Positions 1 through 54,610 of a stretch of DNA of 54,610 nucleotides are shown here, piece after piece. This stretch comes from a virus. Taxonomy: Duplodnaviria; Caudoviricetes. The notes beneath the pieces were generated by a model. It was not told the DNA's origin, did no database searches, and saw nothing but the letters and a program-made list of their open reading frames with translations. The first letter of the stretch is position 1. Every line of letters starts with the position of its first letter. The position numbers and the translations under genes were made by a program. The stretch lies in IMG/VR virus record IMGVR_UViG_3300018910_000023, positions 1 through 54,610 of that record. One strand, written 5' to 3'.

Positions 1-127
1 TTTGCGCTTGAACCATATTGATTAATCCTTCGCATCCTTTCTTTTGAATACTTTGATTATGCTTGGTCACATTCGGAATGGTGATCAACAGCAGGATGGA
101 GATCACAAGCATGACGACTAACATTTC
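1..127 (-). pseudogene. comGC: Competence major pseudopilin ComGC, 3' fragment (runs off window)
   Basis: Minus strand reads EMLVVMLVISILLLITIPNVTKHNQSIQKKGCEGLINMVQAQ. Confidence 0.93.
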
Positions 128-151
128 AATAAATATGGGTAATAACCCTTA
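123..151. other. Left attachment site (core ATTTC 123-127, phage arm 128-151)
   Basis: Arm aataaatatgggtaataaccctta is a near-perfect inverted copy of the arm at 54462-54486. Confidence 0.9.
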
Positions 152-249
152 AATGATTATGAATCTGATTTCCAGAAAACACACAAAACGTCTAAAGTAT
201 TGAAGAATTTTTGTCGATAATTATAAAAGGATATTTAATGGAGGGAAAA

Positions 250-939
250 ATGAAAAGGTTATTGACATTAATGTTTGTAGTTACGGTATTAACCGCTTGT
301 TCAAACCCAAATAAACAGCCCGAGGAAGAAAAAGCAGTTCATCAAACTAAGACAACATCGAATCAAAAAGAGAAGAAAATTAAAACGCATAAGCTGACTG
401 ATAAAGATAAACGTTTTATTCAGCTTATAAAAGATGGTGAATACGATAAAGTCATTAAAGAAACAAGCGATTTAAGGGACGTCTTTGAAAAGGATTATTA
501 TTTTATTGCATCTGTCTATAAAAAGGAAAAAGAATTAAAAGAAACACATTCAGGCACTTACGATGACTATTCTTACATGAGTGCAATGTTAGATAAAGTT
601 GTTTATATGGATAGCCATGATGATTTACAAGTGCAGCAATTCAAAAAGATGAACAACAAAAGAATGGAATGCGCGAAAAAAGAACAAGACATAGTTAAAG
701 AAGCAGAAAGAAAAGAAGAGGAAAAAAACGAAAAGCTTGACGCTATAAATGAACGAACGGCCAATCCGAAAGAGGTTTCAATTGGTATGACTACTGAAGA
801 AGTGTTAACTGAAGGATGGGGTCGGCCAATTGATATTAACACAACTGTCACAAGTAATGGTAAACGCGAGCAATGGGTCTACAAAGGAAACAAATATCTC
901 TACTTTGAAGACGGTGTATTAACTTCAATTCAATATTAA
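250..939 (+). CDS. Lipoprotein with C-terminal BamE/SmpA-like domain
   Basis: RBS ggaggg before ATG 250; lipobox LTAC; IGMTTEEV..WGRP..EQWVY..YLYFEDG motif. Confidence 0.8.
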   Translation: MKRLLTLMFVVTVLTACSNPNKQPEEEKAVHQTKTTSNQKEKKIKTHKLTDKDKRFIQLIKDGEYDKVIKETSDLRDVFEKDYYFIASVYKKEKELKETHSGTYDDYSYMSAMLDKVVYMDSHDDLQVQQFKKMNNKRMECAKKEQDIVKEAERKEEEKNEKLDAINERTANPKEVSIGMTTEEVLTEGWGRPIDINTTVTSNGKREQWVYKGNKYLYFEDGVLTSIQY

Positions 940-943
940 CAAC

Positions 944-978
944 AAACACTCCCCTATTTCTAAAGGGTGAGTGTTTTT
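944..978 (+). terminator. Intrinsic terminator
   Basis: aaacactc-ccc...ggg-t-gagtgttttt hairpin with T tract. Confidence 0.6.
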
Positions 979-1105
979 AATTTGTTCAAAACAATCTCCT
1001 GCTTTTGCGCAAATGAAAAAATAAAAGATTTGTGAAGAATTTAACGAATTCAAGGAGTTAAACACTCGGAAAAGAATTTTTATAAAAGAAAGGAGTGAAT
1101 TTCGT

Positions 1106-1846
1106 ATGACGGTTGAAGGCTTGTATGAAACTTCGATAAGATCTATGTTCCGCCAAGAAATTTCTATGATGGTTAAATCGTTTTCAGTCGAGAATCAAAA
1201 AAAGCAACTCAAATCTTATCTCACCATGAAGGAGGTTTCGAAAAAAACCGGTTTAGGTCTTTCTACTATAGGTGATTTAATGCGTAGAAGAGCCATGCCT
1301 CATCTTCGAGTCAAAAGCAAAGTTCTTTTTCTTGAAGAAGAGATCAGGCCTACAATTATGCATTACAAAGAATTTGGTTGGACTGATCCTGATGATGAAT
1401 GGGATGTTGCAAAAGCTTTTAAAGACGTTGAAAATTTAAGAAACCCTAAGGAGGAGCCGACCATGATCGAAGAAGCACTTAGAAAAATTATCAGGGATGA
1501 GTTAGAAGTATTTGTCCAAGATATAAAGAATGCGACATCTAAAGAAAATTATATGGGACGCACTAACTTAACGATTAAAGAAGCTGCTAAGTATTTTCGG
1601 ACAAGCCCATCCACAATAACCAATTTAATTCATGAGGAAGGTATGCCTCATATTCGTATGGGAAGTCGCTACATAATTGTCTTAGAAGAAGCTGAAGCTT
1701 TTCTTTGGAGGGAAACTGCAAAAAGATACGCTGATACCGGGAATATTTATTGGACAAGAATTTTAGAACGTATTGATTACGAAGATAAAAAACGAAAAGC
1801 TGCATTTGAAAAAGCAATGTATAACCTTGAAAATTCATTCAAATAA
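1106..1846 (+). CDS. Tandem excisionase-like (HTH_17/MerR-like) DNA-binding protein
   Basis: Two domains: YLTMKEVS..MPHLRV and NLTIKEAA..MPHIRMG. Confidence 0.75.
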   Translation: MTVEGLYETSIRSMFRQEISMMVKSFSVENQKKQLKSYLTMKEVSKKTGLGLSTIGDLMRRRAMPHLRVKSKVLFLEEEIRPTIMHYKEFGWTDPDDEWDVAKAFKDVENLRNPKEEPTMIEEALRKIIRDELEVFVQDIKNATSKENYMGRTNLTIKEAAKYFRTSPSTITNLIHEEGMPHIRMGSRYIIVLEEAEAFLWRETAKRYADTGNIYWTRILERIDYEDKKRKAAFEKAMYNLENSFK

Positions 1847-1945
1847 ATGTTCTGCATTTTAAACTTTTAAAAAGCGTGAAACAGATAACGTCTCACGCTT
1901 TAATTTAAAAATAATTAATCCGATGTTGATGCTGTTGTTACGCAA

Positions 1946-3010
1946 CTATTTCTTTTCCTCCCCTTCTTCCACTTCGACGAAGTGATATCTAGAGATTGAT
2001 ATGATTTCCTTGCAATGTTCACATTCAAGTCCCCAATCATATTGGACTTTAAATGCCTGGTCCTTATTGATCAATATTTCTTTCTCACAATTATCACAAT
2101 ATAATGGTATCCTAGTATCCGCTAAGACATCCTCAATAAACTTTTTTCCTAACTCGTTGTCTACCCTACTATACCATTTTACAAGTAAAAAAATATTATT
2201 ATAAGTTTTCGTCGAAAGAGGGATTTTTTCAAATAATTGTTCATATACAAGGATCACAACTCCAGTTGAATAAAGCAGCAATAAAGGGACTTTGGTATAA
2301 AAATAATGCCACCTTTCTTTAAAGTCCTCTTCAGTTAAGAAGATATCATTAAAATCTTTTGTTCTTATTTTTCTTGCTGTTGTGACCAAATGATTTGCCG
2401 AATTCCACATAAGTTCTAACCCGAAAGGGGCATTATAATCATATCTTAATTTGTACATATAATTATCATCTGGAAAATGTAAAAGCTCTTTAAATTCATT
2501 TTTCTTCATAACTTCATTTAAAATATTCATCATTTTTTCTTTTTTGAATTTTCTTATTCTGCCAACCTCATATTCTTCTATTTTTCCCGTGTCAACAAGT
2601 GACAACAATTCATCTCCATGAGTAGCCAACCATTCTAGATAAAATAAATTATCCTTAAACGGTTTTCTTAATAGCGTAAATGAAATTGCTGTTTTTCCTT
2701 TTTCAGATGCTTTTAAAGACTCTAATACGTAGCTCAAAAAATCTGCTAATATCGCATGAAACATTTTTCTTTTTAGAATTAAATTTGCTTCTTTTTCGTA
2801 ACCGTTGGCTCTTAACCAGTCAAAAAAGTCATCAGTTCTTTCAAGCCCTTTTAAACTAGGCCTCCCATTCTCCTCTATTTTATAACTCATTCGATATCCA
2901 TCTTCCATACATTCATCAAAAATACTCAAGCACACATCATGTAAATACAAACAAAAATTATGATCAATTAAATGCTTTTCTGGCAAATGTCCGTCATCAT
3001 AATATGGCAT
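1946..3010 (-). CDS. Hypothetical protein, possibly HEPN-like, with C-terminal Zn ribbon
   Basis: 354-aa ORF with RBS; CDNC...CEHC; helical core. Confidence 0.65.
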   Translation of the reverse strand: MPYYDDGHLPEKHLIDHNFCLYLHDVCLSIFDECMEDGYRMSYKIEENGRPSLKGLERTDDFFDWLRANGYEKEANLILKRKMFHAILADFLSYVLESLKASEKGKTAISFTLLRKPFKDNLFYLEWLATHGDELLSLVDTGKIEEYEVGRIRKFKKEKMMNILNEVMKKNEFKELLHFPDDNYMYKLRYDYNAPFGLELMWNSANHLVTTARKIRTKDFNDIFLTEEDFKERWHYFYTKVPLLLLYSTGVVILVYEQLFEKIPLSTKTYNNIFLLVKWYSRVDNELGKKFIEDVLADTRIPLYCDNCEKEILINKDQAFKVQYDWGLECEHCKEIISISRYHFVEVEEGEEKK

Positions 3011-3035
3011 ACACTTCTCCCCCCTTTAAAAGTGT

Positions 3036-3362
3036 TCAGAGGATTTCTGCAAAAGTTCTATTGTTTAATTTACCAAACTCAACTTTGGCAGGGAACATAT
3101 CGACTCCTTGTAATTTTAACCCCATGAAATTCTCCACCCAGCCAAGTAAATCGATAGGTAAACGATATGCTACAACTTCTCCATTTGACTCTTTGACAGT
3201 AACAATTGGATCTCTCTGCCCTCCTAAAATCCCTACAGAAAGAACATGATGTACCGCTCCCTTTTCCTTTTCGTTTATCAAAACTGGCACTTTGAGAAAC
3301 TCATGTTTTTTAATATCTTTATAAATTTTTGCCCCTGCCTTATTTATAATAAAATCTGCCAT
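3036..3362 (-). CDS. Hypothetical protein
   Basis: RBS gaagggg before ATG 3362; co-oriented with downstream gene. Confidence 0.65.
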   Translation of the reverse strand: MADFIINKAGAKIYKDIKKHEFLKVPVLINEKEKGAVHHVLSVGILGGQRDPIVTVKESNGEVVAYRLPIDLLGWVENFMGLKLQGVDMFPAKVEFGKLNNRTFAEIL

Positions 3363-3635
3363 CAAAACCCCTTCTTTCAATTTTTTTGACATGGATAATT
3401 TTATCATTATTTTAGAATTTTTAATATTATTTTCCTTAGTTCATAGTGTAATGTAGGGGGGAGATGATCAGGCATATCTATTTACTGCTATGTAGTGTGA
3501 TGTTTAAATTCACCCAAATCAAATCAAGATATGTCATATATACCAAATAATGATGTTTCTTCTAATAAATCCTTTTAGGTTTGCCTCATTGCATTTATAA
3601 TGATATTGATAGCGAATGATGAGGAGGTATCTAGC

Positions 3636-4493
3636 TTGAAAGATTTTTGGATGTACGAAGATGACGATCCATACACTTTGAAGAAAGTAACAGAGAAAGA
3701 TATTCTGAAAGCTGAAAAAAAGTTAGGTGTAATACTCCCGAAGGAGTATAAAGAGCTTATTCTTCAACAAAATGGTGGATACATCAATTATAATGCTTTC
3801 CCTACTGATCAGCCTACTTCCTGGGCAAAGGATCATATTGAATTTGACTATTTATTAGGCTTAGGAAAAAAAGAAGGAATTCTTGAAAGCCAGTATTTAA
3901 TTAAAGAATGGGGATTGCCTGACAACCTTATTCTAATTCATGGGGATGGCCATACTTGGGTTGCTTTAGACTATAGAGATACAAAAGAAAATCCACCTGT
4001 TCATTACTTTGATTCAGAGCTACAAGAAAATTTTAGATTAGCAGATTCATTCGGGGAATTTCTCTCTAAACTATACACAGATGATTCGGTTGATATTGAT
4101 GATATTGAAAACTTACAGGGAATTAATCCTGAGGACTATGAACTTTCATATATTACACCTGATCATCCAGATGCAATTACAAAAGAAGAAGCTGAAAACA
4201 TCCTAAATAAAAATATAGATATAGAGCTACACAGGGTTACTTTATACCCTATTCAAAGTTTTGAAGATCTAAAATGGCTGCTTACCAAAATAAAAGAAAG
4301 TTCGGCAAATGCCAATCGTGCAACTGCAATAGAACTAGCCAGTGCTTTAGAAACAATCATTTCTTACCATAAAAATTTAACATTTGATAATGAAGAAACA
4401 AGTCTATTGGTTAAGGAAATCGTGGCTACGCTTGAAAAACTGAATGACTCAATTTTAGATATACTCCTTTCACAAATAAAAGATTTTTTTTAA
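3636..4493 (+). CDS. SMI1/KNR4 (SUKH) family immunity protein
   Basis: AEKKLGVILPKEYKELILQQNGG and GDGHTWVALDYR..ADSFGEFL motifs; RBS ggagg before TTG 3636. Confidence 0.88.
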   Translation: MKDFWMYEDDDPYTLKKVTEKDILKAEKKLGVILPKEYKELILQQNGGYINYNAFPTDQPTSWAKDHIEFDYLLGLGKKEGILESQYLIKEWGLPDNLILIHGDGHTWVALDYRDTKENPPVHYFDSELQENFRLADSFGEFLSKLYTDDSVDIDDIENLQGINPEDYELSYITPDHPDAITKEEAENILNKNIDIELHRVTLYPIQSFEDLKWLLTKIKESSANANRATAIELASALETIISYHKNLTFDNEETSLLVKEIVATLEKLNDSILDILLSQIKDFF

Positions 4494-4572
4494 AAAACAA
4501 CATTCGTGTTGTTTTTTTCTATTTTTATAGTATTATGGTTATGTTACCAAATAATACTATAAAGGAGTAATT

Positions 4573-5433
4573 ATGAAGAAAACGAGACAATTTTTATGTG
4601 CTGTTGTCCCCCTTCTGCTTTTGGTTTCATTTATTTTACCGGAATTCGCTAAAGCTGAATCCCCTCATCAAGTCTACTCCACAGAACAAACATCACAGAC
4701 TTCAAACGAAGACACTTCCCTTCCTGAAGATGAGGAATACAATAACTACATAGAGTCTACATATGAAGATTATTCTGACTTTGAGGAATCTAAGTATTAT
4801 GAGGGATGGGAAAACTACCCTGTATACCAGGGTGAACTTGAAGACGATATCACAGATGAAGAGTTAGAAACAGTTTCTGATGACATTTTTCATGATGAAA
4901 GCAATGAAATTATTGAAACAGAACATTCACCAATTCCAGACGACATAGGGAAAAATGAAGACATTGCTCAAGTTCAATATGTATGGCTGATCCCTCCCGC
5001 AACTGCGATTGTTTCAAGGGTTGGCGGTAAACTTTTTGTTAAACAATATTTGAAGAAGACAACCAAAAACATAAGAGTTAAAAACGGAAAACTGGCCAAT
5101 AAGAAACACCCTAAAACCGGTATATTTTTCAATCCAAAGGGCTTTCCAGTCTTCAATTCAAAGTACACTTATACGCTTCCGAAACTTTTAATAAAATCAA
5201 GCAACAAAACTCAATTTAAATACGCAAATGAATCTTTAAGAATTGCAATTAGGTCACCGAAACACGCTAAAAAATTTAATTCAGCACAAAGAGGAGATAT
5301 TATGATGGGCAAGACACCTAGAGGTTATGTTTGGCATCATCACCAAGACACTGGAAAGCTTCAGCTAGTAAATAAAACTATCCATCAAAAAACCGGACAT
5401 ACTGGTGGAAAATCTATATGGGGAAAACTCTAA
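4573..5433 (+). CDS. Secreted HNH/EndoVII (WHH-type) nuclease toxin
   Basis: Sec signal ending AKA; acidic linker; C-terminal GYVWHHHQD..QLV..H..TGHTGG..W. Confidence 0.85.
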   Translation: MKKTRQFLCAVVPLLLLVSFILPEFAKAESPHQVYSTEQTSQTSNEDTSLPEDEEYNNYIESTYEDYSDFEESKYYEGWENYPVYQGELEDDITDEELETVSDDIFHDESNEIIETEHSPIPDDIGKNEDIAQVQYVWLIPPATAIVSRVGGKLFVKQYLKKTTKNIRVKNGKLANKKHPKTGIFFNPKGFPVFNSKYTYTLPKLLIKSSNKTQFKYANESLRIAIRSPKHAKKFNSAQRGDIMMGKTPRGYVWHHHQDTGKLQLVNKTIHQKTGHTGGKSIWGKL

Positions 5434-5434
5434 T

Positions 5435-5469
5435 AAAAACCGGCCCTTTTCTAAAGGGCTGGTTTTTTT
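5435..5469. terminator. Bidirectional terminator between toxin and endolysin
   Basis: aaaaaccggccctt-ttct-aaagggctggttttttt. Confidence 0.8.
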
Positions 5470-5472
5470 GAA

Positions 5473-6546
5473 TCAAAATGATTCCAATTTCGCTTTCGTT
5501 TTCGGTCCGTAAATTCCGTCGGCAGACAGCCCGTGCATCATCTGAAACCGTTTGACCGCGTTCGCCGTTTTCGGCCCGTAATAGCCATCTATGCCGTTAT
5601 TCTTCGCCCCTTTATCTGGATAGAAATAGAGTGCAGCTAAAGCCTCCTGAATCTGCCGGACGGCCGTCCCTTTCATCAGTGGGCTTTTTACCTTATAGAT
5701 GCCAGACGGCAGCGGGTAGGATGATTTTTTGCCGCTTGAGGAAGGCTTTTTCTTTTTCGCTTCAATAGCTGCAAGCGCCTTTTCGGTAGCCGGTCCGTAA
5801 ATTCCATCCACCACGATACCCGCTTTCTTTTGCAGAGCTTTGACGGCCTGCACTGTTTCATTTCCGTAAGACCCATCAGCCCCGTATTTCGGCAGTGAGA
5901 AGCCAGCGGCAATCAAACGTTTCTGCAGCGACTTGACCTTGGAACCGGACGACCCTTTTTTCAGGATAGTCCCTGTGGATTTGCTTGACTGGCTCGTGGG
6001 TGATGTTGTCTTTGATACAGTTTTATTTCCAAGCAGAGCATCAACTTTTTTCCTGAATGCCACCAACTGGCTGGAATCGCTCACCCACGGTGCCGGACAA
6101 ATTTTGTTTGTTACATCGTAATGGCGGACGATTTTGTTAGTAGAAAGACCGTAACGCTTGCACAGGTCGGCAACCAATTCAGCGGCATTCTGAACCGTTT
6201 CACTGTGAATCCTGCCATCTTTTTCGACACACATTTCAACGCTGATTGACTTTGTGTTGGCGTTCGGTTTAAGAAAACTCACATAACAGCGATTTTTATC
6301 ATGTGCATGGTACGCGACTTCATTTTCAGGAATGATGTGCTGCGCTTCTTTACGGTCCACAAAATAATGAGCTGAAGCTTTGCGTTTAATGGCTATACAT
6401 GTGCCATTGAAGTAATCCCTCTCATTCAATGCAGAAGCGCCCGGCGTCGCCGTATAGTGCATAACAATCCCTTTCACTCCCGCCAACTTCAGCCCTGGCC
6501 GGGTATATTGATTGACTTTCACAAAGTTTTTCACGACTTTAACCAT
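5473..6546 (-). CDS. cwlL: Endolysin, N-acetylmuramoyl-L-alanine amidase (Amidase_2 + two PG-binding domains)
   Basis: IVMHYT, SAHYFVD, VRHYDV..CP motifs; DGIYGP repeats; resembles B. licheniformis CwlL. Confidence 0.92.
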   Translation of the reverse strand: MVKVVKNFVKVNQYTRPGLKLAGVKGIVMHYTATPGASALNERDYFNGTCIAIKRKASAHYFVDRKEAQHIIPENEVAYHAHDKNRCYVSFLKPNANTKSISVEMCVEKDGRIHSETVQNAAELVADLCKRYGLSTNKIVRHYDVTNKICPAPWVSDSSQLVAFRKKVDALLGNKTVSKTTSPTSQSSKSTGTILKKGSSGSKVKSLQKRLIAAGFSLPKYGADGSYGNETVQAVKALQKKAGIVVDGIYGPATEKALAAIEAKKKKPSSSGKKSSYPLPSGIYKVKSPLMKGTAVRQIQEALAALYFYPDKGAKNNGIDGYYGPKTANAVKRFQMMHGLSADGIYGPKTKAKLESF

Positions 6547-6597
6547 TTGAACCCCTCCTATTTTGTTTTAAATAAAAAAGGCTGCCAGACGGCAACC

Positions 6598-6861
6598 TCA
6601 TTTTGTTAATCCTTTTTGTTTTAACACTTCTTTTTGCTGTTTACCTTTACCGGTGACATAGTTGTTTTTAAACCAAGCGACCAACGTCGTGACGATTGTA
6701 AAAATCGTAGAGCAAGTTAAATACAAAGCGTCGGCCAGCGTATTGACCTGGTCCTCACTGATCGGCAAAGCTGCCTTTCCAAACATGATCAATGTCTGGT
6801 TTACCAATGCAATAAAAAGAAGCACCGTCCGGACGACCGTGCCTTTATCAAAGTTTTTCAT
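6598..6861 (-). CDS. xhlB: SPP1-family holin
   Basis: [16 protein letters not shown]...AWFKNNYVT; next to endolysin. Confidence 0.9.
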
Positions 6862-6876
6862 ATCGTGTTTTCCTCC

Positions 6877-7170
6877 TTATTTCTGCAGTAGATTATAAAA
6901 AACAGCGATTGCGCCGCCAATGATACCGGTGCTGACCGCTGTAATGATCGCTCCAGTGATGCTGCGCTTGATCCAAGTTGTGTTTTCCTCGATCTTGTTC
7001 AGCTTTTCATTGATAGAAATGATTTGCTGATCATGACGGTCAGTTGTTCTTTCGAGAGTAGTAATCCGCTGATCTTGTGTTTTTTGATCTGCTTTAATTT
7101 CTGCGATTTCTTTTTGTAAAACATCATAATCATTCGGTTGCGTCATGTCCCCTAATCCTCCTGTTCTCAC
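6877..7170 (-). CDS. xhlA: XhlA-family holin-associated protein
   Basis: Coiled coil, NTTWIKR, C-terminal TM segment; alternative start at MTQP. Confidence 0.88.
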   Translation of the reverse strand: MRTGGLGDMTQPNDYDVLQKEIAEIKADQKTQDQRITTLERTTDRHDQQIISINEKLNKIEENTTWIKRSITGAIITAVSTGIIGGAIAVFYNLLQK

Positions 7171-7227
7171 ATCGTTTTCACCTCCTTTGAGGCAAAATAA
7201 AAAACACCGTTGTTTTACGGTGTGATC

Positions 7228-8061
7228 TTACAAGAAATGAGTAACCACAAGGTTTTTAATTTTCACGTCTGTTTCTCCGTTATTGGTCAACATAAGTCGC
7301 GGAGAGGCAGCTAATAAATCAACCTTCTGAGCGTCCCGATCATTATTTTCTAATACAATGACATCTTCATAACCCTTCAGGGTATAGTTGCTTGTTCCCG
7401 GGATGATGTAAGTCATGCGAACACTCAGATTCGTCTTTTCATAAAGATAAATCGCAAGTCCAAGCTGATGACCTGCCGCATCAATATTTAGATAGATAGA
7501 CTCTCCTGCTTTGATGACCTGTTCTTCTAAAAAGCTTTCTGAAGTAATAGTTTTCAGCGCTTGTACAGGGAGACCATCAGCTGGAATGTCTAAAGAAGGA
7601 GCCTCGAATCCTCCTGAAACCCGGACATCCTGTTCACCTGATCCAAGTGATTGATATAGGGCAAAATCAGACTGTTCCAAGTTGCCGTTGACATATCGAA
7701 AACGATAATACCTTTTGGATAGATAAACCCATCCTGTGTCACCTAACTCATGTTCTGCTACATCGATAGATTCCGCTGTTGACCAAGAATTCCCGTCGTC
7801 ACTTTCTTCAACATATAATGACCCCGCTTTATCTGCAAAAGCATAGCCTCTAACCTTAGAAATGAGTACATCTCCCAGCCGGTCCTGACCATATTGGTTA
7901 TAAACCTCTGTAGCTTTAAGAGGCAGATTGGTCAACAGCTCTGCACCGCCGCTGACATCCATATTAGGAACTGTAAAATCCGTATCCCCCTCCCGAAATG
8001 GTTTCACCGCACCTGGTCTTGAATCAGCATCCAACGGAAACAAAAAATTGTATTTAGCCAA
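7228..8061 (-). CDS. xepA: XepA-like lytic protein
   Basis: KRYYRFRYVNG motif; position before xhlA as in PBSX. Confidence 0.8.
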   Translation of the reverse strand: MAKYNFLFPLDADSRPGAVKPFREGDTDFTVPNMDVSGGAELLTNLPLKATEVYNQYGQDRLGDVLISKVRGYAFADKAGSLYVEESDDGNSWSTAESIDVAEHELGDTGWVYLSKRYYRFRYVNGNLEQSDFALYQSLGSGEQDVRVSGGFEAPSLDIPADGLPVQALKTITSESFLEEQVIKAGESIYLNIDAAGHQLGLAIYLYEKTNLSVRMTYIIPGTSNYTLKGYEDVIVLENNDRDAQKVDLLAASPRLMLTNNGETDVKIKNLVVTHFL

Positions 8062-8161
8062 TGTTCATCCTCCTCTGTTTTTGTATATCTCTTTAATCTG
8101 GCTAATCGAACGGATGAAACACGCGCCATAGATCACCCCCTAAAAGGCAAAATAAAAAAGC

Positions 8162-8344
8162 CTATATGACGGCTTCCGGCGGGTATTCTTCATTAAAGAT
8201 TTCTTTGTACTGCTCAGGAGACACAAGCCTATTATCTACCCCATCTTTGAAGTCTTCTGAGGTACAGTCTTTATAATAGAGTGCTTGTTTCACCATGTCT
8301 GTTGTGGCCCAATTATAGTAAAGTGCCAACACCCAAAAGTTCAT
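8162..8344 (-). CDS. xkdX: XkdX family protein
   Basis: MNFWVLALYYNWAT..EQYKEI. Confidence 0.85.
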   Translation of the reverse strand: MNFWVLALYYNWATTDMVKQALYYKDCTSEDFKDGVDNRLVSPEQYKEIFNEEYPPEAVI

Positions 8345-8670
8345 TGCTGCTCCTCCCCTTTCAATTGAAGCGATTGAATCTTAAGCTTTGCCAGTTCCTG
8401 CCCCATAAGTTTGTATGACTCCTCGAGGGCTTTTCGAGCCAGCCTCTCCTCTGTCAGCTGGCGGCCAAGTGACTCTGTTAAGCTTGGCGGCGTATAGAGC
8501 TGACTCTTTTTTGATTCTTCCCACCACAACTGCAACTCCTCTTCCGACGGAATAGGCGTCCTTAAATTCCATTCTTCAATATAAGACCCATTTCCATCGT
8601 TTCTTAAGACAAAATCCTTTTTGGGAATGGCATCAGGATACTTGTACATGATGGCATCATATAAGATCAT
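8341..8670 (-). CDS. xkdW: XkdW family tail fibre assembly protein
   Basis: MILYDAIMYKYP..DFVLRNDGNGSYIEEWN. Confidence 0.85.
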   Translation of the reverse strand: MILYDAIMYKYPDAIPKKDFVLRNDGNGSYIEEWNLRTPIPSEEELQLWWEESKKSQLYTPPSLTESLGRQLTEERLARKALEESYKLMGQELAKLKIQSLQLKGEEQQ

Positions 8671-8681
8671 AAGCTCGCCTC

Positions 8682-9785
8682 CTAAATGTTTCGGTAATTC
8701 CGACCGCCTAATTCCAAAATATCGAAATAATTAAGAACCCCATTGCTGTCCATGATATAACGGGTCTTGGATCCGGAATAACCCGCATACACGTAAATCT
8801 CGATATAATCTCCTTCATCAAGTGGAACGTTTACTGTGCCTGTCACCGTCGCGTGAAATTCTGTTGAATCGCTGTTATCTTTTGGAGATGGAATGATGAA
8901 GCGATTCATCAATTTATTTTTAGCTCCGTTCTTATAAACATAAAGCTCAAAGTTTGAATATTGGAGTGAGTTTTCAATATACAGACTTGCGCCTACCAGG
9001 TACATACCGGAATGACTGGCCTTAAATCTGTTGTTTTTCGTATCAAACAATTTATGGCTGTCTTTGATGATTCGGTTGAATTTGATTTTCTGGAGTTCCC
9101 CTCTTATCAAAGCTTGTCTGCCCGTTGTCCCTATGTTCGCATGGGCAAAACCAGATATTTTTTCCCATTGGGTCCAGCCAGACTCATTCCACCAGTGCCG
9201 AATCCATGTCCCCGTATTATAGTAATAATCACCGGTTTCATTTGCGGTCCCATAAAAGTATTGAGTAAAACGATAGTTCGAACGCTTTTCGTTTTTCACA
9301 AATCCATAGCTGAGTGGATAACCAGTTTTATTGCCCTGGCCAATATCCATTAGTGTAATGCCGAGAGGATATTCACTTCCTGCAGTCCGGGCATCTTGTA
9401 TCGCCTCTGAATCTGGTAAGACAGTCAATTTCTCATTGGTAAACGTTTGATCCGCGTATGTTTTCGCATTCTCTTCGGCGCGATCTGCTTTTTCTTGGGC
9501 AGCACTCAGCGTTTCCTTGGCATTCCATTCTGCTCTTTCTTCTGCTGTAATATGGATCGTTTCATCGCCAACATGCCGATTAAATTCAGCTTTTGAAGCT
9601 TGCTGCACATCCTCTACATTTCCAAGCCCGATTTGGTCCTTTGTCGTGCCATGCGGATTATTCAGATCATTTTTATGGGCAGCCAAATCGGTGTGCGCCT
9701 CTTTGATGCCTTTTTCCCAGCGGTTCACGTCATCTTCAGTTATCGGATCATCCGGGAGCCAGTCCGTCTTTTCTTTATAAGCCAT
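8682..9785 (-). CDS. xkdV: Tail fibre / receptor-binding protein (XkdV/YqcC-like)
   Basis: KTDW..D..NRWEKGI N-terminus, NPH.TTK.QIGLGNV motif, beta-rich C1q-like C-terminus. Confidence 0.75.
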   Translation of the reverse strand: MAYKEKTDWLPDDPITEDDVNRWEKGIKEAHTDLAAHKNDLNNPHGTTKDQIGLGNVEDVQQASKAEFNRHVGDETIHITAEERAEWNAKETLSAAQEKADRAEENAKTYADQTFTNEKLTVLPDSEAIQDARTAGSEYPLGITLMDIGQGNKTGYPLSYGFVKNEKRSNYRFTQYFYGTANETGDYYYNTGTWIRHWWNESGWTQWEKISGFAHANIGTTGRQALIRGELQKIKFNRIIKDSHKLFDTKNNRFKASHSGMYLVGASLYIENSLQYSNFELYVYKNGAKNKLMNRFIIPSPKDNSDSTEFHATVTGTVNVPLDEGDYIEIYVYAGYSGSKTRYIMDSNGVLNYFDILELGGRNYRNI

Positions 9786-10061
9786 TTATTCCACCACCTC
9801 AAATGTAAATCGGAAATCGAGCGTGCGGTTGGTACTGACATCCAGGTCAGGACTTCGTTCTGTAATCACGTGGTCTTGATCATCAATGATTTTGACACTT
9901 TCAATGTGACTGACATCTTCCTCACGTTTAGTCAGTACAGTGACAGTCGTGCCATTGATCGTGATGTCGGCAATCTCAGTTTCTTTCCCATTCAACAATA
10001 CCTTTTTGATCCTGCTTTTCAGGTCGGTCGCCACGCGCTCCCTGTAGTGTTTTGTGATCAT
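9786..10061 (-). CDS. Small baseplate/tail protein
   Basis: Translationally coupled ORF between xkdU and tail fibre. Confidence 0.75.
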
Positions 10062-10636
10062 GTTAAAACCACCTCATTATTATCAAGTGTGACAGAATAG
10101 CCCACCCGGAGCTCCTTTATTTTTCGATATCTTCGATGATTCATAATGAACGTATCCTTAATCTTCAGCTGTTCATTAAAGCCCGGCCGAAATGTATATG
10201 CGAGGTGAGCCGGCTTTATATTTTCAAGTGTTTCAATAAGCTCTCTGACATTCTGCAGGTCGTCAATGTTGATATCTACATTAAAGCGGTACTCCTTTGG
10301 AAGCAGCCGAACTTGAGCCGAAGGATTCTTTAAAAATCGGTTTAAAGCTTGTTCGATAGCCTGATAAGTAGCCGGCGGAATATTAGATGTCTTCGATATC
10401 AGCCGTAGTCGCCTTATCTCTATAGAATCTCCAGATTCTCTGGCCACATTTAATAGAGCTTCCCACCGATCCAGGCCCCATGTCGCTGTTGTAATGAACA
10501 GCTGATCTGTCAGATCAAAAATATCATTGTTCTGCTGCTCAAACTCCGGAGCCTCCGCTTGTAGAATCTCACTCATTTCTCTGACTTTTGTGAGGAACGG
10601 CGGCAAATAGTTCTCCATTTCTTCAATCTTGCTCAA
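10058..10636 (-). CDS. xkdU: Baseplate protein XkdU (YmfQ/DUF2313)
   Basis: [20 protein letters not shown]. Confidence 0.88.
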
Positions 10637-11666
10637 GGATCGTCACCGTCCCAAGCTTTGGAATGTCTTCATCCTTCAGTTCCAAGTTTTTCGTATCCCC
10701 GTTGATTTTCACATCAGCATAATCGCTGACAGACTCCGCGTTAAACACAATGTTATTGATTTTGGATAGTCGGACAATGCTTTCTGTAAATGCAATTTCT
10801 TTAAAAAAGCTTTTCACTTTATTTTCGATTTCTTTTTGAACATCCTCAATTGAGTAATCAGGTTCGGGAACAACGGCGACTTCAATATCAACTTTTTTAT
10901 ATACCGCGCTTTCGACGGTGACCGTCGCCCCAATCGGGGCCTGTCCCTCCCCTTTGCCTGGTTCAGGATCAATATAGTCTTTTACCTTATGGACCAAGGT
11001 TTCCGATGCAGGTTCCATTTTGGCATTCGTAATCACGATTTTAACTGTTCCATCTCCATCCCAAAGAGGAAATACCTTCGCCCGGCCAACTCCGTCTACC
11101 TCTTCCGCCCATTGCTTATAATGCATTTTATTTGCGCTTACGGCTTCCCGCCGGACCCGGACGGAATACCGCGCATACAATTCTTCGTCTGTTTCCTCTT
11201 CCTTGCCTGGAACCAGGAGTTTCCCCATAACGGCTGAATCAAGTCCTGGAATTGTATCGAGAGAAAGGAGAGGACGCCCGTCTAAATTTGCGTTTCCGGC
11301 TTCTCCTGCGGTTTCACATTCCAAATAACCATCCCTCGTATATTTGAAATACAGATTGTCAATAAAGAAGCGGGAACCTACGGGAATGTTAACGCCTTTT
11401 GTAAATTTTGCGGCCCTGACCGCTTTTGTTGCTGGCTGCCTTTCCAAACCAGCTTCAGCGGCCCGCCTGTCTAAAAATTCACCTTGCGCAGTGTCGGCGA
11501 AGACCAATTCTAACACCGTGCCTAGCCAGATATAGGATTGAGCCAGTTCTGCAGCCGCTGGTGCCAGCGCATTCCAAATCACACTGTTTTCCCGTTTATC
11601 AATATCAGCTGGGACACGATCAAGCATACGCTCCATAATCTCATCAAATGTCTGATCTTCAAACAT
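10623..11666 (-). CDS. xkdT: Baseplate J-like protein
   Basis: [33 protein letters not shown]. Confidence 0.92.
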
Positions 11667-12084
11667 CTTCGCCAATCACCTCCTCAATCTCCAAGGTTCC
11701 TTCATCTGTTTCAACCGTAAATGATACATGAAAGGCGTCCTCTATTTTATGAATTTCAAAATCTTTGACGGCCGTGATTCTTTCGTCAAAAATCAGAGCC
11801 TCCTCGATCAGTCGCGGGATCTCCATTTCCTTATAAGCATCGGTCGTTTCATTGTCAGAAAGAACCTCCTGCAGTTCATTTCCGATATCATGGCTATAGA
11901 TCGGATAACCATAACGTTCCGTTCGAAGGGCCATATAAACCATTTGTTTAATGGCATCAAGCCCTGTAATGATTTCATTCGTTATTCGGCTGGAATCAAA
12001 ATCAATTTTGTATGTTTTTGAAGTCTCAATGACGTCACTGTCATCCTCAATATCTTCAAATTCTACTTCCGGGGAAAGCGCCAT
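11659..12084 (-). CDS. xkdS: XkdS / DUF2634 baseplate wedge protein
   Basis: LRTERY..YS.DIG.EL..IEEAL.FDERI. Confidence 0.88.
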
Positions 12085-12096
12085 ATCAGACACCTC

Positions 12097-12405
12097 CTAT
12101 ATCTTGTCGATCACAAAAAAAGATTGCCCGCCTGGCATGGCTGCAATCATCACATGGTCACCTGTATTCAATTGATTGTAAAAACGGATGTTTTTTTTCT
12201 CTCCGTCAAGCTCTATTTCCCTTGTATGTTCCCTTAAATGTTCAGCCACAACCAACAAATCAGAGGGAATCACCAATTTGTCATTGTCTCGAATTTTAAT
12301 GCTGAGAGGTGAGGCTGATACGATTTCCGCGGGCATCACATCGACAGGATATTCTGCATTCACGGCTCCGAGAGCCAATTCCTTTATGGCATCACTTAAT
12401 CTCAT
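12097..12405 (-). CDS. xkdR: XkdR / DUF2577 spike-like protein
   Basis: SASPLSI..GD.V..GGQSFFVIDKI. Confidence 0.88.
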   Translation of the reverse strand: MRLSDAIKELALGAVNAEYPVDVMPAEIVSASPLSIKIRDNDKLVIPSDLLVVAEHLREHTREIELDGEKKNIRFYNQLNTGDHVMIAAMPGGQSFFVIDKI

Positions 12406-13385
12406 GATGCCGACGCTCCACTTGGCATATGGTTTTTAGGGACAACATCGATCGTCATCGTGTGTTTTGAACCCTTAAATTCATGCTTGTCTGTATCGAC
12501 CCAATACTTTTGTTTAATGCCGACCTCCGGGATCGAGATGTACACCGGCATGCCGCTTTGAAGATCCGGAATCCCAAGCGCCTGAATGCTTTTCAGCTCC
12601 TTTTTAACACCCTTTTTCTGTGACTGTCTAACTTTGGCCCGCTCTTGAAGCTGCGCCTGGTTGATGTTATCCGATACCGTTTCAACATACTGCAAAACAC
12701 CATATTTTTTTATACCGGTGCTGTCACTTGTAGCGGCCGTATAAGTTTTGTTGTCTTTCTGTCGGCGCATTTTAACGCGTGTCGCCGTATCATTTATGGA
12801 TGTACTGTACTGATAGTCCATAATGTTGACGCCAGTTTCTAATACCCAAATTTCCGATGGGTCCGGCCATGCCCGCAAACCAAGCTTTCCTTTGGATGAG
12901 TAGAGCTGAAAGTTTTTCCCCGTTTGCTTTTTGGTCTCTTTTAGGGCCTTCAAAATGATGTCATAAAGCGATGTGTCGTCTTTAATGATTAGAGATTTAA
13001 TTGTATACCCTGTATTGGCGATCGATGTCTTTGGGATTTGAAAATCATTGGCGATCCGGTGGACAATTTGATCTGCCCGCTTGTTTGAAAAAACATAGAC
13101 ATCTTTATTTTTCACAAGATACTGCAGCATATCATAAGCAGTGAAGACTAACGTATGTTCATCTGGTATCCTGGAAAACACAATGCCACGGAACAGCTCT
13201 TTACCTTTCCACTTGAATAAAACCGTGTCACCTTCCTGGACACTATAATATTTTTGATCACCTTGTTTGACCACGATCGTCGCTTGAATAGAGCGGGGAG
13301 CCTGGTACCGCTGTCCTTCAAGGGAAACACTTTCTGTCACCAGCTCCTGCCATTCCGTTTCTTTTACTACGAATAGTTCAATCAT
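12402..13385 (-). CDS. xkdQ: Baseplate hub protein XkdQ
   Basis: ELFRGIVF..AYDMLQYL; synteny with PBSX. Confidence 0.88.
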   Translation of the reverse strand: MIELFVVKETEWQELVTESVSLEGQRYQAPRSIQATIVVKQGDQKYYSVQEGDTVLFKWKGKELFRGIVFSRIPDEHTLVFTAYDMLQYLVKNKDVYVFSNKRADQIVHRIANDFQIPKTSIANTGYTIKSLIIKDDTSLYDIILKALKETKKQTGKNFQLYSSKGKLGLRAWPDPSEIWVLETGVNIMDYQYSTSINDTATRVKMRRQKDNKTYTAATSDSTGIKKYGVLQYVETVSDNINQAQLQERAKVRQSQKKGVKKELKSIQALGIPDLQSGMPVYISIPEVGIKQKYWVDTDKHEFKGSKHTMTIDVVPKNHMPSGASAS

Positions 13386-13406
13386 ATTTGCTCACCCCAC
13401 CTGTTT

Positions 13407-14066
13407 TCATTGAGGTATCTTTAGTTTCTGGCCGGGAAAAATCCAATGACCAGGCTGCCTTATGTTTCGTTTACTCCGCTTGATCATTGCCGTTTTATTC
13501 GCATTCCAGATTTTCCGCCACTGCAGGCTGTTTCCATAAAATCGGCCAGCAATATGCCAGAGGGTATCCCCCTTTTTTACGGTGTATACTTTCGGCGCTG
13601 CCTTTGACGGCCGTTTCTTTTTCGTCTTCTTTTTTTGTTTGATCTTTCGCGGAGACGCTGTTTTATATTCCTTTAAGGTGATATCAAAATCCCGATCCCC
13701 AATGTCTTTTTGGCCTTCATGGTGAGTAAAGGCATCGATGCTGCAGTTTAAATTGATTTTCGTTCCGGTAACGAGAAAACGAACCGGCTTTTTATTTTTC
13801 ATCCATCGTTCGATCGTGGCAATTGCATTTTCCGGCGAAGGGAATCCCTTATACTCAGCCAAAGGGGAATACTTCTTCGGAAAATAAGAGGAAAACGAAA
13901 TGGTTTTGGCATTCGGATCGTTGATGAATGTGAGCTCGCCAAATTTGGCCACTTGAACGGTTTCATTTGCCGTGTTGTTGGTTACGTCTATTTTTTCAGG
14001 AAGCACGGGGAAGCGCAGCTTTTCCTTCCCCTGAGATAGCCAAAATTCGTAAACAGATTTAGTCAA
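13407..14066 (-). CDS. xkdP: LysM-domain tail tube initiator XkdP
   Basis: [22 protein letters not shown]. Confidence 0.92.
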
Positions 14067-17000
14067 AAGCTACACTTCCCTTCGTTCCAATGTTGATGTC
14101 CTCTTCTAACTCATCAACTAAGGCCTGTTTAATTTTATCAATTAAGCCATCCACATCTTGATCATTATGAAAATGCTGATCACCATTAAAATGGATGTTG
14201 ATTTCTTTCGTTCCAGACGGGACGACAGTAGCAGCCCCAGTTTGGCCAGATGTGGCAATATCCACTTGATCAGATGACATGCCAGATTGTTGAGACGCTG
14301 GATCGATCACATCAAGACCAAAAGCCTGTGCTGCCTGGGAAAGCAGATAACGACCTCGGATGCCGCGCTCTTCTGGAATAATCCATTCCCGTTTTCCCCC
14401 TTCACCGACACGAGCAATTTGTTCATTTGTGATTAACCCGCCGTTCGCATAACCCTTGTAGCCGCCGCCATTTCGCTTGCTTCTCATTCCCGGCGTATTA
14501 AAAACAGAACCGTACCGAGCTTTGATGTAATTGATAGCGGCCACCGCATTATGAATCGGGTTCCAAATATCATTTAACCCTTTCATCTTATAGGCATTAA
14601 AGGTTGGATCAATGGTTTGCATTAACCCTTTTGATGGCGTGCCGCGCTTGGCGTTGCTGTCCCACAGGTTAATGGCCCGCGGGTTCCCACCTGATTCATG
14701 CATGGCCATTTGAGATAGAGGTCCAAGCCAATTCATCGACGTGCCTGTGATCATAAGAGCCTTCTGCAGCCAGTCTTTTATGTTGCCGCCGACTACCCCC
14801 ATTCCTGCAAAAGCTCCAGCAAGAGAGCCGGCTTGTTTTTCAGCGAAGCTCTTCACATCGACTGAGCTTAAACCTTTCACGATACCAACAGACGCAAAAC
14901 GCCCGAGACTCATCATGACTCGGGATGGGGAGTGAATATCTAACTCATCGCGGAAAGCTTGTTCCACTTTCTTGGCCAATTCCTTGGCAGCTTCTTTTAC
15001 TTCATTTCCTTTTGAATTCATGCCGGATACAAAATTGCCAATCATGCCAGATCCCCAGCCTCTTGATGATTGATTCGAGTCCAGGAAAGGCTTATTGATA
15101 TGGGTGCTGACATATTGGTTTGTACCCGTAGGCGTAGCATTCTGACCAGCCGCAAATCCTCTGACCGTATTCACACCCCAGGAAGAAGCCGTATTCACGG
15201 TGTTTTGAAATGGCGTCTTCACTTTTGACTGCAGGAATCCATCTGTTCCGGTAGCTGTTGCATTCTGCCCTGAAGCATATCCGGCTACAACATTTTTCCC
15301 GAAGGATGGGGAGATTGTCACCAGGTTATTAAAAGGCGTTTGAATGTTTTTCTTCTTCCAGTCTTCTATAGACACAACGTTTGAATTGAGTCCTTCGTCA
15401 AACCCTTCTGTAAATTGCTGACCAAAAGACGATGCTTGATTCGTCATGTTTCCCGCATTTATTGATGGCGATACAGAAGCAGAATAGGAAACAGCGCTCG
15501 AAATAGGTGCAACAGTTCCGGCATTCGTAGAAGCAGAACCGATATCATCAACAACCCGCATACCGAGTTGAGTTGCCGCTTGTGAGAGAAGCATCTTTCC
15601 GCGGCCTCGGTTGTTTTGAGTTGGGATAACAAATTCATTACCGGCTTCGCCGATCCATGAAATGGTTGGTTTGGTGATGTAGCCGCCTGTGGCATTTTTC
15701 TCTTTCAGCTTCAAACCAGTTTTCTCTTCACCGATTTCTTCAAAGGTAGTTTTATTTTTACCCTGCCATAGATCGTCCCAGCCTTGTTTTATACCGCCAC
15801 CAAAATCCTTTGCCTTATCCCAGACTTTTCCGACCCAGCCAAACGCTTTTTCAAACGCTTTAGAAATATCATTGGCTACCCCAACAATTGGATCTTTTAC
15901 ATGTTCATTAAACCAATCAGAAATATCGGTCCAGTATTTGATCACTTTATTTTTTGCCATCATAAAGTGACCGTAAATTTGGATAGCTGCTATAATAAGA
16001 TTTTTAATGATCGGATCCCAGACGTTCTCAGTGAACCATTTCGAAACAGTGTCCCATGTTTCCTTGATCCAATTCCATGCTTGGACAAGCCCATTCCAGA
16101 TATCTGTTGCGGTCTGAATCGCAGGCTCCAAAATTGGATCCCAGACATTTTCAACGAACCAAGTTGAAACAGTCTCCCATGTTTCGGAAATCCAGTTCCA
16201 TGCTTTGACAAACCAATCCCACACATCTAACGCAAATTGGACAACGTGGGACAATATTGGATCCCAAACATTTTCGACAAACCAGGTCGAGACGGTTTCC
16301 CATGTTTCAGAAATCCAGTTCCAAGCCTGAACAAGCCAGTTCCACACATCTATTGCGAACTGAACTACATGGGACAATATTGGATCCCAAACATATTCCA
16401 TGAACCATGATGAAGCAATTCCCCATACCAACTGAATGGTATACCAGGCTACCGCAAAGAAGCCTACGACATTGTTTATAATTCTTACTCCAATATTGTA
16501 TATAGGCGTCCAAACGTTATCTTGAAACCATGTCTTTACGGTTTTCCATGTATCCTGTATCCACACCCACGCCTGTTTAAACCAATCCCACACTTGAATG
16601 GCAAAATCGACAACAGGCTTCAGAAAAGGCTCCCAAACATTTTCTTCGAACCACGTTGTGACGGTTGACCAAGTGTTCTTAATCCAAGTGAGTGCATCAT
16701 CAAACGTTTTAGAGACAGGATCAGATACATTTTCTTGAAACCAATCAGATACCTTTTCCCATGTCTTTTGAATGTTGCTCCAAGCTTCTGACGATTTTTT
16801 CACAATAGTATCCCATGTTTTCATGATGCCGCCATCATCAATCCACTTTCCAATGGATTGTCCAAAGTCTGAACCGCCGATGCCGCCGGCGACGCCACCA
16901 ATAACACCACCGACTGCGGTTCCGACTCCTGGTGCAATTAAGGTTCCGACGGCAGCCCCTGCACTTGCTCCTGCAGCTGAACCTCCCAAGCCGCCACCAA

Positions 17001-19311
17001 ATCCGCCTAATTTTTCACCAGCATTGTCTTTATTCATGCCAATGAGTTCGGTTGCAGCAAGCGCGGTTCCTAAGATCGGAACGCGTTTACCGACTGACTT
17101 GGCCCCTTTTCCTGCTTTGCTCCAGAACCCGCCGCCTCTCGTTTGATTTGGATTTGACGGAGAAACCCTTTCACCTTGACCAAACCAAGGGTTGCGATAT
17201 TCCGGTCCTCGACGGCCTCCGCCAGCTCTTTTATTCTTACCACCTGGGATGAGAAGGCCTCCTGTTCTTCCACTAGAACCTGGTTTGTTTTTTAGCCACT
17301 TGTAGCCTGCGAAAACACCAGAAACAAGCTTCCCAACAGGCTTGAGAAGACGTCCCACCTTACCGATAAAGGCTAAAGCGAACGCATCAGCAAGAAGGGC
17401 ACCACCAACAGATCCTTGACCGGTAACCGCATCCCAATTTAATTTAGCGAGCTTTTTCGCAATGCGCATCGACAACTCAACCGGATCTAAAGCATCCACA
17501 AAGCTGACAACAAATGTCCGGCCGGCTTTTGTTCCAGCATTGACGAATCCATTTTCGGATGATTTATCATCAATTCCGAGCAAACCATTGATAACTCCAT
17601 TAATGATGCCGCCGTAAGTGCTGCCGAGATTGCCTGCCATTTTAATTAAGCCGGGTTCTCCCGTCTTTTTCCACCATTCTCCGAAAACATCCTTCGTATT
17701 GTCGAGAACAATATGCCAGCGGGTTTCAAAATCCATATCCCTGTATTTCTGCAGCTGATCAAACCGTTTTTTCAGCTTAGGATCTTCTTTGAATTTAAGC
17801 TCCAGCTCTTTCTTTTGTTTTTTCGTAAGTTCTCCTGGAAAAAGGATTTTAAACTGTTCACCGATGAAGCCAAACACATTTTTCGTCGGATTCAAGAAGC
17901 TTTCTGCAAAGGCCTTCCCTGCCTTCTGAGCTTTATTTGTAAGGTCTGTCAGTACAAAAGAGTATTCCCCTCGCCATTCTCTAAACGCTTCAAGAGCCGG
18001 CTGAAACGCCTCTGCCAGCCCTTTTCCCCATGGCATGAGAATGGAGTTATTGATAAAGGACTTAACCCCTAAAAATAAGTTTGCGAGGTTGTCAGACATC
18101 TTGACCATCATGTCATTGTATTTGCTGAATTCTTTTGTGACCTGTGGCCAAGTTTTAGAAATGTCCTGTCCGCTCTCTGCTAATTTCTCAAGTTTGCCGC
18201 GGGCCTCACCTGAGATCGCCCCCATTTCTTGCAGGGCTGCCGTCGCATCCCCGATCGGACGGCCAGACTTGATCCCATCATAGAGACGTCCCATCCAAAG
18301 AGCGACTTCCGAGAATGGCCGCTGCACACCTGCAGCCACGTCCCCGACAAGCTTCATCCCTTCAGCAGTAGAAAGGGCATTTCCTGTAAAGACCTGCAGT
18401 ACCCGGCTTGATTCAAAGATTTCATCCCGGGTAAATGGAGTTTGACCAGCGAATGTTGTTAATTCGTCCAGCCTTTGATTGGCTTTAGCTTGGCTCCCAA
18501 GTAGGGTTTCAAATGCAGTCGTCATATTCTGACGATCGGCGACCATCTTTAAAGGAACAACAACCCCTCCAGTTGCCCCGGCTCCTACACCGAGAATTCC
18601 GAGTGTTGAAGTTGCCGCGGAAGCGATCGCCTTCAAGGGCTTAGTCGCAAGGTCTAACACTTTGACAGTGGCGGTCCATGTACGATTCAAGTGTTGGTTT
18701 GCAAAAGACGTAACCCGACGGGCAGGTGCTGTAAACCGATCAATCGCTTGAATGCTTGATCTGTAGTATTCCGGTATTTCACGCCTGGCACTTGAGACGA
18801 TACGATTCACGGTTTTCGTCACCATGTCTACTGCCCGAACTGTAACATTGTAGCCTCTTCCTAGCTGATCTTTGGCATACCTGGAAATACGGCGAATGAC
18901 GGCCGTCGCCCGATCCTTTGCCTCAATAAGGATTCTGCGAGGACCAGATAAGTGACGATCTAAATATCGCCTCAGTCGCAAAATCTGCGGTGTTGCCCGG
19001 TCTACCACTTTCATCATGATTTCATGGGTACGCGGCATCCGTCGTGCGATAAACCGATTCATCTTTTGCATGGATCGGGTAGCCAAATCTTTCACAGATA
19101 GGACAAGCTGATGAGACTTGCCGATATCCCTAAGGATGAACATATGAATTCTTCTCAATGTTTGGCTGGCCTTGTCTCTTACCCGAATGACAAACGGGCG
19201 CTGTTCAGTCCTTTGTCTGAGTCTATCAATACGAACCATCTCACCCCGAATCGCACGTAGACGGGAGGTCATGCGATCCTGCAGATCAAAGCGTGCAGTT
19301 AATTTGGCCAT
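14059..19311 (-). CDS. xkdO: Tape measure protein with C-terminal lytic transglycosylase
   Basis: 1750 aa; FAGQTPF tape-measure motif; Trp repeats; HESGGNP..GLMQ SLT domain. Confidence 0.93.
15990..16760 (-). repeat. ~40-aa Trp-rich tandem repeats in tape measure protein
   Basis: [25 protein letters not shown] occurs twice exactly, with degenerate copies on each side. Confidence 0.8.
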
Positions 19312-19314
19312 AAT

Positions 19315-19497
19315 CTATTTACCTCCCTTCTTTGCCTCTTTCTCTAAAACTTCAAGCTTGTGACCGATAAGTCCAAATAAAAACGCCTTAAAATGTCGAG
19401 GCGCTTCATAGACTTCTAATAGTTGGGATGGAGAATAATGAAGCTCATGCATGCAGTAATACAAATACACGGCCTCCTTATTCCCATCCTTGATTAG
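19315..19497 (-). CDS. -1 frameshift extension of tail assembly chaperone (60 aa, XkzB-like)
   Basis: Slippery A AAA AAC just before xkdN stop; open -1 frame LIKDGNKEAVYLYYCMHELHYSPSQLL...KKGGK. Confidence 0.8.
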   Translation of the reverse strand, partial: LIKDGNKEAVYLYYCMHELHYSPSQLLEVYEAPRHFKAFLFGLIGHKLEVLEKEAKKGGK

Positions 19498-19943
19498 TTT
19501 TTTACAGCGGCTTCTAAATCTTCTGGATCGTCTTCAAAGCCGTTGATTTCAATCGCTTTGTTGAGCCAGTTCGCATATTCACCGCCGACAGACAGCACGC
19601 GCTTGGCGACTTCCACTGGATCAGGAGTTTTATATGCCTCTCTCAACTCTTTTGAACGGAAATCCGGGTAAACAGTAGATTCAACCGCAATTCGTGCATA
19701 GAAACGTTGAGTATCCAAGTCTTTCACACGGCCCCGACCTTTCACATTTTTATAGGTGGTGTTCTCTTTTTCCAGCTCATCGATGCGCTCCGTCGTGATG
19801 GCTTTGAACACAAAAGGAATGACGTTCCCCTTTTTATCTTTAAAACGCTTTGAGATAGGCACCTTTACTTCTTCCGCTTCTTCGGTTTGTCCTGGCATAA
19901 AGAAGGAAAGATCATATACTTTTTCGTTTTGTTTTTCGCTCAT
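19494..19943 (-). CDS. xkdN: Tail assembly chaperone XkdN
   Basis: ISKRFKD..PFVFKAIT..YPDF; lies between tube and tape measure. Confidence 0.9.
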   Translation of the reverse strand: MSEKQNEKVYDLSFFMPGQTEEAEEVKVPISKRFKDKKGNVIPFVFKAITTERIDELEKENTTYKNVKGRGRVKDLDTQRFYARIAVESTVYPDFRSKELREAYKTPDPVEVAKRVLSVGGEYANWLNKAIEINGFEDDPEDLEAAVKN

Positions 19944-20090
19944 GTTTATTAGCTCCTTTTCATTTTGTCTTTAGGCAATAAAAAAACACTCTCAGTGTTT
20001 GAGAGTGTTATGGTAAAATATTCATTGTACATAAAGCTCGGCTCCCTCAAGGGTGGTCTGGCTCACTCCCTGAGAAAGGGGGTGAAGCCT

Positions 20091-20177
20091 ATGATGTCGA
20101 CGTTTCAAAGTTTATCTTTGATGTTCATGTTCGGGATGTTTATCCTGGCATTGTTGACATACATTAAAAAGAAGTAG
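20091..20177 (+). CDS. bsrH: Type I toxin peptide, BsrH/BsrE-like (28 aa)
   Basis: MMSTFQSLSLMFMFGMFILALLTYIKKK; RBS gaaagggggtg; same position as the skin bsrH/txpA locus. Confidence 0.85.
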   Translation: MMSTFQSLSLMFMFGMFILALLTYIKKK

Positions 20178-20350
20178 ACCTCCCTTGAGCCGCTAAACTT
20201 TTAGGGAGGTCCATTTATTTTTCACCTTCGGAGCCAGCCCCTTGACGGGCCCGCTTTGTGTACAATGACTCGACTGTTGGCCGCAGTCGGGTCTTTTTTA
20301 GTATATGCGTTTTCTAAAGAAGTAATACCTCAATCATGTTGTAGTCATTT
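20165..20350 (-). ncRNA. Putative antisense antitoxin RNA for the BsrH-like toxin (ends approximate)
   Basis: Minus-strand terminator GACCTCCCT..AGGGAGGTCTACTTCTTTTT; TGcTATATT -10 near 20370. Confidence 0.55.
20267..20299 (+). terminator. Toxin mRNA terminator
   Basis: gactcgactg-ttggccg-cagtcgggtc-tttttt. Confidence 0.8.
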
Positions 20351-20627
20351 CACAGTCTTATACTATAATATAGCATATTTTATCTTAAAAGCGTACTTTT
20401 GAAAACAAAATCGCCCCAAAAGTTCTCTTTAAGTAAAAATTCAAAAAGTGTCTGTGGTTCTCAAAATCAATCCGACAAAATTGAAGAGCACTGTCTTTCT
20501 AACAAATTTGATAAAACGCATAAATAATTCTTCAAGTAACAACTAATCATCGTGCACTTAGTAAGAGTCTACTTTTTTTCTTGGACTCTTGTATAATAAG
20601 TCATATAACCAAAAAGGAGGTGTCAAA

Positions 20628-20741
20628 ATGAAAATAACACTATATGAGATGTTAAGCTTAATGATCGCAAATAACGCTTGCTTAATCTCATTGTTCACTC
20701 TCATATTGATGTTGACAAAAAAAGATCCTACTAACTCGTAG
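20628..20741 (+). CDS. Second putative type I toxin peptide (37 aa, BsrG/holin-like toxin type)
   Basis: TATAAT at 20592, RBS aaggaggtg, MKITLYEMLSLMIANNACLISLFTLILMLTKKDPTNS, terminator at 20777-20811. Confidence 0.7.
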   Translation: MKITLYEMLSLMIANNACLISLFTLILMLTKKDPTNS

Positions 20742-21087
20742 TAAGATCCAAAAAAACAGAAAGAACAAAATTTGTTGACCGTACGGTGTGGCAGCACCTG
20801 CGGTCTTTTTTGAAATGCATTTAAAAATATTAGTTTAAACATCTTATTGAGATGAAAAAACCAAACTTCGCAATACTTTTGTTTAATGAAAATGTAATGC
20901 ATTTCACTAATATTATTATTACATCATTATTAATTAGTTACGTCAATAGGTATACTTTTTGTCAATCCCGGCCTTCTTTGGTTTCAGTCGGTTAGCAATA
21001 TTCTAGACAAAAATTGAAGAAAAATTGTAATGCATTTCATCAAAAATCAAAAAATAATACATAGCTCTCACTTGAATTGCAATACTT

Positions 21088-21531
21088 TTAAAAAGTGTCA
21101 TTCAATTTCTCAGGAAGATCAAAATCTTCAAAAGTAAACGGCACTTCCTCCTCAAGCGCTTCTGAGTCCACGTCGAGACCTGCGATTTTGGCGGAGTCAA
21201 AATTCACATCAAACAGTGTGACACGTTCTGTTCCGCGGCCGGAGGACTGGTCATCTAGGACGGCCTGCAATGTGAAATATTGATCTTCTCCCTTTTTCAC
21301 ATAGTTCAGCATGAGCTGCACAAACCCGGAGGTAACTTTGTAGAACGTGGCTGTTCCTGTTCCATTTGCCCCCGTTGTTTTATGCCCCGTCATACGGCGG
21401 CCTATGACATTGACCTCTGCTTTGTTTTTCTCCACGTTTGCTTCAAATGTTTTAATAAAGGCCAGTTCTTCACCATCCAAAAACAGACGGCCTTCTTTTC
21501 CTGAAATCGTGTTTTGAGCTTTAAAAGCCAT
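21088..21531 (-). CDS. xkdM: Tail tube protein XkdM
   Basis: ISGKEG..G.G..TFYKV..EEEVPFTFEDF. Confidence 0.93.
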   Translation of the reverse strand: MAFKAQNTISGKEGRLFLDGEELAFIKTFEANVEKNKAEVNVIGRRMTGHKTTGANGTGTATFYKVTSGFVQLMLNYVKKGEDQYFTLQAVLDDQSSGRGTERVTLFDVNFDSAKIAGLDVDSEALEEEVPFTFEDFDLPEKLNDTF

Positions 21532-21532
21532 C

Positions 21533-22933
21533 TTACTTCACCTCCACATTGAAGTAGAATTTTTCAGCTGCATCAACCGGCTGAACGGCCAGGTCAATCA
21601 AGAATCCGTCACGGTCCTCATTTAGCTTGATAGTCAGATCGTTCTCTGAATCAAATCCTATAATCCCGTCTCCATCCTGAAGTGTCGTCAGGTATTGAAT
21701 GATGAGCGTTTTGACATACTGCAGACCGTCATCAGAAGCTGGGATGTCACTGCCGGTTCCTTTTCTGGATTTAATGAGCGCCTTCAGTTCCCGCGTGAGA
21801 TCGTTATTGATGGCATCCAAAACCCGGATGATTTTGTTTTTTGAGAATTTCTTGTTTTTCTCGGCGGTAAAGGTTGTGAGAGAATTAATATCCTTTTCAA
21901 CGCTGACAGATTTATCGCGAGCGTCAAATGTGAATAAGAACTCCCCGTTGTTCAACTTCTCAATGACTGTGTCATCATCCAGGCGGTTCAGGACATCCAC
22001 CGCACCTTCGTATTCAACAAAGGTCAAGGATTGATTGAAAGAAGCTCCTGCACTGGCCCCGGCAACCCATGCTGTGGCCTGATGCGGCGCAATTTCTGTT
22101 CCGTCTTCCAACAGCACGCCTTCTGTCACATTGATAATGCCTTCATAATCCCCTTTATAGCCGGAAAGAACACCTTGAACCTTGCGTCCCTGCTTATCGC
22201 GTAAACGTTGAATAAAGGATACGAATGTGGCTTTCAGCTGCTCACTATTTTTCACCGGTAATGCGATGGTATCGAAGTATTCTGTTTCGGCTGCCTCCAA
22301 GAAGTCCATATAGTCTTCATTCGATACACTTTTGTCTGTACCGCCAGACAACCGGACTCCGGCAGAAGGGTTTAATTTTCCTTCTTCCTTGTCACCTTCA
22401 GCCCCTGAAAGCGGAATTGTAATGGTCAGTTCCCCTTTTCCAGTGAAGGTGACATATTGGTTTGACTCGAGTTCCTCTGCCTTAGAAACCGTTTGTTTAT
22501 CGACTTCAGACTGATTAAAGAATGTAGTGACATCATATTTTGAAGAATCCAGGACATTCTCGCTGACTTGAATAATAATGTCATTGCCCTTTGTGCCGCC
22601 ATAATTGGCCGTAGCTTTTACACCTTCACCAATATCACCCGTGGCCCTGTTTCCTTCATTCAAGCGATACAGGAGAACCGTCTGTGCTTTTTTCTTAGCC
22701 TCTCTGAAAAGTAGGAGGGTTGCATCATCAATTGGCAAACCGACTTTCTTATTCAGGTCCTCAATGCTTGAAATTGAAATGAACTTTTTCGCTTCTCCCC
22801 AGCTTGTTTTAACAGGTACAGCCGCAATCCCACGCTCACCAAGAGAAACACGTTCCTGGGCTGTCGTTTTAAAATTAAAATAAATGCCGGCACGTTCCTT
22901 CTCCTTGCCGGGCGTAAATGTTCCGCCATTCAT
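21533..22933 (-). CDS. xkdK: Tail sheath protein XkdK
   Basis: MNGGTF..RAGIYFNF; LSGGTD; KNKIIRVLD; EKFY. Confidence 0.94.
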   Translation of the reverse strand: MNGGTFTPGKEKERAGIYFNFKTTAQERVSLGERGIAAVPVKTSWGEAKKFISISSIEDLNKKVGLPIDDATLLLFREAKKKAQTVLLYRLNEGNRATGDIGEGVKATANYGGTKGNDIIIQVSENVLDSSKYDVTTFFNQSEVDKQTVSKAEELESNQYVTFTGKGELTITIPLSGAEGDKEEGKLNPSAGVRLSGGTDKSVSNEDYMDFLEAAETEYFDTIALPVKNSEQLKATFVSFIQRLRDKQGRKVQGVLSGYKGDYEGIINVTEGVLLEDGTEIAPHQATAWVAGASAGASFNQSLTFVEYEGAVDVLNRLDDDTVIEKLNNGEFLFTFDARDKSVSVEKDINSLTTFTAEKNKKFSKNKIIRVLDAINNDLTRELKALIKSRKGTGSDIPASDDGLQYVKTLIIQYLTTLQDGDGIIGFDSENDLTIKLNEDRDGFLIDLAVQPVDAAEKFYFNVEVK

Positions 22934-23161
22934 TTAGTTAGCCTCCTTCTGAAGAAATTCGCGAATGCGTTTCTTCGCTTCTGTTTTTGTTACTTGCTTC
23001 TGACTTAAACCAAAAAGAGCACCATCCAGAACTTCAGGTTTAACCCCGAACAGCTCTTTACTGTGCTCCCGTAAGTCTTGAATATGAAAAAGAGATTCAG
23101 GGCGGCGCGTGGCATTCTCTTGCCCCTGAACCTCTTCTTTTTTTGCTTTCTTTGTATCCAC
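22934..23161 (-). CDS. Small tail-region protein (YqzN/YkzM-like)
   Basis: ELFGVKPEVLDGALF motif just before the sheath gene. Confidence 0.75.
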   Translation of the reverse strand: MDTKKAKKEEVQGQENATRRPESLFHIQDLREHSKELFGVKPEVLDGALFGLSQKQVTKTEAKKRIREFLQKEAN

Positions 23162-23602
23162 TTATTTCACCCCGCTTGTAAAATCGAAATCTTGAAGAGA
23201 CGGCTTTTCATCTCTTTTGTACCAATACCGGCTGTTCCATTGAACAACCAGCACAGCGACCCCTTTATCAGATATTCGTGATTCTATCCGATTGATACGC
23301 AAAGATTCCCCTGTCTCCGTTCCTTCAGTATCAACAAGAGGAATCGTGCTGCGCCTTTCCCGTACAGCCTCCGCGATCTTCTCAGCTTCATCGTGGGCCT
23401 GTTGTGAATCCTTATGAAATAGCTTCACATTGAGGCTGTACGTTTTCATATACGTTGATACGGTGTCATTCCCATCCGCTACGGAAGGCGGTGGGAAATA
23501 GAGAGACGGGGTTTTAATTTGAATAGGAATCTCCCGGTCATATATTTGCACGGGAAACACCCGATAAAAGAAGCTCATAATGGACCCGACTTCATCGTTC
23601 AA
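23162..23602 (-). CDS. xkdJ: Tail terminator-like protein XkdJ
   Basis: PSLYFPPP motif; synteny. Confidence 0.8.
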   Translation of the reverse strand: MNDEVGSIMSFFYRVFPVQIYDREIPIQIKTPSLYFPPPSVADGNDTVSTYMKTYSLNVKLFHKDSQQAHDEAEKIAEAVRERRSTIPLVDTEGTETGESLRINRIESRISDKGVAVLVVQWNSRYWYKRDEKPSLQDFDFTSGVK

Positions 23603-23615
23603 GCCATCACCACCT

Positions 23616-24113
23616 TTAGAATTCATTCAGCCATTCTTGAAGCTTGCGGTCTAAGCTTTTTTCAAACATTCGCTCAAAGATCGCCAGTGCATTGTCCCAG
23701 AATCCGGATCCGTCAATCCATTGAAACTTCAGCAGCATTCCGGTTTCCGCAGCGGGATCATATTCAAAGCGGTCACCTTTCCATCGCCCAGGAACCCACC
23801 GGCGGTCGAGATTCTTTGATGGATCAATTGTAAAGTGCCCGTCGTTTACAAAAGAAGCGTATTCCAAATTGGTCCCTACATCCAATGTCAGATTGCCAGC
23901 GGTCGTAGAGAAAATATTGTCTGCGTCACCCTTCTCAAAGGAGTTTAACAGGCGGCGCGTTTCGACGGTTTCAGTTTTCATAATTTCATCTTGAACAATA
24001 TCCAAAAACTCATACCCCATCGCCTCAAGCCAAAGCTCATATTGGCTTTGAAGCCCTCCGTCAATTGCTTCATCGAGAGCCTGAATAAATTCATCCAAGC
24101 CGTCAATTCTCAT
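23616..24113 (-). CDS. xkdI: HK97 gp10-like protein XkdI
   Basis: T.RLLNSF..VGTNLEYASFVNDGH. Confidence 0.88.
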   Translation of the reverse strand: MRIDGLDEFIQALDEAIDGGLQSQYELWLEAMGYEFLDIVQDEIMKTETVETRRLLNSFEKGDADNIFSTTAGNLTLDVGTNLEYASFVNDGHFTIDPSKNLDRRWVPGRWKGDRFEYDPAAETGMLLKFQWIDGSGFWDNALAIFERMFEKSLDRKLQEWLNEF

Positions 24114-24466
24114 AGATCGTCACTCCTGACTGCCATCACTTCGATGTGATGATTTTTAATTTTTCTTGGCTTCTGCAGCTTATAAGAAGTTCCTTCCCAA
24201 ATCACTTTGTCATTGAGTCGAATATCCGCTGAAGCTGGGAAATGAACCAGAAAAGAGTGAACGATCAATGTATTCGGTTCCTGATGCACAACGGATTGAT
24301 TTTTCTCCGTAAAGTAACAAGCTTGATCTAAAATATCCGGTTCATCGGGATACGAGAATTCTGGCTGGCCATCCTGAACCGGAACACCATACCGGGATTC
24401 CGCTGGCTGTTCCTCTTTTAGATGGTAGATGTCACAGCGGTGTGTTAAGAGCCGGCTGTAGCTCAT
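24110..24466 (-). CDS. xkdH: Head closure protein XkdH/YqbH
   Basis: [13 protein letters not shown]; synteny. Confidence 0.85.
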
Positions 24467-24858
24467 AATGCCCTCACCCTAAGGAGAACAGATCCTTTAC
24501 CATCAGGTGGGACATTTGGATCCTCAACAAAATCTTTTAATAGATTTGCGATATCTGGCTTTTGAATGGTCTGACCATCTCCAAGCGTATAGGAATAGTC
24601 TCCGATTTTTTCAGATTTATAGCCCTTGACGATAGATTCATCAGAATTAATCAAAGCGAAATATTGCGCCAGCTTTAATAAGGCCAGCTTGACCTTTTCT
24701 GGCAGCGGCTGATATTTTTCACCAGAGAAATCATGACCGACGATGCTTTGAATTTCGGTTTCTGCCTCCAAAATGTCATGCTGAAGCAGGTCATCAGGCC
24801 GAGCCTTGACCGTATCGAAAACAGAATAGGCAATCACTTCGTCAGGAGTGATCAGCAT
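24463..24858 (-). CDS. yqbG: Head-tail adaptor YqbG/DUF3199
   Basis: SEKIGDYSY motif. Confidence 0.82.
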
Positions 24859-24864
24859 GACGCG

Positions 24865-25278
24865 TCACTCCCCTTGTTTCTGCAGGATGAAGGCAACCCT
24901 TTCATCTGCGTTCTTGAATGCTGCTGGATCGCCACCAAGATCAGAGATAATGGCCTCTTGTCCTGCCTTCGTCATGCCGCGCAATTCTGATTCTGTGTAT
25001 GTTTTTGAAGCAGGTGACGCCGCTGATGTTTTAGCGGCCGTTTCCTCTTCCTTCGATTCGCCGCTGTCTTCTGTGCCACCATCCTTGGACTTGCCATCAG
25101 TCTCGGGGTCTTCTTTCTCTTCTTTTTCTTTGATCAATTTGCAATCAAATTGTTCATTGTCTTTAAGATAAAGATACACCGATTTCTTGACGTCTCGCTC
25201 TGCTCCCAGGGTAAAAACATGGTCCATAACATCGTAAGTTTTCCCTTTGATCAGCTGCGCTTTATAGGTATCTGCCAT
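24865..25278 (-). CDS. yqbF: YqbF-like protein
   Basis: LIKGKTY..YLKDN.QF domain with C-terminal helical extension. Confidence 0.75.
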   Translation of the reverse strand: MADTYKAQLIKGKTYDVMDHVFTLGAERDVKKSVYLYLKDNEQFDCKLIKEKEEKEDPETDGKSKDGGTEDSGESKEEETAAKTSAASPASKTYTESELRGMTKAGQEAIISDLGGDPAAFKNADERVAFILQKQGE

Positions 25279-25288
25279 GCGTCTTCAC

Positions 25289-26224
25289 CTACTCTTTGAC
25301 CTTGATGATTTTGGCTACCGCGTCCTCTTCCTCAAACACACTGTCCAGTTTTGCAGTCAAAACAATAATGAATTTTCGACGTCGGATATCTTTATCGACT
25401 TCAATTCGGATATTACGGGAGAAGCCGAGCACGATGTTTTTTGGATGAGTCAAAATGACGTCTGATACGTCGATCGCTTTTTCTCCTTCGCCAGTGGAAT
25501 ATGGCTGCATGTTTGCAATTCCCTTGATCGGCACACCAAAAGCAGACGAAAGCCCGCCTTGAACAGCAGCATCCCCTAAGTTGGTTTGACGATCAGCCAC
25601 TTTATCCTTCCATTCCACTTCAATGCCTGGTGAAGTATAGAAACGGAATTCTTGCGGCACGCGCAAATATTTAGGCGGTACAGCCTTATAACCCCGTTTG
25701 AAAATTTGCCGTGTCAATTCCTCGCCTGCAGCATCTACAATGTGAGATTGGGCCTGCTTACGGATTCCATCAATTTGTGCAAGGAATGAATCATCTGATT
25801 TTGAATCACCGTTAATGATCAATTCCTCGATATCCACTGCTGCACGCTCGGCCAGCATTTGCATAATCGTTTTTTGCAGCCCATCTTTTTCGATGTTGTT
25901 TTCAAGTGTGTCATACGTAATGTGGGCTTCCGCGATAACTTCTTTTGTGTTAAGGCTGATTGTGCTTGTAGTTGGAACAGCCCTTTCATCAGAAGAAAGC
26001 GACTTTCCTTCCTCCGCTGCCCTGAGAATACGCTGGCCAAAACCGATCTTCTCAAATTTCTGTGTATCATGGTCCATCGGAATGACGCGGGCATCATTTA
26101 ATATTGTTGGCGTATCTTGAACCATACGAATAAATGTATTTGCCTGAGTAGGATTCATCATCCCGCCGCTTTTCAGTGATGCGAGCGTCATTTCTGCCTT
26201 GTTGATAATCTCCTGGTTTCTCAT
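25289..26224 (-). CDS. xkdG: Major capsid protein
   Basis: GGMMNP.Q..F; LENNIE; [10 protein letters not shown]; LTHPKN. Confidence 0.92.
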
Positions 26225-26236
26225 CGTATTCCTCCT

Positions 26237-27214
26237 TTAAAGTAAGCCGTCCCAAACGGACTTTTTGATTTCTTCGTGGTCTGACTCCTGATCAGATCCA
26301 GCTTGTTTTGAAATTCCGCGGCTCTTTTCAACAGCTTCTAAGCGTTCTTGAATAGGTGAGAGCTTTTGTTCAAGCAGCTCATCCATTTGTTTAACAAGGG
26401 ACTGTTCTTGCTCTTCCTCCTGCCCGTCCCCCTCTGCAGATTCCGCTTCCTTTTCTATTTCATCAAGTCGCTTGGTGATCGGGTTTAATTTGTCATCAAG
26501 CAATTTCTCAATATCTTCTTTTTTCAACTCGTCTTCCTCCTCATCGTCCTCTGCCTGACTCAGTAATTTTCCGAGAGCGGCATGAGCATTTTTGATTTCC
26601 TTCAGATTGGATGCTGAAAACTTGCGGCCAGCTTTTTCGATAGAGGCTTCTTGTTCTTCGTTTTTGCCTAGAAAGAAGTTTTTCAGCAAATTAAAAAGCC
26701 CTTTCTCTTCATTGCCAGAAAGAGAAAAAGGCTTTTCTTTTTGTTTTTCGATTTTCTCGGCGGTCCCGGCCATTGAATAACCGGTAATATCGCCTTTTTT
26801 GATCTGTTCCCAGACCTCATCCGAAGCTTTTGTGACAAGCACCCAAGATCCCTTTTTTATGGTTTCACCATTGACCTCAAAGTCCCCCGGCGCGACATAG
26901 GATTCCACCACTTCACCGACACCGCCTTGAAAATCATGTTGCTTATCAATCTCCCGGGCATCCTTCAGAAATCCGTGGGCAGCTTTCTCAATTTCTGCAG
27001 CTGTCATGAAGTCCCCGTGCGCGTCGGGCGTATCTGGTTCATATACGATTCCGTATACAAGCTTTTTTTCATCCTCCGCTTTTGTCAGGACTTTGATTTC
27101 CTTCTGAAAATCAGGCTGTTTTTCTGATTTCATAAAAAAGAACCGCTTTTGATTAGCAGCCTTGTCAACGTAAGAAACATGTGTGATTATTGCGTTTACC
27201 AATTCTCTTGGCAT
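26237..27214 (-). CDS. xkdF: XkdF-like prohead protease/scaffold
   Basis: VYGIVYEP..DAHGD..IDKQH..GYSMAG plus acidic coiled coil. Confidence 0.9.
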   Translation of the reverse strand: MPRELVNAIITHVSYVDKAANQKRFFFMKSEKQPDFQKEIKVLTKAEDEKKLVYGIVYEPDTPDAHGDFMTAAEIEKAAHGFLKDAREIDKQHDFQGGVGEVVESYVAPGDFEVNGETIKKGSWVLVTKASDEVWEQIKKGDITGYSMAGTAEKIEKQKEKPFSLSGNEEKGLFNLLKNFFLGKNEEQEASIEKAGRKFSASNLKEIKNAHAALGKLLSQAEDDEEEDELKKEDIEKLLDDKLNPITKRLDEIEKEAESAEGDGQEEEQEQSLVKQMDELLEQKLSPIQERLEAVEKSRGISKQAGSDQESDHEEIKKSVWDGLL

Positions 27215-27244
27215 ATTGTTCACCCCCTTTCATAAAGAAAAATC

Positions 27245-28033
27245 TCATCTCCTTCTTCTAAAATTATGTACAATCTTGGTCCAAAAACTTCTGTTGTCAT
27301 CATGATTCAAATCCGTTTTTTCATAATCTCCTCTTTTTAGCTCAGATACCATTAATTTTTTCAATTCTCTAATATCATTATCTATTACTACGGTGTCAAT
27401 GGCCTCAAGACGACTATCTGACTCTCTCCTATCAAACTCATGAGCAAATTTTTCTAACAGCTTGTCAATTAGGTTAGAGATTGGTTCAGAAAGGAAAAGT
27501 ATATTATGTGAAAAAAAATCAAAAGCTTCCTCTACATCCTTTCTTAAACTTACAGCTAGTTCATTCTTTATTATTCTACTTACCTGTTGTAAGCAATAAT
27601 CTTGATCAAGAGACCATTTCTCATTACATTTCTCGTCAATTTTTGTTGCTACCTCTTCAGAAATATTAACCCCAATTGACTCATAGTAATCAAAGATATC
27701 AGATGGTTTCTTTATTATTTCTTTGCTAAGATAAGATTTTTGCTCATAGGTATTCAAATTTTTATTTATAGAAAAAATACGCTTGAAAATTTCTGGGTAT
27801 AGTTCATGTCTTTTAGTAGAGTACAAACTAAAATCATGCATTTTTCTCTCTATATCAAACCTTCTATTTTCAGCATGTTGACTAAGAGCATCTTTATATT
27901 TTTCTAACCTTTTTTTGAAAGAATTAGAAATTAAGTTTTTTGAGACTGTTTCGATTATAATGGTCACAATCGAGCTAGTTAAGATGGAAACTGTTATAGG
28001 ATTAGCGAAAAAAGACTTTACTGATTCAAACAT
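27245..28033 (-). CDS. Hypothetical protein with N-terminal TM helix
   Basis: AT-rich 262-aa ORF; PITVSILTSSIVTIII followed by coiled coil. Confidence 0.75.
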   Translation of the reverse strand: MFESVKSFFANPITVSILTSSIVTIIIETVSKNLISNSFKKRLEKYKDALSQHAENRRFDIERKMHDFSLYSTKRHELYPEIFKRIFSINKNLNTYEQKSYLSKEIIKKPSDIFDYYESIGVNISEEVATKIDEKCNEKWSLDQDYCLQQVSRIIKNELAVSLRKDVEEAFDFFSHNILFLSEPISNLIDKLLEKFAHEFDRRESDSRLEAIDTVVIDNDIRELKKLMVSELKRGDYEKTDLNHDDNRSFWTKIVHNFRRRR

Positions 28034-28038
28034 CTTAC

Positions 28039-28239
28039 TTAAATATTCTCTATTTTAAATAGTGTTGGGAAATCCAATTTAAAATCTTCAATTGCTTCTT
28101 TTTTCGCTTTTGTAAATTCATCCCCCGTAATAAACCCTTTTTCATTTAAAAGGATAAGGAGAGCATTGGTGTTGATCATGTTATTGACGGCCTCTTCTAA
28201 CAAATCAAATTCTCCATATTTGATACCCACTTTATACAC
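28039..28239 (-). CDS. Small hypothetical protein
   Basis: 66-aa ORF tightly packed between neighbours; LLNEKGFIT.DEF. Confidence 0.6.
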   Translation of the reverse strand: MYKVGIKYGEFDLLEEAVNNMINTNALLILLNEKGFITGDEFTKAKKEAIEDFKLDFPTLFKIENI

Positions 28240-28256
28240 CCTCTTAATTTTGATTA

Positions 28257-29336
28257 CTATTCTAAAGCTTCTCTAGGTGCTCTAGCTCTAATTGTTTCCA
28301 ATAAATTATGAGTTAGTTCTTCATTGATTAACCCATATTGGGTTATGTTGTCGACAATGTTTCTTTCAATTCTTTCATAAAAATGCCTTACTTTTTCCAT
28401 TGAATAATTTTCTTTTTTAATGCCTACTTTAGTTTTTCCATTCCTTATTCCAATTTGGACTGAAACTCTATGTTCATTTTCTCCGTAAGTCATAAGGAGA
28501 TTCATTTTGATCCCAACTAAATCTCTTCCGTGCCAAAAAAGATATTCACATATTGACCGATCATCGATCAGGTCACTACCTCCCTTTACCGTGACTTGTT
28601 GGGGTTCTCTACTGCCTTGTATTGTTTCTAATTCAATTTGATATATGGTTCCAACAGTACCCACCTGAGATAAACCGTGATAAATATAATCTAAAAATTT
28701 AACTGTTCGTGCTGAAAAGCTTCCTCTTAGAGCATCTGTAATTCCAGTTTGGTTTGAATCAAGAGGTCTCACTGCATGATCGAAAACAAGAGTTAATGCA
28801 GTTAATGCTTCATTAAATAAATCTCTATCTCCCGTAAAAATAGTAACAATCCCTAACTCACGCTTTATTAAAATTCGCACACTTTTAGGATACCTAATTA
28901 CTTTAGAGTTCATCTCTTCAAAATCATACTCTGGCTTTTTTACGATTCTTCTAAAATAAACTACAATCTCCTGATCATTATATCTTACCAGCTCTAATTG
29001 TTGTTTAATTTGTGGTTCATATTCAGGAAGCTCTCTATTGAAATCTTTAGAAATATTAAAATCATTGATATTTGTCCTAAGCTCGTCTTCATCAATTAAA
29101 TTAAAATTTATAATTCCAATATGGGCAATATAACGCCTTTTTGGGACACCAAATTTATTAAAAACAATTTCTTCAATGTCTTCTTCAGGAATACGTCTAG
29201 CTAAATCCTCAACTAATTCTATTCTGTTTTCTCTAGGATTAATTCTTTGATCAGGTCTGTAACGTTCAACAAGTCCACTTAGCTCTGGGGCAGATGATTT
29301 TCTTATCGCATGTCTTAAGGTAAACCCATCCGGCAT
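28257..29336 (-). CDS. Hypothetical alpha/beta protein
   Basis: AT-rich long ORF; RBS aggag before ATG 29336. Confidence 0.78.
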   Translation of the reverse strand: MPDGFTLRHAIRKSSAPELSGLVERYRPDQRINPRENRIELVEDLARRIPEEDIEEIVFNKFGVPKRRYIAHIGIINFNLIDEDELRTNINDFNISKDFNRELPEYEPQIKQQLELVRYNDQEIVVYFRRIVKKPEYDFEEMNSKVIRYPKSVRILIKRELGIVTIFTGDRDLFNEALTALTLVFDHAVRPLDSNQTGITDALRGSFSARTVKFLDYIYHGLSQVGTVGTIYQIELETIQGSREPQQVTVKGGSDLIDDRSICEYLFWHGRDLVGIKMNLLMTYGENEHRVSVQIGIRNGKTKVGIKKENYSMEKVRHFYERIERNIVDNITQYGLINEELTHNLLETIRARAPREALE

Positions 29337-29439
29337 AATACACACTCTCCTAGTTAATGGTCAGGATTCATTTCATTTTGTGATTTCGAAACAATATATT
29401 TCGAACCACCTCATATGAAATGAAACTCTTTATGCCTTA

Positions 29440-30405
29440 TTATACAATAATCCCCTTAGAAATTTTATCCTTTCTTTTGAAATCCATTTTATTTAGGTCA
29501 ATAAGCACTTGATTTCTAATACTTTCTTTATAAAAAATATTTAGGTTTAATATACTATCATCAACAACCGGGCTTAATACACAATGACAATTCACCCGCT
29601 CTTTTGCTGATAGTTTTGAGTCTCTTGGATGCATACAGGTTTCCCCACTACCTGGAATCGTAAATTCTTCATTGACACCAATGACTGTTCCATCGAGAGC
29701 CATGTGATTTTCACGAGGATTGTTTTTCTTTCCTCCGCTGTGCCTCCACTTTTTCGCGATGACAGCCGGCGATTGAGTATAGGCCTCCTGCTGTGCAGCA
29801 GAGGAAGCGGCAAGCACTTCAGTTATGGCCGTAGTTCGAGCCCGAGATCGATCAAACTGCGGCAGGTCACGGAGAGCCAATTCAATGTCCTGAATGGAAG
29901 AACCGTTCTCAATGGCTTCTGTCAGTATGTTTTCTACCGCCTCATGGGTATTCAATTTCATGATCTCGGCCAGTTCCTCAGACCAGCTTTTGATCCATTT
30001 AGTCGAGCGACTGGAAATAGCTTTAAACGGGACTTCCGGATCCAATGAATCCATAATGACAGAAGCCAGCTCCTCAATGGTCTGCTGTAGGAAACCTTCT
30101 GTCAGCTCCCGAAATTGCTCCTCGAAGTCGTCCCCCGCAAATAGATTCTGCGTAAAATACACCAGAATGGCTTCTAACGTTTCTTTTGAGTCTTTGCTTA
30201 CAAAATCATTCAGACCATTTAAAAACTTCTTACGCTGGCGTCTGAGGAATCTGGCGACCTTTTTTTCATATTCCTGGACATAACCGGGTATTTTAGAAAG
30301 GCCGGGGAAATCAGGTATAACCTCCACGAGTGATTTTTCATCATCCTCCTCGGCCTTTCGAATAAAGACGTTCAGACTGTTTAAAAGCTGATCGGTCTTA
30401 TTCAT
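29440..30405 (-). CDS. yqbB: Minor head protein (SPP1 gp7/MuF family, YqbB-like)
   Basis: RARTTA.TE; KKW; R..H..LDG; NCHC. Confidence 0.88.
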   Translation of the reverse strand: MNKTDQLLNSLNVFIRKAEEDDEKSLVEVIPDFPGLSKIPGYVQEYEKKVARFLRRQRKKFLNGLNDFVSKDSKETLEAILVYFTQNLFAGDDFEEQFRELTEGFLQQTIEELASVIMDSLDPEVPFKAISSRSTKWIKSWSEELAEIMKLNTHEAVENILTEAIENGSSIQDIELALRDLPQFDRSRARTTAITEVLAASSAAQQEAYTQSPAVIAKKWRHSGGKKNNPRENHMALDGTVIGVNEEFTIPGSGETCMHPRDSKLSAKERVNCHCVLSPVVDDSILNLNIFYKESIRNQVLIDLNKMDFKRKDKISKGIIV

Positions 30406-31936
30406 TTTGCTTCAGCTCCTCGAGAACATCCCTCATATCCTTCAGCAGCATAATCAAATCCTCTGACCGATTGTCTTTCGATTTTTGAAAAAGAGCCTGC
30501 AGCGGATCAGAAGAATTGTTTTGAGCTTTCCCAAGCGGCCGGCTGTATTCATCCTCCGGCCATTCTTCAAGTGTTTTCCCAAGCACACGGCCAGCCAGAT
30601 CCCGGAGATCGTTGGGTGATACAGCGCCGGCATTAATAAAAGGCCCCAATACTTTGGCAATCTCCATCGGATCACGGAAGTCTGGACCTTTTAAAGTAAG
30701 CTGAGCATGATAAATATTCAAATCAGACAGAAACAAATTATTCAGTTTGCCGGTTATGATCTTCCTTTCTGGCTGAAAGACTTGTTCTTCTGTGATTTTT
30801 CGAGCGGTGTCCGCGGTCGCCTTGTTATACTCGTGTGCTTCCCCTGTATAAAGCGGTGGCAGACGGAAGGCAGAACGCAGCTTACTTCTGCTTTTCTCGT
30901 CATATTCAAGGAATAGGGCGTCTTGCTGCAGAATTTCACCCAGGGACTTAATATCAACTTTGACCGAGGAAACATCCTCTTCCCCCGTAATGCCCTTTTC
31001 AGTTGGTATTCCCTCTACTTCAAGCAGGAGGAATTTATGAGCGTTTTCTGTTCCTTCAAGGTCATTCATGTACTCCTGAAGCTGTTGATAAGAGGATTCA
31101 GAAAGCATCCCGTTTTCCACCGTTATGGCTGCCGGGATATGGCGCCCTTGCTTAAAGTACATGTAGTTCAGTTCCTCCGCTTTTCTGGCCCCGTATAGAT
31201 TTACGATATGCCCAATCCAACGGGGAACGCCATAAGCACCGCTGCCGAGCTTGAAGTGAATGACTTCGTTAGCTTGAAGCTCCTCTGGAGTGTTGGCTTC
31301 ATATTTGCCAGTCCGCAAATTCATAATTCGCGGATCCCCGTATTCCTTGAAGAAGACCTGTTTTCCATCAACCATCTGAACGTACTTCCGGAATCTTTTC
31401 TTCCGCTTCATCGTTTTGATTTCATTGTGCTCCCGAAATGTGAATTCTACTTCGATAGGCTCCGTATAGTGGCACACCCTCATGTTTTTAACGTCCAGAT
31501 ATTCAACTCCCGCTGGTTTCCCGGCCCCGTTGCGGAGGACTTCTAGAAATCCGTTTCCGGTTTTCTCCCGGTCTTCTATAGCATACCCGACAACAATTTC
31601 GGCCGATTCGTCAAAATGAAGGTAGCGGATAAATTCCTCAAGCCGTGTCCAGTCATTTTCCGCAGCCTGCTTTTTTTCAGACTGTATATCATCCCCATTG
31701 ATATCAAAGGTGTATTCCACATCAAAGCCAAAGCCGAGAATATTTGTCTTATAGGCATGAATGCATTGCTGCAGAATCGTCGAATATTCTGCGATGCTTT
31801 TCAGTTCCTTCAAATTGTAAGGCGGCGCAATGATGTCATTTTCTTGATAGGTGAACTGATCTTCATAAATCTGTTTAGTCGTTTCGCTCGATGTATTCGC
31901 TTTGAACACGGTGGCTTTCACAGATTGTTGAGCCAT
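30398..31936 (-). CDS. xkdE: Portal protein
   Basis: EVIHFK..YGVP..YFKQG.H..FRLPP; follows terminase. Confidence 0.92.
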   Translation of the reverse strand: MAQQSVKATVFKANTSSETTKQIYEDQFTYQENDIIAPPYNLKELKSIAEYSTILQQCIHAYKTNILGFGFDVEYTFDINGDDIQSEKKQAAENDWTRLEEFIRYLHFDESAEIVVGYAIEDREKTGNGFLEVLRNGAGKPAGVEYLDVKNMRVCHYTEPIEVEFTFREHNEIKTMKRKKRFRKYVQMVDGKQVFFKEYGDPRIMNLRTGKYEANTPEELQANEVIHFKLGSGAYGVPRWIGHIVNLYGARKAEELNYMYFKQGRHIPAAITVENGMLSESSYQQLQEYMNDLEGTENAHKFLLLEVEGIPTEKGITGEEDVSSVKVDIKSLGEILQQDALFLEYDEKSRSKLRSAFRLPPLYTGEAHEYNKATADTARKITEEQVFQPERKIITGKLNNLFLSDLNIYHAQLTLKGPDFRDPMEIAKVLGPFINAGAVSPNDLRDLAGRVLGKTLEEWPEDEYSRPLGKAQNNSSDPLQALFQKSKDNRSEDLIMLLKDMRDVLEELKQNE

Positions 31937-31939
31937 GCT

Positions 31940-33235
31940 TTACCTCCTCTCTCTATTTGGCCGCGGCCGGATTTTTGGTTTCTCCTTCAGATCGGTGACC
32001 TCGTAATCATCTAGGGCGTACCAGATGGCTGAAAGAGTGTGGGGATCGATCTTGAATTCATCTTCAATGATGTTTCCCAGCTTGTCCTTTTTATAGGTCA
32101 GTGGTTTGAGTTCAAAAATGGTGTTCCTGCATTGGTTGGAACAAATGATCTTTTTAAACCGCTTGATCTTTTTCGTATACTGTAGGCGCGAACCTTGATA
32201 CTTATGTGCTCCCACCATATTGAAACCCTGCTGCCGGAAATACTGAATCGTTTTAGGCTCCGCTGAATCAGCTTTGATAAGCTCCTGGGTTTTCTTGAAT
32301 TCTTGGAGTTCCTCTGCTGTTCGATCATCCGTCATTCCTCGCTTGTAATACTCCCAGTAGACATAAAGATATTTTTTCTTATGGTCCACCGCAAGCCGGA
32401 CAACTGCGTTATAGGATTCCTCAAAACCAAAGTCCATTCCTACCCGCTTGATGGGACGGTCAATGTTCGAGATGGCCTGCATCACTTCATCGTGTGGCCA
32501 CTCTTCAAACTGAGGAAAAACCCGAACCCCATTCACACCAAAATGACCTTTCCGGGCGATGCGGTAAAGGTCTGGATCGTATTCTTTCAGTTCATCCAGT
32601 TGCCTTACATAGCTTTCTGGCAGAAACAAATTATCGTCCGCCGTGGAATGATGATAGTATGTGTCATTTAAAACGATCGTTCGCTTTTCATACAGTTCTC
32701 TATCATCCAGGACAAATCGATTGTTCAGATCGTCTTTAAAGAAATGCTTATACGTCCAGTTGTCTTCCCCGACCGGATTCGTGGAAAAAATCATATGAAG
32801 CGGTAGCGTAGGATGCCGTAGACGGCCGAGAAGCTCTTTAAAGCCTTCATATTTGACCTCTGAACATTCCTCAATCCAAATGATCGAAATGTTATTGATC
32901 GATTTCAGTTTAGCCGGCTTATCCAGCCCCTTGAAGATGATCCGGCTGCCATTTGGAAACCTGACCTGCATTGGGGATGTCATACACCTCACGATATGAT
33001 CAATCTCTAAATCATTGATGATCTCTTCAAAAAGAGAGAATGTAGAATCCCGGTGAGTGTCATACACTTCACGAATGACTAATACTGTTCGTTTTTCTTC
33101 AAGAAGCTTCAAAATGAGCTTGAGAGCAATGTGATAGCTTTTGGATGATCCGTAACCGCCGACGAGCAGCTGAAATTTTTGATTCCAGTCAAAAAGAAAG
33201 TCTTCGAAATGCGGATTGACTTCTTTTACCGTCAT
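31940..33235 (-). CDS. xtmB: Terminase large subunit (PBSX family)
   Basis: GGYGSSKS Walker A, IWIEE Walker B, STNP, GMDFG. Confidence 0.95.
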
Positions 33236-34101
33236 TTGCCGTCACCCTTACGAGTTATTGTGATATTCACAGAATTGTCCACAGGGCGGGCAGTCAAGCG
33301 TTCAAGCTCTGCCTGTTTCGTCTCGTTTGAAAGATAGATGCCGCGGAGCTTCAATTCATGCTCATCCATTAAGCAAATCATATCGTATTTCTGACGAATG
33401 GCTTTCAGCCGCTTATCCGTTACACGAGTGAGCGCCTCTTCAATGTTCAAGATGTCATCAATCGCCCTCATTTCGGTTTCTTCGATTTCAGTCACAACAA
33501 GACGCTCATTCATGACCGGGACTGGCTTAACAAGTCCGTTTTTATCCGGCGTCTGGACGATATCCTTTACCTTACGCATTTGTTGCAGCACGCGGCGCTG
33601 TTTTTCAGATAGACCGTTTTCTATCCGGCTGATCCGCTGCATCATTCTCCGCTCCCGAAGGCTCAACTCCCTGATCGTTAAATCAATTTGAAAGAGCGGG
33701 TCCGTTTCGATTTCTCCGAACAGCTGCCGCTCATCCTCATTTAAAAAATCCCACATGATCGTTTCATATTCGCCGGTACGAACGGAATTTTTATTCCCTT
33801 TTGGCGCGGCACCGCCCCTATTCCCTTTTGCATTTTCGTTTCCAGGTGGTGCCTTTCCGCCCTTGTTTCCTTTGGCGTTTTTGTTCCCTTTTGGAGCGCC
33901 AGGACGAAAAGAAGCGCTCCCATTCGATTTAGGAGCGCTCCCTTTGAATTTTTCTTCCCATTTATCTGTTGCTTTCCACTTGCGGACGGTGCTGCTTGAG
34001 ACGCCCAATTCATCCGCGATGTCTTTTAACTTCTTGGTTCCGCTGCTTTCTTTCCATAAACGGAACGCTTCGTCACGTCTTGGATCACGCGGTCTCGCCA
34101 T
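33232..34101 (-). CDS. xtmA: Terminase small subunit
   Basis: N-terminal HTH (KLKDIA..TVRKWK..DKW); APxGNxN repeats. Confidence 0.92.
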
Positions 34102-34232
34102 TACATTTCACCCACCTCCGCAACCTGAATTGAGTTTGAGTTTGTTTTTAAAATGAGTATTATTTTCTGTTCCGAATAGGAGATGTCCCCCATAAAGAAG
34201 GCAAATTAGCTATCATAACCTTGTTTACGCAA

Positions 34233-34264
34233 ACAAAAATGAGATACCCAATATTGGATATCTC
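34233..34264 (-). terminator. Terminator upstream of terS
   Basis: GAGATATCCAA-TA-TTGGGTATCTC-ATTTTTGTTT. Confidence 0.6.
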
Positions 34265-34297
34265 TCCTCTCTATAAAAAATAACTTTTTGACCTTGA

Positions 34298-34588
34298 TTA
34301 ATATGGCATTCTTTTTTTATTACGAGTAAATATTTTTTGAACAATCACATGTAATTCATTTAGGTGGGGTTTAGACATAATAACCTGAGAAATATCGTTA
34401 GAGATTACTTTCCTATTTCCAATTTTAATCCCTTGATCATTAAAAACTTTCGCTACTTTACTTACATTTCCGTGGATAGCATACTCTTTAATGACTTTCT
34501 TTTCAAATGTATCTGCATCACACTCTTCTGTAAGCTTAATAAAATTGTTTAATTCCTTTACAGTTTGTTTTGCTTTTTCTAGATTCAT
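34298..34588 (-). CDS. Hypothetical protein with HTH-like segment
   Basis: RBS ggaggg; SKVAKVFNDQGIKIGNRK resembles the recombinase-domain helix. Confidence 0.7.
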   Translation of the reverse strand: MNLEKAKQTVKELNNFIKLTEECDADTFEKKVIKEYAIHGNVSKVAKVFNDQGIKIGNRKVISNDISQVIMSKPHLNELHVIVQKIFTRNKKRMPY

Positions 34589-34690
34589 GTTATTCCCTCC
34601 CACCATTATTATCGGACAATTGATTTTCTAATAGAACCCTTTGCAAAACTTGTCGAATAAAAGTCATCAGTTACTAACACAACATTAAAA

Positions 34691-34849
34691 TCAAATTTTC
34701 CGCCTAATCCGGCCATTTACCTTTCTGTATGTGTCCTTCTGAATCCCCATAATCTCTTCCCAGTCTTTTCTGGAAAGCTGCTCATTTTTAGCAGCGCAAG
34801 CATTCAGTTTCTTTTTATCATCAACAGACAAAAAATCTCTTAATTTCAT
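34691..34849 (-). CDS. Small basic phage protein (52 aa), absent from ORF track
   Basis: RBS aaggag; MKLRDFLSVDDKKKLNACAAKNEQLSRKDWEEIMGIQKDTYRKVNGRIRRKI. Confidence 0.7.
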   Translation of the reverse strand: MKLRDFLSVDDKKKLNACAAKNEQLSRKDWEEIMGIQKDTYRKVNGRIRRKI

Positions 34850-34863
34850 ACTCATTTCTCCTT

Positions 34864-35130
34864 ACCGAATAAACACCACCTTGCGCTATTCGCTTTTTTT
34901 ATTGAAATGGCTCCAGCAAATCTCCAGGAGGACGCTAAGATTTCAAGGAGCCATGTGAAGAAAATGACTTCCTGTTTAAACGGGATCTCACCGCTTGCGT
35001 TCCCCGTGACTATCGCGCGCAATACTGCATAGACTCCAGCCGCTCCTCCTGAAAAGCTGATGACCTTCATCATCATTCGATACATCCGAGTTCACACTTG
35101 ATAAGGGAAAGGTGCGTCTCCCATTCTGGC
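34864..35130 (-). ncRNA. Putative structured RNA in the late-operon leader
   Basis: Several stems with G-U pairs and a 9-nt pseudoknot pairing. Confidence 0.5.
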
Positions 35131-35134
35131 CATT

Positions 35135-35208
35135 AAAAAAGCGGCCACCAATCACCTGCACAACATCATGTGCAAAAGATTAGTGTCCGCAGGCTCTCCG
35201 TCTTGGAC
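35135..35208 (-). promoter_or_regulatory. Attenuator: 26-nt motif overlapping an intrinsic terminator (late leader)
   Basis: GTCCAAGACGGAGAGCCTGCGGACAC then TAATC...GATTGGTGGCCGC-TTTTTT. Confidence 0.7.
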
Positions 35209-35234
35209 TAATGTATTCACGTTCGTTTTCTTGT

Positions 35235-35297
35235 CTCTATCGTATGACAAAATGAAATAAAAAAAGTCCCCCAATTTATCCCCCTTTTTGTCGGATT
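35235..35297 (-). promoter_or_regulatory. Putative activator-dependent late promoter
   Basis: TACGAT -10 at 35239-35244, no -35, upstream GGGGGA direct repeats. Confidence 0.5.
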
Positions 35298-35316
35298 TTT
35301 ATCGAATTTGAAGTAT

Positions 35317-35351
35317 AAAAAAACCTTGAAAGGCAAAAGCATTTCAAGGTT
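35317..35351 (-). terminator. Terminator of the toxin-immunity operon
   Basis: AACCTTGAAA..TTTCAAGGTTTTTTT. Confidence 0.75.
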
Positions 35352-35360
35352 ACAAATGTT

Positions 35361-35855
35361 TTATTTAATTTTGTTGTTTTTCTCGTTGTGTATATCATTA
35401 ATGTCACATTTGGCAATATGAATTTCGTAACTCTTTTCTTCTGAAAATATTTGTGCAATAATCCCTGTCGACTTGTCAGCTATAATGAAATTTCGAGATT
35501 CTGAAGTTTGCCAAAGCTCTCCAATTGCCAAAGTGAAGTCAAGAACTTGAACATTTGCCCAAATTGGAAGAGGACAATTCGGAACAAGTATTAACCACTC
35601 TTTTTTTTCTTCTAAAAAATTTAGTGAGTTTATAAACCAAGAGATATAAGCTTCATTATCGTCTCCAATTGGTTTAGAATAAGTTGGCTTAGAATCGATT
35701 AAACTAAATTGTTCCAAAGGAGTTTCAAATACTTGTAACCACTGAGATTTAGAACTTTCAAACTCTATAAACACTAAATTAGAGAATTGTTCTAAAACTT
35801 TTTTTGCTTTCATAAATGCTATTTTTTCTTGAATGTTTTTTTGCCGATGTGTCAT
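35361..35855 (-). CDS. Putative immunity protein (YxiF-like) of the LXG toxin
   Basis: Directly downstream of the toxin; AT-rich. Confidence 0.75.
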   Translation of the reverse strand: MTHRQKNIQEKIAFMKAKKVLEQFSNLVFIEFESSKSQWLQVFETPLEQFSLIDSKPTYSKPIGDDNEAYISWFINSLNFLEEKKEWLILVPNCPLPIWANVQVLDFTLAIGELWQTSESRNFIIADKSTGIIAQIFSEEKSYEIHIAKCDINDIHNEKNNKIK

Positions 35856-35867
35856 TATAATCCCTCA

Positions 35868-37487
35868 TTACTTATTGTAATAAATATGATGGTCTCCATT
35901 AGAACCATAAATATTAGAATATCTTTTCTTCTTAAAGTCATAATTAAATGGATTCTCTTTTTCATTTGGCTTCCCTGCATGTGCATGCAATTTTCCGTCA
36001 TTTGTGTGTTCAGCAACGACCATTTTCCCGTTTGGTGTATCGTATTCATAGTAACGTCCATGATGGGTTGGATTTGAACTATATTCATAGTTTTTATAGT
36101 CTACACCCTTCTTAGTTACATCATCGCCAACCTGCCATTGACGTGTAGGTTGTTGTGACCTTGGGACTCCAGCTAAATCTTTTGCCTGATTGAGAGCTTC
36201 TTTTCTGTTAAGATTAGGCGTAGCATTAGCACTTCTCTCGGCATTCGAAACCCTTTTCGCCGTCTTCGCACCTTTATTCGCTTTGAAAACATATTTTCCT
36301 ACCTTGACTACTTTAGTAGCGGGTATGACAGAAACACCGGACAGGATACGGTCAGTGACGGATAGTTTTTCACCAGTCACAGGGTCAACACCTGTTATCG
36401 CTCTATAACCATCATAACCACCGGACAATTCTCCAACTGTGTCTTTAGCCCAATCAAGAGCTTTTTCAATGTCGCTTTTCTTCACTCTGCTTTCCGGTAT
36501 ACGACTGACAAGTTCGTATTTCACTTCACCGCCGGATATGTATTTTCGGACAATTTGACCGTTTGAATAAAGCATGTACGAACCGCCGACGAAGTCCTTG
36601 CCTGTACCGATTTCATCGGTGACATCCACAGAACCGAGCTTTTTGTATCCCTTCATATTATATACTTTGCCTTTGATGATGCGAATACCTGTATCAATCT
36701 TTTTAAAATGATCTGCTTTGGTAAGTGAATCGACTTCAGATTCTTCTTGATCGGACAATTTTTTTAGCATGATTTCCATCGGCGAAGGCTCAGCATTTTC
36801 TAACTCTCCCTTTAAACCGCCGACCGGACCGTTAATGTTTGTATTCTCATCCGGTTTTAAAATTGAGCCTTTTTTATAGCTTGTAATCTCGATTTTGGGG
36901 CCTGTGTACATTTTCTCAAGCTCTGTGATGTATTTTTGCATCGTTTCAAGGTCTTGTTCAGCAGTTTTAAGAGCGCTTGTCTGTTCGCGGTCAAAAGTGT
37001 GCAGCTTTTCAATTGTCTGATTGATTTCCTTTAATGCTTTCCTGTTCTGTTCGTGAAAATCGCTGTCATTCAAATCAGGCAAATCGACAATGTGGCTGAC
37101 TTTTGCGATCGTGGCATTTGTTTTAGATACCAAACGCTTCGTTGTGCGGTCGGCCGCATTCACCCCTTGTTCCAGCTCGTGTTCGAGAAAGGTTTGCGAA
37201 ATAAATCCGTTGTGGTTTGGTTCAAGAGAATTCAGCGAGCTTTTCAATTTCTTCAGCGTGGAACGATATTCCTCTATGAAAGTATCATAGAACCGCAAAA
37301 AAGGGGTGTGGCACTCCTCGTAAAAGGCGCGGATCGCGTCGCCGCCTTTTCCTTTTAAAGCATCATCAAGTGATGTAATGCCCTTAACACTTTTTTTGAC
37401 TTTGGCGATTTCGTCTGATTGATGTTTTAATTGTTCCAGCGTTTGATCAATGGCTTTGTGCAACGCCTGAACATCAAGAGTTTTCAT
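35868..37487 (-). CDS. LXG T7SS polymorphic toxin with PT-TG domain and C-terminal Tox-HNH-EHHH-like nuclease
   Basis: LDDALKGKGG LXG; AITGVDPVTGEKLS PT-TG; AKDLAGVPRSQQP..EH..H.H..HH. Confidence 0.9.
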   Translation of the reverse strand: MKTLDVQALHKAIDQTLEQLKHQSDEIAKVKKSVKGITSLDDALKGKGGDAIRAFYEECHTPFLRFYDTFIEEYRSTLKKLKSSLNSLEPNHNGFISQTFLEHELEQGVNAADRTTKRLVSKTNATIAKVSHIVDLPDLNDSDFHEQNRKALKEINQTIEKLHTFDREQTSALKTAEQDLETMQKYITELEKMYTGPKIEITSYKKGSILKPDENTNINGPVGGLKGELENAEPSPMEIMLKKLSDQEESEVDSLTKADHFKKIDTGIRIIKGKVYNMKGYKKLGSVDVTDEIGTGKDFVGGSYMLYSNGQIVRKYISGGEVKYELVSRIPESRVKKSDIEKALDWAKDTVGELSGGYDGYRAITGVDPVTGEKLSVTDRILSGVSVIPATKVVKVGKYVFKANKGAKTAKRVSNAERSANATPNLNRKEALNQAKDLAGVPRSQQPTRQWQVGDDVTKKGVDYKNYEYSSNPTHHGRYYEYDTPNGKMVVAEHTNDGKLHAHAGKPNEKENPFNYDFKKKRYSNIYGSNGDHHIYYNK

Positions 37488-37754
37488 AGCATTCTCCTCT
37501 AATACTAAAGTGACATACCTCGAAATATTTTACCACTTTATAGAAAGGAATTGGTGAATAAATCCTGTCAATCCATGAAAATGAATCTTATTGAGTAGGC
37601 CTTATACCCTAACATGTTCGACTTGTTATTTTCAAATGCCAAAAAAGGAAAATCATTGTCAAAAAATGATCCTTTATGTAAAATGAAACATATGCAGAAA
37701 AAGGAAATGAATAAGTTAAATTTTTTGAATATTTAAAACGAATAAATAGAAAGG

Positions 37755-38864
37755 ATGATAGGTTTGAGTACGATAGCATTCGAGGAAGTCGGCCAAGCCA
37801 TAAACGACTGGTATAAAGCCATCAAACAGCATGACTTTTCCAAAGCCGCAGCCATGAGGGAAGAAATCGAAAACACGTTGCCGAACATGGCAGAGAATCA
37901 AACCGTGTTACTATACTTCAACCTAATTGATTCACGCTATAAGCTAATGACAGAGGATTATGACGAATCCGGAGCATTACTGGATAAAGTAAAAGCCAGA
38001 GCCTTAGAAAATAGTACTGATGACATGATTCAATATTATTTTTATTTCTTCTCTGGCATGTATGAATTCCATCAAAAGCGTTATGCGAAAGCCATTATGA
38101 TATACAAAATTGCTGAAGAGCGCTTAAAAAAAATACCTGACGAAATTGAAAAAGCCGAATTTCATTACTACCTGTCAAAAGCATATTTTCAAATCAATCA
38201 GGAAGTATTCTCGATTACCCATGCTAAAATTGCTTATGACACATTTAAAGCGCATGAAAGCTATAAAGAAAAAACGATCAACTGTGAAATCATGTTAGGT
38301 TCAAATAAGCTCGATCTTTTGCTTTATGGGGAGGCACAAAAACACTACGAAAATGCAAAACGTATCGCGGAAGAAAACGGCTTCCGACTCACCGAAAGTT
38401 TCGCTCTTTTTAACCTTGGGGTCTGTTTTGAACGTCAGAAAATGTTCATCGAATCTTCAAATTGCTTCAAACAAGCATTAAGCATCCCTGAACATTTAGA
38501 ATCGTTTGCCGCCGTCCGTTCAACTTACATGTTGAGCAAAGTTCTGTTTCAATTGGGAGCTTGCGATGTTGCCTTATCATGGTATGAAAAGGCATTGAAA
38601 AGAGCGACAGATGAAGGAGAACAAGAGTATCTGGCGAAATTAAATATTGTATACGCTTTGTATGCGGAGCAAAATGACCAAGAGGTAAGAAAAAATATCG
38701 CAATTCTCGAAGAAATGGAGCTTTGGACAGAAATCGCCGATCTCACAATGGAAATCGCTGAATACTATAAGAGTGAGGCTGACTATGAAAAAGCCGCATA
38801 TTACTTTGAACACAGTCATTTTGCGAAAGACAAAATCATCAAAATATCGGAGGCGTTATTGTGA
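37755..38864 (+). CDS. rap: Rap-family TPR regulator (aspartate phosphatase)
   Basis: VGQAINDWY, MAENQ.VLLYFNL, YYFYFFSG, IPDEIEKAEFHY. Confidence 0.93.
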   Translation: MIGLSTIAFEEVGQAINDWYKAIKQHDFSKAAAMREEIENTLPNMAENQTVLLYFNLIDSRYKLMTEDYDESGALLDKVKARALENSTDDMIQYYFYFFSGMYEFHQKRYAKAIMIYKIAEERLKKIPDEIEKAEFHYYLSKAYFQINQEVFSITHAKIAYDTFKAHESYKEKTINCEIMLGSNKLDLLLYGEAQKHYENAKRIAEENGFRLTESFALFNLGVCFERQKMFIESSNCFKQALSIPEHLESFAAVRSTYMLSKVLFQLGACDVALSWYEKALKRATDEGEQEYLAKLNIVYALYAEQNDQEVRKNIAILEEMELWTEIADLTMEIAEYYKSEADYEKAAYYFEHSHFAKDKIIKISEALL

Positions 38865-38989
38865 AGAAAAAAACCATTCTGTTCAGTCTGCTTACTGTTT
38901 CAGCTTTATTGCTGGCCGCTCCCTTAACACAAGATACAGCCTTTTCAAACAAACCTATTCAAATCACTGAAAAACCAATATCCATCTAA
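38861..38989 (+). CDS. phr: Phr signalling pre-pro-peptide (42 aa), absent from ORF track
   Basis: GTG overlaps rap stop; RBS ggagg; MKKKTILFSLLTVSALLLAAPLTQDTAFSNKPIQITEKPISI. Confidence 0.88.
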   Translation: MKKKTILFSLLTVSALLLAAPLTQDTAFSNKPIQITEKPISI

Positions 38990-39066
38990 AAAGGGATCTT
39001 ATTGAGAAGAAAATTTTAATGGCAACGGGATTAACAGCAAGTTATTGAAAGTGTGCACTTTGGTTT

Positions 39067-39099
39067 AAAAATAGCGGACTCAGGAGAGTCTGCTTTTTT
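39067..39099. terminator. Bidirectional terminator
   Basis: aaaaat-agcggactc-agga-gagtctgct-tttttt. Confidence 0.75.
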
Positions 39100-39109
39100 G
39101 TTACAGCCC

Positions 39110-39493
39110 TCAGATAATCCCAAGAGCTGTCGCCAAATTATAGATGGCCCGCCGTTTGACCTGATAGTATTTGTCCTTTTTCAGCCCCATCTCCATATAA
39201 ATCTCAATGTCCTTTATTTTTTGGGGAGAGAGATACTTGGCCTTTATAATCTTTAATTCCTCATCATCAAGGCTTTGTTTAAGTGCCCTGTCCATCTGAC
39301 AAACTTTCAATTCATTTAAAGAGTGCTGGTCTCTGAGCTGCGGGAAAAGGTTATTCATCCCGGCTGCTTCCCGTTCTTTCCGGTTTTCAAGCTGAACCTT
39401 TAAAGCCTTATATCTTTTCAGCTCACTTATAATCATATTTCTGACTTCTTTTTCATCTATAGGCGGCAAAAAAGTCAATTGTGTAGCTGACAC
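39110..39493 (-). CDS. ArpU-family late transcriptional activator (YqaQ-like)
   Basis: LDDEE..II..KYL..KD..IY..YYQVKRRAI..LA. Confidence 0.88.
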   Translation of the reverse strand: MSATQLTFLPPIDEKEVRNMIISELKRYKALKVQLENRKEREAAGMNNLFPQLRDQHSLNELKVCQMDRALKQSLDDEELKIIKAKYLSPQKIKDIEIYMEMGLKKDKYYQVKRRAIYNLATALGII

Positions 39494-39507
39494 GCTAAAT
39501 CCCCCCT

Positions 39508-39577
39508 AAAAACAAAACAGACACCAAATAAACGCTATAAACGTCGATTTGGTGTCCGCAGGCTCTCCGTCTTGGAC
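39508..39577 (-). promoter_or_regulatory. Attenuator: second copy of the 26-nt motif overlapping a terminator, upstream of arpU
   Basis: GTCCAAGACGGAGAGCCTGCGGACAC-CAAAT...ATTTGGTGTCT-GTTTTGTTTTT. Confidence 0.7.
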
Positions 39578-39583
39578 GATAAT

Positions 39584-40801
39584 TTAATTGAGAAATGTCA
39601 CATCTGTCTGTAATAACTCAATATCATAAGCATCAAAGAAATCAATTAATTCTTCTTTAATATTCAGCCTATCATCATTGTCAAACTCATCATTGACCTC
39701 TAATACTACCTTGCAATATAAGAATGTAATTGATTTATCGTACTCTAAAGGTTCAAGTCTGGTCATTTTTCGATGAAAAAACTCATCAAATAAATCTACC
39801 ATATCCTCTTCAGGTAAGTCATCTCTTGTTACAAATGAAATATGAATTTTAGTTAATTCATCTCTATTTTTCATAGCCAAATCGCGCTCAAAATCTGATT
39901 GATAAAAATTGTAGTAAGTACTAATTTCTTTGACTTCAGATGCTGCATTTTTATCCACTATATCTTCATTTCTTTCAATAAAACCAATGGAACTAAACAT
40001 ATAAAATTGCTTCCCTGTGTTAAAATAAAATTCATTCAGCAACTCTATTCTTGGTCCTATTATTTGCCCTTTTAATTTATACCACCAATCTTCTTTCTGC
40101 TCATCAGTTAGAAAAATAACGTTTGCATTTTTTTCCTTTGCATAGTCTATTACTTGCTTCCATAATATAAAATCTCCGTATTTATCTTGTAACATAAGTT
40201 CATTAAAGTACTTGATTCCAGATTTCTTTTTAAAATCCTTATATCCTGGAGGTATATCATTTATAAAACGTTTATCTGCTTCTTTTTCCAGCTCTAAGAT
40301 TTTTTCTTTACTGAAGGGATTACCTACTCGGTTATCATATAACTTTGTAATTTTATCTTTGATAAAATCATTTCTTAACAAATCGGGTTCGTGTTTTATG
40401 TTCTCTTTCAATTCTCCAACTTGTTTCTCACTTACATTTCTTAAATTTGAAATAAACAATTCTATATCTTCTTTATGTCTTTTTTTGAAATCCTTTAGAT
40501 CTTCGTTAAGAATGTTCCTTATTTTATCAAATATTTTTTCAAAAGAATCACATACTTTTTGATATGAATCTTTTTGTTCTGTTATTACTTTTTTCCTGTT
40601 GTAATGATATTCCAAAGCCACTTGATGTGGCATCCAAAGTTGATGTTCATATTTCTCAAGTAAAGTCAATATCTGATTAGTTGTATCTCTTGAATACCGA
40701 TAAAGATTTAAAAGAACATTAGTATCTAATACGATTATTGAATTTACCCAAATGTTCTCATCATCTTTTTCAAAATAAAACTCTTTAAAAGAATCTTTCA
40801 T
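39584..40801 (-). CDS. PIN-like domain protein (PIN_8/DUF4935 type)
   Basis: IVLDTNVLLNLYR, PHQVALEY, PPGYKD, GDFILW, TDEQKEDWW. Confidence 0.88.
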   Translation of the reverse strand: MKDSFKEFYFEKDDENIWVNSIIVLDTNVLLNLYRYSRDTTNQILTLLEKYEHQLWMPHQVALEYHYNRKKVITEQKDSYQKVCDSFEKIFDKIRNILNEDLKDFKKRHKEDIELFISNLRNVSEKQVGELKENIKHEPDLLRNDFIKDKITKLYDNRVGNPFSKEKILELEKEADKRFINDIPPGYKDFKKKSGIKYFNELMLQDKYGDFILWKQVIDYAKEKNANVIFLTDEQKEDWWYKLKGQIIGPRIELLNEFYFNTGKQFYMFSSIGFIERNEDIVDKNAASEVKEISTYYNFYQSDFERDLAMKNRDELTKIHISFVTRDDLPEEDMVDLFDEFFHRKMTRLEPLEYDKSITFLYCKVVLEVNDEFDNDDRLNIKEELIDFFDAYDIELLQTDVTFLN

Positions 40802-41116
40802 TCTACTCCGCCTTATTTAATATTTTATACACATAACTTCATATACATATAATTATATATTGCATGGAATTTAAGTCAATATTTTCTACACTTGATCAAT
40901 ATCAGTTCAAATCATCATTTGAATGAATATGCAACTCCGCTTTAGTGTCAAAGTTAACAACAAAAGCCCCTAATCAATCCAAAGAACGTAGCTCGATCTT
41001 TAAATTCCGGTCGGTGGCATGGTTTGCCAACAATAGGTATTTAAATTAACGAAGATTGATTTTATTGACTTCATTTCATTCCCTCTGGGCAGAGAGGGAA
41101 TGAAGCCTCTCCTCAT

Positions 41117-41517
41117 TTAAATTCCTTCCATAATTCGAATTTTTTCAGAGTCGAAACTTCCGATCTGCTTTTTCTTTTTAGAATCCTTATAACAGAACAC
41201 CCTGACGATATACGTGCCACTGCCTAACTTTCTCCTCACAGACACCATACTCCCTCCACTGTATAAACCGGTGTTCGTCCATTTATAAATATGGGCTGTG
41301 TAATGAAACTTTGAGCTGCCTTTCTTTTCAATCTTCCAGTCAGCCGTTGAAGCTCTTGCGCTGTAAGTGCTGGCATCAGTATACACTCGCACACTCGCAC
41401 TGTATACCCATTTCTAGTTTGCCAGACGGACCATGCAGCCTCGGCTGTTACTGTTGATGCAAAGAGTCCAATCGTCGTTATTCCGACAAACACCTATGGC
41501 ATAATTATTTTTCTCAA
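41117..41517 (-). pseudogene. Inactivated secreted protein gene
   Basis: Signal peptide with TAG at 41494-41496; 8-bp duplication at 41385-41400 splits two track ORFs. Confidence 0.8.
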
Positions 41518-41533
41518 TCTTGATCACTCCATT

Positions 41534-41737
41534 TTAAAAAAGTTCGTAATCATCAAATCTGACTCTGAAAATCTTACCTTTTGTTGTTTCAACAACAGTA
41601 GAACCATGTTCCACAGCTTGATATTTTTTCACCTTGCCGCTATGTCCATCAAGCACAAGGAGAGTCACTTTTCCTTTTTCAACTTGCTCTGTAAAAGTTA
41701 GATCTGAATTAACGTCTACTTCTTTTCCTCTAGCCAA
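41534..41737 (-). CDS. xtrA: XtrA/YqaO family protein
   Basis: GKV.LLVLDG..G......EHG.T.VET.KGK..RV. Confidence 0.82.
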   Translation of the reverse strand: MARGKEVDVNSDLTFTEQVEKGKVTLLVLDGHSGKVKKYQAVEHGSTVVETTKGKIFRVRFDDYELF

Positions 41738-41764
41738 GCAGGACGCCCCCCTGTATAATAAATT

Positions 41765-41812
41765 TGTTGGGATTTACATACGTACCGGGGCAAACTGCTT
41801 CGGCTTTTTTAT
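41765..41812 (+). ncRNA. Putative short antisense RNA upstream of xtrA
   Basis: TAGCCA-17-TATAAT promoter and ccggggc..gcttcgg-ctttttt terminator. Confidence 0.45.
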
Positions 41813-41869
41813 TTCTAATTTCAAAGTCATAGAGGAGGACGGCTTGTCCATCCTTTATACAACGTTTGG

Positions 41870-42547
41870 TCAGGCAGCTCCGTGTTCCTCATCTTCCTGG
41901 TCATCCTGATTGTCGTTCCCAGTAGAAAAGTCTTCTTCAGCCGGTGTTTCGTTTTCTTGTTTGAACAGCGGCTCCGCTTCTGCGTCCTGGTCTTGCTTCC
42001 AGTCCCACCATGTATCTGCAAGCGGCGCCACTTTCGCGAAATATTGATCCATTAGATCAACAATTTTGCCTGAAGATATTTTAAGTTCAGACGCCAATTT
42101 GCTATAGGATTCACCTTCAATTTTGCGCTTTACGAAATTAGGAAAGTCGCTCGGAAATTCCTCGAAATTAGGCGCCATTCCGCTGGTGATAAACTCCTCT
42201 ATAATGGCTCGTTCAATCTGTCGTTTTTCTTTTTTGGTTGGAATGTTTTCTTTAGGCAACCCAAGCTCAGCCTCAAGTTGTTCGGGCTGCGGCTCAACCT
42301 CTGATACTACTCCATGCTGATCAACCTTATAGCTGGTTGTGGGTTTGTTCGTGTTAGGATTGATTTCAACGTTATAATTGATGAGTGTCGATTCCAGTTG
42401 GGATTCCACTTTTTGATCAATCATTTCAGAAAGGTGTTGAATCTTCCCGTCTAAATCCGCGCTATTAACCTCCAAGGTAATTTCCGTTAAGCCCTTCGGT
42501 TTCATATTCACCTTTTTTACGATTGCTTTGAAATCAATGAAAGACAT
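41870..42547 (-). CDS. Hypothetical phage protein with HTH-like C-terminus
   Basis: 225-aa ORF in early operon; GESYSKLASEL. Confidence 0.78.
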   Translation of the reverse strand: MSFIDFKAIVKKVNMKPKGLTEITLEVNSADLDGKIQHLSEMIDQKVESQLESTLINYNVEINPNTNKPTTSYKVDQHGVVSEVEPQPEQLEAELGLPKENIPTKKEKRQIERAIIEEFITSGMAPNFEEFPSDFPNFVKRKIEGESYSKLASELKISSGKIVDLMDQYFAKVAPLADTWWDWKQDQDAEAEPLFKQENETPAEEDFSTGNDNQDDQEDEEHGAA

Positions 42548-42975
42548 AATTGTTCCTCCTCCTGGGATAATGGGGTGACTTTAATTTCAATTCTTGGTTT
42601 CTCGCTATAAAACTTACTGACGTGCAAATCAACAATTTGGCTGTCATCTTGCCATAGCACTTTGTTAAGGCCGTCCTTGATACCCTTGATATAGTTATCA
42701 ACGTCCGGCTTTTTGCTGGGCCGGAGCTCCCCTCTTTCAGCTGCAGCGGCCTTTTTCTTGCTAAAACTCTTAAGAGTCGATTTATAAACCTTTACTTCTA
42801 ACTCCAACGGTCCTTTGAATAGATTAGGAGGGCGATGATCAGAAGCGGCTAATTTCACATACTGCTTGAAATCTCTTGATTTCTTAGGGTCATACATCCG
42901 CACCATTCCGTTTATAGTCGTCGCACGGGGACGACCTTGCGCAACTGGTTCTCCGTAAATCGTGAATTCAATCAT
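42517..42975 (-). CDS. rusA: RusA-family Holliday junction resolvase
   Basis: KPDVDN..K...D.L....W.DDSQIV. Confidence 0.93.
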   Translation of the reverse strand: MIEFTIYGEPVAQGRPRATTINGMVRMYDPKKSRDFKQYVKLAASDHRPPNLFKGPLELEVKVYKSTLKSFSKKKAAAAERGELRPSKKPDVDNYIKGIKDGLNKVLWQDDSQIVDLHVSKFYSEKPRIEIKVTPLSQEEEQLCLSLISKQS

Positions 42976-43112
42976 TTCTGTGGCTCTCCTATTCTGATAA
43001 ATAATGTGAGTGGAAGAAAGGTCAATCTGACCAACCTCATTCCGTTGACTAAATGAATTTCAAAGCCGATGTTCCAATTCAAAAGCACGATTGCAAGGAA
43101 AAACCTCGGCAT
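42972..43112 (-). CDS. Small hypothetical protein (46 aa)
   Basis: Coupled by TAATG and ATGA overlaps; MPRFFLAIVLLNWNIGFEIHLV... Confidence 0.6.
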   Translation of the reverse strand: MPRFFLAIVLLNWNIGFEIHLVNGMRLVRLTFLPLTLFIRIGEPQK

Positions 43113-43372
43113 TATCTCATGACCTCCCGGCGTCGCTCTGTCAGTTCGTCAAACCATTTTTCATCCCCCAAATCCAAGGCAATATCAATGAGCACCTGAA
43201 AATCTTTGTCCCTTAGTCGTTCATCGAGTTTCGTTACAGAATGGATAGAAACTCGCGATAGAGTGCCAGAAGGAATTTGGACTAGAAGCACATCTTGCGC
43301 TTTGTCCACTACAAATGCATTTCCTTTGTATTTCCGTGTACTTATATAAATCCAATCGCCAATTCTAATCAA
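43112..43372 (-). CDS. IDEAL-domain protein
   Basis: LIDIALDLGDEKWFDEL. Confidence 0.8.
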   Translation of the reverse strand: MIRIGDWIYISTRKYKGNAFVVDKAQDVLLVQIPSGTLSRVSIHSVTKLDERLRDKDFQVLIDIALDLGDEKWFDELTERRREVMR

Positions 43373-43378
43373 TAACCT

Positions 43379-43480
43379 CTACCTCCCGTCATCAGATAGC
43401 CAGCTATGAATCTTTGAATCTTCTCTTCTGGCATGAATGATAATAAATGCTAAACATCGTAGTGATTGAAACATTCTCAT
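43379..43480 (-). CDS. Small hypothetical peptide (33 aa)
   Basis: TGATG coupling; MRMFQSLRCLAFIIIHAREEDSKIHSWLSDDGR. Confidence 0.45.
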   Translation of the reverse strand: MRMFQSLRCLAFIIIHARREDSKIHSWLSDDGR

Positions 43481-43674
43481 CAATCTCCCGCCTCGCTTAA
43501 CATTTTACGGCCAAGATCACATTTCACTTTTATGTGAAGCCGCTCAATATCTGCCAGTGATAACTCATAGAGCTGTCGTCCGTCACCTGATTCATATTGA
43601 CCGTATCGTATCAGTTCATCTATCAAATTATTATGCCGATCGCTGACGGGGTCTACTGCTGATTGATCAATCAA
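43480..43674 (-). CDS. FbpA-like small protein
   Basis: LI..LI..G.Y...GRQLYELSL..IE. Confidence 0.75.
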   Translation of the reverse strand: MIDQSAVDPVSDRHNNLIDELIRYGQYESGDGRQLYELSLADIERLHIKVKCDLGRKMLSEAGD

Positions 43675-43690
43675 AATTATCTATCCCTTC

Positions 43691-44995
43691 TTATCCAACC
43701 AAACCGGCATCCATCTTCCTGGCAAGGTTTATGAATCTTCCGTATTCCTTGATAAAGCTGGCTTGTATCATGCCAGTTGGACCGTTTCGCTGCTTGGCAA
43801 GATCAATTTCAATAATGTTTTTTAGTTCAGAATTTTTGTTGTAGTAATCATCGCGGTAAAGAAACATGACGACATCGGCATCTTGTTCGATGCTTCCGGA
43901 CTCCCTTAAATCAGACATCATTGGCCGCTTATCCTGCCGCTGCTCTACCGCCCTGGATAATTGAGAAAGAAGAATGATCGGGATCTTGAATGCTCGGGCC
44001 ATTTCCTTCAATTCCGCAGTAATACTCCCGACCTCTAAGTCCCTTCTTTCATACTTCCCTATAGCTCTGATAAGCTGCAGATAGTCGATGATGACCAAAT
44101 GCTTTTGGTTATCCGGATTTTCTTTTTTCGTCTTTCGAATTTTTGAACGTATATCTGCCAGTGTTTGAGCAGGTTGATCGTGAATGTTGATATTCCATTT
44201 TTCATATTCTCCAATGGCTTTCGTTGCATTCTCATAATCGCGGTCACTAAAGAACTTTCGAGGGTTCTTCCACTTCGATCCCTCGATGTTCCCCAGATTG
44301 CTGAGCAGGCGGTGAGTCAATTGCTTGTCCGGCATTTCAAGTGAAAATATGTCGGTCACTCCGCCTTTCTCACAATTTGATTTCCCCATGTGTAATGCAA
44401 AAGCGGTTTTTCCCATCGATGGGCGGGCGGCTAACACAATTAAATCGTCATTCTGCCAGCCGCCTGTCATAGCGTTCAAATCGATTAATCCAGTGTTGAT
44501 GCCCGTGATGTCCTCCTTCTCTTCGTGCATGTCATTGTAAATCTCCATGAGGACATCCTGTTTCGTTCGAGTTTTTTCAATGCCGATTTCCTGAAGTTCC
44601 ATTGCTCGTTTGTACAGCTCCGTGATACCGTCGTCGGTCGGAGTGTTTGCGAATTCAATTGCGATTTTTTTCATTTCTCGTAATCTATAAGCTTCGTAAA
44701 TCAATGTCTGATAGGCCAAGAAATTGGCGGTGCTGGCCACTGCACTACCTAAGTCAGTTAAATATTGAAGGCCGCCTACTTGTTCAACGGAATCGCCTAA
44801 TTTTGTAACCGTGGTGACCATATCAACGGACTTCCCGAGCTTTTCAACCTCACGCATGGCATTAAAAATGATTTGATGTCTCGTTTCAGAAAAATGCTCG
44901 GGCTGCAGAGACAATTCTTTAATCAAGTCACTTTCTACGAGAATGCAGCCGAGCAGAGCCTGTTCAGCCTCAACGTTTTGGAGAATATTTTGCAT
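43691..44995 (-). CDS. dnaB: Replicative DNA helicase (DnaB family)
   Basis: AARPSMGKT, FSLEM, IDYLQL, LSQLSR, DLRESGSIEQDAD, KQRNG. Confidence 0.96.
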   Translation of the reverse strand: MQNILQNVEAEQALLGCILVESDLIKELSLQPEHFSETRHQIIFNAMREVEKLGKSVDMVTTVTKLGDSVEQVGGLQYLTDLGSAVASTANFLAYQTLIYEAYRLREMKKIAIEFANTPTDDGITELYKRAMELQEIGIEKTRTKQDVLMEIYNDMHEEKEDITGINTGLIDLNAMTGGWQNDDLIVLAARPSMGKTAFALHMGKSNCEKGGVTDIFSLEMPDKQLTHRLLSNLGNIEGSKWKNPRKFFSDRDYENATKAIGEYEKWNINIHDQPAQTLADIRSKIRKTKKENPDNQKHLVIIDYLQLIRAIGKYERRDLEVGSITAELKEMARAFKIPIILLSQLSRAVEQRQDKRPMMSDLRESGSIEQDADVVMFLYRDDYYNKNSELKNIIEIDLAKQRNGPTGMIQASFIKEYGRFINLARKMDAGLVG

Positions 44996-45251
44996 TGCGT
45001 TCCCACTCTTTCTGTTTTGCTAAAAATTCGTTTTTCTCTGGCTGTCTGACTTTAATCTCAGCAATAGATGGTGGAAATCGATTATTTAAAATGTGCTCGT
45101 CCACTTTCGCGAGAACCGGCTCATATGGCAATTTGGTAAGATGATCAATCCAGAGTTCAATTCGCTTTTTACCAACAACACCGGTTAAATCAAATTTTGT
45201 ATAAGCAGCAGCTATTCTTTGCAGGATCTCCATTGCCTGGTTCACTTCCAC
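44970..45251 (-). CDS. Helicase loader/inhibitor (G39P-like)
   Basis: W...L....Y.......H......FPPSIAEI. Confidence 0.82.
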   Translation of the reverse strand: MEVNQAMEILQRIAAAYTKFDLTGVVGKKRIELWIDHLTKLPYEPVLAKVDEHILNNRFPPSIAEIKVRQPEKNEFLAKQKEWERNAKYSPKR

Positions 45252-45253
45252 GT

Positions 45254-46066
45254 TTATCCCCCCATCTGAATGCCGTGCTCTCTGGCGTATTCGGCCAATG
45301 CATCGAAGCTGTTTTGTTTTTTCTTATTAGGGAACTCTTTGACATTCGATTGCTGACGCTGAAGCTTGGCCCATCGATCAAGAATGCCTTTTTCACAGTA
45401 AGCAAAAGATTTGATGGTGTCGGCACGATGTTTCGGCTTGTACTCATCGAATATTTCATCAATCCATTTCAAGATATATTCCAAAGGTATTTTGTCTTTA
45501 AGAAGTCGATTGATCGACTGAGCATCCATAGGCGATAAAAACAAGCTACCTTTCCGCTGCAGAAATTTGTTTTCAATTTGTTGAAAAGCTAAGAGTTTCT
45601 CTTCCTCTTCTTCTCTTCTTAAATTCTTTAATTCTTGTTTTTGTTCCGCGATCGTTCCGTGATCGTTCTGCGGTCGTTTCGTTAAAGGTTCATTATCCGT
45701 TTCGTGAAACGATTCATCTGTGTGGTTAACACCTTGATACAATTGATATTTAACGATGGTAAACAGCGTTCCACTATCCGTTTCGCTAACGGTGATCATT
45801 CCATTTTTCACGAGTTTTTTCACAGAACGTAAAATGGTGCTTTTTGAGACTTTTTTAAACGCCCGTCCTTCTTTAAATTCAAGGTCGTCACATAATTTTG
45901 AATAGGATCTTATATACTGACCTTTTTTCAGCTCGATACCGTTAATTTTTATTCCGTCCTGATGACTTGCCTTTAGCAGAAGTAATGTGAACAACCGAAA
46001 TGTCGTTACATCACTCCATATCTCATGATCAACTATCTTCCGGTGCAGCTTAATCCATCCCTGCAC
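45254..46066 (-). CDS. Phage replication initiator (DnaD-like C-terminus)
   Basis: GWIKLHRKI N-terminus; Y..GIL..W motif. Confidence 0.85.
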   Translation of the reverse strand: MQGWIKLHRKIVDHEIWSDVTTFRLFTLLLLKASHQDGIKINGIELKKGQYIRSYSKLCDDLEFKEGRAFKKVSKSTILRSVKKLVKNGMITVSETDSGTLFTIVKYQLYQGVNHTDESFHETDNEPLTKRPQNDHGTIAEQKQELKNLRREEEEEKLLAFQQIENKFLQRKGSLFLSPMDAQSINRLLKDKIPLEYILKWIDEIFDEYKPKHRADTIKSFAYCEKGILDRWAKLQRQQSNVKEFPNKKKQNSFDALAEYAREHGIQMGG

Positions 46067-46067
46067 G

Positions 46068-46256
46068 TCAATCTCCTCCTTTCTGTTTACAAAGAGCTGT
46101 CATGCCGCTGATGCGGACTAAATATAAATTAGGTTCACTTGCCCTTAAGTATCCCTCAACATAGGCGCGGAACAATTCAGCCCGGTTAGGGGCCCCTTCC
46201 GTCATCCACTTGTAACAGAAGGGAATTGTAACCTTAATCATCGAATGGGAACTCAT
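46068..46256 (-). CDS. Hypothetical protein
   Basis: Coupled ORF between recT and the initiator. Confidence 0.7.
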   Translation of the reverse strand: MSSHSMIKVTIPFCYKWMTEGAPNRAELFRAYVEGYLRASEPNLYLVRISGMTALCKQKGGD

Positions 46257-47154
46257 CCTGTTTGATGTCTACAGGTTCGCCATCGAATGGATCGGCGGTG
46301 TCCTGCACGCTCGTTTTTTCTTGATTATCTTTTTGTGTCTGTTCTGGCTCAGGATCATCGATAACCGGGCTATCCCCACTTATAAGAAAATTTTCATCAT
46401 CATAGACAGACCGTGCTTCAGCCGTTATATCCTTCCTGACTGTTTCATCCTGAGTAACTTGTTTTTGAATCTCTATGCTGATCGGCAGGTACTTCCACAT
46501 ACGCCGAATTACTGTTTTCTTTGCCATTTCTTCATAATCGGTTTTCCATGGGCCGTTATCTTTCGATTTACTCCGTTTACGTACATTTTCAATATCCTGC
46601 TTACTGAACACCTCGAATTGATACCCGCCGTCTTTAAAATGAGCGACGGCATAAACATGAGTCATTTCCCCTTTTTGTCCTGTAGCAGGTTTATGAACCA
46701 ATTTAGGGTGCAGTCCCAATTCATAATCGAATGTATCCGCTTCATGGACAGTGTGGGCGTATATGCTTTGGATATGTCCTGAGCGCCTGGCAAGATCAAT
46801 CATGCCTTTGTAACCAATTATGAACTGCACTTCTCGTCGTTTTTCTTTGTTGTTCCAAAACGGGACAAAGTAGCAATGCCCTACTAATCCGGGTTCAAGC
46901 CCTAACTGTGCAGATTGCATAACTGCACCAAGTAATGAACCTGGGGAACATTCTTGCAAAGCAGGATTGGTTCTTATAGTGGTTAATGCAATACGTGTGA
47001 TTCGTTCCGGCGTAATATGTTCCGGCAAAGCTTTTTGAAGCTCCGGCTTCATATCTTCCAGATAATCCGCAATTGTTCTGGGTTTCTCCGTTTCTTTTTG
47101 AACGGCATTAGCTTTATTCGCTAACTGATTACGAATGTCTGCGTTTTTAGCCAT
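46234..47154 (-). CDS. recT: RecT single-strand annealing protein (YqaK-like)
   Basis: LGLEP..YFVPF..QFIIGYKG..EMAKKTVIR. Confidence 0.94.
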   Translation of the reverse strand: MAKNADIRNQLANKANAVQKETEKPRTIADYLEDMKPELQKALPEHITPERITRIALTTIRTNPALQECSPGSLLGAVMQSAQLGLEPGLVGHCYFVPFWNNKEKRREVQFIIGYKGMIDLARRSGHIQSIYAHTVHEADTFDYELGLHPKLVHKPATGQKGEMTHVYAVAHFKDGGYQFEVFSKQDIENVRKRSKSKDNGPWKTDYEEMAKKTVIRRMWKYLPISIEIQKQVTQDETVRKDITAEARSVYDDENFLISGDSPVIDDPEPEQTQKDNQEKTSVQDTADPFDGEPVDIKQDEFPFDD

Positions 47155-48097
47155 TTGCTTTAATCTCCTTTAAACTGAATCTTCTATAAGGCTTAGGTTT
47201 ATTGAATTTCGCAAAGAGCTCAGGGTATTCAGCAGCAAACGCCTTTGTATCAAAACGATTGGCCGTGACAGTTTTCCAAATGACTCGGACATTGCTAGCA
47301 TTCCCGGTCTCATACTCCCCGAGCATCCCCTTTAATTGGTTTTCTGCTTCTTTCAGCTGTTCTTTGGCTTTTTTCTCTTCGACCTTGGCCTCTTTATAGC
47401 GCTCAATCAACTCATTTGCGGCAAGAGGAAGCTCTTTCTCAGCCTCAAAGCCAACAGGATACATATGAGTTAAAAGCTCTGTGGAAGCCTCAGAACCATC
47501 AAACATAGGTGGAATCTCATTCAGGACATGGTTTTCCCAAAATTCCTTTTCAACCTGAATGAGGTATTTGATAAGCTCTTCGTCCCGTTCTACCTTCTTA
47601 TAAACGAATTTGTTTCCGCCGATTAAAACAGCAATCCACCAAGCTTTAAAACCTGTCACCGCCATATAATGCTGGCATTGGACCAGGTAAGCGTCCGGAA
47701 CTTCCTCACCATCCCACTCGTTCTTGAGGTATTCTGACGCCGTTTTACATTCTAGACCCACTTGTTCACCAACAATGAGCCTGTCAACATTGGCAAGCAT
47801 AAAAGGATAATCAGGATGCTGCAGAATGGCCTTGCGACGGCGTACCTTTTTACCCGTCCGCTTTGAAAACTCTCGGGCAACCGTCTCCTCGAGAATATTG
47901 CCCCAATATGCTGCCTCGCCTGATGAGTCCTCTTTCGGAGCCTGCCCAACCTTATCCAGATAGACAGACATTGATGTTTTCCACTTACTCAGCCCGGCAA
48001 TGGCCGCGGCGTCAGATCCACCGATACCCGCTCGCCGCGCTTCAAGCCATTGTTCCTCTGTCATGTTCTCTGTTGGCATGTAAACCTGTGCCAGCAT
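47147..48097 (-). CDS. yqaJ: YqaJ lambda-type exonuclease
   Basis: WLE.RR.GIGGSD, ANVD, LECKT, QCQHYM. Confidence 0.94.
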   Translation of the reverse strand: MLAQVYMPTENMTEEQWLEARRAGIGGSDAAAIAGLSKWKTSMSVYLDKVGQAPKEDSSGEAAYWGNILEETVAREFSKRTGKKVRRRKAILQHPDYPFMLANVDRLIVGEQVGLECKTASEYLKNEWDGEEVPDAYLVQCQHYMAVTGFKAWWIAVLIGGNKFVYKKVERDEELIKYLIQVEKEFWENHVLNEIPPMFDGSEASTELLTHMYPVGFEAEKELPLAANELIERYKEAKVEEKKAKEQLKEAENQLKGMLGEYETGNASNVRVIWKTVTANRFDTKAFAAEYPELFAKFNKPKPYRRFSLKEIKANG

Positions 48098-48276
48098 CAA
48101 ACATCCACCCTTCCACGGAAGCTATTCAACTGAAGGTAACGGTCAAATTGTTCCTTTGTATCGAACTGGAAAGCAGGTTTTCGATCTTTCACAGTGATTA
48201 CACCCTTTACTTCTGATAAACGCCATTGATCAAATCGATCTGAACTAAAACTAATGATTCTATATGGTTTTGCCAT
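48097..48276 (-). CDS. Small hypothetical protein (59 aa), absent from ORF track
   Basis: RBS aaggagg; MAKPYRIISFSSDRFDQWRLSEVKG...; TGATG coupling to yqaJ. Confidence 0.7.
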   Translation of the reverse strand: MAKPYRIISFSSDRFDQWRLSEVKGVITVKDRKPAFQFDTKEQFDRYLQLNSFRGRVDV

Positions 48277-48324
48277 GTATTGAAACCTCCTTGTTTTTCA
48301 TGAGGCATTTTGATAAACTATCAT

Positions 48325-48396
48325 CAAGAATATTGTGTATTGTGAAAGAGACCTCAAGCCCTTTCACCACCCACTTGTGCAGAGTGGGCTTTTTTT
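48325..48396 (+). ncRNA. Putative short antisense RNA in the early operon
   Basis: TTGTTT-17-TAAACT with extended TG; terminator cccact..agtggg-cttttttt. Confidence 0.45.
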
Positions 48397-48610
48397 ATTT
48401 GCCGGTATAAAATTCAAATGCAAGCTCCTCTTTTAAGTAGCGCGGCAGGTTATCGATAAAGATGATTTCGCCTTGATTTTTATCAAAGACATAATCATCA
48501 TGAGCCAGCGATACCTCTTCACCATAGAAATCCCTGACTTTCTCATCCTCTTTCGGAACTGACGCGGGATAGCCCGTACGCTCAATTTGAGTGATGATTG
48601 GATGATCCAT
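48395..48610 (-). CDS. yqaI: YqaI-like protein
   Basis: HPIITQIERTGYP; DFYGEEV; YLKE. Confidence 0.78.
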   Translation of the reverse strand: MDHPIITQIERTGYPASVPKEDEKVRDFYGEEVSLAHDDYVFDKNQGEIIFIDNLPRYLKEELAFEFYTGK

Positions 48611-48622
48611 TCGATTTCCCCC

Positions 48623-48817
48623 TTACAATTTGTGTTTGTCTAATGTCTCGGAAAGTTCGCGGGCGATCTCTTCTAATGCACCCTGAAGCAAAGTGATGTC
48701 GTCTGAATCAGATAGCAACTCAGCTTTGGTCTTCGCTACACAGATCGCCATACGTAGTTCTCCAGCAACTTTTGTTGCATGAAGCAATTCCTCTACAGAA
48801 TCAAATGCTGCACCCAT
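48623..48817 (-). CDS. Hypothetical protein
   Basis: RBS gaaggtg before ATG 48817; the upstream ORF extension lies in an RNA hairpin. Confidence 0.6.
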   Translation of the reverse strand: MGAAFDSVEELLHATKVAGELRMAICVAKTKAELLSDSDDITLLQGALEEIARELSETLDKHKL

Positions 48818-48837
48818 AATTTCACCTTCTTTCTGAT

Positions 48838-48926
48838 GCTTGCGCGCATCGTCACAGCCAGGGACGGTAAATGGAGGGTATACAAATGGAATGGATACGT
48901 CCCCAGCCATGACGACAAGCACAAGC
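48838..48926 (-). ncRNA. Long stem-loop RNA with anti-SD loop
   Basis: About 26 bp of stem with several G-U pairs; 31-nt pyrimidine-rich loop. Confidence 0.55.
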
Positions 48927-48952
48927 TGGCTTGCCGATTTTCAAATAAAGCT

Positions 48953-49144
48953 TTATAATAAATTCGTCCAGTAGTTTTTATGGCGAAAGCAGTGAGCGTG
49001 GTGGCTTGCTGCTTTTCTCCTTAAGTATCCTTTTATTTCTGCCTCTATCATTAAAAGCCCCGCTGGATTTTCTCTCGCTTTCCTACACTGCACACGAACA
49101 TCCGAAACCTTCTTTAATCCACTTACAGTAAAAACAAAGTTCAC
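48953..49144 (-). CDS. Hypothetical protein
   Basis: GTG start with RBS aaagga directly after the yqaH-like gene. Confidence 0.6.
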   Translation of the reverse strand: MNFVFTVSGLKKVSDVRVQCRKARENPAGLLMIEAEIKGYLRRKAASHHAHCFRHKNYWTNLL

Positions 49145-49411
49145 TTAAAACATCCTTTCCAATTTTTCGATTAGTTCTGTAGGAGATTGAGACTGTCCCA
49201 TAATCTTCATAGCATCTGAAAATGTCCGCTTGTTTTCTCTCAATCTCTTAAGCTCGTTATGGGATTTTTGAATATCTTTAATAAAACGTTCCGCTTTTTT
49301 TGAATCCCCTTGATGTATAGCTTTAACGAGCATTTTTGATAATTCTTCGATACAAATTACTTCAGCAACCATTCTTTTCAAATCTGACCTAAAAAGTTGA
49401 TTAGCTGTCAT
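49145..49411 (-). CDS. yqaH: YqaH-like protein
   Basis: N.LFRSDL..CIEEL; skin synteny. Confidence 0.65.
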   Translation of the reverse strand: MTANQLFRSDLKRMVAEVICIEELSKMLVKAIHQGDSKKAERFIKDIQKSHNELKRLRENKRTFSDAMKIMGQSQSPTELIEKLERMF

Positions 49412-49935
49412 TTCGTAATCAATCCTCGGGTTAAAAGCTTAAGCTTGTGCTTACTCCACATCTTTAACCAGTTAATCGAATATTCTTTGCAGATCACTGC
49501 AACAAATTGAGTAAGTGCAGTTATAACATCAAGACACTCTTGAATTGTTTTTTCGATAGATGTTTTATCTGTAACAGAATCAGGTTTAATCGTGAAGATT
49601 TCCATATGCTCTTTTAAAGAATCGATTGCATCTGTCATTTGAATAGTTGATTGTACAGCAGCTGTCATACGATTAACCTCAGCAGCAGGGCCATCTAATC
49701 TAATTGGCCCCCACCCTGAATACTCAGAAGCTGCCTCAATAGCTGACCACGGATCATTATGCTTTTCACTAAAGTACTCGGTCACCTCTGGTTGAACCCG
49801 GTGCCGGCCGTTTTCTTGATGGGATATAGACTCCCTTGACATAAATAAATCGTCTTCCATTGCCATTCGCTGCTGCGTTAGTTTTGCGTCTTTCCTTGAG
49901 GTTTTGGCAGCTTGTGATGCCCTACCAAATTGCAT
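49408..49935 (-). CDS. yqaG: XRE-family HTH regulator (YqaG-like)
   Basis: LTQQRMA..SRESISHQENG; W.KH..KL C-terminus. Confidence 0.8.
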   Translation of the reverse strand: MQFGRASQAAKTSRKDAKLTQQRMAMEDDLFMSRESISHQENGRHRVQPEVTEYFSEKHNDPWSAIEAASEYSGWGPIRLDGPAAEVNRMTAAVQSTIQMTDAIDSLKEHMEIFTIKPDSVTDKTSIEKTIQECLDVITALTQFVAVICKEYSINWLKMWSKHKLKLLTRGLITK

Positions 49936-50002
49936 TACTAATCGCTCCTTTTCTACCTTTGTCATATTTATTTTTTTGATAAGCTATTAACAGAAAGGAT
50001 TA

Positions 50003-50194
50003 CTAAACAACTTTTGTTTCAATGAGTGCATTAATTAATTCAGTGTATAACTCAGATACAGGCTTTTTATGTTCCCCCCAAATGCGGATATACTTAATTG
50101 CTTTCTCTGGATCGCAGTAAGACAACTGAGCAATTTTTGACGGGATAGCCATTCTCTTTTTGAGAAACTCTGGATCAACAGGAAGTTGATTCAC
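50003..50194 (-). CDS. Hypothetical protein
   Basis: RBS agaggtg before GTG. Confidence 0.65.
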   Translation of the reverse strand: MNQLPVDPEFLKKRMAIPSKIAQLSYCDPEKAIKYIRIWGEHKKPVSELYTELINALIETKVV

Positions 50195-50223
50195 TTGATC
50201 ACCTCTTTCATAGTTATTTAAAG

Positions 50224-50580
50224 TTCACAATTCGAGAACTTTTTATTCAAAAAAAAGTTTGTTTATCTCTACATCTAACGCTTTAGCAACAGTGGGCAAC
50301 TTCTCGGCATTAAGACTTTTCTTACCGGATTCAATCTCACTAATAATGGAAGAGTGTTTATACCCCAACTCAATAGCAAGATAAAACTGAGTTAGCCCTT
50401 TTTCTTTTCTTAGCTCTCTTATTCGTGAACCCAAGATCTCCTTCAAATTATCACCCCCAAAGTTCTCGTTTCGTGAATTCAATTTCATTATAAGTTCACA
50501 AAACGAGAATGTAAAGATTTTTATTCTCGTTTTGTGACATTTTTTTCTCGAATTGTGATTATTTTTTCTCAAATAGAGAA
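50224..50580. promoter_or_regulatory. Six 15-bp repressor operators TTCWCR-N3-BGWGAH
   Basis: Copies at 50224, 50463, 50495, 50524, 50545 and 50566 (last more divergent). Confidence 0.8.
50243..50446 (-). CDS. Cro-like XRE repressor
   Basis: IRELRKEKGLTQ..LA..ISEIESG; divergent from CI; TTG start with RBS ggggtg. Confidence 0.88.
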   Translation of the reverse strand: MKEILGSRIRELRKEKGLTQFYLAIELGYKHSSIISEIESGKKSLNAEKLPTVAKALDVEINKLFFE

Positions 50581-50651
50581 ATAAATAATGTTAAAATTAC
50601 GGTAAAGCGTAATATCGATAAAGCGATAATATTGGGAAGTGAGAATAATTC

Positions 50652-50999
50652 ATGAATTATGCAGATAGATTGAAATTTTTACGTGAAAAAGCGGGGTTAA
50701 CACAAAAATTTGTTGCCCAAAAAATCGGTGTGAAAAATAACACGTTGTCTAGTTATGAATCAGGAAAACGGCAACCTGATTATGAAACCACTAAAAAATT
50801 GGCAGATCTTTATGATGTTTCAATTGATTTTCTCTTAACAGGAAAAGATCATGAGGGAACTAACGATGATATGTGGAAGGAACTTTTAAATCCTAAAACT
50901 CAGTTGCTCTTTAAGGATCTAAAAGACGCACCAGAAGAAAAAATTGATGAGTTAATTCAGTTCTGGGAGTTCATAAAAAACCGCGATAAAAATAACTAA
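50652..50999 (+). CDS. CI/ImmR-like XRE prophage repressor
   Basis: RLKFLRE..GLTQ..LSSYESGKRQPD..LAD.Y.VS.DFL. Confidence 0.92.
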   Translation: MNYADRLKFLREKAGLTQKFVAQKIGVKNNTLSSYESGKRQPDYETTKKLADLYDVSIDFLLTGKDHEGTNDDMWKELLNPKTQLLFKDLKDAPEEKIDELIQFWEFIKNRDKNN

Positions 51000-51154
51000 T
51001 AATGATATATTACTTTGTTTTATCCATAGAGCTTTAGAGTGTGAACTTTTTTAAATTTCCGCTCTGAATATAGACAATATCCTTTCATTGGTTTATTATG
51101 TATATCGTTTACACCTTTTACTAAGCCTTTGGGCTTTTCTTTTTATCTTCAATA

Positions 51155-51168
51155 CGAACATATATTCC
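51155..51168. promoter_or_regulatory. Putative LexA (Cheo) box
   Basis: CGAACATATATTCC vs consensus CGAACRNRYGTTYC. Confidence 0.6.
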
Positions 51169-51193
51169 TTTAGTTTTAAGGAGGCAACTACAG

Positions 51194-51679
51194 ATGAAAA
51201 CTATAGTCCCCCATAATACACATCTCGAGGATTGGATTGAGACATTTTACAAGGAAATGAAAATTTCAAATCCCCATGAATTGGATCTCTTAGATATCTC
51301 GCATCGATTAGGATTGAAAGTGGAATTTCTAAACATAGGTAGTCGTTATTATGATGGGATGATCATTCTTGATAACCGACTTTCACCTCAAGAACAGTGG
51401 CAAGATTTTGGACATGAGCTTTGTCACGCTTTAAGGCATGAGGGAAACCAATTGACTATGTCTCCACTCTTCGCTCAACTGCAAGAGATGCAAGCTAAAA
51501 CATTTGCTTATAAATTTTGTATTCCTTCATTTATGCTGATGAAATTAGACTTTTCAAAGCCATACATAGAAACAGCAAAATTAATTGCATCTCATTTTAA
51601 TGTTACATATGAATTTGCTGCAAAAAGAGTAGTTCAATTTAAACCACTACATGTATTAATAAAACAGAAAAAGGGTTGA
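51194..51679 (+). CDS. ImmA/IrrE-family metalloprotease antirepressor
   Basis: HELCH..H; QE.QA..FA..F.IP. Confidence 0.92.
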   Translation: MKTIVPHNTHLEDWIETFYKEMKISNPHELDLLDISHRLGLKVEFLNIGSRYYDGMIILDNRLSPQEQWQDFGHELCHALRHEGNQLTMSPLFAQLQEMQAKTFAYKFCIPSFMLMKLDFSKPYIETAKLIASHFNVTYEFAAKRVVQFKPLHVLIKQKKG

Positions 51680-51688
51680 TAATTAATT

Positions 51689-52885
51689 ATGTTTGAATTG
51701 CTAAAAAAACTTATGGAAACGAATTTTTGGACACTTATCGTCTCAATTGCTAAAGTCATTTCGACTTTAACCTTCTTGTTAACTTCATTTGGTATGTTTT
51801 TCTGGGGGATAGGCTATACCTTTTTGTACGGATATTACTTTGGGGGAGGAGTTACAGACTTTTCTTCAATCTTGGAAATGGTAATTAAAATTGTGCCATT
51901 TAACTTTTACTCTGTCATGATAATCAGTTTATTTGTATTATGTACCGTTTTCTTTTTATTTAACATTGGCTTATTTATTAAGGCAGGCAAGATACTCAAT
52001 ATTGCTTTATCTTTTATATTTTTTGTAGTATTGCATGTGGTTTTAACTTCGATTTTTATTGGTGATGTTACTTTTCAAAACCTATTATATTTTTCAATTT
52101 TATGGGTTATTCCTATATATATTGTTATCGTAACCTTTTATTTTTATAGAACAATTAAATCTTCTAAATTCTTCTATATGTTTTCAGGGACATTAACTGC
52201 ATTTATTTTATGTGCCATTTTTTTGTATAACCTTGCCCTAGACGAAACGATACTTTATATGATAACCGTATGTATGTGTTTTTTATTAAGTACCATCTAT
52301 TCATATCTCTCTCCAAAAAAATTAATTATTAAATTCCTTATATCATTACCATATTTTTTTATAGGTAGTGTTGTAGTTAAGGTATTTTTAGAGAAATTTA
52401 TAAATGTACACTCCAAAGGTCTTTTTATTTTTCTATATGCACTTTCATTTATTTTAAGCTTTATATACAGTTATTTATTGTTCCCTGAAGATCGCTCATC
52501 TGCAAATACTAAGTTAAACGACAACAATAATAATAACAACGATGATAATGAAAATTTAAGAGTTGAAGTAATGGTCCGAATCACCAAATTTTTAGCACCA
52601 TTGGAACAGCCACTTCGCAATATGATCATTATTTTAGCGATAATAATTTTTTTAGTTTTTACTCCACTGGTATCATCGCTATCTGGAAAAACAATAAGAG
52701 TTGTAACTCCAAACGATGCATTTAAATATGAAAAAATTAATACTCCTAGTCTTCCCGAAAAAAAAGTCGAGGGCATCTTGGTTTCTGAACAAAACAATAT
52801 TCTATATATTTCATCAAAGAATGATTTTAAATTAATTAGAATCAAAGATGAGAGTTTTAAAACTGAAGAGATAAAATCTAAATAA
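51689..52885 (+). CDS. Polytopic membrane protein
   Basis: About 9-10 hydrophobic segments; very AT-rich; between immA and the integrase. Confidence 0.8.
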   Translation: MFELLKKLMETNFWTLIVSIAKVISTLTFLLTSFGMFFWGIGYTFLYGYYFGGGVTDFSSILEMVIKIVPFNFYSVMIISLFVLCTVFFLFNIGLFIKAGKILNIALSFIFFVVLHVVLTSIFIGDVTFQNLLYFSILWVIPIYIVIVTFYFYRTIKSSKFFYMFSGTLTAFILCAIFLYNLALDETILYMITVCMCFLLSTIYSYLSPKKLIIKFLISLPYFFIGSVVVKVFLEKFINVHSKGLFIFLYALSFILSFIYSYLLFPEDRSSANTKLNDNNNNNNDDNENLRVEVMVRITKFLAPLEQPLRNMIIILAIIIFLVFTPLVSSLSGKTIRVVTPNDAFKYEKINTPSLPEKKVEGILVSEQNNILYISSKNDFKLIRIKDESFKTEEIKSK

Positions 52886-52928
52886 TTTTAACTTAAGAAT
52901 GGATTTAACATTTTGAAAGGACTGATTC

Positions 52929-54464
52929 TTGTTGAGAGCAGCAATATACATACGTGTCTCAACTAAACTTCAAGAAGAAAAGTATTCTTTACGAGCACAG
53001 ACCACTGAATTACGTAGATATGTAGAACAACAAAGATGGCGATTGGTGGATGAATTTCAAGATATCGAATCTGGCGGTAAGCTTCACAAAAAGGGCTTAA
53101 ATGCCCTTCTCGACATTGTTGAAGAAGGTAAAATTGATATCGTTGTCTGCATTGATCAAGATCGACTTTCTCGTTTGGATACAATATCATGGGAATATTT
53201 AAAGTCTACTCTTCGTGAAAACAAAGTGAAAATCGCTGAACCTGGAACTATAGTAGATCTAGATGATGAAGATCAAGAATTTGTTAGTGACATTAAAAAT
53301 TTAATTGCCAAGAGAGAAAAGAAAGCTCTTGTAAAAAGAATGATGCGTGGAAAACGCCAAAGAATGCGTGAAGGCAAAGGCTGGGGCCAGGCTCCATATG
53401 AATATTATTATGATAAGAAGGAAGAACAATATAAATTAAAAAAAGAATGGGCTTGGGTAATTCCATTCATTGATCGATTATACCTGGAAGAACAACTAGG
53501 AATGCGAAGCATCACAGATGAACTTAATAAAATCTCAAAAACGCCTTCCGGTATTATGTGGAATGAGCATTTAGTACATACTAGGCTGACCACAAAAGCA
53601 TATCATGGAGTTCAAGAAAAAACATTTGCGAATGGTGAAGTGATTGCTGCAGAGAATATCTTTCCCAAGTTAAGAACCAAAGAAACTTGGGAGAAAATTC
53701 AGATTGAGCGAAATAAAAGAGGAAATCAATATAAAGTTACCAGCAGGAAGAGAAATGATCTTCACCTATTAAGAAGAACATATTTTGTATGCGGTGAATG
53801 TGGAAGAAAAATTAGTCTTGCTGCTCACGGAACCAAAGATTCTCCTCGTTATTATCTAAAGCATGGCCGAAAATTGAGATTAGCTGATGGTTCAGTTTGT
53901 GATGTGAGTATAAATACAGTTAGAGTTGAGGGTAACATCATACAATCAATTAAAGATATTGTCACAAGCAAAGAATTAGCAAAACAATACGTAAATCTTG
54001 AAAATGAAAAGGAAGAAATTACTCAACTTGAACAAAACATAAAAAACAATGAACAAATCATCCAGAAGCACACCACCAAAAATGAAAAGCTGATTGATTT
54101 ATACTTGGACAATCATCTAACAAAGGATCAATTAAATAAGAAACAGCTTGAAATCAAGAACATAACAGAAAATCTTCAAACACAACTTAAGAGAGATAAA
54201 GCAAAGCTTGAAACATTGAAAAGTGATTCGTGGAGTTACGATTTTCTTAGCGAACTTTTCGAATCAATTAATTTTTTTGATAGTGATTTTTCTCCTCTCG
54301 AAAGAGCTATGCTAATGGGAAAAATCTTTCCTGAAGGTATTGTTTATAGAGACCATATCATATTAAAAGCAAACGTGGGAGGCTTAAACTTTGATGTGAA
54401 AGTGTTAGTTAATGAAGACCCCTTCCCCTGGCATTATTCCAAAAGTAACTCAAAACAAAAATAA
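52929..54464 (+). CDS. Large serine recombinase (integrase)
   Basis: YIRVST catalytic Ser, DRLSR, recombinase domain, CGECG Zn ribbon, coiled coil. Confidence 0.96.
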   Translation: MLRAAIYIRVSTKLQEEKYSLRAQTTELRRYVEQQRWRLVDEFQDIESGGKLHKKGLNALLDIVEEGKIDIVVCIDQDRLSRLDTISWEYLKSTLRENKVKIAEPGTIVDLDDEDQEFVSDIKNLIAKREKKALVKRMMRGKRQRMREGKGWGQAPYEYYYDKKEEQYKLKKEWAWVIPFIDRLYLEEQLGMRSITDELNKISKTPSGIMWNEHLVHTRLTTKAYHGVQEKTFANGEVIAAENIFPKLRTKETWEKIQIERNKRGNQYKVTSRKRNDLHLLRRTYFVCGECGRKISLAAHGTKDSPRYYLKHGRKLRLADGSVCDVSINTVRVEGNIIQSIKDIVTSKELAKQYVNLENEKEEITQLEQNIKNNEQIIQKHTTKNEKLIDLYLDNHLTKDQLNKKQLEIKNITENLQTQLKRDKAKLETLKSDSWSYDFLSELFESINFFDSDFSPLERAMLMGKIFPEGIVYRDHIILKANVGGLNFDVKVLVNEDPFPWHYSKSNSKQK

Positions 54465-54488
54465 GGGGTTATTACCCCTATTTATTTC
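54462..54488. other. Right attachment site (phage arm 54462-54486, core ATTTC 54484-54488)
   Basis: Inverted copy of the left arm; abuts the comGC 5' part. Confidence 0.9.
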
Positions 54489-54515
54489 TATCAGTGTAAA
54501 TCCCTTTTCATTCAC
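54487..54515 (-). pseudogene. comGC: ComGC 5' fragment (prepilin leader)
   Basis: RBS aaggagg; GTG start; MNEKGFTLIE type IV prepilin motif. Confidence 0.93.
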
Positions 54516-54528
54516 AGTTCCGTCCTCC

Positions 54529-54610
54529 TTATAGCTGGTTCATCATTTGATACATTGGCAAAAGCATAGACAAATAAAGAATGAATATCATCGCCGCGGT
54601 TAGCCCGTAA
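54529..54610 (-). CDS. comGB: ComGB C-terminus (partial)
   Basis: YGLTAAMIFILYLSMLLPMYQMMNQL* directly upstream of comGC. Confidence 0.85.
   Translation of the reverse strand, partial: YGLTAAMIFILYLSMLLPMYQMMNQL

Follow-up and report, generated by a model that had tools for sequence, protein, structure and literature searches.

The stretch of DNA analysed here, called the window throughout (54,610 nucleotides), carries a prophage that interrupts comGC, the gene for the major competence pseudopilin. The question raised by this locus is whether the insertion blocks transformation, or whether it serves as a switch in which excision hands the gene back to a living cell. The prophage occupies 128-54486 and breaks the comG operon within the comGC reading frame, in the Glu codon of the GFTLIE prepilin motif; both halves align with intact comGC. 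The host genes at the two ends of the window are as follows.

1..127, minus strand: comGC 3' part, codons from the split Glu on (translation; aligns with intact comGC of relatives)
54450..54515, minus strand: comGC 5' part running on into phage DNA, 21-aa truncated product (translation; the host part ends at 54487)
54529..54610, minus strand: comGB 3' end, ...LPMYQMMNQL, stop at 54529-54531 (read by eye; the full T2SSF gene stands there in B. haynesii)

On the minus strand the 5' piece (54515-54450) translates as VNEKGFTLIEINRGNNPLFLF*, and the 3' piece (127-2) as EMLVVMLVISILLLITIPNVTKHNQSIQKKGCEGLINMVQAQ, the window opening within the gene. Translation begins with GTG at 54515 instead of ATG, and orthologues have ATG or TTG in that position. 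From GTG through GA inclusive there are 29 nt (54515-54487), and host base 125 then completes GAA, so that the reading frame carries across the junction. In the genome of Bacillus haynesii NRRL B-41327 the complete 3' piece can be read and is 87 aa long. The rebuilt ComGC has 9 codons, the split GAA and 87 codons, giving 97 aa; uninterrupted orthologues measure 97-98 aa and differ very little in their N-terminal halves. At the B. haynesii insertion, comGB and comGA are on one side, and the comGC 3' part, comGD, comGF and comGG on the other. The sequence-only reading had placed the prophage within comGC, and its coordinates and sequences stand with two small corrections, the GTG start among them. 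It was also right that in the integrated state the 5' part codes only for a short stub (21 aa on translation), and that precise excision, with rejoining at the central GA, would give back an unbroken prepilin gene, as judged in silico from the in-frame halves and the joining of the att sites.

The attachment sites were located by sequence, alignment and symmetry.

105..148, no strand: attL, consisting of host arm, central TC (126-127) and phage arm AATAAATATGGGTAATAACCC
54466..54510, no strand: attR, consisting of phage arm GGGTTATTACCCCTATTTATT, central TC (54487-54488) and host arm

The core common to attL and attR is the 5 bp ATTTC (123-127, 54484-54488), and sequence identity alone therefore leaves the crossover dinucleotide unfixed. 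It is the symmetry of the attP arms that fixes it as TC (GA on the coding strand): in the rebuilt attP, 20 of 21 inverted-arm positions pair when the centre is TC (126-127 / 54487-54488), compared with 3-9 of 21 at six other centres tried. This bears out the symmetric attP proposed earlier. The attB arms match at just 6 of 21 positions. A short symmetrical attP, a low-symmetry attB and ATTTC as the sole shared core are features found in large serine recombinases. When aligned with uninterrupted comGC from four related species, attL agrees with it as far as ATTTC, and attR agrees from that core onward. A contig from a metagenome run has 25 letters identical to the attL host arm, with the attR host arm directly after, and by its sequence is the predicted exact empty attB. 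Its source may be a non-lysogenic strain rather than excision, and contig depths in this run are not readable as cell fractions.

The enzyme expected to act on these sites is encoded at the edge of the prophage.

52929..54464, plus strand: large serine integrase, 511 aa (Resolvase and Recombinase domains)

PF00239 covers residues 4-150 (E 1.6e-23), with Ser11 as the catalytic serine. Ser11, R9 and V10 are invariant in 12 integrase homologues, and the region aligns with the catalytic region of TP901-1 integrase. PF07508 was also found. No zinc-ribbon family was matched at E 0.001, and C288, C291 and C324 are invariant; a K/E-rich stretch (350-430) aligns with the coiled-coil region of the TP901-1 enzyme. 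Family-level homology to the known comGC integrases was not found: identity is 24% over 456 aa to TP901-1 Int, and below 30% to every integrase in the phage collection. By these comparisons the protein is a separate serine-integrase lineage that uses the same site as the TP901-1 class.

Relatives of the integrase occur in eight of the 401 Bacillales genomes searched, and in five of these eight a split GFT[LM]IE follows directly after the integrase stop. A comGB-type gene adjoins in three of the five, and in the other two it lies on the correct strand, 2.7 kb and 8.3 kb off. Integrases 53-61% identical either abut this split motif, as in four other Bacillales species, or adjoin a symmetrical attP. 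The latter arrangement is seen in two virus contigs (integrases 55-61% identical), where the un-integrated attP has the same ..TTAT[TC] TC AATAA.. centre. One genome has a full-length relative (54% identity) with no adjoining prepilin. The Xre-ImmA-int operon is conserved in relatives, ImmA lying upstream of the integrase in five of them.

The remainder of the prophage was annotated using Pfam and PHROGs.

128..54486, no strand: prophage body, about 54.36 kb, skin/PBSX-like myovirus (Pfam and PHROGs annotation)
250..939, plus strand: lipoprotein-like ORF adjoining attL, signal peptide ending LTAC (sequence; weak lipoprotein PHROG match)
1106..1846, plus strand: protein with HTH_3 and excisionase-type HTH_17, weak candidate directionality factor (domain annotation)
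3600..5433, plus strand: cargo, SUKH/SMI1 immunity-like protein (3600-4493) and colicin-DNase/WHH nuclease-domain protein (4573-5433) (domains)
5473..7170, minus strand: lysis cassette, amidase with PG-binding domains, SPP1-type holin and XhlA (domains)
7228..23626, minus strand: contractile tail and baseplate, XkdW, baseplate J, YqbQ and XkdN chaperone, with tape measure (14059-19311), tube (21088-21531) and sheath (21533-22933) (domains, PHROGs)
23616..34101, minus strand: head and packaging, capsid (25289-26224), XkdF protease, Mu-F-like, portal (30398-31936), TerL (31940-33235) and TerS (33232-34101) (domains)
35361..37487, minus strand: cargo, LXG/PT-TG/HNH polymorphic toxin (35868-37487) and ORF 35361-35855 (domains)
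37755..38989, plus strand: rap-phr cassette, Rap phosphatase-family protein (37755-38864) and overlapping 42-aa secreted pre-peptide (38861-38989) (domains, sequence)
41870..48100, minus strand: replication and recombination, RusA, DnaB helicase, DnaD-like loader, RecT and YqaJ exonuclease (domains, PHROGs)
50243..50572, minus strand: Cro-like HTH regulator, first gene of the divergent early operon (domains, PHROGs)
50652..52885, plus strand: lysogeny operon, Xre repressor (50652-50999) and ImmA/IrrE metalloprotease (51194-51679) (domains, PHROGs)
51689..52885, plus strand: lysogeny operon ORF, 398 aa, function unassigned (annotation)
54464..54479, no strand: terminator-like hairpin readable on both strands, overlapping the attP left arm

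By its gene families, the prophage belongs to the skin/PBSX-like lineage. The families past the cut-off are XkdW, XkdN-type chaperone, XkdF protease, YqbQ, YqbF, DUF3599, DUF3199, XhlA and YqaJ, with a sub-threshold match to YqaH. The unannotated ORF 35361-35855, downstream of the LXG toxin, may be the immunity gene of the toxin. No directionality factor was recognised in the prophage by Pfam and PHROGs annotation; the candidate at 1106-1846 is not conserved beside attP in two of the relatives.

B. haynesii NRRL B-41327 has a mosaic relative of the prophage in this comGC site, with 92-99% identity across most modules and swapped cargo, and by comparison of the two sequences this points to a circulating, recombining phage.

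On the basis of these observations, we consider it very probable that this is a temperate, apparently intact skin/PBSX-related myovirus with its own serine integrase, an attB in comGC and SOS-type excision. The integrase would insert the prophage into a short conserved attB within comGC, exchanging strands at the TC of the Glu codon in the prepilin motif. In the integrated state the cell would make only the 21-residue stub of the pseudopilin, and comGD to comGG would be separated from the comG promoter by 54 kb of DNA opening with a terminator. With only the stub made and comGD-comGG cut off, lysogens should lack the DNA-uptake pilus and be non-transformable; a section of a review describes ComGC as essential for DNA uptake. 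This block, one of two roles put forward in the sequence-only reading, would match the standard reading of the known comGC/comYC prophages. Excision would require the integrase and a directionality factor. The type of lysogeny module (Xre with ImmA) suggests the trigger: excision would most likely follow only once the ImmA-type protease had brought about inactivation of the Xre repressor, in response to DNA damage or to lytic induction. Exact excision would then restore comGC, yet in a cell bound for lysis or cured. The comGC site, being nearly invariant across Bacilli, would offer a dependable landing pad, and Croucher's hypothesis is that knocking out transformation may shield a prophage from deletion by incoming DNA.

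The other role put forward was an active-lysogeny switch: reversible, non-lytic excision on a host cue (the competence K-state or sporulation) would restore comGC in a subpopulation, and the phage would then re-integrate or stay episomal, as reported for Listeria phi10403S in comK. Precise restoration of comGC is possible in silico, and the restored gene could be useful, in that a check of 11 further com genes or frames in the related B. haynesii lysogen, among them comK, comEC and the remaining comG operon genes, found all of them open; the degradation of other com genes, raised earlier as a point against a switch, is not seen there. The known switches skin, SPbeta and A118/phi10403S run on serine integrases, and competent B. 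subtilis is reported to induce prophages selectively (Yasbin 1975), so that attB could rise in competence. Against this, no ComK box with at most one mismatch occurs anywhere in the 54.6-kb window, and the five sites with two mismatches all fall within structural or cargo genes, away from int and the lysogeny region. Host-cue-dependent expression of int or a directionality factor was not found on the ComK-box scan of the window, int standing in the repressor operon, and the control module is of the SOS type. The bidirectional hairpin lies between the comG promoter side and the phage, where it would stop read-through from that promoter. Competent cells, unlike the sporulation mother cell, are not terminal, and such a switch would need re-integration or an episome, for which nothing was found. 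There is also the precedent of the pneumococcal prophage phiBM6001.3, the single comGC prophage put to the test so far: spontaneous excision is reported to have restored comGC in about 3% of cells, roughly tenfold more with mitomycin C, and transformation was not regained. A regulated competence switch is thus unsupported, and we rate the switch reading as very unlikely. The Bacillus K-state itself raises RecA. It is conceivable, if similarly doubtful, that excision occurs preferentially in cells entering competence and is partly non-lytic; active lysogeny at the pilin gene would then be a conditional, phage-controlled gate on transformation.

A further alternative is a skin/PBSX-type remnant locked in comGC, which neither excises nor makes infectious particles and leaves comGC permanently broken. 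PBSX, skin and PBP180, the named elements most closely related to the prophage, are defective, and the best terminase match in the phage collection comes from PBP180, which is a defective PBSX-like phage (TerL 76.6% identical); prophage activity is accordingly not guaranteed. The lack of a recognised directionality factor fits such a remnant, as does a TGA that shortens the B. haynesii integrase by a few C-terminal residues. However, the integrase ORF in the window is full length with conserved catalytic residues, both att sites are intact with their arm symmetry, and none of the modules for replication, recombination, packaging, head, tail and lysis is missing or was seen to contain a broken gene. 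CheckV completeness of the virus record is listed as 100, relatives occur in un-integrated attP form, and an empty attB is found in the same metagenome. We regard a defective element as very unlikely, and retain the intact temperate phage with SOS-type excision as the preferred reading.

This reading would extend the knock-out of competence by mobile elements to Bacillaceae and to a new serine-integrase lineage, with the same prepilin-motif dinucleotide serving as a landing site from Lactococcus to Bacillus. Industrial strains that are difficult to transform are found in the B. licheniformis/haynesii/sonorensis group, and a comGC prophage would be a simple, checkable and curable reason. The prophage is also a live-looking relative of the defective skin element, and supplies the naturally paired attP and attB of an uncharacterised serine integrase, which is raw material for genome-engineering tools. 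At least two unrelated serine-integrase lineages (the present one and that of TP901-1) in four bacterial families, together with a third lineage about 13 codons downstream, may have converged on the competence prepilin gene. If true, this would argue that competence itself is targeted, beyond sequence conservation alone.

An insertion of this kind is already known, the same spot being used in streptococci, lactococci and macrococci; the Bacillus host group is new, and a literature search found no report of a comGC prophage in Bacillaceae. The closest comparison is with TP901-1, which inserts in L. lactis comGC, and its streptococcal relatives. These likewise have a large serine integrase at the prophage edge, a terminator inside the attP arm and insertion in comGC. 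In 10 of 28 informative loci with TP901-1-family integrases, KAFTL[IV]E runs into phage DNA, the junction falling on the TC of the Glu codon as it does in the window. We take the crossover in L. lactis comGC itself to lie there also, from the phage record and its relatives. The TP901-1 attP centre (..TTTATT TC AAT..) resembles that of the window. In contrast, its integrase is no nearer to the present one than are other phage serine integrases, and TP901-1 is a P335-type siphovirus of about 38 kb from a different host family, whereas the window holds a 54-kb myovirus.

The pneumococcal comGC (comYC/cglC) prophages (PPH100 group, phiBM6001.3 and 670-6B) also use a serine integrase. Their attB occupies the LVEMLV codons at the 5' end of the gene, the coding sequence is made whole again on excision, and they are read as anti-transformation insertions. 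In reverse complement, the PPH100 attB (ACCAACATCTCCACCAA) gives these LVEMLV codons. Phage type and host are different, and the window prophage is known from sequence alone. The att of Macrococcus phiMC1/phiMCCL2 in comGC, given for phiMC1 as CATTTCAATTAAAGT, has the same ATTTC core in TLIEM codons, although these are siphoviruses of Staphylococcaceae.

In Listeria, A118/phi10403S is a serine-integrase prophage that splits the competence gene comK and restores it by precise excision. There, however, the target is a regulator and not a pilin, regulated non-lytic excision has been shown experimentally, and the integrase matches in the N-terminal catalytic domain only (31% over 133 aa). Prophages of the B. 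cereus group in comFA resemble the present one as Bacillus prophages that disrupt a DNA-uptake gene with a serine-type integrase (Croucher 2016), but the gene, the A118-like integrase lineage and the host group are different. The skin element (sigK) and SPbeta (spsM) split host genes by means of a serine integrase, and skin/PBSX share the Yqa, Yqb, Xkd and XhlA families, an LXG toxin and a rap gene with the window. Excision of these two elements is driven by sporulation sigma factors in the mother cell, a terminal cell, and the genes they split have roles in sporulation, whereas comGC acts in viable competent cells. In position, the insertion is orthologous to the 10 TP901-1-family junction loci and to the published att cores, all in the codons of the prepilin motif.

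Only the outermost 127 and 124 bases of the window are host DNA, and the IMG/VR completeness listed for the record is 100. Translation of the two ends gives the two pieces of comGC, the gene of the major competence pseudopilin. On the minus strand, 54515-54450 reads VNEKGFTLIEINRGNNPLFLF and then a stop, that is, the first nine comGC codons and the bases GA, followed by phage DNA, while 127-2, also on the minus strand, reads EMLVVMLVISILLLITIPNVTKHNQSIQKKGCEGLINMVQAQ, the 3' piece. The start codon is GTG, where orthologues have ATG or TTG at the equal position; the sequence-only reading thus had the sequence and position of the 5' piece right and its start, given as ATG, wrong. The host gene beside it is visible in part:

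54529-54610: 3' end of comGB, read by eye from the window sequence

The 29 nt of the 5' piece together with base 125 make ten codons, and the complete 3' piece, as read in the genome of Bacillus haynesii, has 87 residues. The rejoined halves therefore encode 97 residues. Intact ComGC has 97-98 in four related species, whose proteins are almost the same over the N-terminal half. In a DNA alignment of the att sites, attL tracks intact comGC up to ATTTC, and attR tracks it from ATTTC onward. Both end translations, the in-frame halves and the total of 97 residues bear out the earlier proposal that the prophage splits comGC.

ATTTC is the only sequence common to attL and attR. The rebuilt attP is close to a perfect palindrome round TC, in which 20 of the 21 bases of the left arm GGGTTATTACCCCTATTTATT pair with the right arm, as the symmetric attP proposed earlier had anticipated. 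A shift of the centre by 1-4 bases leaves only 3-9 of the 21 pairs, and the host arms of attB pair at 6 of 21. Because the symmetry of attP fixes the centre, the crossover is placed at 126-127 / 54487-54488, the GA of the Glu codon in the prepilin motif GFTLIE. Judged from the sequence, the anatomy is that of a serine-integrase site.

Annotation of the window (Pfam on 59 ORFs, PHROGs on 39 ORFs) shows a full set of predicted phage modules. No broken genes were noticed in this annotation, and a tRNA scan of the window found no tRNA genes.

50652-54464, plus strand: lysogeny module, with Xre repressor, ImmA/IrrE-type metalloprotease, 398-aa ORF and 511-aa large serine integrase
Replication and recombination (Pfam/PHROGs): YqaJ exonuclease, RecT, DnaD-like loader, DnaB, RusA
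Packaging and head (Pfam/PHROGs): TerS, TerL, portal, Mu-F, XkdF protease, capsid
Contractile tail (Pfam/PHROGs): sheath, tube, XkdN chaperone, 1750-aa tape measure, YqbQ, baseplate J, XkdW
Lysis (Pfam/PHROGs): XhlA, holin, amidase
Cargo: LXG-HNH toxin, rap-phr cassette, PIN_8 protein, SUKH protein with WHH/colicin-DNase protein

The lysogeny module faces a Cro-like gene and the early operon. Its protein families, like those of the other modules, carry names known from skin and PBSX of B. subtilis, and among the terminases of the phage collection the nearest comes from the defective B. pumilus phage PBP180 (76.6%).

Several of the smaller loci deserve a description. The rap-phr cassette (37755-38989) runs opposite to its neighbours and encodes a Rap-family protein of 369 aa, overlapped by the frame of a 42-aa pre-peptide that has a signal sequence. 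In combination with the Xre/ImmA module, the cassette resembles the control of ICEBs1 by RapI-PhrI; another possibility is that the phage Rap dampens signalling through ComA or Spo0F of the host. Two loci are in the style of interbacterial toxins, one with an LXG/PT-TG/HNH toxin and a small downstream ORF (35361-37487), the other with a SUKH immunity-like gene followed by a WHH/colicin-DNase protein (3600-5433), and the B. haynesii copy has other sequence in both places. Between immA and int in the lysogeny operon lies the 398-aa ORF (51689-52885), which has no Pfam or PHROG match and no conserved counterpart in the related loci searched; it may be a moron expressed in lysogens. The early and late regions have between them a 405-aa protein with a PIN-like PIN_8 domain (39584-40801), a possible defence or nuclease moron.

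A search of genome contigs with the integrase gave one match, of 98% identity, at a contig end of B. haynesii NRRL B-41327, where it is followed by the same attR. The attL side is on another contig of this strain and is 99% identical over 400 nt. Identity to the window prophage is 99% over the first 1.7 kb, 95% in the tail genes, 92% in the early genes and 96% in int, and the cargo regions have been replaced; by sequence, the B. haynesii prophage is a mosaic relative. Three IMG/VR records have integrases 94-98% identical, with the same junction in two of the three, and a 94% identical integrase protein carries an NCBI name from B. sonorensis. Megablast of the integrase end against the phage collection gave no match. 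The B. haynesii genome also contains a second, PBSX-like element (contig C63, ~221500-254900), which shares 70-79% identity with portions of the window's tail, lysis and toxin regions.

Logan contigs from three biocrust-labelled metagenome runs (X1-X3) and one isolate run (X4) were aligned to the B. haynesii attR locus. The phage-side contig stops at the att site in all three metagenome runs, and in X1 and X2 a host-side contig starts there; in X4 a contig continues straight through. X1 and X2 are possible origins of the window sequence. One X2 contig has the 25 letters GGAGATGACAAGCATGACGACTAAC, which are the attL host arm, immediately before the ATTTC of the host arm. This is the predicted empty attB, and shows that an unoccupied site exists with exactly the predicted sequence, arising either from excision or from a non-lysogenic strain. 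No attP form of the phage was present among the X1-X4 contigs, which drop rare variants and are hence uninformative on excision; a loose end in X1 (position 2250 of the attR locus) matches neither attP nor attB. In X1-X3 the contigs are deeper on the host side than on the integrase side, depth not being equal to the share of cells. Further into the host flank (~5480-5560 of the same locus) contig depth is very high in all four runs, with many short contigs breaking and tRNA-like loose ends, probably marking a tRNA gene present in several copies and close to the comG operon.

Many genera of the Bacillaceae have proteins 50-64% identical to the integrase. From an even sample of 401 Bacillales species genomes, searched at E <= 1e-60, eight contained a relative. 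In five of these, B. haynesii and four more genomes whose integrases are 53-60% identical, TC lies no more than ~30-70 nt beyond the integrase stop, together with the reverse complement of ...GFT[LM]IE and its start codon. One further genome has a full-length relative (54% identity) without an adjoining prepilin, and the remaining two have truncated or interrupted integrases. A comGB-type gene is adjacent in three of the five positive genomes, and lies 2.7 kb and 8.3 kb off, on the correct strand, in the other two. In those two the gap lies between the comGB-type gene and the split prepilin start beside the integrase; the shorter gap (genome G223, contig C3, ~10760-13490) has a GGDEF-EAL gene inside it, and the longer is in genome G237 (contig C1, ~2560790-2569000). 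Another insertion, or rearrangement of the com locus, could account for these gaps.

In IMG/VR, a profile scan yielded 28 loci, ten of which have DNA beyond the integrase stop. Two of the ten are near-identical junctions, two (55% and 61% identical) have not integrated and carry a symmetrical attP with TC at its centre, and four have no prepilin. The last two, L145 and L146, are of a longer class with a C-terminal HTH extension (43-44% identical) and split comGC elsewhere, ~13 codons downstream of FTLIE and within the stretch that encodes the transmembrane helix, with comGB visible in the L146 flank. Among the 91 genomes of the host's own GTDB family, the only matches were B. haynesii and a 46% identical 603-aa protein that occupies a different gene. 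The 603/607-aa class (43-48% identical) was considered as part of the clade using the FTLIE site and rejected, the loci G440/L122 and L134 being in another gene; L145 and L146, with their downstream comGC site, are two members of this class. On these junction sequences, the target of the window's integrase lineage is the GFTLIE site of comGC.

Insertion leaves a 21-aa stub of the major pseudopilin and places 54 kb between the comG promoter and comGC'-comGG. The first phage feature met by the comG transcript is a terminator-like hairpin with a T run (54479-54464, minus strand), which is also predicted to terminate the int transcript on the plus strand. Lysogens would thus lack the competence pilus and hence would not be transformable; of the transformation block suggested earlier, the split gene is confirmed and the block itself is likely. 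Induction would follow the Xre/ImmA route. ImmA lies upstream of int in five relatives. In the ICEBs1/phi105-type mechanism, a RecA or Rap signal leads to cleavage of the repressor by the protease. The integrase and some directionality factor would then excise the phage exactly. An HTH_17 ORF (1106-1846) was considered for this factor and rejected, as it is not conserved beside attP in the integrase relatives L126 or L130; the left-end ORFs of the window have no match in 13 related loci.

The sequence-only reading also proposed, as one possibility, that the element acts as an active-lysogeny switch of competence. The target genes of skin and SPbeta act in a terminal mother cell, whereas comGC acts in cells that go on living, and a switch would therefore need non-lytic excision and re-integration. 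Under the ComK-box definition used, the whole window contains no site with at most one mismatch. At two mismatches there are five sites against 0.6 expected (20387, 26693/4, 29130 and 35793), and these are read as irrelevant, being far from int and from the recombination and regulatory genes. Analysis of the window found nothing to tie recombination to competence. In favour of a switch, competent B. subtilis is reported to induce prophages, as cited in a 2025 review and by Croucher et al. (2016), and the com genes checked in B. haynesii are intact, so that the refutation proposed earlier, decay of the other com genes, does not apply. On one side of the site are comGB and comGA, and on the other the comGC 3' part, comGD, an open frame at the comGE position without a family match, comGF and comGG; comK, comEC, the prepilin peptidase gene, dprA and coiA are open frames without stops. 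With no ComK box and no link between recombination and competence, the switch is unsupported.

Prophages in comYC/comGC are described for Streptococcus and Lactococcus in the same review and in Croucher et al. (2016), where the Bacillus targets given are comFA and radC, not comGC. Individual cases have also been published. The pneumococcal PPH100 phages encode serine integrases, and their attB is ACCAACATCTCCACCAA; in phiBM6001.3, comGC is restored in ~3% of cells and about tenfold more with mitomycin C, the strain still being non-transformable; TP901-1 inserts within L. lactis comGC; and Macrococcus phiMC1 has the att CATTTCAATTAAAGT in comGC. The PPH100 attB is the reverse complement of the LVEMLV codons, and the TP901-1 phage record has an attP ...CGTTTATTTCAATTAAGGTAAC... 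beside int. IMG/VR has 79 loci with integrases of the TP901-1 family, 28 of which extend 60 nt or more beyond the stop; ten of these are host junctions of the form ...KAFTL[IV]E followed by phage DNA, broken at the same TC as the window, and most of the others are free attP forms.

No integrase in the phage collection reaches 30% identity to that of the window, and TP901-1 Int, aligned over 456 aa, is only 24% identical to it. A special kinship with TP901-1 Int was rejected at the BLAST level (55 bits, against 82 for Javan180, 71 for Geobacillus E2 and 57 for A118). Because of this low identity, and because the best match is elsewhere, it is regarded as a separate serine-integrase lineage acting at the same dinucleotide of the same codon, and the shared use of the site is either convergence or very old common descent. 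Searches of open-access literature gave no account of a prophage in comGC of Bacillus or other Bacillaceae. What is new here is the host family and the integrase lineage; the site itself is one that TP901-1 and phages of pneumococci and macrococci also use.

Follow-up and report, generated by a model that had tools for sequence, protein, structure and literature searches.

Two identical copies of a short motif are present in the window, i.e., the whole stretch of DNA analysed here, 54,610 nucleotides of a Caudoviricetes virus (IMG/VR record IMGVR_UViG_3300018910_000023). One copy lies ahead of a gene for an ArpU-family late regulator and the other heads the terminase operon, and the same element precedes late-regulator genes in many other prophages. 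In RNA, the motif would form a small hairpin, the 3' strand of which is also the base of a strong terminator. On balance, it appears probable that this is a terminator-overlapping antiterminator hairpin ahead of the late regulator, the terminator being opened by a trans-acting factor, of which the early protein XtrA is the likeliest.

The two copies and their terminators

The original prediction described an identical 26-nt motif occurring twice between unrelated flanks, and a scan of the whole window bore this out. The exact 26-mer is found on the minus strand at 35183-35208 (copy B) and 39552-39577 (copy A), with no further site at up to three mismatches; two matches arose by chance in 0 of 100 dinucleotide shuffles, and the sequence flanking copy A is unrelated to that flanking copy B. 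The 24-nt core, identical in both, corresponds to the putative antiterminator hairpin at 39554-39577 (A) and 35185-35208 (B), both on the minus strand. As had also been noticed, in both copies a long hairpin, with a U-run behind it, takes its 5' arm from the 3' end of the motif (from G19 or G21, GCGGACAC); except at the base, the sequences of the two terminator hairpins differ. Terminator A (39508-39557, minus strand) has a stem from 39557 to 39520, GGACACCAAAU.../...AUUUGGUGUC, followed by the U-rich tail UGUUUUGUUUUU to 39508, and shares GGAC with hairpin A (in the consensus, also the GC preceding it). Terminator B (35135-35190, minus strand) has a stem from 35190 to 35141, GCGGACACUAAUC.../...GAUUGGUGGCCGC, and a U-run, UUUUUU, at 35140-35135. 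For the complete elements, the folding energy is -32 kcal/mol (z -3.3 and -5.3).

When 33 elements were folded together with RNAalifold, an 18-bp terminator stem was obtained, with a U-run after the stem in all of the aligned elements. Both-side (compensatory) changes were observed in 10 of 21 predicted terminator pairs, and many pairs are G-U. The 3' half of the element has, by its sequence, the features of an intrinsic terminator: a G+C-rich stem, a U-run immediately behind it, and compensatory changes. A covariance model built from the 33 elements picked out copy B (81.1 bits) and copy A (73.8 bits) on the minus strand as the only strong matches in the window; both copies are in its training set and so match partly by construction. 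On the plus strand, the same two sites reached only 19 and 18 bits.

Gene context in the window

The placement originally proposed for the copies is upheld by protein family matches. The gene at 39110-39493 (minus strand), which starts 15 nt past the U-run of terminator A, belongs to the ArpU family (TIGR01637, 81.8 bits against a cut-off of 43.1; phrog_248, E 5.6e-23; no Pfam match), and a terminator scan placed a terminator-like hairpin downstream of it at about 39077-39094. The first recognisable late genes 3' of copy B are those of the small and large terminase subunits (33232-34101 and 31940-33235, minus strand; PF10668, PF04466, PF17288). Upstream of copy B, and downstream of the terminator that closes a toxin-immunity cassette, lies a conserved leader of about 110 nt (35209-35320, minus strand; class B), which is kept in 25 of the 28 distinct upstream sequences examined. 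This leader may contain a late promoter, possibly a non-sigma-A one; the promoter scan gave no sigma-A-like site within it or adjoining either copy.

Between the two copies is an accessory cassette (35361-38864), recognised by Pfam matches, with a Rap-like gene (37755-38864, plus strand), an LXG/HNH polymorphic toxin gene (35868-37487, minus strand) and an ORF of 164 amino acids (35361-35855, minus strand) that probably has an immunity role. Both arpU and the cassette lie within the 4.3-kb segment flanked by the copies. Two copies are also present in three related contigs with similar cassettes (L005, L004 and L035).

Structure of the hairpin

An internal GTCC/GGAC pairing that excludes the terminator had been predicted; the shared strand and the comparative pairing data are in agreement with such an exclusion, and the latter add an inner stem and a tetraloop. 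In the commoner form (type 1), the outer stem P1 is formed by positions 1-4 with 21-24 (GUCC/GGAC) and the inner stem P2 by positions 10-11 with 16-17 (plus 9 with 19), closed by the tetraloop 12-15. Across 31 variants, pairs are kept in 94.0% of cells, compared with 17-48% for slid partners. The covariation of type 1 is thin, with two both-side changes among the 31 variants, at pairs 1-24 (G-C to A-U) and 10-17 (G-C to C-G); the covariation score is equalled or exceeded in 24 of 500 shuffles, and the both-side pair count in 55 of 500. Moreover, P1 is broken in three class-B variants (A23C twice, C24G once), in which the terminator is kept or improved. Near-invariance of the type-1 sequence extends over 24 bp and takes in positions that the RNA model leaves unpaired.

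Among 401 sampled genomes of the order, 44 have a second form, type 2 (GUUCU-A-CCAG-NNNN-CUGG-AGGAC). It occupies the same site and has the same outer stem and terminator overlap, with another apical stem. Its cells are paired in 97.8% of cases, against 44-55% when slid; C-G is replaced by U-A in the inner stem, the loop is variable, and both-side changes occur at one pair only.

The hairpin and the terminator share positions 19/21-24, and the two folds are mutually exclusive because the 3' strand of the former is the 5' arm of the latter. This overlap of 4-6 nt is fixed in every type-1 or type-2 element examined that has a recognisable terminator. In the hairpin state, the residual terminator stem ends 4-6 unpaired nt short of the U-run. 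Taken alone, the 26-mer folds into GUCC/GGAC at -5.9 kcal/mol, no better than its shuffles (z -0.7), and in the forced-fold comparison the hairpin on its own is worth -1.7 kcal/mol; forcing the hairpin in place of the terminator fold costs +9.4 kcal/mol in copy B and +12.5 kcal/mol in copy A. Hence, a stabilising factor is implied, since the lone hairpin is far too weak against the terminator.

Distribution and position in other phages

The exact 24-mer core was found in 74 IMG/VR contigs, in phage phi105 and at 24 loci of Bacillus genomes, and forms with up to three mismatches in 48 of 91 genomes of the family, often with several elements each. Most elements are single-copy, and their functional position is constant across many prophage lineages. 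The upstream flanks vary between loci and the motif mostly stands directly 3' of the stop codon of unrelated genes, without a conserved promoter; downstream, there is always a hairpin and a U-run, then a ribosome-binding site. From the U-run to the ribosome-binding site of the late regulator there are about 10-15 nt, which leaves no space for a promoter, so that the regulator would be reachable only by readthrough.

The genes of one genome, G042, are arranged as in PBSX, and the element stands there between xtrA and the gene for sigma-like Xpf, the product of which matches 'positive control sigma-like factor' (NF005385, 220 bits). At other loci it stands ahead of four classes of late regulator, and the regulator class is shuffled relative to the hairpin type. 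In many loci, a small basic protein with an RG-rich tail is encoded right past the terminator; this ORF is absent 3' of the element in the PBSX-type locus and of both window copies. Gene position agrees with the proposed gating of the late activator (in many prophages) and of the late operon (in the window), and the termination and readthrough that such gating entails are deduced from sequence. The G042 stretch had 0 reads in three raw RNA runs, and is spanned by one 26-kb contig from an RNA library, which is unable to show starts, ends or a single transcript. A published description of the element was not found in the literature.

XtrA as the candidate trans-acting factor

The original prediction named the XtrA/YqaO protein, encoded in the window at 41534-41737 (minus strand; PF17356, 62 bits against a cut-off of 29.7), as the probable stabiliser and suggested co-occurrence as a check. 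PF17356 was detected in 47 of 50 motif-bearing records, including all 35 that are at least 90% complete, and XtrA in all 48 motif-positive genomes of the family. At BLAST level, it is the sole early protein common to PBSX, this phage and phi105: it alone among the PBSX early proteins has a tblastn match in phi105, and it is among the three window early proteins that do. The end of xtrA is often 5-23 nt upstream of the hairpin.

The nearest upstream XtrA agrees with the hairpin type in 80 type-1 and 25 type-2 cases according to a classifier, and in two additional type-2 cases the XtrA is type-2-like by eye. On the XtrA tree, the hairpin type needs one change (support 93/90), and 0 of 500 shuffles were as low. 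In genome G010, both XtrA types are present, each with its hairpin type. An XtrA subgroup that is sister to the type-2 clade adjoins type-1 hairpins, so that XtrA branch and hairpin type are not one-to-one. The pattern is one of co-inheritance, as seen from the sequences, and is neither proof of binding nor shown co-evolution. Phages with XtrA proteins of only 35-45% identity have one and the same type-1 core, which would also suit a conserved host partner.

An all-beta domain is predicted for XtrA, which has a median pI of 6.1-6.8 and a net charge of about 0. A Foldseek search of its model against PDB and BFVD gave nothing at E <= 0.001, its best PDB sequence match was bL25 (E 0.66), and no RNA-binding fold or family was recognised in it. 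On comparative grounds, the nominated XtrA is the best candidate for the factor.

Proposed mechanism and alternatives

The hairpin RNA would consist of the outer stem GUCC/GGAC, an internal loop, an inner stem of 2-3 bp and a tetraloop, with its 3' strand doubling as the base of the strong terminator before a late-regulator gene of the xpf, arpU or yqaQ type. By default, the terminator would form and halt transcripts coming from the early operon or from accessory genes expressed in lysogeny, and the late activator would stay silent. During lytic growth, a trans-acting factor, probably XtrA, would clamp the nascent hairpin and block the bottom 4-6 bp of the terminator; the residual stem would then lie 4-6 nt off the U-run and RNA polymerase would read through. 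That termination and readthrough take place in vivo, that a factor is needed and which factor it is, we infer from the structure and context described above. In this phage, arpU and the packaging genes are set apart by the accessory cassette, and each has its own copy of the module; therefore, a single factor could license two steps, first the synthesis of ArpU and then the ArpU-driven late operon. A more far-reaching proposal, which we make tentatively and rate at somewhat below an even chance, is that XtrA/YqaO (PF17356) is a new family of sequence-specific RNA-binding antiterminators, for which the apical stem is a specificity code with at least two classes, that it opens the terminator before a sigma-like late activator, and that mosaic phages have duplicated the module to insulate their late genes from cargo expressed in lysogeny.

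The same switch could be served by a stabiliser other than XtrA, such as a conserved host protein, RNA polymerase itself (for which the put RNA of HK022 is a precedent) or another phage product, e.g., the sigma-like regulator or the small basic protein. The invariance of the type-1 core beside divergent XtrA proteins, the lack of a recognisable nucleic-acid-binding signature in XtrA, the subgroup near the type-2 clade that adjoins type-1 hairpins, and the RG-tailed protein encoded past many terminators are in favor of this. However, G010 holds two hairpin types, each beside its own XtrA type, a coexistence that points to a specificity factor carried by the phage; the regulator class does not follow hairpin type, the small basic ORF is missing at the PBSX-type element and at both window copies, and PBSX and phi105 share no early protein other than XtrA at BLAST level. 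A factor other than XtrA is, on this evidence, rather unlikely. It is less likely still, and in our view improbable, that the terminator is a plain insulator and the conserved 5' sequence has another RNA role, in processing, stability or translational control. The terminators are strong and well formed, the lone hairpin is marginal (-1.7 to -5.9 kcal/mol), and some class-B variants favor the terminator over P1. An insulator would, however, leave a gene without promoter space between U-run and ribosome-binding site out of reach, and an independent element would have no need of a fixed overlap of 4-6 nt. According to a Tn-seq study (PMC9836290), insertions in xkdB, xkdC and xpf protect cells, which fits transcription of xpf from upstream, polar effects and direct roles being unseparated there.

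That the motif acts as DNA, i.e., as an operator or Q-type loading site or, within the left arm of the terminator, as a promoter for the sigma-like factor, is suggested by near-invariance over 24 bp even at positions unpaired in RNA, by the inverted repeat GTCC/GGAC and by the possible promoter in the class B leader just upstream; this is nevertheless very improbable, because stem changes mostly keep pairing (including G-U, some compensatory), type 2 retains its stems while the loop varies freely, the covariance model finds the element strand-specific, and the motif mostly follows unrelated stop codons without a conserved promoter. In addition, the window has no Q-family protein and neither copy is adjoined by a sigma-A-like site. 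The identical copies could, in principle, also be by-products of the recombination that inserted a cassette, and would then mark module boundaries and have no regulatory role, as they flank the segment with arpU and the Rap and LXG toxin/immunity genes and as the other two-copy contigs have similar cassettes. This has hardly any probability, given that most elements are single and equally positioned in many lineages; the element outlasts the divergence of its flanks and the second structural type shares its architecture, pointing to selection on function rather than a scar.

If the antiterminator hairpin is opened by XtrA, a widespread protein family of unknown function acquires a role, and a host that is easy to manipulate genetically offers a new protein-RNA recognition pair. 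In the usual account of PBSX induction, loss of the repressor is followed by the sigma-like factor Xpf and the late operon. A strong terminator with a conserved competing hairpin before xpf, and before its skin-like and phi105 counterparts, would imply a further, undescribed checkpoint between early and late expression. With XtrA as the factor, the cascades of PBSX, skin and phi105, and the prophages of a sizeable share of Bacillales genomes, would have a timing step that has gone unrecognised. The element would also account for the presence of constitutive cargo (PIN-like, Rap, LXG toxin-immunity) beside lethal late genes without leak.

Relationship to known systems

The element had been likened to the RAT hairpins of BglG and SacY. 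In the RAT/CAT family (BglG, SacY and LicT; Bacillus subtilis, E. coli), a weak hairpin is stabilised by a small protein that acts locally at one terminator. The layout is alike: a small imperfect hairpin with an internal loop lies over the 5' arm of a terminator, is too weak alone, would be clamped by a small protein and would have a local, non-processive effect. The likeness goes no further than this layout, and membership of the BglG/RAT family was rejected, as neither the RNA model nor a CAT protein was matched. In the proposed Rfam check, no Rfam 15 family matched the element at gathering score in the window or phi105, the only match in the window being BsrG; bglG-cis-reg reached 21.5 bits on phi105 against a gathering score of 80 and had no match listed up to E 10 in 35050-35350 of the window. 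The CAT domain (PF03123) had 0 matches at E <= 1 in six frames of the window, and the XtrA profile was not detectably related to that of 12 CAT domains (hhalign probability 0.4%). The phage element also differs in being without PRD or sugar control, and in having a phage late-regulator gene as its target.

Bacillus has several small, partly beta-rich proteins (TRAP, HutP, PyrR and GlpP), whose binding to leader RNA sets the choice between terminator and antiterminator. The host group, the type of protein and the choice itself are shared; these proteins differ in using triplet-repeat or other binding sites, which are absent here, and the XtrA model has no PDB match at E <= 0.001. The conAn system of Gram-positive conjugative elements is described as bipartite and processive, and serves in Firmicutes to carry RNA polymerase past the terminators of a long operon (PMC8191782); by this description, it is similar as a two-component antitermination system of mobile elements and different in being processive.

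Lambda Q is loaded at DNA of the late promoter and travels with RNA polymerase. As in lambda, a terminator lies directly ahead of late genes and would have to be overcome for late expression; Q acts from DNA, whereas the evidence here points to an RNA hairpin. A Q-type system was not recognised, with 0 matches to the Q family (PF06530) at E <= 1 in the window and no sigma-A-like promoter adjoining the copies. Lambda N is a small early protein that acts on a nascent hairpin, passes terminators and delays later genes, protein variants being matched by hairpin variants. The small early phage protein (here the candidate XtrA), the short hairpin and the paired variants recall N and the boxB of nut. 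N is processive and works with Nus factors, and boxB does not overlap a terminator, whereas the overlap here suggests local action; N is a basic, disordered, arginine-rich peptide, unlike the near-neutral XtrA with its predicted all-beta domain.

The repeated element and its setting in the window

Within this complete-looking IMG/VR virus record, the 26-mer GTCCAAGACGGAGAGCCTGCGGACAC occurs exactly twice, at 35183-35208 and 39552-39577, both times on the minus strand, and the window holds no further match at up to three mismatches. Two matches were obtained in none of 100 dinucleotide shuffles, and the flanks of the two copies are unrelated to each other. The identity of the two sites, on which the original prediction was founded, is therefore real and far beyond chance. 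In both copies, the 24-nt core contributes its final 4-6 nt (GC-GGAC) to the start of a long hairpin with a U-run at its end; the two terminator hairpins are unlike each other above the base; the 3′ end of the motif was thus confirmed as the 5′ arm of two otherwise different terminators. The complete elements fold at about −32 kcal/mol, with z values of −3.3 and −5.3. The 26-mer by itself adopts the GUCC/GGAC fold at −5.9 kcal/mol, which is not better than that of shuffled sequences.

In minus-strand order, xtrA (41534-41737; PF17356) is followed by an ORF of 91 aa. A PIN_8-like gene (39584-40801, minus; PF18476, 212.8 bits), whose sigma-A-like promoter site (TTGACT-16-TATAAT) at 40879-40852 (minus) is close to consensus, lies directly upstream of hairpin A, the copy at 39552-39577. 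Hairpin A and its terminator separate this gene from the ArpU-family gene (39110-39493, minus; TIGR01637, 81.8 bits). The start codon of arpU is found 15 nt past the end of the U-run of terminator A, leaving no room for a promoter between them, and arpU can therefore be reached only by terminator readthrough. The PIN_8-like gene looks like cargo expressed in lysogeny and would, without terminator A, be read into arpU.

The arpU gene has a terminator-like hairpin of its own, after which a Rap / LXG toxin / immunity cassette separates it from the packaging genes. This region (within 35361-38864) carries a plus-strand RapH-like TPR gene and, on the minus strand, an LXG/PT-TG/HNH polymorphic toxin gene, a 164-aa ORF and a terminator. 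On the minus strand there follow a conserved, roughly 110-nt leader (35209-35320), hairpin B (35183-35208) with its terminator, a 77-aa ORF or structured region directly 3′ of that terminator (34864-35130), and the terminase genes. The stretch 34864-35130 is kept across class-B loci, that is, those in which the conserved leader precedes the element; the sole match of the 77-aa ORF was phrog_34225, with none in Pfam or NCBIfam.

Distribution of the element

The exact 24-nt core was found in 74 IMG/VR contigs, once in most and twice in some, as well as in phage phi105; named Bacillus genomes (subtilis, pumilus and licheniformis groups) contribute another 24 loci. At up to three mismatches, 48 of the 91 genomes in the family of genome G001 carry it, usually in 1-7 copies; the commonest core variant in this family has A at position 13. 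Sequences 5′ of the motif are unrelated among loci, and the stop codon of some gene often abuts it. On the 3′ side, nearly all of the elements printed show a hairpin, a U-run, and then a ribosome-binding site and start codon. The base of the downstream hairpin is conserved (GGACAC.../...GUGUCC) and its top is variable; the degenerate exceptions to this layout are few (e.g. L150, L152, L112 and L165). On one contig (L024), two hairpin-terminator elements lie 227 nt apart (6758-6781 and 6985-7008), the first being a compensatory A1/U24 variant.

In genome G042, one copy is located 23 nt past xtrA (PF17356). It is followed at about 75 nt by a gene with a match to NF005385 ('positive control sigma-like factor', 220 bits), and this in turn by a terminase small-subunit gene. 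The order xtrA, element, sigma-like gene, terminase is that of PBSX. Two further copies in this genome each precede another sigma-like or ArpU-like gene. In phi105, the element precedes a basic ORF of 59 aa and an ArpU-like gene. Small, very basic ORFs directly 3′ of the terminator were seen at many loci with both hairpin types (described below): in phi105 itself (L077, 3092-3268), at L132, L176 and L181-L183, and at many IMG/VR loci. They start with a K-rich stretch, contain a conserved L(S/T)ERE/DL...MGV segment and end in an RG-rich tail (RGRGGAFRQK-like); the PBSX-type locus lacks such an ORF, as do the sites 3′ of both copies in the window. The product could be a further RNA-binding player.

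RNA structure and energetics

An alignment of 33 diverse elements was made from 34 selected ones by leaving out three with degenerate or missing terminators (L150, L152 and L112) and adding the two window copies. RNAalifold predicted an 18-bp terminator stem from position 19, and changes on both sides maintain 10 of the 21 predicted pairs, with many G-U pairs. The covariance model envisaged in the original prediction, built from this alignment with the window copies among its members, gave only these two matches in the window, at 81.1 and 73.8 bits. The reverse strands of the two copies scored 19 and 18 bits with the same model, which argues that the element is a sense-strand RNA feature.

The short hairpin was studied on 31 of 34 distinct 24-mers, the remaining three (L092, L025 and L060) having seven mismatches and no terminator context. 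In this form, referred to as type 1, an outer stem P1 (positions 1-4 with 21-24) and an inner stem P2 (9-11 with 16-17 and 19) are formed, and 94.0% of the cells pair, against 17-48% with slid partners. Pair 1-24 occurs as G-C, G-U and A-U, pair 10-17 as G-C, C-G and G-U, and pairs 3-22, 4-21, 9-19 and 11-16 show G-U variants; P1 is broken in three class-B variants. The covariation statistics are weak, the score being reached in 24 of 500 shuffles and the count of pairs changed on both sides in 55 of 500.

Stronger evidence for the hairpin comes from a second form. XtrA-bearing genomes without the type-1 motif carry GUUCU-A-CCAG-NNNN-CUGG-AGGAC in the same place, followed by the same terminator base (type 2); of 401 genomes sampled across the order, 44 have it. 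Among 31 of 32 distinct sequences (L199:2411-2439, with four mismatches and no terminator, was left out), 97.8% of the cells pair, compared with 44-55% when the partners are slid. The loop is freely variable and the first inner pair changes from C-G to U-A, in two distinct alignment rows and at 11 of the 56 places listed in seven genomes. The two types have the outer stem and the terminator overlap in common and differ in the apical part; thus the hairpin is conserved as a structure, and its 3′ strand in every case forms the first 4-6 nt of the terminator. On this comparative analysis, an RNA switch is well supported as a structure and putative in function.

With the hairpin enforced, folding is less favourable than in the terminator state by 9.4 kcal/mol for copy B and 12.5 kcal/mol for copy A, and the hairpin alone in the proposed structure has −1.7 kcal/mol. 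Since, by these energies, it cannot prevail unaided, a stabilising factor is implied. In the hairpin state, 4-6 unpaired nt lie between the residual stem and the U-run, and an unpaired spacer at this place strongly lowers intrinsic termination. Three raw-read runs gave no RNA reads on the xtrA-xpf stretch of G042; one 26-kb contig from an RNA library spans it, a kind of record that cannot show starts, ends or readthrough.

XtrA and other candidate factors

When the early genes of the PBSX-type locus of G042, the window and phi105 were compared by tblastn, XtrA was the only early protein of the PBSX locus with a match in phi105, and only XtrA, a 91-aa protein and ArpU matched between the window and phi105. 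The co-occurrence with xtrA expected in the original prediction was found: PF17356 is present in 47 of 50 motif-bearing records, among them all 35 records with a completeness of 90% or more. In the family, 59 of the 91 genomes have it, and every one of the 48 motif carriers is among these. Twelve XtrA loci were fetched from genomes in which the type-1 motif is lacking at up to three mismatches; nine have a downstream hairpin-terminator and three are remnant-like.

For each hairpin, the closest XtrA located upstream in the same orientation was then classified. It was of type 1 for 80 type-1 hairpins and of type 2 for 25 type-2 hairpins, plus two that the classifier pattern missed; 117 hairpins (106 of type 1 and 11 of type 2) had no XtrA in the locus, for the most part because of short loci. 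Unclassified XtrAs adjoin two type-1 hairpins, one (L093) being a weak, doubtful match. The other (L171) represents a subgroup that resembles type 2 and was seen beside type-1 hairpins at four or more loci; in a maximum-likelihood tree of 89 XtrA sequences, the type-1-adjoining subgroup is sister to the type-2 clade, which makes it a natural test case for specificity. This sister subgroup has the pattern MRLI.LD...HGETKI.T..GKVTRVKWDEGELF, and at L230, L231 and L233 (genomes G005, G018 and G046) its xtrA ends 5-7 nt before a type-1 hairpin.

Hairpin type changes only once on the XtrA tree, at a branch with support of 93/90, and none of 500 label shuffles gave so low a number; because relatives share labels, this indicates co-inheritance, not co-evolution. 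The host is not the sole determinant, since genome G010 has both hairpin types, each with its own XtrA type. The downstream regulator is not the determinant, as all four late-regulator classes are preceded by both types, and the link between XtrA and hairpin has outlived downstream shuffling.

The AlphaFold model of XtrA (pLDDT 84.3) is all-beta with five strands. No hit at E ≤ 0.001 was obtained with Foldseek against PDB and BFVD, the profile matched nothing significantly among PDB sequences (best bL25, E 0.66), and a protein-atlas search gave only XtrA and DUF3954 clusters. The charge is near neutral. A homologue search gave one protein and a representative search 30 matches. Among the latter, stretches like XtrA are repeated 3-11 times in long proteins of about 650-4400 aa (P0004, P0010, P0014 and others), and the fold may also be a repeat module in large proteins. 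Co-occurrence and tree speak for XtrA as trans factor; the lack of a structural or profile match at these thresholds and the charge speak against it. A conserved host partner would also suit, given that the type-1 core is invariant while XtrA diverges to 35-45% identity. XtrA is the best candidate for the stabilising factor, with about an even chance of being it.

Alternative mechanisms and known systems

A late promoter with its start inside the hairpin was rejected on the pairing pattern and because most loci have no conserved promoter upstream. Ribosome-mediated attenuation is suggested by the stop codon close to many copies, but was rejected as a general mechanism since some 110 nt separate class-B copies from the nearest ORF. 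The class-B leader itself, which recurred in 25 of the 28 distinct upstream sequences that were compared, may contain the ArpU-dependent promoter or serve the sigma-like factors as a late promoter. No sigma-A-like site was predicted in it (35209-35320). Its words TTGTCATACG ... GTGAATA recur, spaced differently, in G042 between xpf and the terminase gene (L133, about 3581-3696), where a terminator-like hairpin is also found.

The likeness to RAT elements that was originally proposed holds for the layout but not for membership: the Rfam search gave no match to the element at gathering score, no CAT domain was found in the window phage, and no relation was detected between the XtrA and CAT profiles. 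A Q-family protein, as in phage lambda, is absent from the window. The lambda N/boxB system is alike in logic (early protein, hairpin, delay); it is processive, however, whereas a hairpin that overlaps just one terminator suggests local action here. Neither the element nor a function of XtrA is described in those parts of the literature that were covered by the search. We infer, as a plausible scheme, that the same factor would license ArpU synthesis first and the late operon second, and the terminators would in addition keep transcription from cargo promoters that are active in the lysogen out of the late genes.

Of the Rfam families, only BsrG (RF01412, 139.7 bits), an RNA belonging to a type I toxin-antitoxin pair, reached its gathering score in the window, at 20028-20292 on the plus strand.
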